Of a stretch of DNA of 64,000 nucleotides, positions 1 through 64,000 are shown in pieces. How positions within the stretch are numbered: the stretch's first letter is position 1; each line of letters starts with the position of its first letter. The translations under genes and the position numbers were made by a program. The notes beneath the pieces are model-generated. The model saw only the letters and a list, made by a program, of their open reading frames with translations, was not told where the DNA came from and did not search any database. Source of the stretch: a virus (Duplodnaviria > Caudoviricetes); IMG/VR virus record IMGVR_UViG_3300020190_000004; one strand, written 5' to 3'.

Positions 1-413
1 TACTGGTGCGGTACGGCCTCTACTAGCGCTTTTTCACTCTAAAACTGCCCAAAGTGTACCTCTTCGCAAAAACTTGTACCCACTTGGCGATCATCATGCG
101 ATTAGTTGCCAACACCTCTAAAAGCGCTCTGAACGTACAAATCTACCCGCATCTGGGTCTTTTAGGCAGTTTCCAGGGAAACAAGGGTCTACTTTTTTAG
201 TGTCTTAATAGAAGTCCTCTCGCGAGTATATTTTTTCGACACTCTCCGCACTTGTACCTCCCTAATCTCTCTCAGACCCACACCTGTCCTATTTCTCCCC
301 GTACGGGCGGTACGGGAGCCACCCAGTTGTCTACCCGGCCCATTCCGCTCCGCTACTCCATACGCTCGGGATGACAATTCCCTATTGGAGGATTTCCTGC
401 AATCCAAGACAAC

Positions 414-435
414 AAAAGGGAGGCGCTAACCTCCC
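414..435 (-). terminator. Rho-independent terminator
   Basis: GGGAGG-N6-CCTCCC stem followed by TTTT on the minus strand, downstream of ORF 476..823. Confidence 0.6.
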
Positions 436-475
436 GTGATGATGTTTATATCTCGATGGCGTGTTTCCCTATGGA

Positions 476-823
476 CTATAGCAATATGGCCGGGTAGTTC
501 TTGTCCAGGTCTCGCTTAAACTTTTTGCGTTTCTCGCTCCACTCCTGAGCGGTCTGCGTGATGGCGGCGACGTCCTCTGCTGTGAGCCCGGCGAAGCTGC
601 CGTACTTGGGCACCTGCGCCTCGAACTCTTTGATGGCCCGGGCCCTGTACTGGCGGCGCTCGTCTGCCTCAGCCAGGCGTTTCTGCCAGCGGTGCCAGCC
701 TGGAGTGCCCTCCGTGGCGTATCGGTCCTGGTCATCTCTAGACATTTTGCGGATCTCTGACAAGAACCCCCCGTAGACCTGTGATTGTTTCTCGACTACT
801 GTTTTTCTAACTCCGTTTCCCAT
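476..823 (-). CDS. hypothetical basic protein (115 aa)
   Basis: ORF starts just downstream of early promoter copy 845..916. Confidence 0.7.
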   Translation of the reverse strand: MGNGVRKTVVEKQSQVYGGFLSEIRKMSRDDQDRYATEGTPGWHRWQKRLAEADERRQYRARAIKEFEAQVPKYGSFAGLTAEDVAAITQTAQEWSEKRKKFKRDLDKNYPAILL

Positions 824-844
824 AGTTGTTTTGTATTATTTAAT

Positions 845-916
845 ATAGTATAAATTTAACCATTGTTTTCTTGCCATGCAAATTCTAGCGCAACTTTTTT
901 CTGTAAGTTATTAACA
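845..916 (-). promoter_or_regulatory. early promoter element copy 1 (TGTTAATAAC box + TTTG-N20-TAnnTTTA)
   Basis: Matches the repeated intergenic consensus; box-to-TTTGCA spacing 24 nt. Confidence 0.85.
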
Positions 917-1135
917 CTTGTTGGCGGGTACCCATTGTAGAGTGTTTGTGTAGGATTGTACGCTTGAGAGGTGGATGGTCTTTCTGCGGGTGGTACCGCC
1001 GATTGTGAGTACCTCTATGATGAGGTCATCTCCAACCCTCTCGACCACTCGGTCGGTAGAGTGAGCTCCAGTGGCTGGGTCTCTGTAGGCTATGCGGGTG
1101 CCAGCCTCAATGTGGTGTCGTGTAGTATCTTTCAT
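911..1135 (-). CDS. hypothetical protein (likely start MKDTTRHH)
   Basis: Tiles with neighbours; stop codon lies inside the TGTTAA box. Confidence 0.6.
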   Translation of the reverse strand: MKDTTRHHIEAGTRIAYRDPATGAHSTDRVVERVGDDLIIEVLTIGGTTRRKTIHLSSVQSYTNTLQWVPANKC

Positions 1136-1136
1136 A

Positions 1137-1334
1137 TTATGCTGTTTTTGATTGTTCGTATAGGTTAGACCATTGACGGATCTTTGCTTTCCACAGGAAA
1201 GGATGGTATAATACCATAGAACGAGCATAGCTGATAATATCCTCGGTAGCGTCAATATACCCTTGTTCTACCATGTAGGCATGTGCCTGAGTTAACTCCT
1301 TTTCTGTGAGTCCGTATGTGTTTATCTTTGCCAT
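1137..1334 (-). CDS. hypothetical protein (likely start MAKINT)
   Basis: ATG directly downstream of promoter copy 2. Confidence 0.6.
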   Translation of the reverse strand: MAKINTYGLTEKELTQAHAYMVEQGYIDATEDIISYARSMVLYHPFLWKAKIRQWSNLYEQSKTA

Positions 1335-1348
1335 ATCAGTTATTTGTT

Positions 1349-1422
1349 TATAGTATAAAATTAACCATAATAGTTGAACCATGCAAACTTTAAATGTTAA
1401 AAATAGTTAAAAGTTATTAACA
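1349..1422 (-). promoter_or_regulatory. early promoter element copy 2
   Basis: Consensus match; spacing 25 nt. Confidence 0.85.
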
Positions 1423-1704
1423 ATTTGAGCCGGACCTGATCGCCCGGATAGCCGTGGCTACGGCGACTGCGTAGGAGGCCAACTTCTCGTCTTGTGGGGC
1501 CTTGTAAGCCGCGTAGAGCATGTCGATGTTGTAGGCAGAAGCCCCGCCTATCTTGCAGTCGATCCACTGGCAAAAGTTGAGTAGGTCTGCTGAGTGGCGG
1601 ACTTGTAGCCTCTCTTCTGCGTAGTAGTAGCCCTCGGTAAAATTTCCTGTAGTCGAAGCGCCTTGAAGCAAAAGGGCTTTAGCGTAATTTGGTAAATTGT
1701 TCAT
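1417..1704 (-). CDS. hypothetical protein (95 aa)
   Basis: ORF track; ends Cys-stop within the box. Confidence 0.7.
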   Translation of the reverse strand: MNNLPNYAKALLLQGASTTGNFTEGYYYAEERLQVRHSADLLNFCQWIDCKIGGASAYNIDMLYAAYKAPQDEKLASYAVAVATAIRAIRSGSNC

Positions 1705-1715
1705 ATATTGATTAA

Positions 1716-1898
1716 TTAAGATAGTTTTTGAATTATTCCATTCTCATTAACAGACAGCTCATACATCAAACCAGAAAGGAAAAGTTTGAAAGATGATCGA
1801 CTCTTTCCATTTTCTATACAGTGATTTACGAGTTTCTGTAAATTGAGTTTATACTTTTCGGCCAACATATTAAGAAGAACCATTGTAGTGTTTTCCAT
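1716..1898 (-). CDS. hypothetical protein (60 aa)
   Basis: ATG immediately after promoter copy 3. Confidence 0.65.
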   Translation of the reverse strand: MENTTMVLLNMLAEKYKLNLQKLVNHCIENGKSRSSFKLFLSGLMYELSVNENGIIQKLS

Positions 1899-1899
1899 A

Positions 1900-1985
1900 T
1901 TGATTAATTAATTATAGTATAAATTTAACCATAGTTTTTGACACTGGCAAATTTTTGGGCAACTTTTTTCAAAAAGTTATTAACA
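1900..1985 (-). promoter_or_regulatory. early promoter element copy 3
   Basis: Consensus match; spacing 24 nt. Confidence 0.85.
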
Positions 1986-2070
1986 CTTGAGCGGTTAACA
2001 ACCCGCAGGGTATTATACGCGGCGGAGTATACTCGGTCCCGGCCGAGAAGCCGTTACAGTATTATTTGAT
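1986..2070 (-). ncRNA. candidate small structured RNA between promoter copies 4 and 3
   Basis: No ATG/ORF; three consecutive hairpins on the minus strand (CTCGG/CCGAG, TATAC/GTATA, GCGG..CCGC). Confidence 0.35.
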
Positions 2071-2133
2071 TATAGTATAAAATTAACCATTTGGATTGAC
2101 ACTGGCAATGGAAAAGTGAAAAAGTTATTAACA
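2071..2133 (-). promoter_or_regulatory. early promoter element copy 4
   Basis: Consensus match; spacing 14 nt. Confidence 0.8.
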
Positions 2134-2139
2134 CTTGGC

Positions 2140-3180
2140 CGGCGGTACCTCATCTACTGGGCAAACTACACTACGAGACCCCTGTAGACAGCGGGTTCTA
2201 AGAGGTAGAACGGCCTATTCTACCCGCTAGTAGAGCCAATATAGTAGTTATATTCACGCGTTAGACACTAGTTCTCCTCATTAGAAGTGAAAAAATGTCA
2301 CGTTTTGATGAGGTTTTGGGCCCTCCAGAGCGTGATTTAGGGGTGTTCTAGAACCGCCCCCTCAGAACAGCCGGCCAGGGCGCCTGCCACGGGCCCTCTA
2401 CAGGCCCTCTACCGTGAACTCGTCTGCTCTGGAGGGTGTCGTGGAGGGCCTCTGGAGATGAGGTTCTAGAGTGGACTAGCGTAGTAGCGGTAGTGGAGCA
2501 GTCCACCAGTGAGGGCGTAAAAGTTCAACTCAGTAGTAGCCGTCGACCTCATCCCCAGGGAGGCGCCAGGTGGCCCTCAATCACGGTCACTCCCAAGCTG
2601 CACCACCAGCGGCCAACACTCTCAGGACGTCACCGGTAGTCCTCGCTGGTGGAAGTCGGTGGAGAAGTGGCCCGGTGGCGCTGGGTCAGAGAGGCCACTC
2701 GGAGAGTGCAGCTCCGCCATCACTTCCGGCGGGATCGCGCTCGACCCACATCGGTTGGTAGTCTGCATTCAGTTGGGCAGAACCTGAGCGACCCGGCTCC
2801 GGGCAAGTGGCCTCGACACGTCCAGGGGTGTCGAGCAGAGCGCGAGCCCCCGGGAGAGGCTCATCCACTCAGACCAGGCGCTCTGGAGCCGGGCAGCCGA
2901 GCGGTAGAGGGCGCGGTGGAAGTGGTGGAAGCGCTCAGACTCCACACTGGTAGAAAGAGTAGTTGTACGGGGTCCTTAACGGGGCCGATAGAGTTGCAGG
3001 CAATGGCCGGTGGCCCGTAATGGCCGGCAACGGCGTTTAGGAGCGTGCAGGTCGATTAAAGGCCGTATGGGACTCGGTGTTTGATCGCTTTTGGCCTGGC
3101 ACCGGGTTATATGGGACCGTATAACGGCCTTTTAAGGCCGAAAACACTGGTTGTATGGCACATATTCTGGCCCAAAAGTA
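2140..3180. other. GC-rich non-coding region with nested inverted repeats (candidate large ncRNA or origin/terminus structure)
   Basis: Multiple 7-11 bp perfect complementary pairs in nested arrangement; no credible ORF. Confidence 0.5.
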
Positions 3181-3507
3181 CCTATGACTATTCTGACCAT
3201 AAAAAAAAGCTATATAAAATATAAACTTTACACTCCCGCATTAGAGGCATGAGTAAGACGAAGAATTGCTCAGACCACTTCTCCGGAGGATTTCGGCTGG
3301 GCAGTATTTTGCCCATGACTCTGGACCCGGCTCCTGTGATGACCCGGCTCCCAGGTTTGGATCTTCCCCTGCGACCTCTGGTGAAAAAAATTCTGGTAGT
3401 TTTTTCTGAGACGATTTTTAACATTCTCAGATTAACCGTCGCTCGGCGTGATGTGTTCACAATTCAGGGAAGCTGAATTGGAATACAGATTCTTCTCGCG
3501 CTGGTGG

Positions 3508-3738
3508 CTACTTGTGCAACTCGTTGCGCCACTCGGTGGTATCTCTCGGCGGGTTCCCTGTTGAGTCCCAGCCCTGGCGGTACGCCGTGTCAGGGTGGCG
3601 GAGTGGCGTCGATCCCTCCCCCTGCGATTCTCTCTCGGTGGGTTTCTTGCTGATCTTTTTGATCCCTACGTAGAGTGTCAGGACCATGAGGGCGACTACC
3701 CCCCAGTAGTAGATTTCGTTTGTGGTTTTCTTTCTCAT
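3508..3738 (-). CDS. small membrane protein (likely start MRKKTTNE)
   Basis: Single hydrophobic segment YYWGVVALMVLTLYVGI. Confidence 0.5.
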   Translation of the reverse strand: MRKKTTNEIYYWGVVALMVLTLYVGIKKISKKPTERESQGEGSTPLRHPDTAYRQGWDSTGNPPRDTTEWRNELHK

Positions 3739-3852
3739 GTGGTTTGTATTTATTCGTTGGTGAGTCTTGACTCGCGCCCGGAGGCTGTCTTCTGGGTGCA
3801 TCGTCTCTTAGTGTGTAAACACGGTGCGGTAAGTCGCACGGCCTCTGAGCGC

Positions 3853-4236
3853 TCAGAGTTTTGGCCCAAGAGGTTTCTTGCGTTGCAGAGGAAACCTGTG
3901 CGCGACTCCTCCCAGCAGATTCGCCTCACTGGTAATGTACATGTTTTGCTGGCGCAGAGTGAAGCTCCAGCTTTGCGAAATGTAGAACTCTGCGCGAACG
4001 TCGTAGCCTATGATGTTGCGAGGCGTCAAGTCGCCGCCCCAGTTGATTGTGTTGAAACCCAGCGATCCTGTCACCTTGCTGCGTGAGTTGGGCCACAGAG
4101 TGAAGAGACCCGGCTGAGGCTCTGAGTAGTAGTTGAGTGACAGGCGTTCAGGGAACTGCATCACCGGTGTGGGTTGGCGAAGTGGTTGAGCCGCAACGCC
4201 GGTTGTGAAGAGGAGCGCGAACACTAGTGGCCTCAT
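3853..4236 (-). CDS. secreted/outer-membrane-like protein (likely start MRPLVFALL)
   Basis: Signal-peptide-like N-terminus (MRPLVFALLFTTGVAAQP); ATGA overlap with the upstream stop. Confidence 0.55.
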   Translation of the reverse strand: MRPLVFALLFTTGVAAQPLRQPTPVMQFPERLSLNYYSEPQPGLFTLWPNSRSKVTGSLGFNTINWGGDLTPRNIIGYDVRAEFYISQSWSFTLRQQNMYITSEANLLGGVAHRFPLQRKKPLGPKL

Positions 4237-4448
4237 AGCATCATCTTGTAGATTAGCAACTGCAGCACAGAGAGAGCGAAAAGGCAGACGGATATCAACA
4301 CCACTCCATAGACTACTTTGGGCAGCCACTGAGATTCTTCGCTGTGTGCGAAGAAGCGTGGAGCGGCGGGCCCGTTCTTTAAGACCTCACTGTTGTTTCT
4401 TATCGTGAGTAAGATGAAGATGCAGATGAGCAAAAGGGAGACTAACAT
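4233..4448 (-). CDS. two-TM membrane protein (likely start MLVSLLL)
   Basis: Two hydrophobic segments; the longer ORF call overlaps the RadA-like gene. Confidence 0.5.
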   Translation of the reverse strand: MLVSLLLICIFILLTIRNNSEVLKNGPAAPRFFAHSEESQWLPKVVYGVVLISVCLFALSVLQLLIYKMML

Positions 4449-4491
4449 AAGTTTAATTTTAGATTTATATACACAGGAAGCAACCTGGTTC

Positions 4492-5697
4492 TTAGGCCGC
4501 AGAAGCAAAGATCCAAGCCTCTTCACGGGCGATGCGTGTGATTTCTTTCCACATCTTGTGAGTGTGTTTTTGGTAACCCTTGAAAAGGTGGACCCACTCG
4601 TGAAGGACTCCCCACAAGAGTGCTTCCTCGCGATTCTTGATGAACTTGTGCGCGTACGGCCATTCACTGCGGTAGCCAAGTTTCAAGAAGTTGTCGTTGG
4701 TTATCTTATCGAAGAATTTGCGACCCAGAGTAATCTTACCGGCTTTAAAAGTACAGCAGAATCTTTTGCCTTCCCAAGATAAGTGAACTTTAGCAGGATC
4801 ACCTACGAATGTGCTGGTGACAAAGCGGTCAGCGTGTTTGGCGTTTAAGTAGTTGATGATGGAAGTAGCAGCGTCTTTGAACTTTTCCCATGACTCGGAA
4901 TTTCCGTTTGCTGCTTTAAAGTCCATGACAATGTCAGAAACTTCATCAGCAGAGCTGGTGTCTATCCGACTCCACCATTCGTTACCCACGAATACACCTT
5001 CAGGGTTGATGCGGAAGGCGTACTGCTCCATGTTACCACCAAAGCGATTCTTTGACATAGAGAAGAGGCGCTCTTGAGTTTCACGGTCATACCATACTTT
5101 TAAGTGAGAGTCAACCTCGTGTTTCAAGAATGATGGGCCAGCGTAATCACCGCCTTTTCCGTTGTGACCGATGAGCAAGACAGGCGTAAAAGTTTCTTTA
5201 GCCCACTTGGTGAATTTCTCAACCAAGACTACCTGACCGCGAGTCGGACCTTGTGGCATCTTGCTGGCCATCTTTTGTAGAGAGTCTACAATCAAGAGAG
5301 CCGGTTGAATTTTCTCAAGAGCCCCGAACAGTTCTTCCATTCCGCCGACTTTTCCGTGAAACTCGTGAGTTGAGATAAGCATAGTGTCGAAACCTGGTAT
5401 CTTGCGAGCTTGAGTTTTCAATTGGAAGTCACTCATCTCGTAAGAAAGGAAAACTACGGGACGGTCAGTGTTAGCAGTCAAGCGCGACCCAATCACAGCG
5501 CATAGAGTAGTCTTACCTGAACCTGGGTTACCTGTTACCAGTGTAACTTGAGAAGGGATGAGTCCGCCCAACTCAGAGAAAGTGGAGTCAAGCTCCGGCG
5601 AGTTGGTTTTGATTGGATGAAAGAATTGGTCCGGAACAACGATGTCCGATACTTTCTTGAACAGGTCAAGAACATTGTTTTCAGAGGTTTTTACCAT
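4492..5697 (-). CDS. RadA/Sms-like ATPase fused to a SprT-like HExxH metallopeptidase domain
   Basis: Walker A GNPGSGKTT, Walker B LLIVDSLQ, RadA motif KNRFG; C-terminal LHEWVH...H. Confidence 0.8.
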   Translation of the reverse strand: MVKTSENNVLDLFKKVSDIVVPDQFFHPIKTNSPELDSTFSELGGLIPSQVTLVTGNPGSGKTTLCAVIGSRLTANTDRPVVFLSYEMSDFQLKTQARKIPGFDTMLISTHEFHGKVGGMEELFGALEKIQPALLIVDSLQKMASKMPQGPTRGQVVLVEKFTKWAKETFTPVLLIGHNGKGGDYAGPSFLKHEVDSHLKVWYDRETQERLFSMSKNRFGGNMEQYAFRINPEGVFVGNEWWSRIDTSSADEVSDIVMDFKAANGNSESWEKFKDAATSIINYLNAKHADRFVTSTFVGDPAKVHLSWEGKRFCCTFKAGKITLGRKFFDKITNDNFLKLGYRSEWPYAHKFIKNREEALLWGVLHEWVHLFKGYQKHTHKMWKEITRIAREEAWIFASAA

Positions 5698-5699
5698 GT

Positions 5700-5785
5700 T
5701 TGATTAATTAATTATAGTATAAAATTAACCAATAAAAACTTACCATGCAAACTTTTGGGCAACTTTTTTTCAAAAGTTATTAACA
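5700..5785 (-). promoter_or_regulatory. early promoter element copy 5
   Basis: Consensus match; spacing 24 nt; TTTG-N20-TAATTTTA. Confidence 0.9.
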
Positions 5786-5787
5786 CT

Positions 5788-6006
5788 TTACATACCGCTA
5801 AACTTGTCATAGACATAGTCGCGCACTGCTTCATATTCTTCTTCTGTAAGTTGCTCGTCATTTTCAATTACGATGTCATCATCAGCACTCCAAGCAGACT
5901 CTTCCCATTCATATGTGCCTTCTACTTCTTTACCATTAATGATAAGATTAAAGGTGTACACAGACCGTGTAAACCTGTGGCTTTGTGCAAAGTCAGTTAT
6001 TTCCAT
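5788..6006 (-). CDS. small acidic hypothetical protein
   Basis: ORF track; very Asp/Glu-rich. Confidence 0.65.
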   Translation of the reverse strand: MEITDFAQSHRFTRSVYTFNLIINGKEVEGTYEWEESAWSADDDIVIENDEQLTEEEYEAVRDYVYDKFSGM

Positions 6007-6011
6007 TTTTC

Positions 6012-6539
6012 TTAGTTTTCTTCGTTTTCAGTTTCATCTTCGTAATAACCTAGTAATACAGGTTCAACGATATCAGACATACCCGCTAGTTCTTCCTTGG
6101 CCCCGTCAATACTTTCCTGGCCATAAATAGGTGAAAAGTTAGGTCTCTGTTGAAAAGGCACGTTTTCACGGTTATTCCAAGCCGCCAGATCTTTTTCCCA
6201 CTGCGGAATCCAGCTTTCCAGGTAGCGCTTATTGCGCCATCGCTCTGCATCTTCCAGTGTAGGAAAGTAGTATACGTCTCCGTAGGTGTCAATCTTTAAG
6301 TCTGGATTGGTAGTGTATACATCAATGATACCGTCATCGCCATCATACCGATAGCACAGGTCTTGGACACATTGCGGATTGGTGTGGCGCTCAGTCCAGT
6401 TGCGTCCGTATGAACGCACCTTGCACTCATAGAGGTAGCCATCATCGTAGGCATAGATGAGACATTCTACCTGTTCACGTACCTCCTTGAGTTGTTCAAA
6501 GCTGAGGTTTTTCAAAAAGTTTTCAATTCGTTTTTTCAT
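6012..6539 (-). CDS. hypothetical protein (175 aa)
   Basis: ORF tiling. Confidence 0.75.
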   Translation of the reverse strand: MKKRIENFLKNLSFEQLKEVREQVECLIYAYDDGYLYECKVRSYGRNWTERHTNPQCVQDLCYRYDGDDGIIDVYTTNPDLKIDTYGDVYYFPTLEDAERWRNKRYLESWIPQWEKDLAAWNNRENVPFQQRPNFSPIYGQESIDGAKEELAGMSDIVEPVLLGYYEDETENEEN

Positions 6540-6548
6540 ATGCCGTTT

Positions 6549-6866
6549 TTAGTAATCGTAATCATCCACGTCACCGTGGCTGTGACGTTCATTCCAAGTG
6601 GCCACATTGGCCCAGTACTGCTCTTCTGGGTCGGGTGGGCAGTATGTATCGGGTTCTTCTTCCTCCACGTAGGGCACGTCGTTGATGGCACCTAAGCTAA
6701 TTCCCTTCCAGGGAAACTCAGCTTCGATAATCTTCCAGGCACGACCCTTAGTGGGTGCATTAACATGGACTTCATTGTAGGGCGGTGAGACCCTTTCAGT
6801 GTAAACGTGAAATGTGTATTTGTTCATAGTCTTAGTTTTAAGCGTTATATGAATTGAATTGTTCAT
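6549..6866 (-). CDS. hypothetical acidic protein
   Basis: ORF tiling; true start may be internal (MNKYTF). Confidence 0.6.
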   Translation of the reverse strand: MNNSIHITLKTKTMNKYTFHVYTERVSPPYNEVHVNAPTKGRAWKIIEAEFPWKGISLGAINDVPYVEEEEPDTYCPPDPEEQYWANVATWNERHSHGDVDDYDY

Positions 6867-7101
6867 GGTCCATTTGGGCCAATTCAGTTAGTGCAGCATC
6901 ATAAGACTTGCCTTTGTAAAACACATAGTAGCCGGTAGTGCCGTGATCTGCCCAGCCGTTAAACGATTCGCTAAGCAAAGAATGGAAGGTGTCCATTACG
7001 CCTTTCCAATAGAGACGACCCGCGTCAGATTGTTTGTACTCTTCTTGTTTCTCGCGAGCTTCCGCGTACTTTTGAATGAGGTATTCTGCGTTGTTTATCA
7101 T
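6838..7101 (-). CDS. hypothetical protein (87 aa)
   Basis: ORF tiling with ATGA overlap. Confidence 0.7.
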   Translation of the reverse strand: MINNAEYLIQKYAEAREKQEEYKQSDAGRLYWKGVMDTFHSLLSESFNGWADHGTTGYYVFYKGKSYDAALTELAQMDHEQFNSYNA

Positions 7102-7286
7102 AGTTCTTCAGGGTTGTTAATTAGTTCGTTAATGTCGTTGTAGGCCAAGTCACATTCATGAGACTCGCTACCGCCTTCCTCGATTTCCGAGACGGCAAGC
7201 GAGTAGAAGTCCCAAATGTCATTGGCGTGCTGAGGATGCTCTTTGACCAGTCTCAGCGATTCTTTACGTAGTTCAGATAGTGTCAT
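7098..7286 (-). CDS. hypothetical protein (62 aa)
   Basis: ORF tiling. Confidence 0.65.
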   Translation of the reverse strand: MTLSELRKESLRLVKEHPQHANDIWDFYSLAVSEIEEGGSESHECDLAYNDINELINNPEEL

Positions 7287-7748
7287 AGTTATGCAGGTAT
7301 TTGATGTTTGTAAATGTTGGTGTTTTACCCAAAGATGACTTCTTCAAAGAAAACAGTTTGCAAGACCGCGTCGGCATCACTTGCATCATCCTGTTCTTCA
7401 TGAAAGTTGATAAGGACATGCGCACCCACATCCTTGACACGCTCATGCACATCTTGAAGAGTAATGCTTCGTGTCATATCACCGTCGCCTTCATGGTCGA
7501 TAAAGGTAAGCTCTCCACCATCACGAAGAACTTGCATAAGCACGTCTTCGTAACAGATGGCTATGCCAGGATGCAGGGTTTCCAGATGTTCGCGGCTAGA
7601 CTTGTACTGGCTGCGATCACAGCTTAATTCCAATCCGTAGCCTTCCATGTAGCCTGTGCCTACGGTATTGCACAGTGAAGAGTAGAAGATCTCCTCCGAC
7701 TCTTGTGGTGTTAGTTGTATTGTCATAGTTATGCAGGTATTTGATGTT
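7281..7748. repeat. 28-bp direct repeat (7281..7308 and 7721..7748) flanking gene 7325..7726
   Basis: TGTCATAGTTATGCAGGTATTTGATGTT is identical at both sites. Confidence 0.9.
7325..7726 (-). CDS. hypothetical acidic protein (133 aa)
   Basis: ORF tiling. Confidence 0.75.
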   Translation of the reverse strand: MTIQLTPQESEEIFYSSLCNTVGTGYMEGYGLELSCDRSQYKSSREHLETLHPGIAICYEDVLMQVLRDGGELTFIDHEGDGDMTRSITLQDVHERVKDVGAHVLINFHEEQDDASDADAVLQTVFFEEVIFG

Positions 7749-7989
7749 CGTGAATGTCAACGTTGGCCAGGGAAAAGTAGTAGATGTTCATCGACCGCAT
7801 GTACGGAACGCCCAGATACTCGTCCTCAAAGTCCACGTCCTCGATCTGCGAGTGGTAGACGTAACCCATTTCGTTGAGCGTCTTGAGTTCACGTAGGGAC
7901 AGTTCATCTCCGTCTTCCAGGATATATTCGTAGACGTTGTTGTTAGTATCATCCTTGTGCAAGTTGTTTAAGATTTCTTCCTTTGTCAT
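7729..7989 (-). CDS. hypothetical protein (86 aa)
   Basis: ORF tiling. Confidence 0.7.
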   Translation of the reverse strand: MTKEEILNNLHKDDTNNNVYEYILEDGDELSLRELKTLNEMGYVYHSQIEDVDFEDEYLGVPYMRSMNIYYFSLANVDIHEHQIPA

Positions 7990-7993
7990 ATGT

Positions 7994-8257
7994 TTAGTTT
8001 AAGAGTTTACCTTGATGTAGATTGTGTAACGCAATTTCCAAGAAGCGGGCATCAGTAGGTTCCACGGCAAATGTAATGTGGAGGTCGTACCCGGTAACGT
8101 CCATTTCCGATTTGGTAATCACAGGTGGAAACAAATCGTTCTCAAATTCTGCGGCAATATCCAGTCGAACCCCGTCAATGAAAGAGTCCCGTTTGCCGTT
8201 CTCGTTTTCCCGAATCCATTTAGGCAGATCACGAAAGGTGTAGGTTTGTGTTATCAT
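7994..8257 (-). CDS. hypothetical protein (87 aa)
   Basis: ORF tiling. Confidence 0.7.
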   Translation of the reverse strand: MITQTYTFRDLPKWIRENENGKRDSFIDGVRLDIAAEFENDLFPPVITKSEMDVTGYDLHITFAVEPTDARFLEIALHNLHQGKLLN

Positions 8258-8260
8258 ATC

Positions 8261-8509
8261 TTACTTAATTTTGCTAGCGTTAGTTTCTTCGTAAGCAGCT
8301 TCTTGAGTGCAGTGGCATTCAGCCAGTCGGAACATGTATTGCGACTGGTTAGCTGGAAAGTAGCGGTAGAACCATTTAGCGGTTTGCGTAAATGTAGGAC
8401 GATCTTCAACGATGTCGTTAAGCCAGCAAGAAGATGCAAATGAATTACCCGTGTTGAGTAAGAATTCTTGTACCTCGTGTTTTGAAAATGTAGATTCTTT
8501 AAGTGCCAT
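8261..8509 (-). CDS. hypothetical protein (82 aa)
   Basis: ATG directly after promoter copy 6. Confidence 0.7.
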   Translation of the reverse strand: MALKESTFSKHEVQEFLLNTGNSFASSCWLNDIVEDRPTFTQTAKWFYRYFPANQSQYMFRLAECHCTQEAAYEETNASKIK

Positions 8510-8510
8510 A

Positions 8511-8596
8511 TTGATTAATTAATTATAGTATAAAAATAACCACTTTAAACTTACCATGCAAACTTTTGTGAAACTTTTTTCATAAAGTTATTAACA
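8511..8596 (-). promoter_or_regulatory. early promoter element copy 6
   Basis: Consensus match; spacing 24 nt. Confidence 0.9.
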
Positions 8597-8598
8597 AT

Positions 8599-9429
8599 TT
8601 AACTTATTCTTTTGACCACGTCTCGTATGCGAGTGTACACTTCTATGAAGACGGGCAGGCTCATCAGTGAGACTAGGAAGTTATTGATGTATGTGTAAAT
8701 GCTTATGGCAGTTCCGTGAGAGAGTCCCATGCTGGAGCTTGTAAAGAGGGCAAGAGCTACTATCAGAAACATAGTCTTAGTTCCGTTTATGCCAAACCAA
8801 TGCTTGGCTGCTAGTGTTGATTGAGCAATGATTAGCTTTCGCCTTCTTTCATAAAAGGTGTGGATCTTTGCATCTTCTTGCGTATCCATAATTCCAAACT
8901 TTTGTTCATAGTGAGAGTTGCCCACTCTCATAGCTTGAGCAATTTTCTTATAGAAGACTTTCACAACAAGTGCTATGAAAGGTAAGCAAGCGATCATGAC
9001 CCATCCCGTGACAAGGCTCTGTATGAATATGAAGTATAGACTTCCTATGATAGTAAGAACAGCTGATATGTAATAGTGTAAGTGGTGTTCAATAAAGTCT
9101 ATGACTACGTGTAGCATTTCAGTTCTGGCTACTTTTGCAGAAGTGTCTGATGCTGCATCTCGCTTTAAGTAATCAGCTACGATTTCATTGTAAATTCTTG
9201 TGTACACGCGTATGTCATATACCATTCGCTTGTACATAAAGAGGTTTTCTCCCATGTGCGCGCCGAAAAGAGCAAACAGGTAAGTGTAGTCGTGGACAAG
9301 TAGTCCGTCTATCGCTTTACCCAAGAAGTAAGGTTCAAGCAGGAAGAGAACTTGTCCAGCTATGATGTATGTGTATATAAGTGCTATCTGCCAACGGTGA
9401 CTTCTGAGGATTGCATATATGTTCTTCAT
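8599..9429 (-). CDS. ABC transporter six-helix transmembrane domain protein (ABC_membrane_3-like), no ATPase domain
   Basis: Multiple TM helices; LLEPYFLGKAIDGLL motif typical of ABC exporter TMDs. Confidence 0.65.
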   Translation of the reverse strand: MKNIYAILRSHRWQIALIYTYIIAGQVLFLLEPYFLGKAIDGLLVHDYTYLFALFGAHMGENLFMYKRMVYDIRVYTRIYNEIVADYLKRDAASDTSAKVARTEMLHVVIDFIEHHLHYYISAVLTIIGSLYFIFIQSLVTGWVMIACLPFIALVVKVFYKKIAQAMRVGNSHYEQKFGIMDTQEDAKIHTFYERRRKLIIAQSTLAAKHWFGINGTKTMFLIVALALFTSSSMGLSHGTAISIYTYINNFLVSLMSLPVFIEVYTRIRDVVKRIS

Positions 9430-9908
9430 TCAGTTGATGCTAACGTACTTACTATTTGTCTTAACTGTTCTGCGTGTACTCTAAAGATGCGTTTGTTCTC
9501 AAGTGCTTTCTCGATATGTTCATATGCTGCCTGTATCCTGCCGGACTCGATGTGAGTCATAACCTCATCGCCCACTGCATCAAACTCATGAGGCATAGGT
9601 CTTCTTGCTATCACGCGGTCTACAAGAGGTTTGTCTGGAAGCATTTCTACCTTAGCAGATTTTGCCGGTGATTGTCTTTTATAGCCAGATGACATCCCTC
9701 TTAATGTCCCAAACCCTACACGAGCGCTTTTTGCCATGAACTCTGCTGCAACCTCTGGGTCTTTTACGATTTGTATTTCGTTGCCCGTCTTGTGATTGAT
9801 GACAGGTACGCTTGACCACTTGAGTTCATCGGAGCATGTAACGCAAGTCCGATAACCTAAGTCCCATCTTAGTGGGTTAACTTCTTCTAAACACTTCTTA
9901 CATTTCAT
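9426..9908 (-). CDS. zinc-finger protein (CxxC...CxxC, TraR/DksA-like N-terminus)
   Basis: CKKC...RTCVTC. Confidence 0.5.
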   Translation of the reverse strand: MKCKKCLEEVNPLRWDLGYRTCVTCSDELKWSSVPVINHKTGNEIQIVKDPEVAAEFMAKSARVGFGTLRGMSSGYKRQSPAKSAKVEMLPDKPLVDRVIARRPMPHEFDAVGDEVMTHIESGRIQAAYEHIEKALENKRIFRVHAEQLRQIVSTLASTE

Positions 9909-10347
9909 TTAACCTAAAGTTTTGTTTTCTTCTCCAATTTACATAACCTACTAGGGCATGATCTTTTACTTCTTCGTTTTCTAACAAGTCATCATGAAAG
10001 AATATCCTATGACTCTGATGCGCGTAGGTGCCAACGCCTGGCAACTCGTGGTGAGGGACAGTACCCCACATGGTTGACATTTTCTTTAAACGTTCGGTTC
10101 TTATTCTCCAGAAACCAAGAGGCTTAAGAATTTCCTGTAGTCTTACAGAGGATATCTTAAGCATGTCTTCTGGGGTGGGTGCTTCTGCAAAAAGTGTTGG
10201 CCAGACTTTGTCTACCTGCTTTCTTGTGGTCTGATTAAGCAAGATGCAAGCAACCGTGCATTTCCATGCGTCTGGCCACAGCAACTCTTGTAAAAGAGTG
10301 TTAGGATATCTTTTGTCTTCTTCTACCATATCTGAAAGCCGCCGCAC
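9898..10347 (-). CDS. HhH-GPD DNA glycosylase, MBD4-like
   Basis: LQELLWPDAWKCTVACILLNQT, LKPLG, ELPGVGTYA resemble the MBD4 glycosylase domain; likely start MVEEDK at 10329. Confidence 0.75.
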   Translation of the reverse strand: MRRLSDMVEEDKRYPNTLLQELLWPDAWKCTVACILLNQTTRKQVDKVWPTLFAEAPTPEDMLKISSVRLQEILKPLGFWRIRTERLKKMSTMWGTVPHHELPGVGTYAHQSHRIFFHDDLLENEEVKDHALVGYVNWRRKQNFRLNEM

Positions 10348-10889
10348 TCGCGAAGAAAGTTGATGAATTCTTGTAGGTGCACTCTTGAAGTGCTGTGTGA
10401 TGGCATAGCGATAGTTCCGTCATCAGTGATGAAAGGCCTGTATAAGACAGTACCAAACTCCGGCAAGCCATTTGTCTTTTCTTCAAACTCTGTGCCTAAG
10501 AACTGGCCGTCAAGATTACACCAGCTGCCCATGACCAGGTATATTCTGTCATCGTCTTCGGCAAGGTTTTGATTACCGTCGAGTATTTCTTGAAGACCGT
10601 CAGCAAGTGCATCGCAATCTTCTTGATTGTCTGGACCGGCTCCGTCATTGCTTCCATAGTGTGAAGTGTCAATGTCAAGACCTTTCCGCGCAATGACTGT
10701 GTCTATCAGCATATGAATTGGTCTCCAGCTCCACCAGTTAGCGCGAAAGTAATCGCCTGGGTTTTCTTTTTCCCAGTAACCGTGTAGTTCAAAGTACTTG
10801 TCTTTTTCTTCTTGTGTTGCGGTGTCCCAATCAATAGTTGGTTTAGTTCCGCGGATGATGGGATCCCTCCCTGTGATATCTACTCCCAT
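10323..10889 (-). CDS. hypothetical protein (188 aa)
   Basis: ORF tiling; YFRANWWSWRP motif. Confidence 0.75.
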   Translation of the reverse strand: MGVDITGRDPIIRGTKPTIDWDTATQEEKDKYFELHGYWEKENPGDYFRANWWSWRPIHMLIDTVIARKGLDIDTSHYGSNDGAGPDNQEDCDALADGLQEILDGNQNLAEDDDRIYLVMGSWCNLDGQFLGTEFEEKTNGLPEFGTVLYRPFITDDGTIAMPSHSTSRVHLQEFINFLRECGGFQIW

Positions 10890-10891
10890 GA

Positions 10892-11218
10892 TTAAGCTTT
10901 TTGTAACATTGTTATTGATGCACGAATTCTTTTAGCAACCGGCGTACCAAAGACAGGATGTTTGTATTCAGATCCTTCTTCTGCAAGAACAGCAGTCTTA
11001 GCGCTGATTTTTTCGATTCGGTAAAACTTGCCAATGCAACGAGGATCATTAATAGTAACACGAGCACCTTTAGATAAAGTTCTCTTGATGTTTAAGCGAG
11101 TTTGAGCAATCCGGTGATTGATTTCGCTAACGATCATATTGTTTAATGAACGTAAATCGCTGTCTGATAAATTGTCCATTGATTTTCCAAGGACTGTGGT
11201 GATTTCTGAGTAACTCAT
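10892..11218 (-). CDS. hypothetical protein (108 aa)
   Basis: Downstream of promoter copy 7. Confidence 0.7.
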   Translation of the reverse strand: MSYSEITTVLGKSMDNLSDSDLRSLNNMIVSEINHRIAQTRLNIKRTLSKGARVTINDPRCIGKFYRIEKISAKTAVLAEEGSEYKHPVFGTPVAKRIRASITMLQKA

Positions 11219-11237
11219 ATTGAATAATTATTTATTG

Positions 11238-11299
11238 ATAGTATAAAATTAACCATTTGTTTCTTACCATGCAAATTTATTTTCACAAAGTTATTAACA
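11238..11299 (-). promoter_or_regulatory. early promoter element copy 7
   Basis: Consensus match; spacing 14 nt. Confidence 0.85.
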
Positions 11300-11301
11300 C
11301 T

Positions 11302-12378
11302 TTATTCATCGGTTTTGAACGGTTTACTCCAAGTAGGTCTAACCATTTTCCACGCGATGTCATTACCGTCACGCTTGTCAAGAAACCTAAAGATGATTGA
11401 CTTGAGAGGGTGATCTTTGATAGCAAGTGCGTATTCTTTTCTATTAGCTTCACCAAGTCGAAGAGTCACACGTTCAAATTCTTCATGTGCTTCCCACAAG
11501 ATGTCAGTGTGCTTGTAATGAAGTTCACGCTCAGTCATGCGAACCCAGTCAAAGAATTCATCAGGCACTCTCTCTAGTAATTCATCAAGCGGTTCGTTAT
11601 TCTTTAACTTTTCCCAGATGCTAACATTTGATACTTGAGTAACTATGCGGTGTAAACGAACATATTCTTCAAACTTAACCTTAACTCGGAAGCCATTATT
11701 GAACCTGATAACATAACCCTCTCGATTGGGCTCATTCTGTGACCTGAGATGTTCCCAAGATTCCTTTACATTGTATTTATTTACTAAATTAAAAGAAGTA
11801 CCGAGATGTTCTTCTATATTCTTCCTTGCTATCTCTTGACCTGTTGCAGTTTCGATTACTCCCAATAACACAAGTTTCTCTTCATTACCGTAGTTAACCA
11901 CTATGCGGTTTTCTGGGTATATGATTTCAAAGATATGTGTGTGACCGTAAGCAAGATCTTGGTAAGGAAGAGCTTGTAACATCTTCCAACCACGAACAGC
12001 CTGTTCTGAAGTAAAAGAACCTCTTGAAGCAAAGACAGGTTGTAGAGTTTCAGTCTTGTCATCAACATACCAAAAGAAGATGCCCAGTGAACCGTCCATC
12101 TTTTCATAAACCTCGAACGGCAGGTCAGGTATTTGTCCTGGTACTTCTGAAGCGTTAAAGAATTTTTCAAAGGGGCGAGCAACTACTTGGCCTTTACTGT
12201 TAAGAACCAAACCACGAGCAGCTAAAGTTTCAGGAGTCCAACGGCCTTCATACTGAGTCTTTTGAGAATAGTTGTATATCGTCAAGTCCAATGTAGGGTG
12301 TACTTGAGAGATTAACCAGCCTTCTCTTACCAACTCGTCGTATGTTTCTTTACAGTTTGCCATTTTTATGTGTTTCAC
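11302..12378 (-). CDS. RNA ligase (T4 Rnl1 family)
   Basis: Motif I EKMDGS; RGLV...RPFEKFFN; EIIYPENRIVV; EGYV...VKVKF. Confidence 0.9.
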   Translation of the reverse strand: MKHIKMANCKETYDELVREGWLISQVHPTLDLTIYNYSQKTQYEGRWTPETLAARGLVLNSKGQVVARPFEKFFNASEVPGQIPDLPFEVYEKMDGSLGIFFWYVDDKTETLQPVFASRGSFTSEQAVRGWKMLQALPYQDLAYGHTHIFEIIYPENRIVVNYGNEEKLVLLGVIETATGQEIARKNIEEHLGTSFNLVNKYNVKESWEHLRSQNEPNREGYVIRFNNGFRVKVKFEEYVRLHRIVTQVSNVSIWEKLKNNEPLDELLERVPDEFFDWVRMTERELHYKHTDILWEAHEEFERVTLRLGEANRKEYALAIKDHPLKSIIFRFLDKRDGNDIAWKMVRPTWSKPFKTDE

Positions 12379-12827
12379 CAGGATGGGTTTATCTCATGAT
12401 TCCATGCCCACTGCAGAAGGTTTTGCTTGGTTTTTGCAGAGTCTCTTCCTTTTGATTGGTACCCTCTTAGCATTCCCATGTGCCTAGAAACAAAGGACCT
12501 AAATCTTTTTATCTGTCTATCATCATCTTGATGTCTACGGCCATAGTAAAACTTTACATACCACTCAACCCAGCCATTTGGGTCATCTGGGTGTATAAGT
12601 TTTTGTTGAGTCCACCAATCAAGGGAAGCACCGCACCCTACCTCGTAGAAGTTTTTCTTTGTGTCAGGATTTTTGCTTTGTGACCAAGATTCAGAAACGT
12701 CATTAATGAACTCAGCAGGTAAAGAAGTTTCTATTTGAAAGTAGCCTCCGCCAAAAATTCCCATGTTGAACATTTGAGCAGGCGTGTAGCAAGGCCTGAA
12801 TTCGGGCCTGTCTGTAAACTCTACCAT
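12375..12827 (-). CDS. conserved uncharacterised protein (G.FGG.YF / DP.GW..WY / GRR..DD.RQI family)
   Basis: Motif pattern recognised from an uncharacterised widespread family. Confidence 0.6.
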   Translation of the reverse strand: MVEFTDRPEFRPCYTPAQMFNMGIFGGGYFQIETSLPAEFINDVSESWSQSKNPDTKKNFYEVGCGASLDWWTQQKLIHPDDPNGWVEWYVKFYYGRRHQDDDRQIKRFRSFVSRHMGMLRGYQSKGRDSAKTKQNLLQWAWNHEINPSW

Positions 12828-12836
12828 TCGCTGAAG

Positions 12837-13151
12837 TTAAAACATTATTAAGCAAGACAAAACCAGTAGCAAAAGTGATGGGATTCTTTTTAGGAGAGTG
12901 GAAGAAGCACGCCAGTGGTAATACTGCGCACAGATCATCATGAAGGCCATGCCGATAGCAGCAGGGTAGACAAGAAAAGATGCCCAAATGCTCATCAGCA
13001 TGAGGCACGCCAGCACTATCTTAGTCATGCCGACCGCTTTTTTGGTAGTGGTAGATAGATTAAAACGCTCAAAGTCAGCGGTGACTGAGCTCTTTCTGAA
13101 AAACCAGACCCAGAGAACCGATATTGCTACCGTTAGTTGTAAAATGATCAT
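12837..13151 (-). CDS. DoxX-like membrane protein
   Basis: About four hydrophobic helices; F.RF.L spacer typical of DoxX_2. Confidence 0.5.
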   Translation of the reverse strand: MIILQLTVAISVLWVWFFRKSSVTADFERFNLSTTTKKAVGMTKIVLACLMLMSIWASFLVYPAAIGMAFMMICAQYYHWRASSTLLKRIPSLLLLVLSCLIMF

Positions 13152-13153
13152 AA

Positions 13154-13552
13154 TTATAGTTTTATTTCAAATCTTTCTTTCATTATTTCCAATTTGTCTG
13201 CGGGAACACCATGTATGTTCTCACCACCATGACGGTTTTCTACCACCACGGTAGAAACTCGGTAACCCCACTTTTCTGCCAAATCAAAGTATGCTTGCAT
13301 TTCCCATTCTTGAGTAAATGTATTAGCAACCGCAACGATAGGTTTTCCAAGTTCCATGTGTAGGCCAGTATGTTTCTGACACCATGCATGTGCTTCACGA
13401 AGTTTGCTTGGGTCAAAGTTATACACCATTTGACCGTCCACCCAATCTTCAAAGTACGCGTCTGTCGACATCACAACCGGTGATAGTAATTCAGCCAAAG
13501 TAGTTTTACCCGAGCCAGGTAGTCCGCGAAATAGTATTAAAGTCTTAGTCAT
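13154..13552 (-). CDS. AAA_33 / polynucleotide kinase-like P-loop protein
   Basis: LILFRGLPGSGKTTLA; STDAYF; VANTFTQEWEM; VENRHGG..IHGVP. Confidence 0.8.
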   Translation of the reverse strand: MTKTLILFRGLPGSGKTTLAELLSPVVMSTDAYFEDWVDGQMVYNFDPSKLREAHAWCQKHTGLHMELGKPIVAVANTFTQEWEMQAYFDLAEKWGYRVSTVVVENRHGGENIHGVPADKLEIMKERFEIKL

Positions 13553-13677
13553 TTTTCTTATATTGTTTGTTAAGTTCTTTTTCGGCTTTCTTAAGTTCTT
13601 TCTTAGCTAACAGGATGTTTCCCGATGTTGCCAGCTTAAGAGCGCGTATCATCGCAATTCTTGCCGGCGTAAGTTCT

Positions 13678-14220
13678 TTATTTTTGTTCATCTAGTGTTA
13701 AAGATTTGAATGATTTACCTAAGTCATTGACATCAAAATCAACAAGCATGTTATCAGCAGCACCATGAAACATAAGTTTATCCCAGATACCTGCGTCTTT
13801 CCAGTCTTGTATCTGCTTGTCTCTTTTAGCAGGTCTCATGTCGCCAAGTTGGTGGAACCTCATGTGCCCAAGAACGATTCCAGCAACGTTTCTCCAGTCA
13901 GCACCGTTGTCTGTAATCCACTTTTGAATATCTCTTGAGTTGTGTATAAGTTCGCAAGCAGCTTTATCATGCCCAGGAGAAGTAGGATTACCCGTCTTAG
14001 GGTTGATTGTCTTACAGTCAAGTTTACATATGTCATGCAAGATTCCAGCCATCACCAAGTCAGGATCTCCAGTTTGTATCAAGCGATCAGTCACAATCTC
14101 GATGTGATGAAATGTACTAGGCTCTGGGTGATAATCAGGGCGCTCACGAAGAGTCTTGAGATCTTCAAGTTTCTCTTTTACCAAAGGTGGAGCAGTTCGT
14201 ATGATAGTTTGAAATGTCAT
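13678..14220 (-). CDS. HD-domain phosphohydrolase
   Basis: HPE...HH...ILHDICK...GHDKAA...HM. Confidence 0.75.
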   Translation of the reverse strand: MTFQTIIRTAPPLVKEKLEDLKTLRERPDYHPEPSTFHHIEIVTDRLIQTGDPDLVMAGILHDICKLDCKTINPKTGNPTSPGHDKAACELIHNSRDIQKWITDNGADWRNVAGIVLGHMRFHQLGDMRPAKRDKQIQDWKDAGIWDKLMFHGAADNMLVDFDVNDLGKSFKSLTLDEQK

Positions 14221-14223
14221 GTT

Positions 14224-14457
14224 TTAGTTAATTGCTTTGTAAAAATCTTTGTGTGTTCTTCCATGCTCAGTACGAATGTAGTTTCTGCGTAGGTTAAACA
14301 AGTGTTGCAAGCAGCGGTTGTAAGTCCAAAACTTTTCACGCTGTTTGTTAGTTGCAGTGTTGTAAAAAGATGAAGCTTGTTCGCCCCATTCATTAACTAG
14401 GCATTGTACGATTTCCATCTTTGAGTTAAACTCAGTCTTTAGGTTGTCATTTTCCAT
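14224..14457 (-). CDS. hypothetical protein (77 aa)
   Basis: ORF tiling. Confidence 0.65.
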   Translation of the reverse strand: MENDNLKTEFNSKMEIVQCLVNEWGEQASSFYNTATNKQREKFWTYNRCLQHLFNLRRNYIRTEHGRTHKDFYKAIN

Positions 14458-14458
14458 A

Positions 14459-14707
14459 TTATCTTAGAATTGATTTGATCATTTCGTTGGCAGCTTGTTC
14501 AGGTGATTGGTCCATGTGGATCATCTTTAAAGAAGCGATAGTTTCATTCACCATGCCGTTCTTAAGATAATGCTCAGATTCTTTAAGAGTGGTCATTACC
14601 ATTTCCTCAGCTTGATTAACCGAGAACTTCTTAACGATTACTAAGTGCTTGATGCAGTCCATTGCCACCTTGTGTAACTTTTTAATTTGTGCGTTTACGT
14701 TTGCCAT
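14459..14707 (-). CDS. hypothetical protein (82 aa)
   Basis: ATG directly after promoter copy 8. Confidence 0.7.
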   Translation of the reverse strand: MANVNAQIKKLHKVAMDCIKHLVIVKKFSVNQAEEMVMTTLKESEHYLKNGMVNETIASLKMIHMDQSPEQAANEMIKSILR

Positions 14708-14708
14708 A

Positions 14709-14794
14709 TTGATTAATTAATTATAGTATAAAATTAACCATTAGAAACTTACCATGCAAACTTTTGGGCAACTTTTTTTCAAAAGTTATTAACA
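14709..14794 (-). promoter_or_regulatory. early promoter element copy 8
   Basis: Consensus match; spacing 24 nt. Confidence 0.9.
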
Positions 14795-15160
14795 ATTTTT
14801 AAGCTGTAATTTTGCTTCGTCTACATGACGGCATCTTCTGCGAAAACCAAAACCCGGACAACTGCAAGTCCAACTGTTATTATGACTATGCAAAATAACC
14901 GTGTATGAAGATCCTTTAGATGAAGGGATATCGAAAGTCTTGCCTCCAGTAAAAGGCTGTGCTTCTCTATGCTCCTCAAGTCGTACCCAAATATAACTAC
15001 TGTCCTCCGGAGTTACATCTTCGGTTATGCGTACACTGCCACCTTCCTTGTCGTGGAATATCATAGTCCGACCGCTTAGAAAGTTAACGATGATAGGCGG
15101 AAAAAGAGAAGGGCCTCTTTTCATTGAGCGGATTTCTTCTTTGGTGTATATCTTTTCCAT
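14789..15160 (-). CDS. SWIM zinc-finger protein
   Basis: WTCSCPGFGFRRRCRHV (CxC...CxH). Confidence 0.7.
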   Translation of the reverse strand: MEKIYTKEEIRSMKRGPSLFPPIIVNFLSGRTMIFHDKEGGSVRITEDVTPEDSSYIWVRLEEHREAQPFTGGKTFDIPSSKGSSYTVILHSHNNSWTCSCPGFGFRRRCRHVDEAKLQLKNC

Positions 15161-15189
15161 CTTAACAGTGTTCTTTATTAAGTTTTAAG

Positions 15190-15924
15190 TTACAATTCAA
15201 ATGTTGGTTTTAACCATAGACCTCTACCAAATACCAATGCTGTAAACCCTGGAAGCCATTCTTCAGTTTCTCTAAATAGTTCCAATGTTAGTACGGTATC
15301 ATGTTTCATCATTTTGAAAACTTCTTCTCTAATTCTTTCAGCAGAAACTACCTTTTCAAGCTTTTCTAGTATGTCAGGTTGTTTCATAGCGTCAAGAATG
15401 TCAGGATGAAAAACAAAATCTTTGGTAATTCCAAATCTCATCCCTCTCAAGAATCTCAACGGGTCTTCCATCATTGTTTGAGATGCCGGAAGTGGTGTTC
15501 TCAGTATTCCCTCAGCCAAATCTTTCTTCCCTCCGAACAAGTCAATCAGATTCCCGTCGTAGTCAACCGCCATTGCGTTAAGAGTAAAGTCTCTTCTAAC
15601 AAGATCATCTTCAAGCGTTCCTAATTCAAGTATAGGTTGTCTTGTGTCGGGTACATAACCGACTTCTTTTCTTGCAAGAACGAAGTCAGCAACGAGTCCT
15701 TCATGTGGGTCACCCTTTGGAAACTTAGCCCTGATGGTAAAACAATCTGGCGTGGAAAGGAAAATTTGGTAGCCTTCAGCCTCCATCCATTCCGTCATTT
15801 GCTGGAAACCACTTTCCACAGATTGGTCTAACCTATCCAGGACAAAGGTAAAGTCAATGTCTTTGGAATCAATACCCAGGATTTCGTCCCTGACGCAACC
15901 CCCTACTTTGTAAATTTCTGGCAT
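15190..15924 (-). CDS. cca: tRNA nucleotidyltransferase (CCA-adding / poly(A) polymerase class II head domain)
   Basis: VGGCVRD..LG..SKDID; DLVRRDFTLNAMA; EDPLRFLRGMRF; SAERIREE. Confidence 0.85.
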   Translation of the reverse strand: MPEIYKVGGCVRDEILGIDSKDIDFTFVLDRLDQSVESGFQQMTEWMEAEGYQIFLSTPDCFTIRAKFPKGDPHEGLVADFVLARKEVGYVPDTRQPILELGTLEDDLVRRDFTLNAMAVDYDGNLIDLFGGKKDLAEGILRTPLPASQTMMEDPLRFLRGMRFGITKDFVFHPDILDAMKQPDILEKLEKVVSAERIREEVFKMMKHDTVLTLELFRETEEWLPGFTALVFGRGLWLKPTFEL

Positions 15925-15925
15925 T

Positions 15926-16183
15926 TTAATTAAGTTTTAATATGTTAGTAATCTTTTGCTTAAAAGTAATTGGCTCTGCTTCAACGAAGTTAACCAATTC
16001 TTGCTTTCTTGCCTCAGACTCATAGTCAAAGTTTTCAAGAATGTCGTAGTAACGAGTTACTCGAAAGAACTTCTTTTCTGTCTTGGCGATAAGTTTCTGC
16101 AAGAATGCGTGGTCTTCAAGATTAGTGTACTTGCGTAAAGTATCATACTTAAACCGACAAGATTCGTTTGTTGCGTTTGCCAT
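15926..16183 (-). CDS. hypothetical protein (85 aa)
   Basis: Downstream of promoter copy 9. Confidence 0.7.
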   Translation of the reverse strand: MANATNESCRFKYDTLRKYTNLEDHAFLQKLIAKTEKKFFRVTRYYDILENFDYESEARKQELVNFVEAEPITFKQKITNILKLN

Positions 16184-16191
16184 TATTTTAA

Positions 16192-16254
16192 TTATAGTAT
16201 AAAATTAACCAATAGAAACTTACCATGCAAATTTTTAGGAAAAAGTTATTAACA
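16192..16254 (-). promoter_or_regulatory. early promoter element copy 9
   Basis: Consensus match; spacing 13 nt. Confidence 0.85.
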
Positions 16255-16255
16255 A

Positions 16256-16753
16256 TTAAAGGTAACTTGTAGATAGCATTTTAAGCTGTTTAAGAATACG
16301 CTCATCACTGATGCGGTAAACTTGCTTCATGGCTGCTTGCCTTCTTGGGAAGCATATCATCTCACGCCCTTTGTGTGTTAACCACTTATGAGCTTTTAAT
16401 GAAGGATCAAGTGGGTCCATTTCAAAGATAGTACCTTCAAGATCATCTTCTGTTTTGTGTAGCGGAACCGATAGAAAGTAAACTCTGTGCGATCCCATTA
16501 CCTTTGCTTTTTGGTTAGGTGTTATACCAAAAGAATCCTCAACCACGATTGGGACTTGTGTTTTGACTTCTACTTTATTTCCGTCTACAAGCATGTCTTT
16601 CTCTGTATCAAATACGTTAAGAGATTCTTCTACCTCATGACCACATTTTCTCAAGTATGACGCAACGATTCTTTCCCCAATCATACCTAGAAGTATTTTA
16701 CGAACATCAACTGATTGTGTCCTCGTTATGGTTTTCTTTTCTTTCATTTTCAA
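16256..16753 (-). CDS. putative PD-(D/E)XK nuclease-like protein
   Basis: GMIGERIV...DMLVDGNKVEVKT (E..D..EVK). Confidence 0.5.
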   Translation of the reverse strand: MKMKEKKTITRTQSVDVRKILLGMIGERIVASYLRKCGHEVEESLNVFDTEKDMLVDGNKVEVKTQVPIVVEDSFGITPNQKAKVMGSHRVYFLSVPLHKTEDDLEGTIFEMDPLDPSLKAHKWLTHKGREMICFPRRQAAMKQVYRISDERILKQLKMLSTSYL

Positions 16754-17753
16754 TTAATTTTTTTTCCCACTCCCAAGCGGTTCTGATGATGTCTTCTATA
16801 CCGTACTTGACTTCCCAGCCAAGTTTTCTTGATGTTCTTTCAGTGTCTGCCCAGATCGCAGGTATGTCCCCCCTTCTTCTAGGAGCAATTTCTGACTGCA
16901 CCTCCATGTTCAATATCTTTGCACATGTATGAATGATATCTTTAACACTGTACCCACACCCAGAACCCAGGTTAAACTTTCTAAAAGTATCATCTTCATC
17001 ATTTTCATATTCCATTGCGGCTATGTGGCCAAGTGCCAGGTCAGTCACGTGTATGTAATCTCTAACACATGAACCGTCTTTAGTCGGATAATCGTCTCCG
17101 TAAACTTTAACTACTTCTTCGTTTGCTATTGCATTCATGAGTATCGGAAAGAGGTTTCTCTTTACCTTTTGTTCTTCACCCAATAACCCACTATGATGGG
17201 CACCGGCTGGGTTAAAGTATCTAAGTGTGTCAACTGCAATTTTGCTATTCTTTGACCAATCATGGAGAATCTTCTCGCACATTATCTTTGTAGATGCGTA
17301 AGGAGAAGCTGGAGAAGATTCTATAAGAGTCGTTTCATCCACAGGCATTTCAGCGAACCTGTCATATACAGTGCAAGAAGATGAAAACACGAATCGCTTG
17401 AGTCCAAACTTTGCATCATCTATCGCTTTAAGCAAGTTGATTAACCCTCCTACATTGTTTTCATAGTACGATAGGGATTCTTGTGTGCTTTCTTCTACTG
17501 ACTTAAGCGCAGCAAAATGAATGATGTAATCAGGACGAGAATGTATAAAGTATTTATGAAGGTCAGATTGCCTACGCAAGTCAACATACATAAATCGAGG
17601 CTCTACACCGGTGATTTCTTTAATGCGACTTATAGCTTCGCTTTTTCCATTGGAAAAGTTGTCAATAATCTCTACATCATAGCCAGCTTGTATTAGTTCT
17701 ACTGCTGTGTGTGAACCTATGTACCCAAGGCCTCCTGTGATTAGTACTTTCAT
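16707..17753 (-). CDS. galE: UDP-glucose 4-epimerase
   Basis: TGGLGYIGSH, HFAALKSV, YYENN, FSSS, YxxxK (YASTK), LRYFNP, RDYIHV. Confidence 0.92.
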   Translation of the reverse strand: MKVLITGGLGYIGSHTAVELIQAGYDVEIIDNFSNGKSEAISRIKEITGVEPRFMYVDLRRQSDLHKYFIHSRPDYIIHFAALKSVEESTQESLSYYENNVGGLINLLKAIDDAKFGLKRFVFSSSCTVYDRFAEMPVDETTLIESSPASPYASTKIMCEKILHDWSKNSKIAVDTLRYFNPAGAHHSGLLGEEQKVKRNLFPILMNAIANEEVVKVYGDDYPTKDGSCVRDYIHVTDLALGHIAAMEYENDEDDTFRKFNLGSGCGYSVKDIIHTCAKILNMEVQSEIAPRRRGDIPAIWADTERTSRKLGWEVKYGIEDIIRTAWEWEKKLIENERKENHNEDTIS

Positions 17754-17915
17754 TAGTTAAGCGTTTCTTTATCCGATTTGTTTTCAATCTTATTCTTAAT
17801 TTTTTATTCATCTAAGAGTAAAAAGTTTTACTTTTGATCGAGGCAAATCGTATTTTCAAGAATTTTAGTATTTTTTGCAAGAGAATGCGTATTTGCTTTA
17901 AGCATTACAGCCGTT

Positions 17916-18254
17916 CTACTTTTTGTTGAAATGATCTGTGTTAGGTATGAGGTTTTGTTTCTCAAGATCCGCTGCGGTCTTGGGGTGCTTCTCTTTCATG
18001 GCCTCATACATTCGGCCCCAGTAAGAGATTTCCATTTCGTATCGCTGGTCGCGGTCACCTTCCAGGTCAAGGGAGCTTTCACATTCCTCAATTTTGAATT
18101 CAAGCGCCTCCTTTGTACGGGACAGCTGAGATTGAAGTTCTCGGTTTCCCTCTTTGATATTTTGAAGTTTGATCATCACAAAGAAGGACAACACGGTGAT
18201 TGCCAACGCATAGATGTACAAGGAGACTGTTGTAAAGTTTTTCATATTATGCAA
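17916..18254 (-). CDS. membrane-anchored coiled-coil protein
   Basis: N-terminal TM segment followed by heptad-like segment. Confidence 0.6.
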   Translation of the reverse strand: MHNMKNFTTVSLYIYALAITVLSFFVMIKLQNIKEGNRELQSQLSRTKEALEFKIEECESSLDLEGDRDQRYEMEISYWGRMYEAMKEKHPKTAADLEKQNLIPNTDHFNKK

Positions 18255-18747
18255 GTTTAAAGTTTTTTAACCAAGTTCTCAACCAAACGATGTTATCAGC
18301 GACTTTTTCGTTGTCATCAAACTTCATTTTCCATTCCTGGTATTCCGTTTCATCTGGAGTGCCGTCTGTGTAGAATGTACCAGGATAATCAGGCCAATTC
18401 ACACAGTCAAATACTCTGTCATCAACAAGAAACACTAACGCTGTTAAGCAGTCACCTAGATCTGGTTCATAAAAAGTTGCTGCCCATATTGAGTTCTCGT
18501 TTAGTGCTTGCATGTGCTGGTTAAGAGTACCTACATACTTACCGTTAAATCTACGATGATTTGTAGTTCCGCCGTTTAGTATGATGAAAGTCTTGTCCTT
18601 TTCCGCCCAATTTTTGTAAGGCATAGTACCACCCCACTTAAGACCGTATTCTACAACTGCATGCCCAAACTGTATACCTTGTTGGATAGGTGATAGGTTG
18701 AACGGAACCAAGCCGTACATTCTGTAAGTTCTTTTATTCATATTCAT
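18247..18747 (-). CDS. peptidyl-tRNA hydrolase PTH2-like protein
   Basis: LSPIQQGIQFGHA...W...TFIILN...FYEPDLGDCLTA pattern of phage PTH2-like proteins. Confidence 0.6.
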   Translation of the reverse strand: MNMNKRTYRMYGLVPFNLSPIQQGIQFGHAVVEYGLKWGGTMPYKNWAEKDKTFIILNGGTTNHRRFNGKYVGTLNQHMQALNENSIWAATFYEPDLGDCLTALVFLVDDRVFDCVNWPDYPGTFYTDGTPDETEYQEWKMKFDDNEKVADNIVWLRTWLKNFKLA

Positions 18748-18934
18748 ATTCTGTAAGCAGTATCGTTCCTGCTGAATCTTTAGATGTAGTTACGGTTACG
18801 GTGGTAGGCGTAGTCTCTTTAGCAATTTCCTCTACGATGTAGAGGTTCTCCCACTCAACATCAGTGTTTCTCATCACCCATTGTACTTGTTCTTCCCAAG
18901 TCATAAGTCGTGTTTCTCTTTCGGTTATTATCAT
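18734..18934 (-). CDS. hypothetical protein (66 aa)
   Basis: ORF tiling. Confidence 0.55.
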   Translation of the reverse strand: MIITERETRLMTWEEQVQWVMRNTDVEWENLYIVEEIAKETTPTTVTVTTSKDSAGTILLTEYEYE

Positions 18935-19073
18935 CTTTTTTAGTTTAAGCTCTCTGGCAAGTATAAGAGAGTCGGGTTTTTCTTTTGTATGTCTGGAACT
19001 TCTCCAAACTCTTTCATCTTCTTATTAAACTCCAGAACGTCAAAGCGCTTGGTGATAAAAGATGTATACATAA

Positions 19074-19415
19074 TTACCAAGTTAAAGGGTGAGCATTCAA
19101 AAATTCTTCTGTGTAAAGGTGACGATTGTCGTTATACCCAACCGTGTCTTCCCACCAGCGAATTCCCATCTTTAAGCGTGGAACCGCAAAGTTAGCAACA
19201 TCTTCTGGGTGAACGTAAAAGAACAAGTCGTTGCGACCGCCAGTATCAGGAACGGGATTTCCGCTTTCATCAAGATCGGGCAATGTCTGTACCTCAGTGT
19301 GGTACTTAGCACGAGTATTGAAAGCATCGAGCATGTATCTTTCGAAGTCTTCTTTTTCTTCTTGGCCTACGATAACCCCAGGCCAAACGCAAAGTTGTGT
19401 GTAATTGTTTTCCAT
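19074..19415 (-). CDS. hypothetical protein (113 aa)
   Basis: ORF tiling; GGRNDLFF...RWWED. Confidence 0.75.
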   Translation of the reverse strand: MENNYTQLCVWPGVIVGQEEKEDFERYMLDAFNTRAKYHTEVQTLPDLDESGNPVPDTGGRNDLFFYVHPEDVANFAVPRLKMGIRWWEDTVGYNDNRHLYTEEFLNAHPLTW

Positions 19416-19417
19416 GA

Positions 19418-19669
19418 TTAAGCAGTTTTGAATTGGTAAGAATATAGACGACGAATAATTGGGCGACCGCGTTCATCATCACCATCATCATCTTCGTAAA
19501 GATCCTCGATGACTAAGTGACTGATTGCTTCTAGTGCATGGTCAGGTAGAGTATTCCAAGAGCGGTAGCGGAAATAAGTAACCTCGCCTTTTGAACCGCG
19601 AAAGTCGATGTCAGCTGGAGCAATTCCATTGTCAGCTAAGATCTTGATGATTTCTTTTTGTATTGACAT
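19418..19669 (-). CDS. hypothetical protein (83 aa)
   Basis: Downstream of promoter copy 10. Confidence 0.7.
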   Translation of the reverse strand: MSIQKEIIKILADNGIAPADIDFRGSKGEVTYFRYRSWNTLPDHALEAISHLVIEDLYEDDDGDDERGRPIIRRLYSYQFKTA

Positions 19670-19671
19670 GT

Positions 19672-19757
19672 TTGATTAATTAATTATAGTATAAAATTAA
19701 CCAAAAGATTTGACTAATGCAAACTTTTGGGCAACTTTTTTCATAAAGTTATTAACA
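19672..19757 (-). promoter_or_regulatory. early promoter element copy 10
   Basis: Consensus match; spacing 24 nt. Confidence 0.9.
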
Positions 19758-19759
19758 AT

Positions 19760-19984
19760 TTATTCCGTGACTTCTTCAACGATTTCTTCCCACTCAACAT
19801 CAGGAACGGTTTCGCAAAACATAAAGTGGGTGCTGTCACGCAAAACATGGTCAGCGCCCAAGTGTTCTTTCCAGGCATTAAAGAGTTCAGATATAATGTT
19901 GCCTTGCTTGTCAGACACGTTATGATGTGGAAGCTTTCGCAAGATTACATAGACTTTATCGTTATGTCTGTATAGCTGTTTCAT
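19760..19984 (-). CDS. hypothetical protein (74 aa)
   Basis: ORF tiling. Confidence 0.7.
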   Translation of the reverse strand: MKQLYRHNDKVYVILRKLPHHNVSDKQGNIISELFNAWKEHLGADHVLRDSTHFMFCETVPDVEWEEIVEEVTE

Positions 19985-20388
19985 CCGCCAAACACTGATT
20001 TAAAGATTGCCATTCTTTCTTCATCTGAAAGAATTGGTGCAAGTTCATAGTCATCAACTTTGTTTGCTTCAAGGTAATCATACAGTTCTTCTGCTGTTCT
20101 GCAGATTTCGTTGCCTTGTGCATCAGACATTTTCAAATCTTCTCGCGTACCAAACTCTTTGTCGTAGAACCACCAGTAAAATGTATCAAGTCCGTTATCT
20201 CCATAGATTGTACCTATGAGGTGTGATACGATTCGGTGAAAGCTATCATTAATGTTTGTTGCATCAAGACCTGCATCATACAGTTTATCCTCGATAGTTT
20301 GTGCGTTCTTAAGTTCTCTAAGAACTTCTAAAAATACTTCTCTCTTCATGTTAGCAAGATTGCTGCAATCGTTATGAAAACAAACCAA
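19981..20388 (-). CDS. hypothetical protein (likely start MKREVF)
   Basis: ORF tiling. Confidence 0.7.
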   Translation of the reverse strand: MVCFHNDCSNLANMKREVFLEVLRELKNAQTIEDKLYDAGLDATNINDSFHRIVSHLIGTIYGDNGLDTFYWWFYDKEFGTREDLKMSDAQGNEICRTAEELYDYLEANKVDDYELAPILSDEERMAIFKSVFGG

Positions 20389-20439
20389 ATGATAATTAAA
20401 CCAGACGTAATCAAATCTTCTCGTTTCATGTTTCTGGGT

Positions 20440-20931
20440 TTACAGTGCTGATGAGTCTCCGTCATCAATTAAGTCATCTTGTAGCGCTTTCACAAGAGGG
20501 TCAATAAAGTTATCATCTTCTTCATCTTCCCACTCACTATCGCCATCTTCATCGGTTACTTTTTCTTCAATAGGTCTTTCCTCAACGAAGAACTTACCTT
20601 TGCTAGTAACTAGATCGGTAGTGTATTCAACACCAGTTACCAGGTTTCGCATTCTGCTATAACCAAGACCGATAGCAACTTGCTTGCTGTCTGCTATTAA
20701 GTAAGCGCCTCCGTCAACAGGCTTAAGTAAGATTGTGTAACGCCCGTTATGAACTTCCCATAAACCAAATATGTTGTACTTGCGTCCTTCCATTTCCACT
20801 TCACGGTCAATGTCTTCTTTAAGCAACCAAGATGCGTGAATAAACTTAGAGTGTTGATTTAAGTAGTCATAGCGAAATCTTGGCAATGACGGGCTATCAC
20901 TTGATAATGTGATGTACTGATTTCTTTTCAT
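20440..20931 (-). CDS. hypothetical protein with acidic tail (163 aa)
   Basis: ORF tiling. Confidence 0.7.
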   Translation of the reverse strand: MKRNQYITLSSDSPSLPRFRYDYLNQHSKFIHASWLLKEDIDREVEMEGRKYNIFGLWEVHNGRYTILLKPVDGGAYLIADSKQVAIGLGYSRMRNLVTGVEYTTDLVTSKGKFFVEERPIEEKVTDEDGDSEWEDEEDDNFIDPLVKALQDDLIDDGDSSAL

Positions 20932-20940
20932 GTTTTTGTA

Positions 20941-21378
20941 TTAATTGTTTGTGTTTCCGAGTTTTTCTGCCATCACTTCAAAGAGACCGCGCGATCTCAC
21001 GATGATTGGCGTTTGATTATCGTATGCGCGTAAAGCTGCAAGAAGACCGTCAGTTGCTTCCTTGCGTTCATCGCTTTCCTTTGCCCATTCATCCATGAAG
21101 CAGGCATCTTCTAATGTAGGAAAGAGCGACTCTGGTATAGGTGCACCAGCTTTCATCATAAGAACGGATAAGACTTGAAAGCCGATGTATTTTTCACCGA
21201 ACCTCACGCCTTCTATCATTGTTATGATATCGCTTAAGTTGTTTGTTAAGTCTTCTGCGGTTAGATCTGCTCGGCCTCCGCTTTCAGGAAACTTTTCTAC
21301 TTCGCATATCACAAAGATCGCATCTTCGAAATCTAAAGGCGTGTCTCCGCCTAGTATGTCTGTTGACCACCATCCCAT
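20941..21378 (-). CDS. hypothetical protein (145 aa)
   Basis: ORF tiling; MGWWS..ILGGDTPLD. Confidence 0.7.
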   Translation of the reverse strand: MGWWSTDILGGDTPLDFEDAIFVICEVEKFPESGGRADLTAEDLTNNLSDIITMIEGVRFGEKYIGFQVLSVLMMKAGAPIPESLFPTLEDACFMDEWAKESDERKEATDGLLAALRAYDNQTPIIVRSRGLFEVMAEKLGNTNN

Positions 21379-21381
21379 AGC

Positions 21382-21594
21382 TTATGAATTTAGTACTTGT
21401 TCGTAATTACCTTCTTCATTGAAGTTTTCCATCCAGAGTTTAACCAGCCTAACAGACTCTTGTCGGTTAACACCAAACTCTGCTTCTACATACGGTGCAG
21501 CACCAAACATATTGGTCTGACCACTTTCGCGTAGTGCATTCAAAAACTGTAATGCCTCGCGTTCTTCTTGAGTTGTTTCTCGTGTATCTATCAT
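21382..21594 (-). CDS. small phage protein (LRESG.TNMFGA family, DUF5049-like)
   Basis: LRESGQTNMFGAAPY motif. Confidence 0.55.
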   Translation of the reverse strand: MIDTRETTQEEREALQFLNALRESGQTNMFGAAPYVEAEFGVNRQESVRLVKLWMENFNEEGNYEQVLNS

Positions 21595-21596
21595 TT

Positions 21597-21896
21597 TTAT
21601 GAATTTAATTTTTCTAGGATTTCTCGAAGAGCGGTGGATGCTGTATAAGAATCATGTGCACCAATGTGCCACTCAATAGTTTCATCAGGACCAAATAGTC
21701 TGTATTCTTTCCAGTCATAAATTGTAAAGACTCTCTCGTCTTTGGTTTCAAAGACCCAGTCATATTGAACTTTGTCACCAGGATCGTTGCAGACAGAGTC
21801 TGGCTCACCACAGAACTCGATGATTTCGTTGACTGTGGCTCTGAAGGTCTGACCGTGGAAGCTGGTCCCGTTTGAAGATTGCGTAGTTGCTTTCAT
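21597..21896 (-). CDS. hypothetical protein (99 aa)
   Basis: ORF tiling; FTIYDWK..W.IG. Confidence 0.7.
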   Translation of the reverse strand: MKATTQSSNGTSFHGQTFRATVNEIIEFCGEPDSVCNDPGDKVQYDWVFETKDERVFTIYDWKEYRLFGPDETIEWHIGAHDSYTASTALREILEKLNS

Positions 21897-21905
21897 ATGT
21901 TTGAA

Positions 21906-22196
21906 TTAAATGTTTGCGATGATTTGTTTAAGATCTCCCTTTAAGTTCTTTTCAGTAAAGAACATATTCTCGGTTTGTTTAGCACCATGAATGACGGTAG
22001 CATGTCTCTTACAGTTAAAGCAAGCAGCGATTGACTGCAGAGAAGCTTTTGTGTAATAGCGGCAGATCCACATTGCGATGTGACGAGCGCGAACGATGTT
22101 TTCTTTTCTTGTGTCAGAAAGAATTTTTTCTGGAGAGATTCCTGTGTAGTCAGATACTGCAAGAATGATAGATTGAACTCGGTTAAAGTCTTTCAT
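21906..22196 (-). CDS. stand-alone DnaA domain IV (Bac_DnaA_C HTH) protein
   Basis: I..V..Y.GI....ILS..R...IVRARHIAMW.CR..T..SL..IA..F...HATVIHG aligns with the DnaA C-terminal domain. Confidence 0.85.
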   Translation of the reverse strand: MKDFNRVQSIILAVSDYTGISPEKILSDTRKENIVRARHIAMWICRYYTKASLQSIAACFNCKRHATVIHGAKQTENMFFTEKNLKGDLKQIIANI

Positions 22197-22393
22197 TATT
22201 TAGAAGTTTTAGAGAATGAACAAAAGAAAAGAATTACAGCCATGAACAAGCACATTAAAGCACACGCCATTTCATTAAGCGGGCCAGCAAAAGAAATGAA
22301 TTCCTGCAAGATGCCTTGACCAAGCAAGAAGAATACGAACAGTGAAGCGAATGCGCCTAACAAGTAGTTCCAGTAAATTGTAAAGTTTTTCAT
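22196..22393 (-). CDS. small two-TM membrane protein
   Basis: Two hydrophobic helices; downstream of promoter copy 11. Confidence 0.65.
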   Translation of the reverse strand: MKNFTIYWNYLLGAFASLFVFFLLGQGILQEFISFAGPLNEMACALMCLFMAVILFFCSFSKTSK

Positions 22394-22412
22394 AAAGATT
22401 AATTATTTGTAA

Positions 22413-22508
22413 TTATAGTATAAAATTAACCAAAAGATTTGACTAATGCAAACTTTTGGGCAACTTTTTTCACTAAAAAGTGTTAAAAAATGTTAAAAGT
22501 TATTAACA
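22413..22508 (-). promoter_or_regulatory. early promoter element copy 11 (extended, with additional TGTTAA half-sites)
   Basis: Consensus match; spacing 46 nt. Confidence 0.85.
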
Positions 22509-23092
22509 ACTGATTGTGCATTTAAACCAGTTTCGGTAAACATCCATCCATTCTCTCTGATGGTTTCTAAAATTGCTTCATCGGTAACTAATTCATCATA
22601 GTACGTCTCCAGTTTGCTGTATACGCTATTACATTCACTGCGTATCCACTCGGTAAGAATGTTTTCCAATCTGTTAATGTCATGTTTATCGATGCGATCT
22701 CCTTCGTGGGTAACCACTGCCTCGATTGTATATGAATGCGAGTAGTGATTAGCAAAAGAAGCATGAACTTTGGATATTCTTACGCTGTAGTCTCCGCTGT
22801 ATAAAAGAGCGTCTTCAGGAATGTTGTAGCCTTCTTCATATAGTTTTCTTACAAGCATGTCGGTGTCTACCGTATCGGAAACAAAGCAAGCACCGTCTCC
22901 TTGGCTCCAGAAACCGCTAAAGTAGAGTTCTCCTTCAAGGCCATACTCGCTTATGTCTTCTCGAAACCCTTCATACACCGGCTCCCACCAATCATGTTCA
23001 ACAAGTATGTCTCGGTACTCTTCAATTACCTCTTCGCGAACTTTAGCATCAAGTTCATCGATCGTATAGATCTTAAGGTTTACTTCTTTCAT
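22493..23092 (-). CDS. acidic hypothetical protein (FSGFWSQGDGACF family)
   Basis: ORF tiling; recurrent phage family motif. Confidence 0.75.
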   Translation of the reverse strand: MKEVNLKIYTIDELDAKVREEVIEEYRDILVEHDWWEPVYEGFREDISEYGLEGELYFSGFWSQGDGACFVSDTVDTDMLVRKLYEEGYNIPEDALLYSGDYSVRISKVHASFANHYSHSYTIEAVVTHEGDRIDKHDINRLENILTEWIRSECNSVYSKLETYYDELVTDEAILETIRENGWMFTETGLNAQSVVNNF

Positions 23093-23235
23093 TGTGATAT
23101 TTTGTTTTAATGTACTTTTGCCAATCTTCTTGTTTACGGCCGTTCACAAAGAACCAGCCGCAGTTTATCTCAAACCAAGTGTTGAGAGTAACCGCCCAGC
23201 TTCTTATCTTAAAAATAAATGTTGTAAGTTTCATA

Positions 23236-23619
23236 TTACTTATTTCTATAATTTACAACTGATTTTGCGAAGATGCCAAGTTGTTCCTCAGGATTTGCCA
23301 AGAGACGAACAGTTTGGTAATGTGTGTATGTTTTTCCTTTGTAGGCTGTAGTCTTAAAGTCTTTTGTAGTTTTGTTGAGCTGGTACATGGCATGCCCACG
23401 ACCATTGATTGTTTGGGCATTACCCCAGGGACAGTTCCCTAGTGGAACCAGCCGACGCACGTACCCGCTTTCGTACATAGCGTACTTGACGTTAGATTGT
23501 GGGTCGTTGAACATAAGTGTTCCGTTTTCTACTTGACGGTTTGAAGAGATAAACTCCAGGCCAAGTTCGTCAGCTACAGCCATGACAGATTTTCTAAAAG
23601 ATGCATTAAATTTGTACAT
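23236..23619 (-). CDS. hypothetical protein (127 aa)
   Basis: Downstream of promoter copy 12. Confidence 0.7.
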   Translation of the reverse strand: MYKFNASFRKSVMAVADELGLEFISSNRQVENGTLMFNDPQSNVKYAMYESGYVRRLVPLGNCPWGNAQTINGRGHAMYQLNKTTKDFKTTAYKGKTYTHYQTVRLLANPEEQLGIFAKSVVNYRNK

Positions 23620-23635
23620 ATACCGTTATTTTTAA

Positions 23636-23699
23636 TTATAGTATAAAATTAACCAAAAGAAACTTACCATGAAAATTTATTTTCACAAAGTTATTAACA
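23636..23699 (-). promoter_or_regulatory. early promoter element copy 12
   Basis: Consensus match (TTTTCA variant); spacing 14 nt; nearly identical to copy 7. Confidence 0.85.
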
Positions 23700-23701
23700 A
23701 T

Positions 23702-24199
23702 TTAGAATGGGTACATTGCTTCTTCAACTTTACGAAAGAAGTCACGGTCACCAAACCCCATTCTTTCGTCGGTCTGCACAAACTGATGACCAAGAGCACT
23801 TAAGTCCATGTCATCAACAGCACACCAGAGATGAGGTTGATTTTTGATTAACCAAGCTTTTATTTCACGGACTCGAATTGTCTCCAAGTCTTCTGATAAG
23901 GTTTCTTTCTCAAAGATTTCGGTAAAGCTAAAAGGTGACTTGGCTACTCCGTTAAGTTTAAAGATAGTATCAATTTCTTCCAAGTTAAAATGTATCCTCC
24001 AATCAGAAGACAAAACAATTTCTACATCATTCATGCGAATGAAGCGGTTAAATGCAATTACGCATTTTTCATCGAAGAGATAAGGAATTCCTAAGCCAGC
24101 AGCGGTTGAGTCTTTTTTGTAGAGTTTGGTTCTACGAGTTGCATATTGCTTAGGTGTGGCAAGAACACCATCAATGTCAAGAAAGATTATTCTTTTCAC
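23702..24199 (-). CDS. HAD-family phosphatase, HAD_SAK (Swiss-army-knife RNA repair) type
   Basis: IIFLDIDGVL; IVLSSDWR; WCAVDDMD; FVQTD..MG. Confidence 0.8.
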   Translation of the reverse strand: MKRIIFLDIDGVLATPKQYATRRTKLYKKDSTAAGLGIPYLFDEKCVIAFNRFIRMNDVEIVLSSDWRIHFNLEEIDTIFKLNGVAKSPFSFTEIFEKETLSEDLETIRVREIKAWLIKNQPHLWCAVDDMDLSALGHQFVQTDERMGFGDRDFFRKVEEAMYPF

Positions 24200-24216
24200 G
24201 GTATTTAATTTGTATT

Positions 24217-24243
24217 TATATACATACCGTGAAAAGAGTTCTT
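24217..24243 (-). promoter_or_regulatory. candidate ECF-type promoter (AAGAACT-N14-TATATA)
   Basis: Motif repeated upstream of six genes; 18 nt before the ATG. Confidence 0.55.
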
Positions 24244-24252
24244 GTTAAGTTT

Positions 24253-24429
24253 TTAGGATTTAGGCAGCTTAACTTTAATAGCTGTGAGTATCACCCCGAT
24301 GCCAACGGTTATCCAGAGCGGTGAAAGAAGCCAAACCCAACCCCAGCTTGCGATTGGTTGTACATTAGCTAATTTAAGAAGTGTCATTAAGATAATGACG
24401 GCAATGAATGCATTTGTGTCTTTGTTCAT
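24253..24429 (-). CDS. small membrane protein (58 aa, WGWVWLLSPLWI)
   Basis: Read manually; below the ORF-track length cut-off; W.W.W.LSPLW motif. Confidence 0.6.
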   Translation of the reverse strand: MNKDTNAFIAVIILMTLLKLANVQPIASWGWVWLLSPLWITVGIGVILTAIKVKLPKS

Positions 24430-24450
24430 ATATGTTGGTTTTTCTCGTGT

Positions 24451-24717
24451 TTACGCCATAAGTAATATAACCCAAAGAAAGATGCCGACAGGCAATAGAA
24501 AATAGCGTCCGTAATCCAGTAAGAATCCGTCCAATTCATCACAAGGGCGAAAAGTGCATCGAAGCCAAGCGGGTTGAAAAAAGTTGCGACCATTAGTAGA
24601 ATGGTCCCCGGGTTCACCTTCTTCGCTGCTTTCGTTGCCAGGTTTGCTGGTGCTTTTAATAATCGTCTCACTACTGTCCATTGTTTTTGGTTTTGTTAAT
24701 TGCCTAATCGCTTTCAT
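24451..24717 (-). CDS. hypothetical protein
   Basis: ATG 18 nt below an AATATATA motif; the overlapping 24426..24671 membrane ORF is an alternative reading. Confidence 0.35.
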   Translation of the reverse strand: MKAIRQLTKPKTMDSSETIIKSTSKPGNESSEEGEPGDHSTNGRNFFQPAWLRCTFRPCDELDGFLLDYGRYFLLPVGIFLWVILLMA

Positions 24718-24740
24718 GTGTCGGTTAACAATAGTATATA

Positions 24741-24944
24741 TTATGAATGTTTCCTCGGTTTCCGCCCTCTTTTTGTTTTAAGGCTTTCATCTTCCTTTAG
24801 CTTTGCCATTTCTTGCTTGTACAGCAAGAGTAAATAGACTTGACAAGGGTTAAGACGACCATTTTGATATGGTAATATCTTAATCATTTCTGTCATGTGT
24901 TCTAAGGCATCGAGTTTTTCTTCTCGGGTTATCTGTTCTATCAT
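24741..24944 (-). CDS. hypothetical protein (67 aa)
   Basis: ORF tiling. Confidence 0.6.
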   Translation of the reverse strand: MIEQITREEKLDALEHMTEMIKILPYQNGRLNPCQVYLLLLYKQEMAKLKEDESLKTKRGRKPRKHS

Positions 24945-26230
24945 TTGAATCCAATTTTCTGTTTATCTTCTTTTACCTCGTGTATAAGAATATCTGATTC
25001 TTCTTTCTGTGCGTAAAACTCAGCAAGAGTTGCTGGGTATTGATCTACTTTTAGCGGATTAGATATCTTCAAAGCTTTTGCAAGCTTTTCACCGCGCGTG
25101 TAAGATAGCTTATTAAACTCTTTTCTAGCTAAGAGTCTTCCGGATCGTAACAAAGCTTTGTCAATGTTGGTGATGTTGGTATTAAATGTTGCTATGACCA
25201 TTAGTCCTAACATATCATTAAGAATACCGTCAGTCATGTTAAGTAAGTTGCTAATACCGGTACTTCTTCCGTCTGCTCCGTTACGAACTTCAAGGAGTGG
25301 CTCAGCGTCTTCAATAAGCAAGATACAGTCTTGTTCTTCATCAAGAACCCAATCACTAATAAATTCTATAATTCGTGGTTCAGTAAGACTTGATGAAAAA
25401 CTAGGCGGTACATACAAGATACTCTTATTTGAACGTGTAAGCTGGTCAAGAAGCATTCTTATGTACTGAGTTTTACCAGTACCTGGGTCTCCGTGAAACA
25501 AGATTAAACCTTTACTACCTTCTTTAATTTTAGTTATCATTTTGCCGTGAAATTCGCCAAAGCCTTCTCCATAGTGCTCATCAACATGAACGAAGTCTGG
25601 TACTTTGCCAGCAAGACTGAAGTTCTTAACATAAAAGTCTGAACCGTCTTGTGAGATGATACCAATCTTTGAAGTCTTATCAGCCTTAAACACATGTGCT
25701 GCAAAGAAGTTTAATATCTTTTGAGTAAAGTCAGTGTGTACTTCTTTTTCATATTCCTTCATGGGATAAACCAACTCAAAGCCGTCAATAACAAGCGGGC
25801 CATCATCTTTAGATGGAGTTGTGTAAGATGACTCGGTAGCAACAAGTTCGCGGTATGACATATACTTTTCACGCTTGTTTGTCTTGTGACAAGATGAGTT
25901 AAAGCTAATCATATAACCACCTTCGTGAATCCATGAATTATATGAAGTAAGTTTTTCTCGACCGCTTACTCCAAGATATTCATGAGAACGTATCAGTTGC
26001 CACCCGGTCTCTTTGAGATATTCTATAACAGGCTCGAGTAAATAACTTCTTTCTGTTGTTATTATACCAACAGGACCTACGTCAGGAAACGCTGAATAAT
26101 ACATAAATACCTCGGGCGAAGTAGCCATCAATCTACCCCTGCCAGATGATAATGCCTGTAACGTTAGTTCATTAGAGATAGTTGCTCTATATGATTCTTT
26201 AAGATGCCCTATCATTATATCCTTTTCCAT
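24941..26230 (-). CDS. AAA+ ATPase
   Basis: GDPGTGKT; ILLIEDAE; NLLNMTDG; IATFN; ALLRSGRL. Confidence 0.85.
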   Translation of the reverse strand: MEKDIMIGHLKESYRATISNELTLQALSSGRGRLMATSPEVFMYYSAFPDVGPVGIITTERSYLLEPVIEYLKETGWQLIRSHEYLGVSGREKLTSYNSWIHEGGYMISFNSSCHKTNKREKYMSYRELVATESSYTTPSKDDGPLVIDGFELVYPMKEYEKEVHTDFTQKILNFFAAHVFKADKTSKIGIISQDGSDFYVKNFSLAGKVPDFVHVDEHYGEGFGEFHGKMITKIKEGSKGLILFHGDPGTGKTQYIRMLLDQLTRSNKSILYVPPSFSSSLTEPRIIEFISDWVLDEEQDCILLIEDAEPLLEVRNGADGRSTGISNLLNMTDGILNDMLGLMVIATFNTNITNIDKALLRSGRLLARKEFNKLSYTRGEKLAKALKISNPLKVDQYPATLAEFYAQKEESDILIHEVKEDKQKIGFK

Positions 26231-26235
26231 ATTGA

Positions 26236-27207
26236 TTATATCTTGGTTTCCTCAGATAGTTCCGCTGTCTTATTAACAATTTTCTGTGGTCTTGCTCCGT
26301 GCTGTAGAGTTTCGAGAACACTTAGTTCTTTTGCCTTGGATTCACACATTAACCAGCCACCTGTGCCCCAATCTTGAAAGTCATCGTATATGTAATCAGC
26401 GTGTGCTACGGGTTTTGCTTCAGAAGTCTCGTAACGTTTCTTTGAAGAAGACCAGTGAATAACTAGTGGAGCGTCTTTCCAGGTGGAAGCAGCTAGATTA
26501 GCAGCGTCGTGGGCAGACAGTCCACCTGTGCAGAATGTATGGTGAAAGATATCAAAAGTGATAGGTACACCTACGTTTTTGTGGATTCTTTCATAGAGCT
26601 CTTGAACGCTGTACATGTTAGCTTTGTCATCATTCTCTACCACCACACGTTTGCGACAGTTTTCTGAAAGTCTTCCAAAGTTTAGACACCAACGTTCTGT
26701 TGCTGCCTGCTTATCCCCGTAAGCACCGCCCACGTGAATGTTGAGGCAGTTCCAATGGCTGGGTTCTAGACCCATAGTGTCAAAGATTTTGCTATGCTGT
26801 TCCAAATCAATCATAGATTTTAACACAGTGTTCGGGTTAGGTGAAGCTAGTATGGTAAAATGGTTTGGGTGAAATTCCATTCGCTGTCCAACCTCTGTGG
26901 CAAACTTGCCAATTCGTTGTAGGACTTCTTGAATAGCAGGCCAGTCAGGCAGATCTTCAAATTCATACTCGGTCATCCAGGGAAACAAGCAAGAAGATAT
27001 GCGGTAGAACTTGATACCGTTTTCTTCGTTCCAATGAATAATCTTTTCAAGGTCAATTACATTACCTAGTGCCAGCTTGCTGATGTGTGGTAAGCCTTTA
27101 GTTTCAAAGGTGCGCTTGATGGCATCTCTGTTGGTCATGACTCCGGTTTTGGCAAGAGTCATATTGATGCAGGCATAACCTACTCTGTCTTTGATAGCAA
27201 TTTGCAT
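26236..27207 (-). CDS. uvsE: UV-damage endonuclease (UvdE/UvsE)
   Basis: GYACIN; FYRISS..FPW; HP..F..L; NIHVGG.YG; ENDD; FD..HH; HADYI; ESKAKE. Confidence 0.9.
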   Translation of the reverse strand: MQIAIKDRVGYACINMTLAKTGVMTNRDAIKRTFETKGLPHISKLALGNVIDLEKIIHWNEENGIKFYRISSCLFPWMTEYEFEDLPDWPAIQEVLQRIGKFATEVGQRMEFHPNHFTILASPNPNTVLKSMIDLEQHSKIFDTMGLEPSHWNCLNIHVGGAYGDKQAATERWCLNFGRLSENCRKRVVVENDDKANMYSVQELYERIHKNVGVPITFDIFHHTFCTGGLSAHDAANLAASTWKDAPLVIHWSSSKKRYETSEAKPVAHADYIYDDFQDWGTGGWLMCESKAKELSVLETLQHGARPQKIVNKTAELSEETKI

Positions 27208-27536
27208 ACTGGTATTTTTACGTGACTTGATTGAATAAATGCATGTGGGTGGTCAACGATACCAGCGTCAATTAGTGCTTCGAGAATACCGGTGTTTTCT
27301 GAATAGTTTTTGATAGCTACTTCTTCTTCTTTGAGAAGATCGTCTTCTACACAAACAGTAGCTGTTGCGTAAGGCATACCATCCACCATGTCAAATAACT
27401 GGATGGCAGTTTGGCCGTTTTGATACTTTGCGAAAGTTAATGATAAATTGTACTCACTTCCGTATGGAGACTTATGGATAACTTGTGTCATGTTAGATGT
27501 TTGGTGTTGTACGATTATATTCAATTCGAGAACCAA
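27180..27536 (-). CDS. DUF4313-like protein (likely start MTQVIH)
   Basis: Y.NG..AI.L.....PYA..TV....L.....IKNYSEN.GI...L...GI. Confidence 0.5.
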   Translation of the reverse strand: MVLELNIIVQHQTSNMTQVIHKSPYGSEYNLSLTFAKYQNGQTAIQLFDMVDGMPYATATVCVEDDLLKEEEVAIKNYSENTGILEALIDAGIVDHPHAFIQSSHVKIPVCKLLSKTE

Positions 27537-28389
27537 CAGTTTCTGTTAAAGCCTTAAGTTGTTCATAAATGTTAACAACCCGCCCTTGAACAAGAGGGTC
27601 AAGTATTTGAACCTTGTCCATGATTACTGTAGCAGCCTCAAGAAGACCTATGTTTTCTCGTAAGTTTTCTACAAGTTGGTTGCGTTCTTTCACAGAGTCT
27701 TCTGATTTGAAAAACTCAGATTCTTCACGTGTAATCTTTTCAACCTTAGCTGATGGATACGGATGTTCGCCAAAAAAAGCATCGTGTGTTGAAGCGTTCA
27801 TAATTTGTTTTGTTTTTTCAATTTGTGGTTCTACTTCTTTACAGAAGACTTCTTTCATTGCTTCTTTAAGTTCTTGTTGTTTTGCGTAAGTGCCTGATGC
27901 GTAGTACATCGGGTCAGACTTTGCTTGCTTGTGATTTGTATTCTCTTTTATTGTAATCTTTTTTACAATAGCAGTCGGCTTAGCCACGGTCACTTTATGA
28001 AAGTTGAGTTTGTCCATGATTTCAGCCTTGGTCATGTTTACACGGCGATAGTGAGAATGAATCCATTCTCCGTCGCTAGTTTGCTTTGAGCGTGTTGATG
28101 TGGTATACCCACACATAATGTTGGCATGTGCCAGTGTAAACCAATCTGGGATATGTAGATTGACTCGCCACTCTCCATGTTTAACATTAGTAACGATTCC
28201 GGAGTACTTAAGCATAGTTTGGTACTTGCGTGTTCTCTCAAAAGGATTCTTGTTCCAACGTTTGTAAGCTGTAACAGTTTCGTAGCCATCACACCAAGAT
28301 GTCAGGTCAGATGCTTTGTAAGTGTTGCCTGGTGTATGCAGATTAATGAATTCACATACACGGTTAAATAGACTTTCTTTGTTTCTCAT
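27493..28389 (-). CDS. hypothetical protein (298 aa)
   Basis: ORF tiling. Confidence 0.75.
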   Translation of the reverse strand: MRNKESLFNRVCEFINLHTPGNTYKASDLTSWCDGYETVTAYKRWNKNPFERTRKYQTMLKYSGIVTNVKHGEWRVNLHIPDWFTLAHANIMCGYTTSTRSKQTSDGEWIHSHYRRVNMTKAEIMDKLNFHKVTVAKPTAIVKKITIKENTNHKQAKSDPMYYASGTYAKQQELKEAMKEVFCKEVEPQIEKTKQIMNASTHDAFFGEHPYPSAKVEKITREESEFFKSEDSVKERNQLVENLRENIGLLEAATVIMDKVQILDPLVQGRVVNIYEQLKALTETVGSRIEYNRTTPNI

Positions 28390-28394
28390 GTTTA

Positions 28395-28619
28395 TTAATT
28401 TAAGCAGATTGTTTCGTTAATTATTTCAGTATAGTAGCTGACCATTAAGGTGCAAATGTCTCTTTCTTCAGCGAGGCGGTTACATCGGTAAGAATAGTCT
28501 TCGTAGTAATGCTCACCCCACATGACAGTGGCTTCTTCATCAATCTCAGCAATTCTTCTTTTGTATGCTTTGATGATTGTAATAGTTGACACAAAGTCAA
28601 GTTTCCGTGTTTCTCCCAT
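28395..28619 (-). CDS. hypothetical protein (74 aa)
   Basis: Downstream of promoter copy 13. Confidence 0.65.
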   Translation of the reverse strand: MGETRKLDFVSTITIIKAYKRRIAEIDEEATVMWGEHYYEDYSYRCNRLAEERDICTLMVSYYTEIINETICLN

Positions 28620-28635
28620 GATATTGTATTTTTAA

Positions 28636-28699
28636 TTATAGTATAAAAATAACTAAAAGTTTCATACCAAGCAAATGCTCAAGCAAAAAGTTATTAACA
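28636..28699 (-). promoter_or_regulatory. early promoter element copy 13
   Basis: Consensus match; spacing 14 nt. Confidence 0.8.
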
Positions 28700-29131
28700 A
28701 AAATCTGACGCGGGTGGTAAGGTTCCACTGTGAGGGATGTCCCAGCGCTCACAATCTTGTGGAAAACGATGCAAGTGTTTGTAGTTATTGATATAGCCCA
28801 TCATATTGCCGCTGCCCACTGCATTTGCTGAATGTATCATAACTCGACAGGCAGGTTCACCGTCCAGCCATTTTTCCACTAGCCACTTAGTACAATCCAT
28901 ACCAGTCTTTTCTACGATGTTATCGTAGTTAAGAGTGTAGTTGGTAGAAACATTGGTGTACCATTCTTGCATTGCTGTATGCCCTAAGTCATGGTCAAGT
29001 GAAATGAGTTCAATGTTAGCAAGTCCAATCTCAGTAATCTTTTCTACGAACTCTTCATAATTGCGAACCACAACCCAAGAAGGATCGTGTGGAGTTCTTA
29101 TGTCATCTAGATATATCCTTTTCTTTTCCAT
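28694..29131 (-). CDS. cyclic-phosphate-processing receiver (REC)-domain protein
   Basis: IYLDD.R; ISLDHDLG; TGMDC..WL; IHSAN..G..NM. Confidence 0.75.
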   Translation of the reverse strand: MEKKRIYLDDIRTPHDPSWVVVRNYEEFVEKITEIGLANIELISLDHDLGHTAMQEWYTNVSTNYTLNYDNIVEKTGMDCTKWLVEKWLDGEPACRVMIHSANAVGSGNMMGYINNYKHLHRFPQDCERWDIPHSGTLPPASDFC

Positions 29132-29205
29132 AGTATCAGCTAAAGTCTGTTGATGTTGAAACTCTTAAACCGTCAATTTCTAAATCGTAATGCGAAGGAC
29201 TCCTA

Positions 29206-29466
29206 TTATTGTAGCAATTCATCAATGTTAATTCCGTATTCCTCAAAGATCTCATGTATCTTTTCCATCGTCATGTGCACTGCATCATAAGGTGTGACTT
29301 CTTCTCCTCTGCTTTCTTTGCCTTCAATGTCGTACTCAAGAGCTTTCTTGGCGTTGTAACAGATTTGAAAGATCGCGCATGCCATGTCGGTGCTCTTAAC
29401 GGCCCTCATGTGAGCCATTCTGTCGTCTGAGTCATTCAGATCAAATTCTAAGGTTGCTTTTCCCAT
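29206..29466 (-). CDS. hypothetical protein (86 aa)
   Basis: ORF downstream of an ECF-like promoter; KATLEFDL motif. Confidence 0.7.
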   Translation of the reverse strand: MGKATLEFDLNDSDDRMAHMRAVKSTDMACAIFQICYNAKKALEYDIEGKESRGEEVTPYDAVHMTMEKIHEIFEEYGINIDELLQ

Positions 29467-29483
29467 AACTTATATTAGTTGTT

Positions 29484-29510
29484 TTATTACACGGTCTACA
29501 AATAGTTCTT
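29484..29510 (-). promoter_or_regulatory. candidate ECF-type promoter (AAGAACT-N14-TAATAA)
   Basis: Motif family match; 18 nt before the ATG. Confidence 0.5.
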
Positions 29511-29565
29511 AAAAAATGATAGTTTCCTCAAGAAAGTTATTAACACCTTTAATAGTTTATTTGAT

Positions 29566-29628
29566 TATGGCATAAAATTGACCATTAGAAACTCCCCATG
29601 CAAACTTTTATGTGCTAAGTTTTTAACA
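29566..29628 (-). promoter_or_regulatory. degenerate early promoter element copy 14
   Basis: Mismatched core (TATGGCATAAAATTGACC) and box GTTTTTAACA at spacing 14. Confidence 0.6.
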
Positions 29629-29633
29629 TAATA

Positions 29634-29655
29634 AAAGAGCCCTTGGAGGCTCTTT
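29634..29655 (-). terminator. Rho-independent terminator ending the fibre/structural unit
   Basis: AAAGAGCC-N6-GGCTCTTT stem with T-run on the minus strand. Confidence 0.75.
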
Positions 29656-29728
29656 AGAAAAATGTTATTCTGTGGTGATTATGGATATAATGTACTTTAG
29701 TAAAAAATTCACTAGATGTCTTGAGATA

Positions 29729-30178
29729 TCACTGGTTGGTTATCCATTGCTCATAAAGCAAAACTCGCTCAACGGGTTCATATCCTTCAAGTTGAGTTTG
29801 TGGCGCAGACATAGGATTAGGATCTTCACCGTTGACGTCAATCTTGGTAGCAGTCGTTGGGTCAAGAAGAACTTCCTTGCCACGCTGAGTAATAATCTTG
29901 TAAGAAACTACTCCACCGTCTTCCATGTTTACTTGTAAGACTCTTCCCAGTACTTGCTTACCGCGTTTTCTTGTGTGGCTAACTTCTTCGCCTCGAACAA
30001 TATCACCAATCTTGATTGATTCAATTTGTTTGCGCCCGTCCTTTTGTCTAGCACTTTGCTCTAAATTCCCGTTCAGTGAGACGATCTTAACCTGAAACGC
30101 TGGGTTATTGGTTATCATCGGAATGTAAGGACTGGCTCCCCCGGCTGATATGTTTCTTGATCCTGGTTCTAGTGGCAT
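29729..30178 (-). CDS. hypothetical protein (149 aa)
   Basis: ORF tiling. Confidence 0.7.
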   Translation of the reverse strand: MPLEPGSRNISAGGASPYIPMITNNPAFQVKIVSLNGNLEQSARQKDGRKQIESIKIGDIVRGEEVSHTRKRGKQVLGRVLQVNMEDGGVVSYKIITQRGKEVLLDPTTATKIDVNGEDPNPMSAPQTQLEGYEPVERVLLYEQWITNQ

Positions 30179-30193
30179 AGTTTAGTGAATATA

Positions 30194-33100
30194 TTAAGCC
30201 GGCATAGACGGCGGTTGTATGCGTCCTTTTACAATCACATCAAGCGGACCGGCTGTTATATTAGAGACAGTATGTTCAATAAGTATTTGTTCAATAGTTA
30301 AAGCTCTTACTAAAGGAGCATCTGCCGGGAAATAAGGCCATGTTACAATTATATCAAAACTATTGTCTAGCGTATTTAAGAACAGACCTACACCTGATAA
30401 ACTTAATTCTATATCATGGCCATTGCTAGCATATGTTAAGTAATTTCCAGGAACTATCATTAAAGGTATAAATCCTTCAAGAACCCAGTAACCTGTTCCT
30501 GTTGGTGTGTTAGCAGCAGCAGTAAACGGATCTGCATAAACAGCGATACTAACTTCATCATGCCATAAATTGGTATTCTTGATCGCCCACGAACTGCCAG
30601 TATCTCCGAACGTAATTGTATCACGAGGATTACTAAAAGATGAGTCATTGCAGCTTCTAGCAAAGCCCGAACCAGAACCAAGAAGGCCGAATATCGTTAA
30701 ATCTGCAGTAACACCACGCATGTTAAAGGTCCCATTGTAACCATTGCTCGCGTCAACCGCTTCGAACGTTGACGAAAAGAATTTGCATTCCCTTATTGTA
30801 TGAACCTGGGTGATGGTTGTAGATTCGAATGTGATCGCTGACATTGAATCCAGGTAGCAGGCACTTACGCTTAAACTAGCTTCCGGCCTGGTAACAAACA
30901 CGGAGAGAAAGTTGATAGATGATGCGTCAAGGGTGCTATTTTCCACACCAGAGACTCCGCCTGTTAAATTGTTAAAAAATCCTCCCTCACAAGTAACTGT
31001 TGATGAATTTTTTATAGTCGTATCGTTGATAGAAAATGCTTGCAGATACCCCGACAGGCTGATGCTTGAACGGGTGACATTTAAACCTTCACTTTGTAAA
31101 TTTGCTCCAAGATTTCCGTACCCACCGTGGTTCGCATGTCGGTAAACTGAATGAGAAGAATACCAACTTCCAAAGGGGTAAAACAAGTTATCTCGCCCGT
31201 GCGTATCGTGTCCATAGATGTTTTGCCATCTTGAGCCTTTCATTAAATCTCCAGCAACCCAGGGAGTTGCGTAAACGGTACTATATGCTTTATCATTATT
31301 TTCTAGGCTGTCAGCTACTTCAATATCGTTTAAGCGATCATATGCACGGCTAAACCAGCCTTCGCCTCCATCCAAACCTGTACTACATTCATAGTTAGCT
31401 TCTAAAGAAATCAGAGTTTCATCTCGCCCGTTTTCTGGTGTAACATTTAATTGGTCGCCCGTATTGATACTACTACCGGTTATTGATGTTGCCACAGTTT
31501 GAGAATTAAGCGACGCTGTATTTGTTTTTGACTCTAATAAAATGTAGCCCCAACCCTTCGACGAAGCGGAACCGTAGCCAGAATTCATGACGGTGTAATC
31601 TGAAAGCGAATTTGCATTAATGTCTGCTGTTAAATCATCAATGAACTGTTCTACATTAGCAGCAGGTGAAGCACCACCGGATCCTGTGTAACCTATAGGA
31701 TTAGCGTTTAACAAACTTCCGTCAACCGATAGTTCATCAAGCGTAGATCCAGTGGTTATAGCATCATCAAAGGTCCAACCTATAGCAAAACGGTTAGGAG
31801 CGCCTTGATAGAACTGCCACACACCTTCAACTTCATATGTGTCAGCTGTGATAGCTGTTGTAAAGAAACCAGAAACACCGTCATCAGATGATGTGCCTGG
31901 TGCGCCGCCTGTATAACCTGCGTCGTATATGCGATATCTTTGTCCAGGCGTTAATGAAGAGCCGTTCTTAGCTGTACTAAAATCGCTTTCTGAAATCGCA
32001 AGTATGTCACAGCAAGTTCCTGTTCCACTACTGCCGGTTGGCCCAGTAGGTCCAACCGCTCCAGTAAGTTCAAATACAATTATGTTAGACGAAAGCGGTG
32101 TTCCGTAGTATAAACTATTAAAACCAGCGCTTGCGATTGGTATCAAGTTTGTTAACTTGACAGATATCAAATCACCAGTGTCGAGTTCTAAGGCAACCGA
32201 AACATTTACCTGTGATTTAGGACCTGTGTAATTATCAACGCTGCTAGTAGGACCAAAGCTGTTGCTTTGTAAGGTATAGAACTTATGACCCAAAGGTGGG
32301 TTAGATCCTGGCGTAATCAGGGTAATGTCATATTCATCATCGACGGAATCGTATGTTACGTGAAATAGAGTAGTAGGATCTATGAATCTGTTAGTGGTAG
32401 CACTAACTATAAAAAACGGTACTCGTGATAGCGAATTCGTTCCGCATGACCAAGGTCCGTTTCCTATTAAGTCAACACTCTGGCCTTTGTGATTTTCAAG
32501 TGTGTGAACTACACCATCTGTCAGCGGAAACATCGGCAGGTCATTAACCAAGAGTTCAGCTTTTAAGAAGCCTGCGTAGTTTAAGTTATATGTAATAAAG
32601 TAAGTGCCTGTCGCCGGCACAGTGACATAATCATTCACACCAAGCCAAGAAAATCCGTTATTCACGCGAGGGTTTCGGTCCCACTGGACATTAGCAGTAG
32701 CACCGGGCGGTAGTGGGTTGTGGTCCCATTCTCCACCTTCAGGTAAATAGGCTGGAATATCAATGACTCTTAGTGCTGATCCTGCGGGTCCAGTCGCTCC
32801 AGTCACACCAGTGGGTCCAGTGGGTCCAGTGGGTCCAGTGGGTCCAGTGCGTCCAGTAGGGCCTGTAGCACCCGTGGGTCCTGTAGCACCCGTAGGGCCT
32901 GTAGCACCCGTAGGGCCTGTAACTCCTTGAGAACCCGTGGGTCCCGTAGGTCCTGTAACACCTTGAGGGCCTGTAGCACCCGTGGGTCCAGTGGGTCCAG
33001 TGGGTCCAGTGGGTCCAGTACCTCCTGTTCCACCCGTAGCACCGATAGGACCTCCACCGAAACCGTAAATCCTTATGATATCTCCGTCTAAAATTGATTG

Positions 33101-34417
33101 CGCCAGGGAATAACTGTAGTGATTGCGTACTACCTGAAATAAAGTGTGATTAAATCTATCGATCAAGAATTGGTCTGATACATAAGAAATGTCAGCCTGG
33201 TAATAATCTACCTTATCTCTCCAATCTTTAATAAGATTTTGTGGACTATGGTTAGGTGCGTCAAAAGTTTGCCATGCATCGCTCCAACTCCACGGTCTTA
33301 ACTCGTGAGTAGAACTTGCAGATGTGTATGAAGGGGGAACGTAAACTAACCCCAAGAATAGTTTGTCATCGCTAAGAATAGGCCAAGGAGAATAGGTATC
33401 ATATATTAAATGATCAGCTACATCACCAATTGAAAATATGGTACTGCTGTTAGAAAGCGTAGCATTTTCACTAAGCGTAATTGTAGTCCCTGATATGTTT
33501 GTTACATAAGTTCCTAGCGGAATTCCGTTACCTATAACAATGTCTCCGGTAACGCCAGGCATTGGGTGTACATTGGTAATAGAGTTAACTCCTGCTACAG
33601 TATTACCAACAAAAGCATAAAGGGTTCCGTTAGTATATGCAACCGCAAAAGAGTTATCAACAGGACTTAAACTTAAAGTTGCTGGAGAAACATCAACTGT
33701 ATCAATTACCCCCGCACCAGTATAACCAATGGCTGAAGCAGTAACGCCAATCCCAAGCCCCGGTCCAATAATAATGTCGCCGATGTTAATTGTCCCTGTT
33801 CCTAAACCAGCCAAATTACTTACGTCAAGAATGGAGTTTCCAGCTGTTCCTGAAGCCATGAAAGTAGTAGCACGACCTGTGTTATACGGTATCCCTTGAA
33901 CAGCACCAATTGCTCCTAAGTATTCCGTGCCTGATGTCCCAGGTACCATCGCCGGTGGAGCGGGAGATGGGAATCCGCTTTCTAGATATACAATATCAAT
34001 CCGCGCTTTGTTTACGTAGGTGTTATCGACGATTTGTATGTCTCCGTTAATTAAGGCTTGTTCATGGTAATAGTTTCTTCCGTATATTCTACCAACACCT
34101 GTCTCAACTTGCACCCACGTTGCTGCTCCTACTGCTGCTACAACATTAGGCTTTTGTACCTTTAGGCCTGATAAAATTGAGGGTTCGGTATTAGGCTGAA
34201 TAATCTCAGCGCCGTCTTGTGTATAAAGTTTACCTTTATCAAAATCAACGATCTCTTCTCCACGATAAATGGTTCTACCGCCGAAGTCTGTAGGGTTATC
34301 AACGTGGTTTGTCCCAGGTATAGCGCTCTTTGGTCTAGGCCAAGATTCTGCGGTAGAATTAAAGTACTTGTTAATTCTACGAACAAACGATGTTATAAGG
34401 TTAGTTTTTCCAGCCAC
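30194..34417 (-). CDS. large fibre/baseplate-associated structural protein with collagen-like G-P-T repeats (1407 aa)
   Basis: Central (GxT)n tract; beta-rich, Gly/Ser/Thr-rich flanks; late gene region. Confidence 0.75.
32782..33052 (-). repeat. 9-nt collagen-coding tandem repeats
   Basis: CCAGTGGGT / CCTGTAGCA / CCCGTAGGG units. Confidence 0.9.
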
Positions 34418-34839
34418 TACTCAGTCGGGTTTTCTTTTTCTTTATTTAGCACATCTCGTAAGATAGCTGCGTATTCATAGTCTTCTCTCTCAATCGCTTG
34501 TTTAAGAGCAGCTTCCATAGATTCTCGTGACTGGAGGTTTTCCTCAAAGTGAAAATCCATTATTCGGAAAATGACTCTTATGTCACCTATGCTAGATCTC
34601 TCTCGCTCCCAGAAAACTACCCAACTACCATGTGAAATGTAGTTAAGGTGTTCCTCATTCATATGATTGAGAAGACTTCTTAGTTCTTCTTTTAATTCTG
34701 GTATGTTTGGTGTTCTGTGAATGATTTGTTTATCATGCTCAAATTCCCAAAGTATACCAAGTTTCTTATGGTAGCCTTTTATCTTAGCCCAGTCAATCAT
34801 ATTAATGACTCTGCTAATGGCTCTGTCTATAAGGTCCAT
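34417..34839 (-). CDS. protein with C-terminal UVR (UvrB/UvrC) coiled-coil motif
   Basis: [22 protein letters not shown]. Confidence 0.7.
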
Positions 34840-34871
34840 ATTTCAAAACCTTTTTTGTAAAAATCTTTTTC

Positions 34872-35414
34872 TTAGATAAATGATCGCCCGTTAAGACCGT
34901 CATTTCCAAGTAAGTACCCTCTAGCAGTACCCGGATTTAGAATTTCCTTTATGGAAATTGCATATATTGCTCCTGCTACAAAAATATCTCCAGGTAATAC
35001 CGCGTACTGTCCTGAAGCAAGAATAACTTCCATCTCATCCCCAGAACCAACGGAACCAGGAACAGTAGAAAATACTAAAGCCGCTGGTGTAAAATCATTA
35101 GCGCTGGGTGCATCAGGATCAAATAATAAAAAATCGTATTGTCCGGAGGATCCAGCTGGTGCTGTCCACGCCGCTCCGGTAATAGTCTTCAGTGTTAAAC
35201 TATTAGGTGCAACTAATGCATCAACTTGATAACTTGCAAAAATGTCGGATGTATCTCCTTGATAAATGGTTACAACATAACCAGCTAATGCCGCAGCATA
35301 AGCTGCATCACTTACGGATATATCCGAAGAACTGGCGGTAACAGTGCAGCGCCCTTTTACAGTTTGCTGGGCATAAGACCTTGCAGCCATAGGGTAAATT
35401 CTTGTGTATATCAT
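34872..35414 (-). CDS. putative virion structural protein (180 aa)
   Basis: Preceded by GATATATA; Ala/Gly/Thr-rich beta-type sequence. Confidence 0.6.
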   Translation of the reverse strand: MIYTRIYPMAARSYAQQTVKGRCTVTASSSDISVSDAAYAAALAGYVVTIYQGDTSDIFASYQVDALVAPNSLTLKTITGAAWTAPAGSSGQYDFLLFDPDAPSANDFTPAALVFSTVPGSVGSGDEMEVILASGQYAVLPGDIFVAGAIYAISIKEILNPGTARGYLLGNDGLNGRSFI

Positions 35415-35474
35415 GTCTTATTGTATTTCTATTTTGAGTATATATCTTGTGGATTGATTGTATAAAAACTTACT

Positions 35475-36415
<941 letters not shown>

Positions 36416-36419
<4 letters not shown>

Positions 36420-36907
36420 AGTACCAAGAATGTATTTTCATCTATAAGAAAGACACCGTCTCTCTCTAATTTTAAGTATGAAGCATCGTTTACATCAAGA
36501 ATGTTTTTTCTTGCCCATGTGCCTATTACTTTCCATTTTGCAGTAAGTAAGTCAGCATCTAGTGCATTTTCTCCACCTATACTGGTTATATATGTATTTA
36601 CTGCAACATCTTCTCCCTCGGGCATTATAGGAATTTCTTCTATAGTCATTTTCTTTTGTAAGTGACTTTCAACAGCTTCAATAGCAACATTGAGATATTC
36701 TTCACTTCTAACATAAGTATGTAGCCTATTTGCGGGAAGCCTTTTGATAGTCCTATCACTACCCTGATCTATGATATACAGAGTCTCATAGTATTGTTTT
36801 TCAGTTGGTAAATTCCAATATGCTGCATCAAGATCCCCCCAACTTATGGTGTATCCTCCGCCCGCAATAGCAACTCCTTCGTCAAGCTGTTGATCTGTGT
36901 AATACAT
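36416..36907 (-). CDS. putative structural protein (163 aa)
   Basis: ORF tiling in late cluster. Confidence 0.65.
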
Positions 36908-38058
36908 TAACTAGCTAACATAATTTTGATAGGTAAGTCATAATCATGTGGGTTCTTAAGCCACAATGACTCTATGTATAACTTGTCTGTGTCTGTGATA
37001 TCTTGCGCTGTAGTATGTAAGTAGAAATCACCCATGTTTCTCCACGTTACGACTGAGGGCGACCATACATGTGAGAGTGTTTGCGTTAAAGCAGGAAAGC
37101 TATCTCCTATAGCAATATCTGTTGAAAAGAAGTAACCGTCCATTTCTTTAACTAACCCTCTTCTTAGATTATTTCCACTTGCTTTAATTAGATCACCCTT
37201 AGCAAAGTGATAACCTATATGATCTGGACTGGATTGATTCCAAGTCCAGTTAACAGAAGCGTTTGCGTTATTTAGGATAGGGTTAGCGGTGATAGGAGAA
37301 CCAGGATTTTTAATTCTAAAGTAATCTTCTTCAAACGCGTATTCAATATACTTCTTATTTGATTTCATATCCCCAGATGCATCTAAACACCCACATGAAC
37401 TTAGCACATTTGCTTTGTAGTAATCTGGGTATATTAGCATGATTTTAACCCGCGGTCTTTCATACTTAAGATACGGTACAAGTAAATTTCCTGGGTGAAC
37501 AAATGGGAATGGCAAGTATCCGCCAAAACCGTCTAAGTCAAAGCTAAATACATGCCTATACTTGACACCTCTCTTAGACGCTGTTACAAATAAAGGTGAA
37601 TTGGGACCGACAAACTGCGATGCATCGAATGATACCAGGTTCTTAATCTTTGTAGAACCGCTAATCGCCGTAGACAGAGCAGTCTGGAAATCTATAAATG
37701 GCTCAGAGTTTTCATCGACGGTAAATGATATCGTTTCTATTAGATTTAAGTCTACGTCATATAATGAGTAAGAATGAGAAGTGCCATCTCCGCAAAAATC
37801 TGCGTTAGCAATAAATGCAAACTTTTCATTAAGAGGCCACTGAACTCCTAAACTTGAAACGTCAATCTTTTTTATCTCACCTGCTTTAAGAGTCATTGAC
37901 CTTTCTTCATAGTTTGTAACTGGTACAAACAGTTTTTGAAGATCAACGGACAACTGCGTTTCAATCCCTTTGACTATTCCGGCCTTCTTACATTCAGTAA
38001 TTCTAAAAGCAAGTATGCTGTAGTCAGGTGGACATTTAATAGGTGGCTTGATTGACAT
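36907..38058 (-). CDS. putative structural protein (383 aa)
   Basis: ORF tiling in late cluster. Confidence 0.7.
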   Translation of the reverse strand: MSIKPPIKCPPDYSILAFRITECKKAGIVKGIETQLSVDLQKLFVPVTNYEERSMTLKAGEIKKIDVSSLGVQWPLNEKFAFIANADFCGDGTSHSYSLYDVDLNLIETISFTVDENSEPFIDFQTALSTAISGSTKIKNLVSFDASQFVGPNSPLFVTASKRGVKYRHVFSFDLDGFGGYLPFPFVHPGNLLVPYLKYERPRVKIMLIYPDYYKANVLSSCGCLDASGDMKSNKKYIEYAFEEDYFRIKNPGSPITANPILNNANASVNWTWNQSSPDHIGYHFAKGDLIKASGNNLRRGLVKEMDGYFFSTDIAIGDSFPALTQTLSHVWSPSVVTWRNMGDFYLHTTAQDITDTDKLYIESLWLKNPHDYDLPIKIMLAS

Positions 38059-38076
38059 TTTACATAAACGGTTCTT

Positions 38077-38847
38077 TTACATATTCACACCCGGCATTAT
38101 TTGAGGGTTCATGAATGATTTTCTCCCCTCTCTTTCTGGTGTGCGAGATTTTTCTTTATAGTTTTCAATATCTTTTTGCGTAAGTTCCCCTGACTTTTGT
38201 AGAGCTTCTATTAATTCAGGATCAACTTCACCTCCTGCGTAATCAGGTTCTTCTGCAGGCATATCTTCGATTTCATACGGCGTAAAGGCTAAAGCGCTTG
38301 GCTCGTCTGTAATATCTTCTTCTGTAGGAGTAGGAAGTTTGCCTTCTTCTCGAAGTTCATTTACTTTTTCCCACACACGTTTCTCTACTTCTTTGTTATC
38401 TGTGTCATCATCTTCATTAGGTTTAATGTAATCAACAAGAGACTTAATAAAACCTAGTGCTACGAGAGGGAGAACTGCTCCACTAATTACAGCAAGAACC
38501 CTCTTTTGGAAAAGAGGTTCAGAATCTGTCAAACCAAAGAGGTCAACCCAGGCTTGGTAATCATTTAGATTCACAAATGCGAAATAAGTGTTTCCCATCA
38601 TTTGCATTAGCGTTAAAATGATAAACAGCCCCCATATAAGAGTCTTGTTCATCTTCTTAAGAGCAATGATAGAAGCAAGAGAAGCTGCCGCCCCGATCTC
38701 AAACGCAATAGCAAGTGATACTGCTAGCCAATCAGGGTTTGACAACTTAAAAAAGTCAATTACGTGGATAGTAGAAATCAAACTTACAATAGCATACAAG
38801 GTGACAAACGTCCCGATGACAAAGTATTTGACCGTTTTTGTATTCAT
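38077..38847 (-). CDS. four-TM membrane protein with acidic C-terminal tail
   Basis: Four hydrophobic helices in the N-terminal 140 aa. Confidence 0.7.
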   Translation of the reverse strand: MNTKTVKYFVIGTFVTLYAIVSLISTIHVIDFFKLSNPDWLAVSLAIAFEIGAAASLASIIALKKMNKTLIWGLFIILTLMQMMGNTYFAFVNLNDYQAWVDLFGLTDSEPLFQKRVLAVISGAVLPLVALGFIKSLVDYIKPNEDDDTDNKEVEKRVWEKVNELREEGKLPTPTEEDITDEPSALAFTPYEIEDMPAEEPDYAGGEVDPELIEALQKSGELTQKDIENYKEKSRTPEREGRKSFMNPQIMPGVNM

Positions 38848-39137
38848 TACTTTTCTAGTTTCTTTAATTCTTCATCGATGGCAGATTGACGCTGCACATC
38901 AAGAATTTTTCTGTCGGTTGATTGAATCATTCGCTTCTCAACTTTCAGGCCTTCAATCTGTAAATCTTTTCTTGTCACTGTTATCTGCTCAAGACTGTCG
39001 ATTTTTTGTGAAAGGGTGTCAAGTCTTTTATTCACAGACTTATTTGGGTTTCCGCAGGTATTGAAGAATATCAATATGACTACTACTAAAAGTACTTTAG
39101 TACCATGCGTACTTACAAATTCATTAATCTTTTTCAT
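38847..39137 (-). CDS. membrane-anchored or lipoprotein coiled-coil protein (spanin-like?)
   Basis: VLLVVVILIFFNTC followed by coiled coil. Confidence 0.45.
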   Translation of the reverse strand: MKKINEFVSTHGTKVLLVVVILIFFNTCGNPNKSVNKRLDTLSQKIDSLEQITVTRKDLQIEGLKVEKRMIQSTDRKILDVQRQSAIDEELKKLEK

Positions 39138-39143
39138 CGATAG

Positions 39144-39725
39144 TTATTTCGTTAATTCTTCTTGTATTTCTTTCAACACACTATCTTCGTTCTCGATATC
39201 TATCCCGCTGTCAATAGCAGACTCAAGAGTACCACGATCTCTAACCAATTGATCAATCTCAGCACGATCATTTTTTGAACGGCTAAGAGCGTCAGTCACT
39301 GGCTTAAGAAGGTCATTTACAAACGAAGTTGCGTTCGTTAAGCCTTTACCTTCAACTTTGGTTAAGAAGTAGTAAACAGCTTCAACAGCAAGAGCTGGTA
39401 TAAGTAATTCTTTAGTCTTATTCTTAAGAATATCCTTTTGCGCGTCTTCTATTTGGCGAGTTGCCTCAATCACACCGAGTGCCTCGCTAAATTTCCAACT
39501 AGCATCTTCCTTCAAGAAATTTAATATAGAAGATGCTGTTTTAGTACCGCCTTCTATAATGTACTTCTTGTTTTCAATTTCTTTTTCCTTTGCTTCGATT
39601 TTTTCGCTAAGTTTCTTAACCATATCGGCTCGCATGACGTTTCTAACTTCTATTTCTTCTTTTTTAGAAACGATTTTTGCATTAATTTGTTGTTCTTGTG
39701 TTTCCATAATTTTTGATTTGTCCAT
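39144..39725 (-). CDS. coiled-coil hypothetical protein (193 aa)
   Basis: ORF tiling; GATATATA upstream. Confidence 0.7.
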   Translation of the reverse strand: MDKSKIMETQEQQINAKIVSKKEEIEVRNVMRADMVKKLSEKIEAKEKEIENKKYIIEGGTKTASSILNFLKEDASWKFSEALGVIEATRQIEDAQKDILKNKTKELLIPALAVEAVYYFLTKVEGKGLTNATSFVNDLLKPVTDALSRSKNDRAEIDQLVRDRGTLESAIDSGIDIENEDSVLKEIQEELTK

Positions 39726-39746
39726 TGTATATATCTTGTTTATTTA

Positions 39747-40226
39747 TTAGAAGAGTTTCATTAAAAGATCCCATAGATAGGTAATTGCACTGAATGTCCA
39801 TGTATCTAACTTAGTTAAGAAAAATGTTAATACGAAAATTAACCAGATAAAAACTTTCCAAACTGTTAAGTAACTAAAGATTGGCACATAAACTATCAAA
39901 AAAGAATTAGTATCATTTACTTGTTCGTAGGCAGGTGATACTGAGTAACCTAAGCCAATTTTATCAATGTAAAGGTTCATTGGTTTAAGTCTATCAGCGT
40001 ACTTAATTTTGAGTATCTCAATCGTGTCCCCGTCGTCTGTTGGGGACTGAGGATTAAGTACCGTGTATATGCGCCCAACCCAATCAGCTCTCAGATTAAA
40101 CGATTCCCAATCAGAGGTTTTTTTGTGTTTTCTGATAGTTTTCATTACGTATCTCCAATTACTTAAGTCTATCCACAATAGACGAAGACCTCTAGCCTTA
40201 AAGAAATTTTTTAACCATGTAATCAT
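39747..40226 (-). CDS. hypothetical protein with C-terminal TM segment
   Basis: ORF tiling. Confidence 0.65.
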   Translation of the reverse strand: MITWLKNFFKARGLRLLWIDLSNWRYVMKTIRKHKKTSDWESFNLRADWVGRIYTVLNPQSPTDDGDTIEILKIKYADRLKPMNLYIDKIGLGYSVSPAYEQVNDTNSFLIVYVPIFSYLTVWKVFIWLIFVLTFFLTKLDTWTFSAITYLWDLLMKLF

Positions 40227-40834
40227 AATGCTTCTTGGTATTTTTTTAGTAACGCTGGATCTCTTTTGACAATTTCAGCCCTGATTAACCTGCGAGCTTT
40301 ATGTATGCGCGTTCTTACTGTATTTACTTTCCAGCCAAGATCTTCAGCGATTTCATCGTATTTCTTTTTCTCAACCTCACGAAGAGTAAGAACTTCTTTG
40401 TACATGTCTGGTAAGTTATTGATTTCTTCAAGAACGATGTCGTGTAATCTTTCAGTAGTATTTACAAATTCATCTTCAGCAAAATCAGGTATATCATAGC
40501 CCACTTTGGCTTCAACGTTGATACCCATCTCTTTCATTGCATCGTATGAATATGTTTTCTTTTTACTGCGGAAGAATAGCAAAGCTTCGTTGCGGGCGAT
40601 TCGGTAAACCCAAGTAGAAAAATTCCAATAAGGGTCGTATTGGTGAATTTTGCCCCAGACTTTGGCAAATGTAGTCGCGATAACTTCTTCACGATCGTCC
40701 ATGTTTGGTAGCATTTCTCGCAAGTACATACTGATACCAGGTTTCATTCTGTAGTAAACAGCGGTGAAGTCCTTTTCTGTGCGAGTTTCAAAAAAGTTAA
40801 GACCTATTCTTTGAAGTGTTTGTTTTTCGTGCAT
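40223..40834 (-). CDS. ECF-family RNA polymerase sigma factor
   Basis: Region 2 (DREEVIATTFAKVW...FSTWVYRIARN) and region 4 (LP..YKEVL.LR....YDEIA..LG...NTVRTRIHKAR). Confidence 0.9.
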   Translation of the reverse strand: MHEKQTLQRIGLNFFETRTEKDFTAVYYRMKPGISMYLREMLPNMDDREEVIATTFAKVWGKIHQYDPYWNFSTWVYRIARNEALLFFRSKKKTYSYDAMKEMGINVEAKVGYDIPDFAEDEFVNTTERLHDIVLEEINNLPDMYKEVLTLREVEKKKYDEIAEDLGWKVNTVRTRIHKARRLIRAEIVKRDPALLKKYQEAL

Positions 40835-40850
40835 ATATTATTTTTTGTTT

Positions 40851-40912
40851 ACAGTATAAAAATAACTAAAAATTTTCATATAGTAAACCATTTTTCTAAT
40901 AAGTTATTAACA
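40851..40912 (-). promoter_or_regulatory. early promoter element copy 15 (variant) upstream of the ECF sigma gene
   Basis: ACAGTATAAAAATAACT core + GTTATTAACA; spacing 15 nt. Confidence 0.75.
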
Positions 40913-40914
40913 AC

Positions 40915-41385
40915 TTAGCGACGGTTTATTGTTGTGTAATAATCTTGGTAGAGAGATTTTATGTCACCGTACATAATGCCGTAATTGTCAAGTATTTGTA
41001 GGTGTTTAGTTTCGCGGTATTCTTCGATCCAGTATATGTACTTGAACCCAGCATTTACTAGGACTTTTGTACATACACTACACGGTGAGTGACTAAGTAA
41101 AACAATGTAGTTTTCAGGATCACTCTCACGAAATTTAGCTATCATGTTCACCTCTGCGTGAATGAACCCTGATAAACCAGGATCAAGTGATTCTTCCTCA
41201 GTACCTGTAGTGGAATTAATAGGCGCATCAGGAAAGCTTCCGTTGTAGCCAAAAGATGCTATCTTCTGAAACTTTCGGTGAACCGATATTGCGCCAACTT
41301 TGAGACGAGAAGACGTAGACAGCTTGGATATCTGTTCAAGTATATTTACAAACGTGTCTACCTTTTGAACTATTCGGGGGGTCAT
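40915..41385 (-). CDS. dCMP deaminase
   Basis: KVGAI; GYNG; HAEVN; SPCSVC zinc ligands. Confidence 0.88.
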   Translation of the reverse strand: MTPRIVQKVDTFVNILEQISKLSTSSRLKVGAISVHRKFQKIASFGYNGSFPDAPINSTTGTEEESLDPGLSGFIHAEVNMIAKFRESDPENYIVLLSHSPCSVCTKVLVNAGFKYIYWIEEYRETKHLQILDNYGIMYGDIKSLYQDYYTTINRR

Positions 41386-41390
41386 TCAGA

Positions 41391-41675
41391 CTATTTTGTC
41401 TCAGATTCTTCTGCTACCGGCTCAGCTGATTCTTGTGTTATTTCTTCCTTTGCTGATTCTTTAATTTGCGTAGGTAGAATTTGGAAAAATTCAGCTACTT
41501 CATTGTAAGGAAACTCCCCGACGAACTGGACGATTGAATTTAGTTCTTGTTCGCTGTAGTTAAAACCGTCACGGTTGATTAGGTTCATGTAAGGGAACAC
41601 TGCGGAAAATTTCTTAGTGTTCAAAAGAGCTGTTGCTCGCGTCTTAAACTCTGGGGTTACTGTGTAGTTTTTCAT
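41391..41675 (-). CDS. hypothetical protein (94 aa)
   Basis: Downstream of an ECF-like promoter. Confidence 0.7.
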   Translation of the reverse strand: MKNYTVTPEFKTRATALLNTKKFSAVFPYMNLINRDGFNYSEQELNSIVQFVGEFPYNEVAEFFQILPTQIKESAKEEITQESAEPVAEESETK

Positions 41676-41699
41676 GATTGAAGTTAATGATTTATTGTT

Positions 41700-41726
41700 T
41701 ATATAACGGTTTTGTAAATAGTTCTT
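41700..41726 (-). promoter_or_regulatory. candidate ECF-type promoter (AAGAACT-N14-TATATA)
   Basis: Motif family match. Confidence 0.55.
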
Positions 41727-42297
41727 AAATTTTGCTTACATTTTTCAACAACAGTTCGTTTGTGTTAGGCAGGTCCATCCATTCAGTAATGGCTTCATAA
41801 AGATCTCCAATCTTATAGAATGGATTGGATATTGATATATCGTAGTTTTCAAAAAACTTAAAGTCTACTTCATCAGCTTCAATTCTTCTGTCTACGCTAT
41901 CAGCGTTTCCGCCTCTTTCATACATGCGATTCTTTCTGTACTCGAGCGGTATATCAAAGTATATGACAAGTGAATCACGCCTGTCTTGTTCTGATAAATG
42001 TGATAAACCCACGGGTGTCATAATGAACACTGAGTTAAGTGTGTGAAATTGCTCGTGTGTGGTTCCATAGTACCAGTCATTAAACACAACGTACTCAAAC
42101 CACAAACCTTTCTTTATCATATCATTAAACTCACTCTTACTCAAAAAGTAATAGTCAGACCCATCGGTCTCTTCATCTCTTGGTGGTCTTGTTGTGTAAG
42201 ATACTTGATAAGGCATACCAAACCACTGCTCGCATATCTTTCTTGCGTGATCTTTACCGGCTGCTGACTTTCCAATCAGTATGATTCTTTTTTTCAC
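41725..42297 (-). CDS. gmk: guanylate kinase
   Basis: GKSAAGKD; SYTTRPPR..E.DG.DYYF; YYGT. Confidence 0.85.
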   Translation of the reverse strand: MKKRIILIGKSAAGKDHARKICEQWFGMPYQVSYTTRPPRDEETDGSDYYFLSKSEFNDMIKKGLWFEYVVFNDWYYGTTHEQFHTLNSVFIMTPVGLSHLSEQDRRDSLVIYFDIPLEYRKNRMYERGGNADSVDRRIEADEVDFKFFENYDISISNPFYKIGDLYEAITEWMDLPNTNELLLKNVSKI

Positions 42298-42581
42298 GCT
42301 TTTCTAAATAGGGATGTTATACATAAATATATTATACCTGCTTCAAAGAAGTTAAGTGTTAATTCTGGGTTGACATACTTACTTAAAATAATGTATTGTG
42401 CTCCATAGAAAGCAAGGTACATGAAAACTAACTGAAAGATTTTGCTAAGCTGCGGTATTTTCTTTTCTGGTTTATTTTCATTCGTGCTTGGCTCTTTAGG
42501 ACCAGACTCATCCTCGCCGGGGTTAGCTCTGAAGCTGACAAGCTTTTGTCGCAAGTAATTTGTTTTGTCTTTATCGTTCAT
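42294..42581 (-). CDS. small membrane protein (95 aa)
   Basis: Two C-terminal hydrophobic segments. Confidence 0.6.
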   Translation of the reverse strand: MNDKDKTNYLRQKLVSFRANPGEDESGPKEPSTNENKPEKKIPQLSKIFQLVFMYLAFYGAQYIILSKYVNPELTLNFFEAGIIYLCITSLFRKA

Positions 42582-42603
42582 GTGTTTCTCGTGTTATAGT
42601 ATT

Positions 42604-42630
42604 TATATTAAGATATTGAATTTAGTTCTC
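42604..42630 (-). promoter_or_regulatory. candidate ECF-type promoter (GAGAACT-N14-AATATA)
   Basis: Motif family match. Confidence 0.45.
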
Positions 42631-42663
42631 GGTACAATATATAAAGTAGATGACATCTGTTAC

Positions 42664-42699
42664 AAAAAAGAATGAGGTATGAGTTAATACCCATACCTC
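42664..42699 (-). terminator. Rho-independent terminator
   Basis: GAGGTATGGGT/ACTCATACCTC stem followed by ATTCTTTTTT on the minus strand. Confidence 0.7.
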
Positions 42700-42732
42700 T
42701 CGTTAAGATTCTTCTAATGTCTTCTATTTGCT

Positions 42733-42981
42733 TTAGTACTCGTGTTCATCGAGTTCTTTGTTAGAACTCTTTATTCCAGGTGTAAAGTATCCTTTTTGTT
42801 TATTAAAAGCCGCTGAAAACATTTCCCAACCCTTGTCGTTAACAGGTGGTTGTACTACGTATTTAGGAGGCGTGTAGTCACTTGTCATCCCTTTTTCGAA
42901 TTTATCGAATTTAGGAGTCTTTTTCTTACTGCTCATAATTCTTTCCTTCAGTTCTTTTCTGCTTTGCGATTTCAGAAGCAC
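42733..42981 (-). CDS. hypothetical protein (likely start MSSKKK)
   Basis: ORF tiling. Confidence 0.6.
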   Translation of the reverse strand: MLLKSQSRKELKERIMSSKKKTPKFDKFEKGMTSDYTPPKYVVQPPVNDKGWEMFSAAFNKQKGYFTPGIKSSNKELDEHEY

Positions 42982-43240
42982 CTGCTAATTGCTTGCGCTT
43001 CTCTTTTAAGTTGTTTTTATCTACCTCAAGTTTAAGTAACTTAATGTCGATTTCTAAGATTTGAGCTTCAAAGTCTTGCTTGTTCTTTATGTGAGCTTTA
43101 CGTTGGTTAGTGAGGTCAGCAATCTGAGCAAGTAACTCAGCGTTGGCCCCGCTTGTGTCAGCATTCGCCTCTTCATTAGCCGAATACTTCATTTTCTCCC
43201 AGTCACTAAATCTTGTCATTTTCATATTGTATATATTCAT
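42926..43240 (-). CDS. coiled-coil hypothetical protein
   Basis: ORF tiling; AATATATA near the start. Confidence 0.6.
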   Translation of the reverse strand: MNIYNMKMTRFSDWEKMKYSANEEANADTSGANAELLAQIADLTNQRKAHIKNKQDFEAQILEIDIKLLKLEVDKNNLKEKRKQLAGASEIAKQKRTEGKNYEQ

Positions 43241-46200
43241 CTGCTAAACAGAAATCTACATCAATTATAGAGTAGTTAACTGCATAGTACTCGTGTTCAT
43301 CGAGAACAACTGCGTGTTCCCATTCAGTGCCAATTAACTCCTGAGCCATGACACCTATGAATCTTGTGTTGCTATCCCATACATATGTAAATTCATATAT
43401 GTTAATGCCTGACGGAGAAACGCCTATAAGTTTAATGTTATCTTTTAATCTTCTGTCAGATGTATTCATTACACCTGTAACGTTTAAATTTTGTACAGTT
43501 AAGTTAGAAAGCGCTGATTTAACGGCTTGTGCAATCGCGGTGGCGTCGCCGCCTCCGCCTCCGCCTCCGCCTCCGACAATTGAACCTGGGGTCGGGGAAG
43601 ATACAACGTTTTGTGCAGTGTTGCCTATAGCCCCTAATTTCTCTCCCAGGGTTTGCGTCAAATCCGCTCCAGGAATCTCCGGATCGCCCGCCTTATAGAT
43701 GCTAGCAGCAATATCACGCATAGCTTGTATTTTGGATTCAATAAGACTAAAGTCGGTGTTTGCGACTGTAACTACAGCGTCAGTCCAAATTTTGTAAGCA
43801 TTTATACCATCAGGTGTCATTACCATGAAGTTGTGACTGAATGTACCCATGTCTTTAGCAAATTGTGTAAACGCCTTTGTGAATCTTTCAAATGGTGTGA
43901 CCATGTTAGAAAGTCTTTGCATCTGATTGGTAAAGTGCCATAGGTTTTGCAGCGCAGGTATGTTCATGTCTCTTTTCATAGTCCTGCCAAGTATTGACAT
44001 ACTTACATCGAAGGAAAGTATTAGTTGATCCATCGGGATGTTTTTGTCCTTGGCCTTTTGAAATATATCAGTTGCTCTGTAATAAAGCAATGATGCCGTA
44101 ACGTTTTCTTGTAAACCAGGATTGATATAAGTGTGGAAATTCCACAAGGCGTCTTTCAACACACCTACACTTTTTGAAATAAGTTCAGCACCGGATATGT
44201 AACGTTTAACTGGCCATATGAAAGGAGAATTTCCAGCAAATTCTAGTCCATATACTTCAGGATATTTTGCACGAACTTTCATAATCACAGCGGTAGCTTC
44301 AGAATACAATTCAGTAGTTTCAATCAACAATTCAAATGTTGGGTTTATCGTATTATCAAGATGCCACATCATGTGGGTTAGTCCTTCATAGTTTGCGTGT
44401 GCCAAATGACCAGCTTCTGATAATGCGCCTGGAAAAAATGTTAAGATATCATACAAGTTAACTTTAGCGTCAGCAACCATGTCAGTGAAATTAATAACCT
44501 TTCCTGGCACCAATTTAGGATTTCCTTTCTTATCTTTAACAACCTCTTGTTGAACAAATTGCCCGCTTCCCATCTTGATGATTGCGTCAGCTAGTACGCC
44601 AATTGGTTCAGCTACTTCACCCATCGCTTCAATACCTGACTTAACATCGCCAAAGACTATACCAAAGAAACTACCGCCTCCTGCGTATGCTCTACCAAAA
44701 TCGCCAAGAGGGCCAGCTAAACCGTCTAAGATTTTTCCAATACCCGCTGCTGCCAGCTCAAAGTGCCCTTCGTTAAGAGTTATTACTTGGTCAGGAACAA
44801 CCTTTGCTTTGGGAGTTCCTGGGTTAATTACCTTTTGAGTAATCACTTGCATTTGTGCCATTTTGATAACACCTTCAGCAAGACCACCCAAAGATTCACT
44901 AAGGAGACCTAAACCTTCAAGTCCTTTTTCAACATACCCGCCAGAGAACCAACTGCTGCCTTCTTCCATAGCTTTACCAAAGTCTGTAAGAGGTGTGGCT
45001 ATCCAAGAAAGTATAGTTCCTACATTTGATCCAGCATTAGCAAAGTCGACCCAAGATAGTTTTCTTACGTAATCTGGAACTATCTTGGTTCCGCCTTTTC
45101 CGTCATCAATCACTTTATTTACAACGACTTCCAAGTTAGCCATTTTTACTATACCTTCAGCAAGACCTCCCAAAGATTCCGATAGAGTTCCAAGACCTTC
45201 AAGACCAATTCTCATATAGTCAGGACTAACCCAATCTGACCAGAAGTCCCACCAGCTACCTGATCCGCCTGTACCGCCTTCAAGTTGCTTACCAAAGTTA
45301 GTAAGTGGTTCTGTCAATGACACGATAAGAGCACCCACGTTCTTACCAGCCTGGGTCATCATGCCCTCCGTAACCTGTCTGATTTTGCCGGGTACTACCT
45401 TAGCGTCAGGTGTCCCTCTACCTACAATCGTTTGTTCAATGAATTCCATGTTGGCCATCTTGGCCATTCCTTCTGCAAGACTTCCCAAAGACCCAGATAA
45501 AGTGCCGATTCCTTCAAGACCTATTCTCATGTAGTCTTTGCTGACTAGGTCAGCAAAGAAGTCAAGCAACCCTCCGCCGCCTCCCGTCCCGCCTTCAAGT
45601 GCAATACCAAAGTCAGTTAGCGGAGAAGTCATACCAGCAAGAAGCGCTCCTACGCTTAATGCAGCTTGTTCCATCATTTGCGGCGTAACTTTCATTACTT
45701 TGCCGGGGACGAGTTTAGCGTCAGGTGTCCCTTTATTAACTATTTCTTGGGTTATGAACTCCATGTTGGCCATCTTGGCCATCCCTTCAGCAAGGCCTGT
45801 TAATGAGCCAGATAGAGTGCCTAAGCCTTCAAGACCGATCTGCATGTAATTAGGACTTATTGCATCTGCAAAAAAGGAAAAGAATCCGCCTCCGCCTGTT
45901 CCACCCTCAAGCTGAATACCAAAATTAGTAAGTGGTGCTGTTAGCGTAGAGAGAAGGGTGCCTATGTTAGTAGCAGCAGCTTTGAAATCGCTTTCCTGGA
46001 GCTTTGTCACTTTATCAGGCACGATCATTGCCTCCTTAGTACCCTTGTTAATCACTTTGTTTTGAGTGACTTCAAGATTAGCCATCCCCTGAATACCGGT
46101 AGCAAGCGTTGTTAAAGATTCTGTTAAAATGCCAAAGTATTCAACTCCAGTAGCAATGTACCCGTCACTAAACCAACCGCTTCCTTCATCAAGAGCTTTT

Positions 46201-49200
46201 CCGAAGTCCATAAGAGGCGATGTAATGTTACTAAGTATAGCACCTATGTTTGTAGCAGAAGCTGTAAAGTGCCCTTCATTTAATTTAATGACTTTTCCAG
46301 GTACGATCATTGCGTCCTTAGTGCCCTTGTTAATCACTTCGTTTTCAATGACTTCAAGACTAGCCATCTGCTGAACACCTTTAGCAAGAGTAACCATACT
46401 ACTCGAAAGCTTGCCAAACATATCTAAACCCATTTCAATGTAGCCATCGCTAAACCAACTACTTCCTTCGTCAACAGCTTTACCGAATTCCATAAGGGGC
46501 GAAGTGATTGCGCTAAGAATAGCATTTATGTTTTTGGCAGCTGCTGAAAAGTCAGACTTATCGAGTTTTCTAACATCACCCATGACAAGTTTAGCGTCCT
46601 TAGTGCCCGGGTTAATTACAACGTTAGTCATTACTTCCAGGTTAGCCATCTTAGCTACACCCTCAGCAAGAACTACCATAGAGTCGCTAAGTTTAGGCAT
46701 CATTTCAAGACCGGATTCAATGTAACCTGCTGTAAACCAACCACTGCCTTCGTCAACAGCTTTACCAAATTCCATTAGAGGGTCTGTTAAGCTGGTGAGA
46801 ATTAACTTGATGTTTTTACTAGCTTCTTTAAAGTCAGACTTATCAAGTTTTCTAACTTCGCCCATCACAAGTTTAGCTTTATCTGTCCCAGGGTTGATTA
46901 CAACGTTGGTCATTACTTCCAGGTTAGCCATCTTAGCTACACCTTCAGCAAGCGTAGCAATAGAGTCCGCCATAATAGGCATCATCTCAAGACCCTTCTG
47001 CATAATGCCTTTTGTAAACCAACTACTACCAACTGAAGCAGCCATACCAAACTCCATTAAAGGGCCTGTTAATGTAGTAATCATTAACTTGATGTTATTG
47101 GCAGCGTCTTTAAAGTCGCTTTTCTTGAGTTTACGAGTTTCTCCTAAAACAAGTTGAGCTTTATCTGTTCCAGGATTAGCTACCACCATTGAGGTAACTT
47201 CAAGATTGGCAATCTTAGCAACAGCCTCCGCTAATGTTGTTATTGCATAGCTTGCGGTTGCCATTGCTATAGAACCGTACATAATAAGATATGCTGAAAT
47301 AGGATTGCCCATGATAGCAAAGCCTTCAAGTATTGCGTAAGCCAATGAAGTTATCATATCTCCCATCAGCTGACCAGTTTTCTTATCATACTTGACTTGA
47401 TTAAATACCGCGACTGCTCCTGTTAAAGCAATTATCCCCGCTGATGCAAAAACCAAAGACGTACCACCAAGAATCACAAAAAGAGCTATCAAAGGAAAGC
47501 CCAAAGAAGCTACCGAAAGACCTAATACAGAAATAGAGTCAGCGAGAGCATGTATGTTATCCATGTTTATTCCAGGTAACGAACCAATTACTGCAACCAC
47601 GCCAGCAAATACCATTAAAGGTATAGCTGCCGTTTCGAGAGCAATGGATCCAATAATAACAAGGGCAGCTAAAAGAGGTATACCAAATATCGCGAATGCG
47701 CCGGCTAGCAGTATGATGGATCCAGCAAGTGCTGCTGCGCCAGCGATTACTCTCGGCGCGTCGAGGAAAGAATAGATAGCAAGAACGGCAGAAAATATCA
47801 TTAAAGGGAAACTTGCCTTGCCAAGAGTAAAAGACCCTAAATGTATCGCTGCAGCAATAACAGGAATACCCGCAAGAGCAAATGCACCACCTAATAGTAC
47901 AATACTAATGGCAAGCGCACCAGCTCCCAAAATTATCTGCGGTGCGAAGAAACCAGCAACCAGAGCAGCAGCGCCAATTAGCATGGTAGGGTTTACCATC
48001 TTTTGAACCGCTTGAGCACCAAAGTCAATCCAGACCGCAACCTGTCCCGCAAGCGCAAAAGCACCGGAAAGAAGAGCTATTGCTACCGAAATTACTACAC
48101 CGCCCAAAAGAACTTTCATCGGAAATAGCCCTGCGATAAGTAATGCAACAGTGAGACTCAGGATAGGTTTAGTCATACTGTTAATAGCAGTTGCTGCCAG
48201 CGTTATTTCAGGGAATAAAGCGGCGGTTGCTCCCATCACGAGTAAAAGAACCCCCATCGCTAATATGAAGGTAAGCGCACCGATAGCGAACGTTTTAGCA
48301 AATAAACCTATAAGTACGAATGTTAAACCTAACCTAAATGCAACACCTGCAATTATGCTGATTGCTTCAGCGGCAGTGAGCACTGCGGGAAATAGCTTGG
48401 CTACTGCTCCAAATATAAGGAGCATAGCTCCTACTGTTAAAGCAAATACCAAGGCACCTATAGCAAACTGTTTAGCAAAAAATCCTATCAGAATGAATGT
48501 TAAAGTTAAACGGAACGCAGTACCAGCTATTGCAGCAATACCAGCAGTGGCTATTGCAAGCTGAGGCACTGCCATTGCAACCAATCCAAATATAAGAAGC
48601 ATGGCAGCAACAACGATTGCAAAAACCAATGCACCTTTCGCAAAAGGGACCATGAGTAGCGATATGATAGTCATTCCCAATGCAAACATAATAGCACTGC
48701 CACCTATACCTACAAGCTCTGCTACTGCAGCTACATTAGTGACCGCAGACGCAGCTAGCAAACTAAATAGTGATAACATGGCAAATACTACAACAGAGAA
48801 TACCAATGCGCCTAAAGCAGCCATTGGTGCTAAAAATAACCACGCAGCCATAGCAAGACCGAATAGCGCTGCCCCTCCGGCTACGCCCATAAGTTCTACA
48901 ACAGCGGCCATGTTTGTTGTGGCGTTCATAAGAACCCCTGATAAAATACGCAGAGTCATCGCAACTGTTGCCCCAAAACCAGCAGCACCCGCCATAGATA
49001 AAGGTGTCAAGACAGACATCGCAGCCATGTCTTTCATAAACGTGCCTGCGTTACCAAGGATAGCGTTCATAAGATCAGCTGTTGCTTGCATCTTCTCAGT
49101 ATCCATTTCCTTGGTGGCTTCATCTAATGCAGTTACGATATCGTTGATAACGATTGCAACATTAGACCCTAAACTCTTATCTATAGATTCTGCCTCGGAA

Positions 49201-49427
49201 AGTGCTTTAATAAGTTCTGCCAAGGCTTTTGCTGATGAAGCAATATCACCCGCATCGATTTTTTCTCCCTTTTTTTCTTCCTTGCCTTTGTCATCATCCT
49301 TGCCATCCTTGCCACCTTTGCCACCTGTATTCTTTTCAATTTTTTCAAGAATCGCGTTGATAGGTGCACCTGGGCCTAAAAGCTTATTGAGTTGTTGACC
49401 TATATACTGTGCATCTGCATTCGCCAT
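43206..49427 (-). CDS. tape measure-like protein with about ten 94-105 aa repeats and a C-terminal Peptidase_S74 chaperone domain
   Basis: Position after tube and chaperone genes; 2073 aa, Ala/Gly/Leu-rich; terminal SDRRLKDNI...GVMAQEL...VNY. Confidence 0.8.
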   Translation of the reverse strand: MANADAQYIGQQLNKLLGPGAPINAILEKIEKNTGGKGGKDGKDDDKGKEEKKGEKIDAGDIASSAKALAELIKALSEAESIDKSLGSNVAIVINDIVTALDEATKEMDTEKMQATADLMNAILGNAGTFMKDMAAMSVLTPLSMAGAAGFGATVAMTLRILSGVLMNATTNMAAVVELMGVAGGAALFGLAMAAWLFLAPMAALGALVFSVVVFAMLSLFSLLAASAVTNVAAVAELVGIGGSAIMFALGMTIISLLMVPFAKGALVFAIVVAAMLLIFGLVAMAVPQLAIATAGIAAIAGTAFRLTLTFILIGFFAKQFAIGALVFALTVGAMLLIFGAVAKLFPAVLTAAEAISIIAGVAFRLGLTFVLIGLFAKTFAIGALTFILAMGVLLLVMGATAALFPEITLAATAINSMTKPILSLTVALLIAGLFPMKVLLGGVVISVAIALLSGAFALAGQVAVWIDFGAQAVQKMVNPTMLIGAAALVAGFFAPQIILGAGALAISIVLLGGAFALAGIPVIAAAIHLGSFTLGKASFPLMIFSAVLAIYSFLDAPRVIAGAAALAGSIILLAGAFAIFGIPLLAALVIIGSIALETAAIPLMVFAGVVAVIGSLPGINMDNIHALADSISVLGLSVASLGFPLIALFVILGGTSLVFASAGIIALTGAVAVFNQVKYDKKTGQLMGDMITSLAYAILEGFAIMGNPISAYLIMYGSIAMATASYAITTLAEAVAKIANLEVTSMVVANPGTDKAQLVLGETRKLKKSDFKDAANNIKLMITTLTGPLMEFGMAASVGSSWFTKGIMQKGLEMMPIMADSIATLAEGVAKMANLEVMTNVVINPGTDKAKLVMGEVRKLDKSDFKEASKNIKLILTSLTDPLMEFGKAVDEGSGWFTAGYIESGLEMMPKLSDSMVVLAEGVAKMANLEVMTNVVINPGTKDAKLVMGDVRKLDKSDFSAAAKNINAILSAITSPLMEFGKAVDEGSSWFSDGYIEMGLDMFGKLSSSMVTLAKGVQQMASLEVIENEVINKGTKDAMIVPGKVIKLNEGHFTASATNIGAILSNITSPLMDFGKALDEGSGWFSDGYIATGVEYFGILTESLTTLATGIQGMANLEVTQNKVINKGTKEAMIVPDKVTKLQESDFKAAATNIGTLLSTLTAPLTNFGIQLEGGTGGGGFFSFFADAISPNYMQIGLEGLGTLSGSLTGLAEGMAKMANMEFITQEIVNKGTPDAKLVPGKVMKVTPQMMEQAALSVGALLAGMTSPLTDFGIALEGGTGGGGGLLDFFADLVSKDYMRIGLEGIGTLSGSLGSLAEGMAKMANMEFIEQTIVGRGTPDAKVVPGKIRQVTEGMMTQAGKNVGALIVSLTEPLTNFGKQLEGGTGGSGSWWDFWSDWVSPDYMRIGLEGLGTLSESLGGLAEGIVKMANLEVVVNKVIDDGKGGTKIVPDYVRKLSWVDFANAGSNVGTILSWIATPLTDFGKAMEEGSSWFSGGYVEKGLEGLGLLSESLGGLAEGVIKMAQMQVITQKVINPGTPKAKVVPDQVITLNEGHFELAAAGIGKILDGLAGPLGDFGRAYAGGGSFFGIVFGDVKSGIEAMGEVAEPIGVLADAIIKMGSGQFVQQEVVKDKKGNPKLVPGKVINFTDMVADAKVNLYDILTFFPGALSEAGHLAHANYEGLTHMMWHLDNTINPTFELLIETTELYSEATAVIMKVRAKYPEVYGLEFAGNSPFIWPVKRYISGAELISKSVGVLKDALWNFHTYINPGLQENVTASLLYYRATDIFQKAKDKNIPMDQLILSFDVSMSILGRTMKRDMNIPALQNLWHFTNQMQRLSNMVTPFERFTKAFTQFAKDMGTFSHNFMVMTPDGINAYKIWTDAVVTVANTDFSLIESKIQAMRDIAASIYKAGDPEIPGADLTQTLGEKLGAIGNTAQNVVSSPTPGSIVGGGGGGGGGDATAIAQAVKSALSNLTVQNLNVTGVMNTSDRRLKDNIKLIGVSPSGINIYEFTYVWDSNTRFIGVMAQELIGTEWEHAVVLDEHEYYAVNYSIIDVDFCLADEYIQYENDKI

Positions 49428-49462
49428 CTATGGGTTTGTCTATTGTGATTTTTGTATATATC

Positions 49463-49494
49463 AAAAGACCCGAGACACAACGGTCTCGGGTCTT
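49463..49494 (-). terminator. Rho-independent terminator
   Basis: Perfect 12-bp stem AAGACCCGAGAC/GTCTCGGGTCTT with TTTT, immediately followed by GATATATA. Confidence 0.85.
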
Positions 49495-49512
49495 AGGCGA
49501 AAGTCTATATTT

Positions 49513-49920
49513 TTAGAAAAACTTCGGCATACTCGGCATACTCGGCATACTCGGCATACTTGGCATTTTAAAGCTTCCGGGGTTAAAGCTTGATGATTGC
49601 GCCCATGAAGGTAAACCTTGGTTAGCGTTTCTCATCATATCAGCAGCTCCGCGTCTAGCATCATCCATGCCGCTAGTGGATTGCTGTTCTTTTTCCTGTT
49701 GCTTTCTGGATTCATTTTCCCTTTCGTTCCAATTCTTAAGGTTGTCCATCAGCATTTCTGCTCTCCAAAATTCGAAGCGATCAAGCTCAGACGGTTGAAG
49801 ACGAAGAATTTTAAGCATGAGGAACTCAACCTCAAACCAATTCTCCAAAGATATCTGAAATAAGGAAAATAGACTTGACTCCTGACTGAAAGTTAAGCGG
49901 AGCAGTGGCCTCCGTCCCAC
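49513..49920 (-). CDS. tail assembly chaperone C-terminal part (T4 gp51 / gpT-like)
   Basis: SLENWFEVEF.M.K.L...SEL.R..FW pattern; overlaps the 3' end of the upstream chaperone; start uncertain. Confidence 0.55.
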   Translation of the reverse strand: MGRRPLLRLTFSQESSLFSLFQISLENWFEVEFLMLKILRLQPSELDRFEFWRAEMLMDNLKNWNERENESRKQQEKEQQSTSGMDDARRGAADMMRNANQGLPSWAQSSSFNPGSFKMPSMPSMPSMPSMPKFF

Positions 49921-50845
49921 TCATTGAACGATAGCGAACTTGCGGTTTAACCGAAGATGCTAGCATGTCAACTAATTTATCCATAACGGAGATCTTTTGC
50001 AATGACCATGTATACGATTCTTGCACAGCTTTATCATACACATTCTGATTAACACTTTTCCAATCCGGAAAAAGAAAAGGTGCGTACTTAACGAAAGATT
50101 TATCAAAGTTTGTACCGCTTTGTTGACGTTGCTTTAAGTAATTCTTGATGAATAGCATTGTTCCAAGAGACGGTAAATACATTTTGAAATTTTCACCGTT
50201 TTTCATACGAATATCAAAGCAACGATCGTTGTTATCAAAGTAATTCATTAATCTCTCATCTGCATTAAAGTAATCAATAACATCTTTAGTTACTTCTACT
50301 CTTTCTTCAAGACCTTCATCATTAGTAACAGTTACAAACATTTTATTTTCACCGTTCTTAAATGTATAGTCACGAATAGCAAAGATTAGATAGAAACGGT
50401 CAATTTCCTTTAGATCTTTGTATGTACCGGGTTTACCAGGCACTTTAATGCGAGCACACTTATCAACAATAAAGTTAAGCATGTCATCAACACCTAATAA
50501 GTCATTTTCGTCTATCGTTGACCAGTGGCGTATCTCAGCAACTGATGCAGAACGAATAGCAACTTGTGTCCCCGGTTCGTAAAACATACCCCCTGATGGT
50601 AGGTTTTCTAATGGAACAGTTTTCCAACCAAGCTCATTAGCAATTGGATCTTCTTCCTCATAAATTTTGAACTTCTCTGCTTTACCAAGTGAAGTTGGTT
50701 GTGCAATCAGAACGGGATCTTCTGCAACAGTTTCAACTTCAACTTTTTTAGCAGCAGCGGCAGCAGCAGCTTCTTCTTGCTGGGCAAGTAATTTGGCTTC
50801 TCGTTCAATCTGCTCTTTAAAGTCGTTGTTTTGTTCTTCTGACAT
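49832..50845 (-). CDS. tail assembly chaperone / baseplate hub subunit (T4 gp26-like)
   Basis: LPSGGMFY...IR....E pattern; position between tube and tape measure. Confidence 0.6.
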   Translation of the reverse strand: MSEEQNNDFKEQIEREAKLLAQQEEAAAAAAAKKVEVETVAEDPVLIAQPTSLGKAEKFKIYEEEDPIANELGWKTVPLENLPSGGMFYEPGTQVAIRSASVAEIRHWSTIDENDLLGVDDMLNFIVDKCARIKVPGKPGTYKDLKEIDRFYLIFAIRDYTFKNGENKMFVTVTNDEGLEERVEVTKDVIDYFNADERLMNYFDNNDRCFDIRMKNGENFKMYLPSLGTMLFIKNYLKQRQQSGTNFDKSFVKYAPFLFPDWKSVNQNVYDKAVQESYTWSLQKISVMDKLVDMLASSVKPQVRYRSMSGTEATAPLNFQSGVKSIFLISDIFGELV

Positions 50846-50865
50846 ATAAAATGGTTTTGTTTAAT

Positions 50866-50893
50866 TATATATCCATTGGCAAGAAAAGTTCTT
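50866..50893 (-). promoter_or_regulatory. composite promoter: AAGAACT-N15 plus GATATATA
   Basis: Carries both recurring motifs, 21 nt before the ATG. Confidence 0.6.
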
Positions 50894-50914
50894 ATTTTTG
50901 GGAAATTTGTGAAT

Positions 50915-50940
50915 AAAAAAAGGGAGCCAGAGCTCCCTTT
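50915..50940 (-). terminator. Rho-independent terminator after tail tube gene
   Basis: AAAGGGAGC/GCTCCCTTT stem with long T-run. Confidence 0.85.
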
Positions 50941-50958
50941 GTAGTAGTTTGATTAAGA

Positions 50959-51516
50959 TTAGAGAATTGTCTCTTCCCAGTAATCACAACGTAATGTGAA
51001 TCCGGTGATTTTGTAGATATCGTTACTACCAAAATCTGTTTCAATAGGAGTGATAGGCGATGTTGGGAAACATATCGGGAACTTAATCTGACGGAAGATA
51101 TCACCATTCTTGTTAAAGTAGTTGATGATCATCGGTCCTCCAGTGTAGTCCTTTTTCAATCCCATTCTTCCTGTAAGTGGATCATAGATAAGATCACACC
51201 ATTTACGAAGTGCTTTGTAGCAATACATTGAGTTTGCATCGTCAAGGTTGACTTCGAAATCAAGTTGTACATCGCAAGTAGTTGCATCTACCATACCACC
51301 AGCAAACGAACGTTTAGCTGATTTGTATTTTTGTTCAACAACTGCCGGTGAACGGTTAACATCAACTCCACCAACTTTAAGAACGTTTTCCATTACTAGA
51401 GTCCAGCCTGTAACAGCAGCAGGAGGCTGTAGTGTAACCTCAAACTGTGCCAAGTACACCGGCTCGTACTGAGCCATGGCGGCTTTGGAATTTCTATAGT
51501 GCGGTAATCCTGCCAT
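50959..51516 (-). CDS. tail tube protein (gp19-like)
   Basis: Directly downstream of sheath; 185 aa; FP....D......Y......DYW-type ending. Confidence 0.8.
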   Translation of the reverse strand: MAGLPHYRNSKAAMAQYEPVYLAQFEVTLQPPAAVTGWTLVMENVLKVGGVDVNRSPAVVEQKYKSAKRSFAGGMVDATTCDVQLDFEVNLDDANSMYCYKALRKWCDLIYDPLTGRMGLKKDYTGGPMIINYFNKNGDIFRQIKFPICFPTSPITPIETDFGSNDIYKITGFTLRCDYWEETIL

Positions 51517-51547
51517 AGTATTTTAGTTTTCTTTTATTTATTCAATG

Positions 51548-51555
51548 TATATATC
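51548..51555 (-). promoter_or_regulatory. late-type promoter motif GATATATA
   Basis: Recurs upstream of seven structural genes. Confidence 0.6.
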
Positions 51556-51559
51556 TTTC

Positions 51560-54500
51560 TTATACTGCAGCAAATCCGCCTGAAGCGATTGCACCAGTCT
51601 TAAGAACTGTAATACGGTTAACGAATTTCTGTAGCCCTCTCGTTGGCTCGATTCCGATGTCAATGATACCAAAGTTTTGGTCAATGATTTCGTTAGTGTT
51701 ATTGGTATCGTCCATAATAACCGAGAATGCTTGAATACCTCCAGCGTTTCTTACAACATCAAGATATGTTTCAATGATTGTGCGTATTTCAAGACGTGTA
51801 GCAGCATCGTTAAACTCAAACAAGTAGTTTTGTAAGATTTCAATAACACCTTCTTCAACTGTAATAAGCAAGTCACGAACATGTAAGTTGTTGAATGCTG
51901 ATAAAGTTCTTTGGTAAGCAGTCTGGTTAGCGAAGATCATTGGACCAACGTTGCGAACAACTACGATGGGGTTAAGACCTGCTGGTTCGAGATATTCACG
52001 GTCCTTCAACAAGAAGTCATATTCAAGTCCTACGAATTTAGGGTCAGAAATAACACCTCTTCTTGGACCAGCGACGATAGCATAAGGGGTTCCGTTCACG
52101 AATTTAGCAACGAAGTTGTTAGAAACGTGAGCAGCAGGTGGGATACTGATGTTCTTACCGTTTTCTCTAAGGATAACGTTAGGTGTGAAGACCCCAATAA
52201 ATTTAGCACCGTTCTCTTCATCAGGTAAACCCCAAGTATAACTTGGACCAAGGCTTAAGTTACCACCTGTAGAAATGTACTCGGTGTTAAGCACTGGTTT
52301 AGGGTTTCCTGAAGCAGCGTCAGGTAATTCAGTGAATCGCGGGTCAGTGCTTGCTTGGAATTCAGCCATAGAAGGGGCGTTCAATAAAGCTAGACACTGT
52401 TGACGATTCTTAGCTAATCGACTCAAGTATTGTTTTGGGCCCATTCCTGGCTCAAGACCACCATTGAATGTGTCAATGATGTAACGGAATTGAATCACGT
52501 CTCTTGAAGCAAGAGTTTCACCAATGTTTGTAGTCTCAAGAACACTAAGTATTTTTTCAAGTTGAGCAGGAGTACCAGGTATATGATAATCTGTCATCTT
52601 AAACCCAGATAACTGAGTGAATTGGAAACGATCAGCAAATTTCTGAATCGGTGTAAACTTAGTAATATAAGAAATACCCGAAGTAGTTGTAGTACCAGGT
52701 ACTTCAATTACAGTATATTCAAAATAAGGAGATCCTGTAGCAGGATCTAATTTCTTAACTTTAGAAGTAACTCTTGTAAGTTTAGGAGAAACGATGTCAT
52801 TATTCACAACGAAATCTCCAACTTCTAGATTAACAGAATTTGTTTGGCTAAGTTTGAATTTCTTACCGCCGCCGTAAAGTCCTGGGGTTTCAATCGCAAT
52901 GTTCGACTGAATGTTTTTAGCCAACGAAGAATATGCAGCAAATACATTTTCACCAAGAGCAGCAGGTAACTGAATTGTTGTATCGATGTAAGTGTTATCA
53001 AGAGTAGCAAAGTTTGTAGTAGGGTTTTGTAAAGCTGTATCAGCGAACTGGCGAACGATTGTTCCTGGTAAGCCGTAAGCAACTTTTGAGTACTGATTGA
53101 TATTTTTACCCCAAATAGAATCTACGTTTAAGTAGTTGTATTGTGAAGCACCAGAACCGTACTTAACACGATCTCCGTCAACTAAAAGGTTTCCGTTAAT
53201 GTTTTTAGACAATTTTGAACCAGGATAAGACTCGATGTACGAAATAGTTGCAATGTTAGAACCTGTTAATGTAGGATCAACACCGACAACAGCAGCTGGG
53301 TCAGCGAATCCTGTAAATTGTTGACCACCGGGAAGTGTTATGATTACTTGTGCAGCAGCAGCAACACCTAATACAGTAAATGCGTTTAGACCAGCAGCAG
53401 TAAGAATGTTGACTCCACCATAAGTAGGGGATGATAAAACTAAATCGTAAGCATCGGTAGTAGCAAAAGTACCGTAGATATGAGCTGTACCGTAAACAGT
53501 TCCAGATGATGCGTCGGTAATTGTTACATTATTTTCTGCTGCGGCATTAGTAGTTTGTCCTAAACCTTCAACGTTTGCGATAGTAGAAGCACATTCAGCA
53601 ATGTAACCAAAAGTATTACCGAAACCTTGTTGCAGGTTAGGAATCAAATCTTGAGCACCTACCTCTGTTGTAGCCCAAACTGTTACTCTAAGAGCACTAG
53701 GCTGTTGGTAAGCAGCGAATTCATCAGCAGCAAAACCGGCTACACACCATTTGTTTAACCAAAGAGGCCCGCCAACTGTTAATGAAGTGTTTACGATGAT
53801 TCGGTCTACACCAGGAGAAAAGGATGGTATGTAAGAAGCAATTTCAAAGTACTTTGTATACCCAGGAGCTTCAACCAAGATCACATCTCCGACTGTGATA
53901 ACAGGAGTAAGGTTACTAAAGCTTTTTATGTCGATAGTGTTAGCTAAGGTAGGAACTGCTGCAGCAACAGTTTCTTCGATGTAATCACTTTCAGGACCAG
54001 TTCCGTAAAGAGCGCTGTAGTAATCTTTATCTTGACGAACAGGGTTTGACAAGTAAATCAACAAGTCGGTTCCTGTGTCAACAATGTTACTTACTTTAAC
54101 GTAGTCATTAGGAGTATCACTGTCGTTAATTGTTAAAGCACCGTTAGATAAAACAAGAGATCTTGTGTTTAGTACAGAAGCAATATAGTCCCACTGTGAA
54201 GGTGTGAAGATGATGTCACTTGGAATAGGTCGAGGTAATACAAGAACGTTTCCAAATTTACCAGCAGCACCGCCTGTAGCAACAGAGCGTATGTATGGTT
54301 CAACAGATCCTGTAAGAGGGCCAAATGATTGTAGAGTCGTTTGTGATAAAAGGTTGTCATCTTTACCGGTGAAGGAAAGAACCGACTTTATAGGAGTGTT
54401 GTATGACAAGAAGTCAAGAATATCGTCAGTAGTGTTAATCAAAGTATTACCAATCATATCAACCTTGTAAGTTGAATTGGCGTAATCTTCTAGAACGTCT

Positions 54501-55399
54501 TGGTTGATGTTTAGGAATAAACCAGTTGTAGCAACTTGTTGATTAACGATTACATCGATAGATTGATTACTTCCGTTGTTATCAAGGAAGTCAGGTATAA
54601 TGCAACCTGTAAATGAACCTGTTAATGTAATTCCATCAAGGGACAAGAATGAGTTAAGACGATCAGCGCGTAGACCACGTAAGTCAAAGAACTTGCTGTA
54701 AAGAGGATCTTTTGCAAGTAGAGGCAAGTTAGTCCAGTCGCCGCGTACAATGAATACGTCTACGAAATAATCAGACATAAAGTCAGACTTGTAAACGAAT
54801 GTTGGTATTTCATCAGCACCAAAATAGTCTTGAGCAGTAACATTGTACTGACTAGCATTTGTTGATTTTCTGATGATTACGCTTTGCGCTTGTTGACCAA
54901 GGTTTACTACGTTAAACAATCTACCGCGGTTAGCTGGTTTGCTATCCACAGTTGCTTGTAGGTAATCTGTGTCTGGATAGAAGAATCTTTCTTTGTTGTA
55001 GAAAGAAGCGTAGAGTGCTCTAGTAATGTCACCGTTGTTTTCATTTGCCGCAAGTGCAAATGATCGATAATCTACTGCGTCTCCACCTTCATTAACTGGG
55101 ACATTGTTTAGTGGTAAGAGGTTTAATGCGAAGATTGGACCTGTTCCGAGTGAAGTTTCAATTGCACGATGGAAGAAAGATCCACGAGCTTCAAGTGAAG
55201 AGTCTATTGTACCGAAAACTCTTCTTGCTGTGCGAATATCCCGCAAAAACACCGGAGAGTTAAAAGGGCCAATTCGTGAAAACCCAACGACCAAGCGGAT
55301 TGTCTGAGTTGATACAACGATAAACTCAGAAGCATCGAACTCGATTGTGTATATTCCAGATGCTTTGAATCTGTTAAGATCAAGAGTGATTTTAGCCAT
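51560..55399 (-). CDS. tail sheath protein (gp18-like, 1279 aa)
   Basis: N-terminal SGIYTIEFD...GFSRIGPFNSP; C-terminal AGPRRG...INP...NQT...VRDLL...LFEFND. Confidence 0.9.
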   Translation of the reverse strand: MAKITLDLNRFKASGIYTIEFDASEFIVVSTQTIRLVVGFSRIGPFNSPVFLRDIRTARRVFGTIDSSLEARGSFFHRAIETSLGTGPIFALNLLPLNNVPVNEGGDAVDYRSFALAANENNGDITRALYASFYNKERFFYPDTDYLQATVDSKPANRGRLFNVVNLGQQAQSVIIRKSTNASQYNVTAQDYFGADEIPTFVYKSDFMSDYFVDVFIVRGDWTNLPLLAKDPLYSKFFDLRGLRADRLNSFLSLDGITLTGSFTGCIIPDFLDNNGSNQSIDVIVNQQVATTGLFLNINQDVLEDYANSTYKVDMIGNTLINTTDDILDFLSYNTPIKSVLSFTGKDDNLLSQTTLQSFGPLTGSVEPYIRSVATGGAAGKFGNVLVLPRPIPSDIIFTPSQWDYIASVLNTRSLVLSNGALTINDSDTPNDYVKVSNIVDTGTDLLIYLSNPVRQDKDYYSALYGTGPESDYIEETVAAAVPTLANTIDIKSFSNLTPVITVGDVILVEAPGYTKYFEIASYIPSFSPGVDRIIVNTSLTVGGPLWLNKWCVAGFAADEFAAYQQPSALRVTVWATTEVGAQDLIPNLQQGFGNTFGYIAECASTIANVEGLGQTTNAAAENNVTITDASSGTVYGTAHIYGTFATTDAYDLVLSSPTYGGVNILTAAGLNAFTVLGVAAAAQVIITLPGGQQFTGFADPAAVVGVDPTLTGSNIATISYIESYPGSKLSKNINGNLLVDGDRVKYGSGASQYNYLNVDSIWGKNINQYSKVAYGLPGTIVRQFADTALQNPTTNFATLDNTYIDTTIQLPAALGENVFAAYSSLAKNIQSNIAIETPGLYGGGKKFKLSQTNSVNLEVGDFVVNNDIVSPKLTRVTSKVKKLDPATGSPYFEYTVIEVPGTTTTSGISYITKFTPIQKFADRFQFTQLSGFKMTDYHIPGTPAQLEKILSVLETTNIGETLASRDVIQFRYIIDTFNGGLEPGMGPKQYLSRLAKNRQQCLALLNAPSMAEFQASTDPRFTELPDAASGNPKPVLNTEYISTGGNLSLGPSYTWGLPDEENGAKFIGVFTPNVILRENGKNISIPPAAHVSNNFVAKFVNGTPYAIVAGPRRGVISDPKFVGLEYDFLLKDREYLEPAGLNPIVVVRNVGPMIFANQTAYQRTLSAFNNLHVRDLLITVEEGVIEILQNYLFEFNDAATRLEIRTIIETYLDVVRNAGGIQAFSVIMDDTNNTNEIIDQNFGIIDIGIEPTRGLQKFVNRITVLKTGAIASGGFAAV

Positions 55400-55444
55400 T
55401 CTTTATACTATTATTTTTTGTCGAACCTGTATGATTCCTTTTTC

Positions 55445-55452
55445 TATATATC
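55445..55452 (-). promoter_or_regulatory. late-type promoter motif GATATATA
   Basis: Upstream of the sheath gene. Confidence 0.6.
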
Positions 55453-55470
55453 TTATGTTTATTCATTTTT

Positions 55471-57306
55471 TTAATAAGTTCTACCTGGCCCTTTGCCTCT
55501 CAACTTATCCCCAAAAGAAAATTTCTGCCCGCTGATAAAAGACTGGTCGAAGTTTTTAATAACACGAAATACATCCATGACGTCTTCACCACTTCCTTCT
55601 GTTGACATACGCAATTCAACAGCCTTTTTTGTTGCTTCATCAACTTTATCATACATGTCCTCTACCATTTCATAAAAGTCAATAGAGTCAAAGTAAGTAA
55701 CAAGATTGACGCAAGTCATAGCAACATCATCATGCCCCATTTGCGATTCGTACCGTCCTGCATTATTTATACCAAAAGCTGACAACTCTTCAAATGTTTT
55801 GGATTCTGTTAAAACAATCCTTTTGTTATGTAAGAAATTTCTAAGTTCTCGAGAATATGATTCTTTATTGTCTTTTTGAATCTTTACCCCAAGTTTCATT
55901 TGATCATTAGCGATAGAATGCTTGGTATATAAGAAAATCTCAGGATAAAATTCTCGATGTCTTGATAGTCTTTCGAAAACCAAGTTACCCTTGAAATTAA
56001 TCTCCATCACAATCTTACAGTTCTCGTGATTATACAAGCTAAACGTAAGTATTTCTAAACACTTAGCCATTTCTTCCACGGATAACTTGTTTGACCTAAA
56101 CATACCAACTTGCTTTAATCTAAAAAAGCTGGTTTCATCAGCCCAGTCTCGAGTTTGCCTTATCATAGCAGGTGACTTAGGTTCTAGCTTAAATATGTTT
56201 ATCACTGTGAAGTCACGACCTACCCCATCGCCAATGTCTATAGCGAATATCATTTTATCGTCTTTGACACTAAGGTCAGTCGGGTCGTATTCAGGGTGCC
56301 ACTTTAAAACCTCAGCTAGATCTGGGTAATCTATCAGATCATCGATCTCGACGTATTTATAGTTTTTTGCTATTCTTTTAATAAAGTTTAGAGTTGCGCT
56401 TGATAAGAGAAGTCTTGATGACGCAAGAAATTGATTTCCATATTCTTGGTTAAATAATTCTTCGTTACCAAGGTTGGCAATTTCTCGTTTTTTCCACTCT
56501 TCATCTCTTCCTGGTACTTGCCACCAATCGACGCGTATGTGATGAAATGCATTTTTTCCTTGTAAAGCTCCTTGGTATATCTCGTAAAAGAGATTCATAC
56601 CATTTGGAGTAGAACATATAATCATCCTGGATATTTGGGAAGATGATAAGGTTGGATAAATTGAACGATAAAAAGGCAATAAGAAGTTGCTGTGAATGTG
56701 AGCAAACTCATCCGCGAATAACAAGTGAATGGTAAAACCAATAGCCGCTGTTTTGGTAGTTGCTTGTGAGAATAGACGATTACCGTTGTCAAATCTCATA
56801 CCTGTTACACCACCACTTACGATGCCTGGCTTCATAAAGAAAGGCAAGTTCTTTAAGATTACTTTAATTTTATCAACAATTTCGTTAGTTGTGGCTAACT
56901 TGTTAGCCACAACCATGCAGTTCCTATCGTAGTGAAAACATAGGTACCACGCAATAAAGATTGAAGATGTCACAGTCTTACCGATCTGGCGTGATGCAAG
57001 CATGACAGAAAAACGATTTTCCTGGAATCCTTTGAGCATGTCTTTTTGGTAATCACGAAGTGTTATTCTCCTAACCCCTTCATCTGTCATAGAGAAACAA
57101 TACTTTTCACCAAAGTAAACTACATCAGCAGCACACTTAGCCAATTCTTGTAACTCTTCTTGTGAATACTCAAAAACTACATCAGCTGCACGATACGCAG
57201 TGTTTTGATCATAGAAAGGAGAGAAGTCAGCGGTAAGACCGCTATCTATTCTTCCGACCATTTCATTAATCTTCTTACTGTTCCAAACTTTGCCCGTCTT
57301 CGACAT
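55471..57306 (-). CDS. terL: terminase large subunit (T4 gp17-like)
   Basis: LRDYQK; SRQIGKT; Walker B LFADEFA; STPNG; nuclease D.GDGVGRDF...HDDVAM. Confidence 0.92.
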   Translation of the reverse strand: MSKTGKVWNSKKINEMVGRIDSGLTADFSPFYDQNTAYRAADVVFEYSQEELQELAKCAADVVYFGEKYCFSMTDEGVRRITLRDYQKDMLKGFQENRFSVMLASRQIGKTVTSSIFIAWYLCFHYDRNCMVVANKLATTNEIVDKIKVILKNLPFFMKPGIVSGGVTGMRFDNGNRLFSQATTKTAAIGFTIHLLFADEFAHIHSNFLLPFYRSIYPTLSSSQISRMIICSTPNGMNLFYEIYQGALQGKNAFHHIRVDWWQVPGRDEEWKKREIANLGNEELFNQEYGNQFLASSRLLLSSATLNFIKRIAKNYKYVEIDDLIDYPDLAEVLKWHPEYDPTDLSVKDDKMIFAIDIGDGVGRDFTVINIFKLEPKSPAMIRQTRDWADETSFFRLKQVGMFRSNKLSVEEMAKCLEILTFSLYNHENCKIVMEINFKGNLVFERLSRHREFYPEIFLYTKHSIANDQMKLGVKIQKDNKESYSRELRNFLHNKRIVLTESKTFEELSAFGINNAGRYESQMGHDDVAMTCVNLVTYFDSIDFYEMVEDMYDKVDEATKKAVELRMSTEGSGEDVMDVFRVIKNFDQSFISGQKFSFGDKLRGKGPGRTY

Positions 57307-57958
57307 CTTTATCCCTTTTAATTACTGCTTCTGCTTTCTTTTCTGGTACAGCTTCTCTTAAGATCTCCATTAGTTGCTTACCACCTCTGAACTGTGCACC
57401 GCCGTTATCAACCTCAACAGAATAGTCACCGGTTGATAACGAAGTAGGTTCTTCCGATTTCTTTATGCGGTAGTCTTCTTTTAAGTTTTTGTAGTTTTGC
57501 TCCATGATTACCATAAATTGGGCGAGATGTTTTACAATTTCCATCTTTGACCTTTGTAATGACGCAAGAACTTCAAAAGTTCGTGGGTGAGTATTTCCGT
57601 TGTCAATTTCTTCAAGAAGTTTAATGATAGCGTGTTCAGCCGTCTTCATTTGAAAAAGCAAATTAGAAACTGTGATTTTATCCACGGAATTCTTTTGCTT
57701 GACATACGGAATTTCTGATATGATATCTCGGTCAAGATAAAACTCAGCAATAGAATCGACTATGCTAGTCGATGTATTGTCAGATTCTTCCTTCACACGG
57801 TGGTAATCGAGGAACCCTGACGCAGTTCTTGAGGGAAGAATGCTTCTTGCTTCTTGGACCGCGTTTTGAACCTCGGTGGTGTCGATTGCGATTAATCGCT
57901 CGAGCTCGTCTTTTAAGTCAAGTTCTCGCTTTCTCTCTGGTGTATCTTTTCTTGGCAT
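57275..57958 (-). CDS. terS: terminase small subunit (T4 gp16-like), likely start MPRKD
   Basis: HPRTFEVLASL motif similar to the gp16 PR..EV motif; directly upstream of terL. Confidence 0.65.
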   Translation of the reverse strand: MPRKDTPERKRELDLKDELERLIAIDTTEVQNAVQEARSILPSRTASGFLDYHRVKEESDNTSTSIVDSIAEFYLDRDIISEIPYVKQKNSVDKITVSNLLFQMKTAEHAIIKLLEEIDNGNTHPRTFEVLASLQRSKMEIVKHLAQFMVIMEQNYKNLKEDYRIKKSEEPTSLSTGDYSVEVDNGGAQFRGGKQLMEILREAVPEKKAEAVIKRDKDVEDGQSLEQ

Positions 57959-57959
57959 A

Positions 57960-59966
57960 TTATTTAGTTTTACCGCTCCACGGCAACAGCAATCTCGGCA
58001 CAGCGTTATCAATAATTATCGCATAATGCGTATCTTGTACGATTGTCTGATTTAAGATTGTCATCTGTTTCATTAGATCGGTTTCAGTTTTGTTAAATAG
58101 TCTTATGTTAGTATACAGCAAGTTGCTAGCAGGTAACCTGTAATTGTAATCACCGCTTCCTGCTGTTCTAGGTTTTGCAGGAGCAACTATAGCCTTTGAG
58201 TATATATTCTCCAGATCTGTAGTTTGTTGTGGGGTAACTTCAGTCTCGTTCCACTTTCTTATCCAGACATCCAAAGATATTTGATTATAGTAATTACTTA
58301 CATTCAAAAAGAATGCATACCATGAACCCTCTATAACATTGTTTGGGAGAGCAAACACATGTTCTTCAGCGGGTGACTTAAATACAAAATATCTGCTAGC
58401 ATACAAAGAGAACTTCCAACCTGAGTTACTAGCTTCATCATAACCGTCGAGTAAAACTGTTTCGCTTGACTTCTCAGCAGTATAACCTGATTGCAAGTGC
58501 CATGTTGAATAAGTACTTGCTACAAAATCTAAGACAGCTTGCGGAACTTCCATAGTTATGGTTAAACCATTCATGGTTGAAACTTTACTTAAAAACTTTC
58601 CGTATAAACTAAACCCATTGTACCGAGTTATTTTGATTATATCTCCTGGTTCATAGTCACGATTTTGTACCGGTATGTTAAATGTAATTTGCTTAGGAAG
58701 AGTCATAGGAGGAATCATAATGATACCTTTAATAGGATCTTTAGGTATGATAACCTTTGGCTTCAATTCATTAAACCACCCCGTTAAAGATCTTTCTTCT
58801 GTTGCATCAATAGGGAATACAGCTTTTTCTCGGTAAACTACAGCATTAATAGGTTTATCTATATCGAATATCGATCTTAAGTCATATTGGGATTCTGAAA
58901 GGTATATACTGTAGTTTTGAACAACCCCTTGTGAAATGACAAGATCATCGTTTACAGTTAATCTAACTGGGTCATAATCACGGGAGCCGATTTTAGTATC
59001 ATATTGCTTAGGCTTAGTAGTCTTAATTTCATCTTCCCTGACTTCTTCTCCAAATCTTTCTTCGGCGTCCCATGTTAAGTTATCAAACTGTTCACGCAAG
59101 TCAGTAGGTTCGTATCGGTTGGACTTAGGTTGATACTTCTTAAGAGAAACTTTCCAATAAACTTCTCGCTGCATGATGTCTCTCCATAAGTAAGAACTCT
59201 CAATTTCATATATACGATTAACGATAGGGAAGTAAATGATATCGCGTTTCTGTGGTCCCGTCCCTACCCCAAAAATACTTTCGTAATAGTCTTTGACTAT
59301 TTGTATTTCAAAAGGCATTTCAAAGTCAAGACCCATTGGGTTAAATGATATCTTGCTATCAGGGAATTCGTTCCCTGGCACCAATACCTTAACACAGCAG
59401 GGATCTTCAACATCATACAAGGTCCACTCATGAAGAGTAAAGTCTCGTCCATTATAGAGAGGATTCGCTCTCGCGTACATTACATCATGACCAAACATTT
59501 GGTTTATCGTATACGCCAGTTCTTTATACAAAGCAACTGCTGCATTTACCGCGTAAGGCTTGAATGTAAAGTTTTCAATCTTTGTAAGATTGCTGATGTT
59601 TCCTTGCTCGGAAACAGTTAAAGGGGGGCGATATCCTAAGAATTTATCGTCAGCGTCTTCACACTGAGTAAATTCAACATATATGTCATTAATAGTAACA
59701 GGAAAGCCAGCTACTAAAGTATAGCGAAAATCTACATACAATTCATTACATGGATCAAGAATGGCTCCGCTTAATTCGGAAACATCCATCCAAGAAGTCT
59801 TTAGTTTATTAGAAGTACTCCACCTAAACTCCTTTTTTAAAGTACCAGCACCAGAGATATCATCTACTACTTTAGTAAGTTTATTCACATAGTAAAATGG
59901 CTTAGTAGGATTCTGCGAAAAGACAGCGAAGTCTCCAATCTTAGAAAGTGTAGCAATGCAACTCAA
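57960..59966 (-). CDS. neck protein (T4 gp14-like core) with additional N- and C-terminal domains
   Basis: FG.DVMY...PMG......I....E..FG...P...DIIYFP..NRIYEI; position upstream of terS. Confidence 0.6.
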   Translation of the reverse strand: MSCIATLSKIGDFAVFSQNPTKPFYYVNKLTKVVDDISGAGTLKKEFRWSTSNKLKTSWMDVSELSGAILDPCNELYVDFRYTLVAGFPVTINDIYVEFTQCEDADDKFLGYRPPLTVSEQGNISNLTKIENFTFKPYAVNAAVALYKELAYTINQMFGHDVMYARANPLYNGRDFTLHEWTLYDVEDPCCVKVLVPGNEFPDSKISFNPMGLDFEMPFEIQIVKDYYESIFGVGTGPQKRDIIYFPIVNRIYEIESSYLWRDIMQREVYWKVSLKKYQPKSNRYEPTDLREQFDNLTWDAEERFGEEVREDEIKTTKPKQYDTKIGSRDYDPVRLTVNDDLVISQGVVQNYSIYLSESQYDLRSIFDIDKPINAVVYREKAVFPIDATEERSLTGWFNELKPKVIIPKDPIKGIIMIPPMTLPKQITFNIPVQNRDYEPGDIIKITRYNGFSLYGKFLSKVSTMNGLTITMEVPQAVLDFVASTYSTWHLQSGYTAEKSSETVLLDGYDEASNSGWKFSLYASRYFVFKSPAEEHVFALPNNVIEGSWYAFFLNVSNYYNQISLDVWIRKWNETEVTPQQTTDLENIYSKAIVAPAKPRTAGSGDYNYRLPASNLLYTNIRLFNKTETDLMKQMTILNQTIVQDTHYAIIIDNAVPRLLLPWSGKTK

Positions 59967-59987
59967 AATGGGTGAATATCTTTTCTT

Positions 59988-59995
59988 TATATATC
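59988..59995 (-). promoter_or_regulatory. late-type promoter motif GATATATA
   Basis: 22 nt before the neck-gene start. Confidence 0.6.
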
Positions 59996-60075
59996 ACCCG
60001 GTCTGGGAGGCTAGATTACTTCATCAATAATCTTGAGTTTAAGAGCTTCTTTAGGTTGGGGAAGCGTTACTGCCA

Positions 60076-60489
60076 TTAGTCTTTAATTAGTTGTTCGAAA
60101 TTCTTTAATTCTTTTGCGAAGTCTTCCCCCAATATAAGAAGAGCGTCATCTACATCTCTTCGGGATATCTTGTGTATTTCACAGTACTTGCGAATAACAG
60201 CGTCGTCAACAGGTTGTGCAGCTTTCTTTTCTGCCTTAGCCTTAGAAGTTTTAACATACATCCACTGTGGAGTTCTGCTGTAACGTTGGCTTAAGAGCGA
60301 TTGCCAAAAAGTTACTGCTTGTCCTGGGTTAATCTTGATATGATTAAAGTAAGAAGCTTGAATAGGAAAACCAATACTACATAAACGATTAATCATAAAG
60401 ACATGTTTTCCTCGTTCATGCATTTTTGTTTTTCTAAACTCTTCGGGTTTAGCAACCATGTCATTTATGAATCCAAATAAATCGCTCAT
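60076..60489 (-). CDS. clamp loader small subunit (T4 gp62-like)
   Basis: FMINR...WMY.K..K...I..Y..IS..D...AL.IL pattern. Confidence 0.6.
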   Translation of the reverse strand: MSDLFGFINDMVAKPEEFRKTKMHERGKHVFMINRLCSIGFPIQASYFNHIKINPGQAVTFWQSLLSQRYSRTPQWMYVKTSKAKAEKKAAQPVDDAVIRKYCEIHKISRRDVDDALLILGEDFAKELKNFEQLIKD

Positions 60490-60818
60490 GCAGTTTGCCT
60501 ATTTGATATTTTATTCACCAAATCTTTTAAGTTCTTTGCTCTTAGCGCTAATTCATAATCTTCAGTGCTTACAAAGTAATCTTGCGCAAGGTCTAAACTT
60601 TCTATCATATCTTCTCGGTGCATCGTGATGTCAGCAAACGGGTACCGTGATTTTGTGTTTTCATAAAACTCTATAACCACAAGTTCATCAATGGTTGCGT
60701 CAGTTAACATTTTTTCTGTTGCGTCCATAGCGGTTTCATGAAGAATGTTCTCGTTTTCCCTTGACCATTCTACCAAAGTGTCAGCATCTTGTTCTATATG
60801 CACACGCGTAGGTTTCAT
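60486..60818 (-). CDS. acidic protein with UVR-like EDYE.A motif
   Basis: FVSTEDYELALRAKNL. Confidence 0.55.
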   Translation of the reverse strand: MKPTRVHIEQDADTLVEWSRENENILHETAMDATEKMLTDATIDELVVIEFYENTKSRYPFADITMHREDMIESLDLAQDYFVSTEDYELALRAKNLKDLVNKISNRQTA

Positions 60819-60820
60819 TC

Positions 60821-61924
60821 TTAAAGTTTGAATTGCGAGAAGATATCTGCCTCAAAGGTACGAGTTCCGCTGATAAAGCGAGTACCTTCAAGTATAAAGT
60901 TCATGTCGTAATTGTGAGCGCTTAAGATTAAAGTATGTTCTTTTTCATAAGCAGCTTTGAATTTCTCGACAATCTCAGAAGGAATTACCCGCTCATCAAG
61001 AAAGACCAACTGTAAGTTTCTCTCTAGTCTGCTCTTAACAGCCTCGGTAGGAGCAACTTGCTTACATGTTGAATTGATACCGTTAGAGATCTCAAGTGCT
61101 CTGTTTGGCAAGTCATACACATCGGTAATAGGTTTAACCATTTGCATCACTTCATAGATACGAGCAGCTTTGGATGGTGTAACCCTATAGGTTTTTCCCT
61201 TGTTCTCCCATGTCCAGATTGACGGAACAGTATCTCCGGCGTCACCAATGATTACTTTCTCAAAGATAATGTAATCAGGGTCAATTTCTTCTATAGGAAT
61301 TGCAGAAGCAGCCTCGGCAATTAAGTCTTTGCTGCGGTTCATAAATGTTGAAGCATCAAATAGATCATAGTCTTCTTTCTTGAGCCATTCAGAAAAACCT
61401 TTAGGCGCCACGATCTTGCGGCTCTTAGAGTTTGGGTTGTAAACAACGATAAAGTTTTTACCATTACATTTGATACATTGAGTCAAGTCTTTGTCACCGG
61501 TAATGATAATAGCATCTTCGCCTTGTTGAAAAAGTTTTTCTGCCCATAGGTACATCAAGTCATCGCCTTCAGCGCGTTCTTCTTTAGAAACAATGATACC
61601 TTTTTTCTTTAGGATAGCACCAAACTCATTCATGCATTTATAGAATGCGTCCCAATCAATAACAGACTCGTCTTTCTCGCGATTGGTTTTGTAACCACCT
61701 TCTTCAATAAGAACTTCTTTTCTCCAAGACTTAGAGTCAATGGTAAAAATGATACGGCTGGGATTGCCAAACGAACGAATAGCGTGAGTCATGTCAGTCG
61801 CGATTTTGCGAATGAACATTTCTTGGTCAGTGTCAGTGCTTAATACTTTACCTTTCTTTGCGTAGCTGCCAAAAATGAAAAGCGTTTTATAGAACAAGTA
61901 GTTCCCGTCGAATATAAGATTCAT
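60821..61924 (-). CDS. 5'-3' exonuclease / RNase H (T4 rnh-like)
   Basis: LIFDGNYL; DSKSWRK; Y.YKTNR; AEGDD; GDKDL; GDAGDTVP. Confidence 0.88.
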   Translation of the reverse strand: MNLIFDGNYLFYKTLFIFGSYAKKGKVLSTDTDQEMFIRKIATDMTHAIRSFGNPSRIIFTIDSKSWRKEVLIEEGGYKTNREKDESVIDWDAFYKCMNEFGAILKKKGIIVSKEERAEGDDLMYLWAEKLFQQGEDAIIITGDKDLTQCIKCNGKNFIVVYNPNSKSRKIVAPKGFSEWLKKEDYDLFDASTFMNRSKDLIAEAASAIPIEEIDPDYIIFEKVIIGDAGDTVPSIWTWENKGKTYRVTPSKAARIYEVMQMVKPITDVYDLPNRALEISNGINSTCKQVAPTEAVKSRLERNLQLVFLDERVIPSEIVEKFKAAYEKEHTLILSAHNYDMNFILEGTRFISGTRTFEADIFSQFKL

Positions 61925-61941
61925 ATAATTTACTTTAGTTT

Positions 61942-61969
61942 TATATACCGCGAATGTACTATAGTTCTT
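61942..61969 (-). promoter_or_regulatory. candidate ECF-type promoter (AAGAACT-N15-TATATA)
   Basis: Motif family match; 18 nt before the ATG. Confidence 0.55.
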
Positions 61970-62234
61970 TCGCCTTGCGTTGCCCTAATTTTCTAGTCCC
62001 GTATTGAACAGTAAATTCTGTGTATGCAACTTCGTTTTCAAAATTGTATTTGTCAAATCTAATGATGCCTTCTAGTGTAAATCTCTCGATAGTTTCACCT
62101 GATTGTAGATTCAAGAATGTTGGTTCATCCACTACTAGAGTATCTCCAACTTTGTATTTCACAGGATAGACTTCCCTACCAGAACTTTCTTTGATATCTT
62201 TCTTGACTATAAGTTTGTATTCTGCGTGTGTCAT
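61959..62234 (-). CDS. hypothetical protein (91 aa)
   Basis: ORF tiling. Confidence 0.65.
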   Translation of the reverse strand: MTHAEYKLIVKKDIKESSGREVYPVKYKVGDTLVVDEPTFLNLQSGETIERFTLEGIIRFDKYNFENEVAYTEFTVQYGTRKLGQRKAKEL

Positions 62235-62239
62235 GGTGA

Positions 62240-62593
62240 TTAAGCGTTTAAAGATTCGTAATACAATTGTTCATAAGTTTTCTTTTCAGGATTTTCGTAC
62301 CAAGGATAATCATTTTTCCATTCAGGATGCAAGTGATAGTAAGATTCTGAAAGATAGATGAGTTGGTAGTTCCCGGAAGAACAAGAATCATCAATGTAGA
62401 TGTAACCTTTTTTAATAAGCGAAGATAGTACACCGCGTAATACTCTAGACGATTTACCTACAGGACGAACAAGATCGTTTACATCCATGTCAGAGAAACC
62501 AGGTTCTGCGTATAAACCATTAATGATTGCTTGAAGCGATTGTTTCTCTAGAACGGTAAGGTTCTCTTTGTCGATGATTTGTGAAATTTCCAT
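62240..62593 (-). CDS. winged-helix DNA-binding protein
   Basis: LT.LEK..L...D...L....G.S...LRGVLSSLIKKGYI. Confidence 0.55.
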   Translation of the reverse strand: MEISQIIDKENLTVLEKQSLQAIINGLYAEPGFSDMDVNDLVRPVGKSSRVLRGVLSSLIKKGYIYIDDSCSSGNYQLIYLSESYYHLHPEWKNDYPWYENPEKKTYEQLYYESLNA

Positions 62594-62594
62594 A

Positions 62595-62680
62595 TTGATT
62601 AATTAATTATAGTATAAAATTAACCAATAAAAACTTACAATGCAAACTTTAGTGAAACTTTTTTCAAAAAGTTATTAACA
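62595..62680 (-). promoter_or_regulatory. early promoter element copy 16
   Basis: Consensus match; spacing 24 nt. Confidence 0.9.
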
Positions 62681-62923
62681 ATAATTCCATTTCTCCATGA
62701 TACGTTTGATGTTTGCTTCAAACTGTCTCATCAAAACAGGTAGTTCATTTACCATTGGAATGTTTCCCTGAAAAACCATTTCTCGTTGTAGGTTCCCTTC
62801 ACGGTCAACAAAGTACATATAAGATCTTGCACCTATCTTAACAATATCAAATTTCTTTTCATCAAGTTTGCTGTACTTGCTCTTGATATACTTCTTTACA
62901 TCAGATACTCTCTTGATCTCCAT
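62675..62923 (-). CDS. hypothetical protein (82 aa)
   Basis: Ends Cys-stop inside the box. Confidence 0.6.
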   Translation of the reverse strand: MEIKRVSDVKKYIKSKYSKLDEKKFDIVKIGARSYMYFVDREGNLQREMVFQGNIPMVNELPVLMRQFEANIKRIMEKWNYC

Positions 62924-63167
62924 ATTCTTCCTCCTCTGTTTTTTCTACTTTTGTAAACGGATACTTCCCTTTGATGTTTTTGTTAAAGTAAGAACCTTGA
63001 GATTCTGCTTCGCAAAAAGAGTTGTAAACATCTTCAGGAACTTCTCCGTATTTGTATGAAGCACCTGACACAAAGTCAATTACCAATTCGTTGTAGTCAG
63101 GAGTCCATCGTGATCCTGTGATAAGTGAAGAATTCCATATCCTCCCTTCTGTTGTTACAAGTTCCAT
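62901..63167 (-). CDS. KTSC domain protein
   Basis: SSLI....Y.....L.I.F..G..Y.Y..VP..VY..F..AES.GSYFN..IK..Y. Confidence 0.85.
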   Translation of the reverse strand: MELVTTEGRIWNSSLITGSRWTPDYNELVIDFVSGASYKYGEVPEDVYNSFCEAESQGSYFNKNIKGKYPFTKVEKTEEEEYGDQESI

Positions 63168-63168
63168 A

Positions 63169-64000
63169 TTAGCTATTCATTATTATTTGACATTCATAAA
63201 CTGCGGCAACCATAGAGATCGCGGGATCAATCACAGTTACTCTTTGTGATTGGTAGTGTGCTGCCTTAATTACAACTTGCGGTATCTTACCTGCAAGATT
63301 AGGCTGATTTTCCTTAATGTATTCTGGGAGTTCTCCGCCAAGGGAAGCAAGAACCTCATCAACTTTAGCACCGTAATTTGTCATCATAAACTTGTAAGTT
63401 TCAGATGGGTCGGGTTTAGGAGCACATACAAGTTCAAATATATCTCGGAAAGAGTAGTTAAGTTGCTTAATATCTTCAACCCGGATTTCTTTTACGCCTT
63501 GTATGATAAAGTTTTGCGTCTTGTTTAAGATAGATCGCATGTCAGGAAAGTTTCTCTTAACGAACTCAATGACAGCGTCTTTCTCGATAGCAATTCCTGC
63601 TTGTTTAAGAATTGACCAGGTTCTCTTAATAAACTCAACCATAACTTCTTTCTCTTCTTCTTTGTTAAGAAAGTCAAAAGATACACATGTGAACCGTGAT
63701 TGTACTGGGTCCGGCACTTTGTTAATGTAGTTACAAGTACCAATGAAACGAGCGGTTGCTGCGAACTTTTCTATAGTAGCACGAAGAGCTTTATAGAATT
63801 GGTCAGAAGCACCGTCCATCTCATCAAGAATGACTACCTTGTATTTCTCCGCGCCGTCAAGTAAACTAATAGTTGAACACCAGTTAGTAATCTTTTCACG
63901 TATAACATCAACAGAACTTTCATCAGAAACGTTTATGTATAGGTAAGGATAGTTACTTGCTAGTACTTTGGCAAGAGATGTCTTGCCTAAACCCGGAGAA
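63169..64000 (-). CDS. clamp loader large subunit (RFC / T4 gp44-like AAA+), 5'-truncated by the window edge
   Basis: Reading upstream of the ORF call gives SPGLGKTSLAK...INVSDE...VVILDEMDG; SRF(T)C motif. Confidence 0.9.
   Translation of the reverse strand, partial: SPGLGKTSLAKVLASNYPYLYINVSDESSVDVIREKITNWCSTISLLDGAEKYKVVILDEMDGASDQFYKALRATIEKFAATARFIGTCNYINKVPDPVQSRFTCVSFDFLNKEEEKEVMVEFIKRTWSILKQAGIAIEKDAVIEFVKRNFPDMRSILNKTQNFIIQGVKEIRVEDIKQLNYSFRDIFELVCAPKPDPSETYKFMMTNYGAKVDEVLASLGGELPEYIKENQPNLAGKIPQVVIKAAHYQSQRVTVIDPAISMVAAVYECQIIMNS

Follow-up and report, generated by a model that had tools for sequence, protein, structure and literature searches.

A GC-rich kilobase in the early region of a jumbo phage: probably untranslated DNA in rapid evolution, not a conserved giant RNA

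The non-coding RNAs of the GOLLD and ROOL classes are several hundred to a thousand nucleotides long, are often phage-borne and are GC-rich compared with their AT-rich surroundings, and GOLLD was first seen in lake metagenomes (PMC12286853, PMC5737381). The window analysed here is a stretch of 64,000 nucleotides of caudoviral DNA (IMG/VR record IMGVR_UViG_3300020190_000004), and a sequence-only reading had suggested that a GC-rich block near its left end is either a new large RNA, perhaps of this kind, or a DNA-level structure such as an origin, packaging site or terminal junction. The block resembles GOLLD and ROOL in size, non-coding nature, phage location and GC-richness within AT-rich surroundings. 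However, it differs from them by having no covariance-model match (E ≤ 5), no conservation of sequence or helices in close relatives and no tRNA genes nearby.

A second comparison is offered by the hyperplastic regions of T4-type phages, in which promoter/stem-loop (PeSL) cassettes mediate gene shuffling (PMC2839356, PMC4122927). The block also lies in an early region full of repeated early-promoter cassettes of about 90 nt, a composite motif which flanks variable content, and what lies between the cassettes is swapped among phages (three ORFs in L004, other genes in L044, a GC-rich cassette here). Unlike the described PeSL cassettes, which carry small ORFs, the block offers about 1 kb without any ORF, though the upstream part of its cassette does have ORFs; it is also far more GC-rich than the phage and dense in inverted repeats.

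Two other kinds of element share single traits with the locus. The rut regions used by Rho are C-rich, G-poor, untranslated RNA. The block is likewise untranslated, in each of the four phages compared its sense strand has more C than G, and it is placed between a transcription unit and the next promoters without an intrinsic terminator. Typical rut sites, however, are far shorter and less structured, and L044 does have an intrinsic terminator. Transcript-primed origins include ColE1 RNA II and the R-loop origins oriF and oriG of T4. The locus has in common with these a promoter-like box ahead of a long untranslated region with strand-asymmetric G and C; here, in contrast, the strand transcribed from the conserved box would be C-rich rather than G-rich, and neither an unwinding element nor iterons were recognised. 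As relatives retain no more of the block than its promoter-like start and about 200 bases, it has the appearance of untranslated DNA that evolves fast, and not of a giant structured RNA under conservation.

Composition and coding content of the block

Nearly all long ORFs of the window are on the minus strand, and its genes include those for a tail sheath, a large terminase, a tail-fibre protein, an Rnl1-type RNA ligase and a RecA/DnaB-like ATPase. Its secreted protein is encoded on a contig of 238,241 nt, with whose start the left end of the window probably coincides. The GC profile reaches 0.55-0.66 over 2250-3150, compared with some 0.38-0.45 elsewhere. The eight 1-kb windows with the highest GC in the 64 kb all start within 2001-2701, with a maximum of 0.589 against a median of 0.398, which bears out the earlier description of a GC-rich block in an AT-rich, gene-dense genome. 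The coordinates of the block, of its segments and of neighbouring features are collected in Table 1.

Equally confirmed is the lack of a credible ORF. The longest ORF with an ATG, GTG or TTG start is arginine-rich and has 123 aa (2649-3020, plus strand), stop-to-stop frames do not exceed 126 aa, and none of the long frames of the block has a match in Pfam (E ≤ 1) or PHROGs (E ≤ 0.1). No coding signal was obtained by tblastx of the block against the corresponding blocks of its relatives and the gene found there in L044; the conservation detected is independent of frame, at the nucleotide level, and confined to 2986-3210. When ORFs are counted permissively, just two gaps of at least 300 nt are left in the 64 kb, and 1705-2648 is one of them. 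ARAGORN predicted no tRNA or tmRNA, and tRNA genes are not found nearby.

At the DNA level, the only blastn match of the block in the phage collection is the promoter motif of Chryseobacterium phage MA9V-2, the plasmid collection contains no match, and the repeat-dense part (2140-2950) is without homologue in all collections searched. Since the block sequence is present in 24 lake-water runs and separate contigs span the junction at 2140, an assembly chimera is ruled out. The contigs from four low-share runs represent the same strain at low coverage, with no informative variants, and leave the block partly uncovered. Altogether, the observations support a block that is non-coding, compositionally foreign to the phage and self-complementary above chance.

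Table 1. Features in and around the GC-rich block (window positions; strand given where assigned)
Feature	Position	Strand	Remarks
Early promoter cassette, copy 4	2061..2142	-	Fires leftwards, away from the block; copy 3 at 1903-1994
GC-rich untranslated block	2140..3172	- (strand most likely transcribed)	Delimited by GC profile, no credible ORF or family match, excess of inverted and direct repeats
Distal segment	2140..2489		Densest inverted repeats (7-mers 27 vs 4.8); short stretches of 2491-2422 common to L042 and the region behind the L044 gene
Perfect 11-bp inverted repeat	2321..2436		2321-2331 with 2426-2436 around 94 nt; arm motif also at the extreme end of the L042 contig
Hairpin domain	2457..2553		2457-2464 with 2546-2553, inner 2471-2477 with 2500-2506; not conserved in L042
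Most GC-rich core (0.63-0.68)	2490..2989		Apparently missing in L042, not alignable with L008
Proximal segment	2990..3172	-	Sole part alignable with relatives; no inverted-repeat excess
Bacteroidota-type promoter-like box	3173..3207	-	T-run/TTTA, 19-20 nt spacer, TACTTTTG at 3180-3173; aimed into the block
AT-rich element	3181..3248		Between block and small plus-strand ORF; conserved in all five related contigs
Small ORF	3249..3476	+	First ~30 codons conserved; ORFs of relatives 35, 41 and 77 aa
Nucleotide-conserved stretch	3380..3500		Behind membrane-protein gene; short hairpin and A6...T7 motif; 27-mer identical in L008
GC-elevated cassette genes	3508..4442	-	Upstream of block: membrane protein 4442-4233, secreted 127-aa protein 4236-3856, membrane protein 3738-3508; homologues P0006, P0007, P0009, P0010

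The locus in related phages and its conserved border

Homology searches with the ATPase and the secreted protein led to the relatives. According to ATPase identity with the window, they are L008/L009 (89.5%), L047 (86%), L042/L043 (75%) and L044/L045 (73%), while tblastn of the ATPase against the phage collection returned no close phage. In IMG/VR phages with 65% ATPase identity, including L004, three ORFs replace the whole GC-rich cassette. Pattern scans of IMG/VR gave three chance matches, in coding DNA only, for the 11-bp arms with their gap, no match for two conserved 20-mers and only 12 chance matches for the -7 box pattern; a metagenome scan with a conserved 18-mer recovered only L021, which is the same strain.

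In L008, L042 and L047 a non-coding block starts at the same point as in the window, and the AT-rich element, the start of the small plus-strand ORF and, with one change, the -7 box are present in all three. The conserved part of the block among relatives is limited to about 200-250 nt at the right-hand border. Identity between window and L008 is 70-73% across the first ~250 nt (blastn), and the remainder is not confidently alignable. Within the proximal segment, a 24-mer around 3084-3107 and the first ~15 nt (3164-3178) are invariant. In L042 the colinear anchors jump from window position 2999 to 2488 and continue with 2436-2422, so that the most GC-rich core apparently lacks about 500 nt in this phage. 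The arrangement of L044 is different: the element is followed by a 180-nt leader, the gene for a secreted protein of 139 aa, a stretch resembling window 2491-2441 and, directly ahead of the early promoters, a canonical terminator formed by a hairpin and T6. This 139-aa protein was considered as a homologue of the secreted protein of the window and rejected, the two being unrelated.

Despite unalignable sequence, GC at the locus is elevated in L008 and L042 too (0.53-0.56). In the sense of the genes, C and G fractions are 0.36/0.24 in the proximal part of the window block, 0.31/0.21 in L008, 0.31/0.25 in L042 and 0.29/0.18 in L047. These phages have short motifs in common (CCCTCTAC(A)G type, ACCTCATCTA and TCTAGA-centred palindromes), sometimes in flipped orientation relative to the genes. 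The block is built of short GC-rich motifs which recur both directly and inverted, and only its right-hand border is conserved; the rest, as far as the contig comparisons show, evolves by large insertions, deletions and rearrangements.

Several other particularities of the related contigs were recorded. Four of them, from different assemblies, end 250-410 nt inside their version of the block (L008 at 7248, L042 at 7323, L043 at 7321 and L047 at 2798), and the 238-kb contig of the window itself appears to start about 2 kb beyond it. The shared ends may reflect a feature that breaks assemblies (microdiversity, rearrangement or inversion, or loss of coverage), an indication which is weak at these coverages. 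A 52.5-kb contig carrying P0028 has 1.1 kb without called genes at 10451-11559, 2.2 kb downstream of an ATPase with 71% identity, and this interval could be a full-length counterpart of the block. In L044, positions 3290-3430 contain tandem units of about 20 nt of the GATCTGGAG/GATCTGAGCT type, in the region matching the small plus-strand ORF of the window.

A promoter scan of 1-6500 found, besides the early promoters, one minus-strand site with a perfect -7 box (TAnnTTTG), located at the right border of the block, and no plus-strand box of Bacteroidota type firing into the block. The -33 element of this candidate promoter is merely a T-run. Its -7 box is retained with the single change mentioned above in three relatives and is absent from L044. 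The AT-rich element is probably a divergent promoter region. The small ORF on its other side runs on the strand opposite to all its neighbours and has a conserved start (M..KKY..F ... HDPG/PMTLD) in L008, L042 and L047; most probably this is a genuine gene for a micro-protein, transcribed from a promoter of its own within the AT-rich element. Positions 3380-3500 are a non-coding stretch with conservation far above that of the flanking genes, and tblastx matches it in several frames.

The early promoters themselves form a family of at least 13 near-identical minus-strand copies of about 90 nt, and a small gene lies behind every copy. Their type is that of Bacteroidota (TTTG, 20 nt, TAATTTTA), and the same motif was found in Chryseobacterium phage MA9V-2. 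The octamer TATAAAAT has 13 sites, all on the plus strand (5.3 expected), for example at 1354, 2076, 5718, 11242, 14727 and 62613, and 10 of the 13 are the -7 box of such a minus-strand cassette. No intrinsic terminator was found on the minus strand from 3508 to 2140. At the left end of the window, 1-440 is ORF-poor and C-rich (GC skew -0.29) and ends at a terminator-like minus-strand hairpin (435-418); the contig start (1-470) has no similarity with the block.

The sequence-only reading had left the strand of the block undecided, and it can now be narrowed. Because the box at the right border is conserved, all neighbouring genes have the same sense and no rightward promoter was found at the left border, transcription of the minus strand would be the better guess.

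Pairings, folding and the question of a structured RNA

All six nested perfect pairings described earlier, together with their inner ones, are exactly complementary, position for position. The excess of stems over dinucleotide-shuffled sequence, whose absence would have counted against that description, is also present: within 400 nt the block has 29 perfect inverted 8-mers against 6.6 ± 3.5 in global dinucleotide shuffles (about four times as many) and 7.8 ± 3.7 in 100-nt block shuffles, and 68 inverted 7-mers against 24-28 in shuffles, counts that none of 300 shuffles reached. Windows overlapping 1501-3000 are the top inverted-repeat outliers of the 64 kb. The excess is located in 2140-2950 and absent from 2830-3180, and direct repeats are enriched in the block as well.

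For the whole block, the minimum free energy (MFE) corresponds to z-scores of -3.9 (plus strand) and -2.9 (minus strand), whereas the z-scores of 200-450-nt segments stay between -0.3 and -2.2, a range equal to that of coding controls. The Boltzmann ensemble favours two of the six helices, 2457/2546 (probability 0.97-0.99) and 2792/2885 (0.5-0.85), while the other four are outcompeted by alternative pairings. The hairpin at 2457-2553 is the only one of the six that is highly probable on both strands. Many of the best inverted repeats of the block cross or exclude each other.

Several individual motifs of the block stand out. An imperfect palindrome of 21-22 bp centred on TCTAGA occupies 2338-2359, and motifs with this same centre recur in the blocks of L008 and L042. 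The 11-mer GACCCGGCTCC is found in direct orientation at 2790-2800, 3324-3334 and 3341-3351, with its first 9 nt inverted at 2885-2893; these copies connect the core of the block to a window-specific insertion in the small plus-strand ORF and so hint at local copying of GC-rich motifs. K-mer sharing between core and flanks is only modestly in excess, and controls are raised as well. The recurrence of GTAG on the plus strand, pointed out earlier, is real (minus-strand CTAC 14 against 7.8) but is not particular to the block and was rejected as a block-specific signal, as the neighbouring early coding genes at 6000-9000 have 29 against 14.4.

The proposal of a new conserved RNA of GOLLD or ROOL kind is not supported: there is no Rfam match, the helices that can be compared with a relative are not conserved and the blocks of relatives fold like shuffled sequence. 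Concerning the first point, cmscan of Rfam gave no match, neither for the whole window at the gathering score nor for 1700-4600 at E ≤ 5. Group I and group II introns had no Rfam match either, and the flanks of the block are intergenic. As for the helices, the third domain of the earlier description (2457-2553) is not seen again where L042 has homologous sequence. For the blocks of L008 and L042, MFE z-scores run from +1.65 to -0.47, no better than shuffles; these blocks have an excess of direct repeats but none of inverted repeats.

Over the alignable 200 nt of three phages, RNAalifold gave 43 pairs at -23.9 kcal/mol for the plus strand; for the minus strand the numbers were 28 and -12.4. The consensus energy is about one third of the single-sequence energies. 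Compared with column-shuffled alignments, these consensus energies have z-scores of -1.6 (plus) and -1.0 (minus), which are not significant, for three distinct homologues that cover the block partly. Counts of apparently compensatory pairs exceeded partner shuffles and were rejected as circular, the structures having been derived from the same alignment; column shuffles performed nearly as well. A conserved ornate RNA is therefore not supported by the sequence comparison, which would argue against it; the comparison is mute on a lineage-specific fold of 2140-2950, because this repeat-dense part has no homologue in the collections searched.

Such a lineage-specific RNA is the first alternative to be weighed. 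It would be a large structured ncRNA read from either strand (the G/U-rich plus strand folds best), whose sequence drifts while its GC hairpin modules remain functional, acting in trans, for example as a scaffold or sponge. A GC-rich island maintained in an AT-rich, densely coding genome that tolerates a kilobase without genes would be understandable on these terms, as would the fourfold inverted-repeat excess, the whole-block energies and a GC content still high in L008 and L042 in spite of sequence turnover. In the proximal segment, a closing helix (around 3087-3096 with 3168-3178) occurs in three phages with one compensatory change. Nevertheless, this RNA would be one that Rfam does not match, that finds no significant consensus in three sequences, whose relatives fold like shuffles, and in which many pairings are mutually exclusive. 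Its third domain is not conserved in L042, in which some 500 nt are apparently dispensable, and in L044 a protein gene takes its place. We regard it as unlikely.

A proposed variable cassette tail and its competitors

The reading that we prefer, at a probability of roughly 0.35, is that the block is the untranslated, repeat-built and fast-evolving tail of a variable early-region cassette in a T4-related jumbo phage of a Bacteroidota host, probably transcribed from the minus strand and acting in cis as a buffer or termination zone. Host RNA polymerase would start at the Bacteroidota-type box (3204-3173) and transcribe the block leftwards, in the sense of its neighbours, to give a C-rich RNA which would never be translated. 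The nested perfect pairings would be a by-product of local motif duplication and inversion rather than the scaffold of one defined fold, as four observations suggest: repeats are in excess in direct as well as inverted orientation, the arms pair in strict Watson-Crick fashion, numerous pairings exclude one another and the orientation of motifs flips between phages. In cis, the block may serve as a buffer or as a zone of Rho-type termination helped by stable hairpins; Rho is proposed because the block is untranslated and has more C than G. Transcription of the cassette would then end ahead of the early-promoter array that begins at 2142, plausibly a common need given that the cassette of L044 is closed, at the corresponding end, by an intrinsic terminator.

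Some observations do not fit this cassette-tail reading easily. That 1 kb of GC-rich DNA is kept in a densely coding phage, and that GC is elevated in L008 and L042, suggests selection on composition or structure beyond a mere buffer. The inverted-repeat excess in 2140-2950 is strong, in precisely the part without homologue. The plus strand folds more stably in absolute terms and has the richer consensus structure. The candidate promoter has only the T-run at -33, and L044 does without its -7 box. Finally, stable GC hairpins are atypical of Rho loading sites.

On another account the block would be a functionless remnant, GC-rich DNA that came in by horizontal transfer (decayed genes of a cassette, for example) and still awaits removal. 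GC is in fact raised in the neighbouring cassette genes too (0.53-0.57) and in further patches within the first 4.5 kb, no alignment of the distal part with close relatives can be made, as is expected of neutral DNA at such divergence, and L044 has a gene at this place. Against this account, no frame of the block has protein similarity, nor does its DNA have similarity in phage or plasmid collections. An inverted-repeat excess is not expected of decayed coding sequence, control coding regions having much less, and high GC persists across several lineages. This account appears to us improbable.

A role of the DNA itself, as a rearrangement hotspot (inversion or template switching between short inverted repeats) or as a transcription-primed replication origin, is quite unlikely. 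In its favour, the arms are perfectly Watson-Crick, nested and crossing, the same motifs are oppositely oriented in different phages, indel turnover is rapid, contigs of L008, L042/L043 and L047 stop inside the block with the 238-kb contig apparently starting near it, the promoter-like box faces untranslated DNA and the plus strand is G-rich (GC skew up to +0.23). Against it, no strand-changing joint was seen in the block among the low-coverage contigs of four runs, contig ends in such assemblies weigh little, no recombinase was noticed nearby, no iterons were recognised, with no motif exceeding five copies, and a C-rich minus-sense transcript disfavours stable R-loops. The cumulative GC skew of the 64 kb, which are only a part of the genome, peaks near 9 kb and not at the block. 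Just as doubtful is the idea of a new, lineage-restricted class of long early ncRNA in Bacteroidota jumbo phages, with a conserved host-type promoter, a likewise conserved 5' domain of about 200 nt and expandable GC-rich hairpin modules, in which modular structure or composition would be selected rather than sequence.

If the block is merely a repeat-built spacer, as the cassette-tail reading would have it, an AT-rich phage genome may contain GC-rich islands full of hairpins without this alone counting as evidence for an ornate RNA, and untranslated DNA on the kilobase scale can reside in the variable early regions of T4-type phages. If instead it turns out to be transcribed into a functional RNA, or to be a hotspot of rearrangement, the block would represent a rare non-coding element kept by position and composition in uncultured freshwater jumbo phages, and the conserved promoter-like box with the 5' segment would provide a handle for finding further copies.

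Follow-up and report, generated by a model that had tools for sequence, protein, structure and literature searches.

The window (the whole stretch of 64,000 nucleotides analysed) carries on its minus strand, at 40223..40834, a gene coding for a 203-aa ECF-type sigma factor. Pfam search assigned Sigma70_r2 to residues 31-93 (4e-11) and Sigma70_r4_2 to residues 132-182 (4e-15) and found no other domain; with regions 2 and 4 only, the protein fits the ECF size of ≈170-220 aa. The ECF superfamily model TIGR02937 scored 69.4 bits, above its cut-off of 42.9, while none of the equivalog or subfamily models reached its own cut-off (defined ECF groups are given by Casas-Pastor et al. 2021, PMC7826278). 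The ORF is therefore a real ECF sigma, as a preliminary description of this DNA had stated. Its best relatives of solved structure are SigW (5wuq) and sigmaE (1or7), and the region 4.2 helix aligns closely among the phage protein (TVRTRIHKAR), sigmaE (TVRSRIFRAR) and SigW (TVKTRIHRGR). Arg171, which in sigmaE reads the C of AAC (PMC1540707), is kept in 16 of 17 aligned sigma sequences and is Lys in the most distant relative, L023. The best 120 database relatives listed are 58-100% identical to the phage sigma; many of them come from contigs 100-318 kb long, as is typical of these phages. None of those listed looked like a close bacterial donor, and the earlier suggestion of a "captured" sigma has no support.

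Directly downstream of the sigma gene, a 159-aa membrane protein is encoded (39747..40226, minus strand), with its start overlapping the sigma stop and its translation coupled to it; it is a candidate regulator. Conservation was assessed in 24 IMG/VR relatives, and five large relatives were used for wider scans. Each of the 24 has one ortholog of the sigma, and in all of them the coupled membrane protein follows at a gap of -8 to +16 nt. The AlphaFold model of the protein (pLDDT 88.7) consists of an alpha/beta domain and a C-terminal helical hairpin; neither a Pfam nor a PHROG family was found for it, and comparison of the model with the PDB gave no significant match and no anti-sigma-domain-like fold. 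It had been remarked that no anti-sigma gene is evident beside the sigma. This holds as far as recognisable anti-sigma domains go, but it is not a safe statement, because a conserved, coupled membrane protein adjoins the sigma gene.

A two-box motif, AGAACT-N15/16-ATATAA (hereafter M), occurs in six exact copies on the minus strand of the window and in none on the plus strand, against an expectation of 0.05 ± 0.22 from 100 dinucleotide shuffles of the window. With up to one mismatch allowed, the counts were ten on the minus and one on the plus strand, compared with 0.98 ± 0.91 in the shuffles. The motif enrichment that had been proposed as a check was thus found, in strand-specific form, and the six minus-strand sites originally described all lie where they had been placed and share this form, except that 29482..29509 has ATAAAA as its -10 box. 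All six are intergenic, the last A of ATATAA lying 15-23 nt from the start codon; the coordinates given previously refer to the 3' terminus of the -10 box, a frame in which the quoted distance of 18-25 nt is correct.

Following the minus strand, an M promoter of the form AGAACT-N16-ATATAA (61941..61968) precedes the 5'-3' exonuclease/RNase H gene (60821..61924, PF02739), and a candidate with one mismatch and AATAAA as -10 box (60509..60535) lies inside the end of 60486..60818, before 60076..60489. The M promoter at 50865..50892, preceded by a terminator hairpin (50919..50940), stands before 49832..50845, and its -10 region also contains the octamer GATATATA. This gene had been counted in the regulon as a tail chaperone, an assignment which found no family support, and its promoter is a hybrid of middle and late motifs. 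Another terminator hairpin (42674..42699) precedes the M promoter at 42603..42629, which stands before 42294..42581 and the guanylate/dNMP-kinase-like gene 41725..42297. Both of these hairpin-preceded sites have orthologous sites in relatives, as does the M promoter at 41699..41725, before 41391..41675 and the dCMP deaminase gene 40915..41385, in those relatives that carry the downstream gene. The site at 29482..29509 precedes 29206..29466 and has a GTTAATAAC element ahead of it, at 29544. A candidate GGAACT-N16-ATATAA (26236..26263) is separated by only 5 nt from the AAA ATPase gene downstream of it (24941..26230), and the M promoter at 24216..24242 precedes the HAD_SAK_2 phosphatase-like gene 23702..24199 (PF18143). 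The RNase H and HAD genes, which had been proposed as members of the regulon, do have M sites before them. Two further minus-strand copies flank a GC-rich 2.3-kb insert: an exact one of uncertain status at 2248..2275, with no start codon nearby, and AGAACC-N16-ATATAA at the opposite edge (4465..4492). The former is the sixth exact copy of the window and was not among the six sites of the preliminary description.

In the 24 relatives the M motif was found 67 times on the gene strand and 4 times on the other, at orthologous gene starts, and the spacers diverge while both boxes persist. The five large contigs gave 54 sites on the gene strand against 3 on the other, with a single hit for the reversed-pattern control, and T4 had one match in 169 kb, which is the chance level. 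When only AAC and ATATAA were fixed in the scan, RRAACT hexamers were again recovered in nearly all sites near gene starts. The M motif is confirmed as real, strand-specific and conserved across relatives. The genes it precedes in the window include those for the 5'-3' exonuclease, HAD protein, AAA ATPase, dNMP-kinase-like protein and dCMP deaminase; in a 238-kb relative they are those for DNA polymerase, a DnaB-like helicase, both topoisomerase II subunits and an NTP pyrophosphohydrolase, and in another relative a clamp loader and an exonuclease-like gene.

In both the window and the relatives, the -35 box of M reads RRAACT followed by nTTT, that is the AAC core with upstream purine and T-tract by which the ECF -35 layout was defined (PMC1540707). 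The spacer of 15 or 16 nt, found at every site, falls within the 14-17 nt of ECF promoters (PMC5758882). On the contrary, the -10 box ATATAA has no core of the CGT or GTC type, CGT being the mark of many ECF promoters, including those of the flavobacterial class SM6 (PMC9723704). A CG just upstream of the -10 box, pointed out earlier, is indeed present in four of the six window sites, but at no fixed distance, and it is not conserved, the relatives having G(A/T)ATATAA.

The sigma gene itself lies behind a promoter of a different type. Its upstream region (40835..40914, minus strand) holds a GTTAATAAC element followed by TTTA-N19-TATTTTTA, a diverged copy of an early box present 16 times, in which GTTAATAAC stands at 40911 and the -7 box, TAnnTTTa, near 40865. 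The GTTAATAAC box is also found upstream of the sigma in 18 of the 24 relatives, several of which have a TAnnTTTG -7 box; the early promoters of the relatives' sigma genes read TTTG-N20-TAnnTTTG, the window copy TTTA-N19-TAnnTTTa. The early class matches flavobacterial sigma-A, for which TAnnTTTG has been reported (PMC9723704), and the earlier placing of the sigma under an early box promoter is upheld. Judged from its sequence, the promoter of the phage sigma gene is of the host type, as in phage cascades. Being early and not M, it gives no sign of the direct autoregulation seen with many ECF sigmas. M promoters do lie upstream of the sigma gene, at 41725 and 42629, and M-driven transcription of the sigma could come only by read-through from them; no terminator was found between these two promoters and the sigma gene.

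A third promoter class consists of GATATATA without a -35 box and stands before virion genes (sheath, tube, head-closure and others). It fits the definition of T4 gp55-type late promoters, with a single box in the -10 region and virion genes downstream, whereas the M sites do not. In each of the five large relatives, a single conserved sigma combines region 2 with region 4, and a single gp55-like sigma, with which the GATATATA class would pair, has region 2 only.

The source of the window is most likely an uncultured T4-related jumbo phage of Bacteroidota with three promoter classes, to be shared among two phage sigmas and the host sigma-A. Since the early class is sigma-A-like and the late class lacks a -35 box, as T4 late promoters do, the M class falls by elimination to the ECF sigma. 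Given a phage ECF sigma and a conserved M set before replication and nucleotide genes, it is probably this sigma, and not MotA/AsiA, that the phage uses for its middle genes. Unmodified host RNA polymerase would first read the early boxes, in the Bacteroidota sigma-A form TTTG-N20-TAnnTTT[G/A], which would drive many small genes and the ECF sigma gene. Next, the phage sigma would associate with the host core polymerase and recognise the M promoters, which consist of RRAACT with a T-rich tail, a spacer of 15-16 nt and ATATAA. Contacts to the -35 box with its AAC would be made by region 4 of the sigma, those to the -10 box of A and T only by region 2, and genes of replication, recombination and nucleotide metabolism would be switched on. 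The gp55-like minimal sigma would finally read the single-box late promoters GATATATA before the virion genes. Read-through from the two M promoters ahead of the sigma gene, which no terminator was found to separate from it, may also provide positive feedback. We infer from the arrangement of genes and motifs that the sigma reads the M promoters, that the tiers follow in this order, with "middle" timing for M, and that such a loop may exist; as a whole, this cascade is the best explanation of the data, with a probability of roughly 0.7.

Among the alternatives, reading of the M promoters by an ECF sigma of the Bacteroidota host, the phage sigma having some other task, is unlikely, even if ECF sigmas in general use a -35 box with AAC (PMC1540707) and are numerous in Bacteroidota. 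The flavobacterial class SM6 has CGT at -10 (PMC9723704), whereas M has ATATAA and no fixed CG; moreover, sigma and motif occur together in 24 of 24 relatives, the phage sigma sits under an early-type promoter, and no other target motif was seen for it. Somewhat less credit is due to M being a subclass of late promoters, read by the gp55-like sigma with an AGAACT-binding helper. Indeed, ATATAA resembles the late octamer GATATATA and the site at 50865..50892 carries both; the M -10 box of other clades, however, is GAATATAA, distinct from GATATATA, and the late sites have no -35 box and precede virion genes, whereas M sites precede replication genes. Two boxes 15-16 nt apart also suit a sigma that has both region 2 and region 4, and not a gp55-like protein made of region 2 only.

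Appropriation of host sigma-A by an AGAACT-binding phage activator, in the manner of MotA/AsiA, is the middle mode of the distantly related T4 (PMC2988021), but here it appears very improbable. The two boxes of Bacteroidota sigma-A, TAnnTTTG at -7 and TTTG at -33, are both missing from M promoters, and the domains of AsiA and of the MotA C-terminus (PF09010, PF09158) had no match in the five large relatives, the most complete of which is 84% complete, while both were found in T4, which served as positive control. The absence of a T4-like MotA/AsiA system, as first proposed, agrees with this search. Lastly, that M is no promoter at all, but the binding site of a repressor or of a replication or packaging protein, is scarcely credible for two boxes at sigma-like spacing that are strictly gene-oriented, lie at a short fixed distance from start codons, often follow terminator hairpins and persist before orthologous genes while their spacers vary freely.

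The assignment of M to the ECF sigma is not accompanied by a clean co-variation of sigma and promoter, because clades with different -35 preferences, G in the window clade (AGAACT) and A in the others, have the same region 4.2 helix. By the Ser/Thr-172 rule of Lane and Darst, the Thr of the phage sigma predicts A at -34, contrary to the G of the window clade. In one relative, a second, unrelated ECF-like sigma lies behind an M promoter, thus extra readers exist in the lineage.

The likeness to E. coli sigmaE and B. subtilis SigW, whose promoters read GGAACTT-N16-TCnaA and TGAAAC-N16-CGTA, respectively (PMC1540707, PMC5758882), lies in the near-identical region 4.2 helix, the AAC core with T-tract and a spacer within 14-17 nt. 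Unlike these systems, the A/T-only ATATAA has no CGT or GTC core, the equivalent of sigmaE Arg176 is Lys, the upstream purine is mostly A and not G, and the gene is viral, behind a host-type promoter and with no protein of recognisable anti-sigma domain found. That the sigma and its coupled membrane protein form a membrane-tethered sigma/regulator pair, a new anti-sigma or sigma-release device gating the early-to-middle switch or closing the middle tier at the onset of late transcription, in a widely distributed T4-type lineage of Bacteroidota phages, is a speculative and rather doubtful proposal.

T4 is the textbook model of phage gene timing. To our knowledge, MotA and AsiA are confined to T-even-type phages. 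With T4 the present phage shares the superfamily, a tier serving replication and nucleotide-metabolism genes, and the position of this tier between host-type early and gp55-type late promoters; but in T4, AsiA and MotA remodel host sigma70, with a MotA box at -30 (PMC2988021), whereas the present phage encodes a whole sigma of its own in addition, and its M promoters have the AAC of the ECF type at -35.

Phage-encoded ECF-like sigmas with their own promoters are represented by gp36 of coliphage phiEco32 and the sigma of Salmonella phage 7-11 (PMC4331800). As in these, a small sigma70-family factor of a lytic phage would redirect the host core polymerase to conserved, low-copy, phage-specific promoters, gene classes would be separated in time, and the regulon is accessible through comparison of intergenic sequences. 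Those two are small enterobacterial podoviruses with experimentally tested systems and with sigma and promoter sequences unrelated to ours; here the phage is a T4-type jumbo phage of Bacteroidota, its system is known from sequence, and the sigma would govern the replication tier only, with a separate gp55-like sigma for late genes. Stepwise sigma replacement on the host core, giving early, middle and late classes, is likewise known from B. subtilis phage SPO1 (gp28, then gp33/gp34; PMC13401047), although the SPO1 sigmas are neither ECF-type nor related to gp55, and host phylum and promoter sequences differ. The strategy of a phage sigma is thus already known, and the present case would be a new variant of it, for T4-type phages of Bacteroidota.

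For Bacteroidota phages, this lineage offers a concrete answer to how members of the T4 superfamily other than the T-even type may switch on their replication genes: a whole ECF sigma, with promoters whose code can be read, would be inserted between the early and gp55-type tiers. Freshwater metagenomes are rich in this sigma family, with at least 199 clusters at 90% identity, so that the rule would help to annotate many uncultured phage genomes. Finally, an orthogonal expression part for Bacteroidota, for which genetic tools are scarce, could be made from the sigma and the M promoters, whose -10 box of A and T only is unusual.

All six minus-strand sites listed in the preliminary description (24217, 29484, 41700, 42604, 50866 and 61942) were present; as a common form for them, AGAACT-N15/16-ATATAA fits best and is here termed M. 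They are intergenic and end 15–23 nt ahead of a start codon; terminator hairpins precede two of the M sites. The enrichment anticipated for the motif was indeed found, with six exact copies on the minus strand and none on the plus strand, vs 0.05 expected from 100 dinucleotide shuffles of the window. Admitting one mismatch, 10 copies were counted on the minus strand vs 0.98 expected, and additional minus-strand candidates were located at 60535, 26263, 4492 and 2275. The minus strand encodes all window genes (coding density 0.93), including those for the terminase, tail sheath, tail tube, head-closure protein, clamp loader and 5'-3' exonuclease.

No close relative of the window was found among GenBank phages (megablast, zero matches), and tblastn of the sigma against phage records returned only matches of ~20–31% identity. 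Orthologs of the sigma (37–70% identity) were retrieved from 24 IMG/VR loci, and five of the corresponding contigs, 66–238 kb in length and syntenic with the window, were compared over almost their entire length. Across the 24 loci, the one-mismatch motif was found 67 times on the gene strand vs four on the opposite strand, at orthologous gene starts and with spacers that diverge between loci. Searching the exact motif in the five large contigs gave 54 matches on the gene strand and three on the other, with one for the reversed control; a single M match was found in T4 (169 kb). When only AAC and ATATAA were kept fixed, the hexamers, near gene starts, were almost all RRAACT. The clade of the window prefers AGAACT with N15–16, and a clade whose sigma is ~52% identical prefers AAAACTTTTT, N15 and GAATATAA. 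The promoter set is very likely to be genuine.

In the window, M promoters are predicted to drive the genes for a 5'-3' exonuclease/RNase H, a HAD_SAK_2 phosphatase-like protein, an AAA ATPase, a dNMP-kinase-like protein and a dCMP deaminase. In a 238-kb relative, both topoisomerase II subunits, the DNA polymerase, a DnaB-like helicase and an NTP pyrophosphohydrolase each have an M site of their own; M sites in another relative precede the genes for the clamp loader and an exonuclease-like protein. In T4, this set of genes is transcribed from middle promoters.

Reading of every intergenic region, together with motif counts, led to three promoter classes, namely M, an early box (E) and a late single box (L). 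The E class is an 80-nt box (16 copies on the minus strand, none on the plus strand of the window) that opens with the near-palindrome GTTAATAAC and contains TTTG-N20-TAATTTTA. Small genes in 1..23700 lie behind E boxes, and so does the sigma gene, whose box is a diverged copy; the GTTAATAAC element is also found upstream of the sigma in 18 of the 24 relatives. In the relatives the box reads TTTG-N20-TAnnTTTG, which is the flavobacterial sigma-A promoter (PMC9723704) and, at the sequence level, points to a Bacteroidota host. The near-palindrome GTTAATAAC(TT), heading every early box, occurs at 16 minus-strand sites (e.g., 62679, 40911, 29544, 23698 and 5784), usually directly at the preceding gene's stop codon; the copy at 29544 instead precedes an M promoter. 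A dimeric regulator might bind the near-palindrome, or it might act as an upstream promoter element.

The L class, GATATATA, has no -35 box and occurs seven times on the minus strand (among others at 59995, 55452, 51555, 49462, 39735 and 35446) and never on the plus strand of the window. It lies ahead of virion genes, those for the head-closure, sheath, tube and 2073-aa proteins being examples. Since the copy at 39735 ends 2 nt ahead of the annotated start of 39144..39725, translation of this gene may really begin at the ATG located 18 nt downstream. A gp55-like protein of 114 aa is encoded in a relative (phrog_234, 2e-12); its gene was located by synteny and PHROGs, as BLAST of T4 gp55 against the relatives gave chance matches only. 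A match to M ~285 nt upstream of the gp55-like gene (L036:11115-11141 in one relative; orthologous in the large contigs G001, G002, G004 and G005) was not accepted as its promoter, because it lies inside the preceding ORF, where it spells the conserved peptide LFE-A/T-GVYNSE, and is thus conserved at the protein level; two relatives have TATACAA there.

The gene at 40223..40834 codes for an ECF sigma, as originally proposed: of the sigma regions it contains just 2 and 4, it scores as a member with the ECF superfamily model, and its nearest solved relatives are SigW and sigmaE. The family comprises at least 199 clusters at 90% identity. The further suggestion that the gene had been captured found no support, no recent donor being visible among the 120 closest relatives listed (58–100% identity, many on contigs of 100–318 kb).

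That M is read by T4-type MotA/AsiA is improbable, in agreement with the preliminary description, as both proteins are absent from the five relatives, with a positive T4 control. We infer, in part from this absence, that the reader of M is the phage ECF sigma, with a probability of about 0.7. M is laid out like ECF promoters, with a purine, AAC, a T-tract and a 15–16 nt spacer (PMC1540707, PMC5758882), and the region 4.2 helix of the sigma aligns residue by residue with those of sigmaE and SigW, retaining the Arg responsible for recognizing the C in AAC (Lys in the most distant relative). In each of the five large relatives, a single conserved two-domain sigma is accompanied by a single gp55-like sigma; as E fits the host sigma-A and L fits gp55, M remains for the ECF sigma. 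Against this assignment, the -10 box of M is devoid of a CGT core, the window clade has G at -34 where the Ser/Thr-172 rule would call for A, and the helix NTVRTRI is invariant although clades prefer either AGAACT or AAAACT. The idea that region 4.2 co-varies with the -35 box was rejected on account of this same invariance. In a single distant relative, Arg occupies the sigmaE-176 position and both sites carry GAAAC, a number too small for a test.

A second, unrelated ECF-like sigma lying behind an M-type promoter in one relative also speaks against the assignment. This 205-aa protein, 24% identical to the main sigma, is encoded at 192212..192691 of the large contig G002 (oriented 9710..10327; loci L025-L035); neither the window nor the remaining four large contigs encode it.

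No anti-sigma gene had been recognized next to the sigma. This stands insofar as the neighbour, a 159-aa membrane protein (39747..40226, minus strand), could not be assigned to any family and had no PDB fold match at E ≤ 0.001, with good matches in the ESM Atlas only to unnamed clusters, one of them viral. It does not stand as regards a coupled gene, since the start of 39747..40226 overlaps the sigma stop codon and the protein is found in the same position at 24/24 loci (gap to the sigma of -8 to +16 nt). Its model (pLDDT 88.7) has an alpha/beta domain followed by a C-terminal helical hairpin. Complex prediction of the sigma with residues 1–120 scored 0.00, which counts neither for nor against pairing. 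The protein may be a candidate regulator of the sigma.

Sigma cascades are well known in phages such as phiEco32, 7-11 and SPO1. In the literature searched, no ECF sigma was found that takes over from MotA/AsiA in running the middle/replication genes of a T4-type phage; what would be new here is such a sigma serving the T4-type replication tier, and not the cascade itself. The "moraphages" paper (PMC12619734) is about different jumbo phages of Bacteroidota, and promoters are not among its subjects.

Scans for tRNA and Rfam families found no non-coding RNA in the window. At 2150..4490, a stretch of 2.3 kb has ~55% GC vs ~39% for the surrounding genome, with an M-like motif at each edge (4492 and 2275). 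The five large relatives lack a homolog of this stretch, its ORFs belong to no Pfam family, and the Rfam and tRNA scans matched nothing in it; it may be inserted foreign DNA or a join made during assembly. Genes for HAD_SAK_2 (an RNA-repair-type HAD), a UvdE UV endonuclease and a cREC_REC cyclic-phosphate-processing receiver domain are grouped at 23702..24199, 26236..27207 and 28694..29131, so that a module for RNA/DNA repair may be present. Collagen triple-helix repeats occur in large proteins encoded at 30194..34417 and 35475..36419; these proteins include one with a weak match to the BclA C-terminal domain and are probably fibres. The 2073-aa protein (43206..49427) belongs to no Pfam family and shows many N-terminal hydrophobic segments followed by ~10 repeats of ~95 aa; given the late promoter in front of its gene and the position after the tail tube gene, it may be tape-measure-like.
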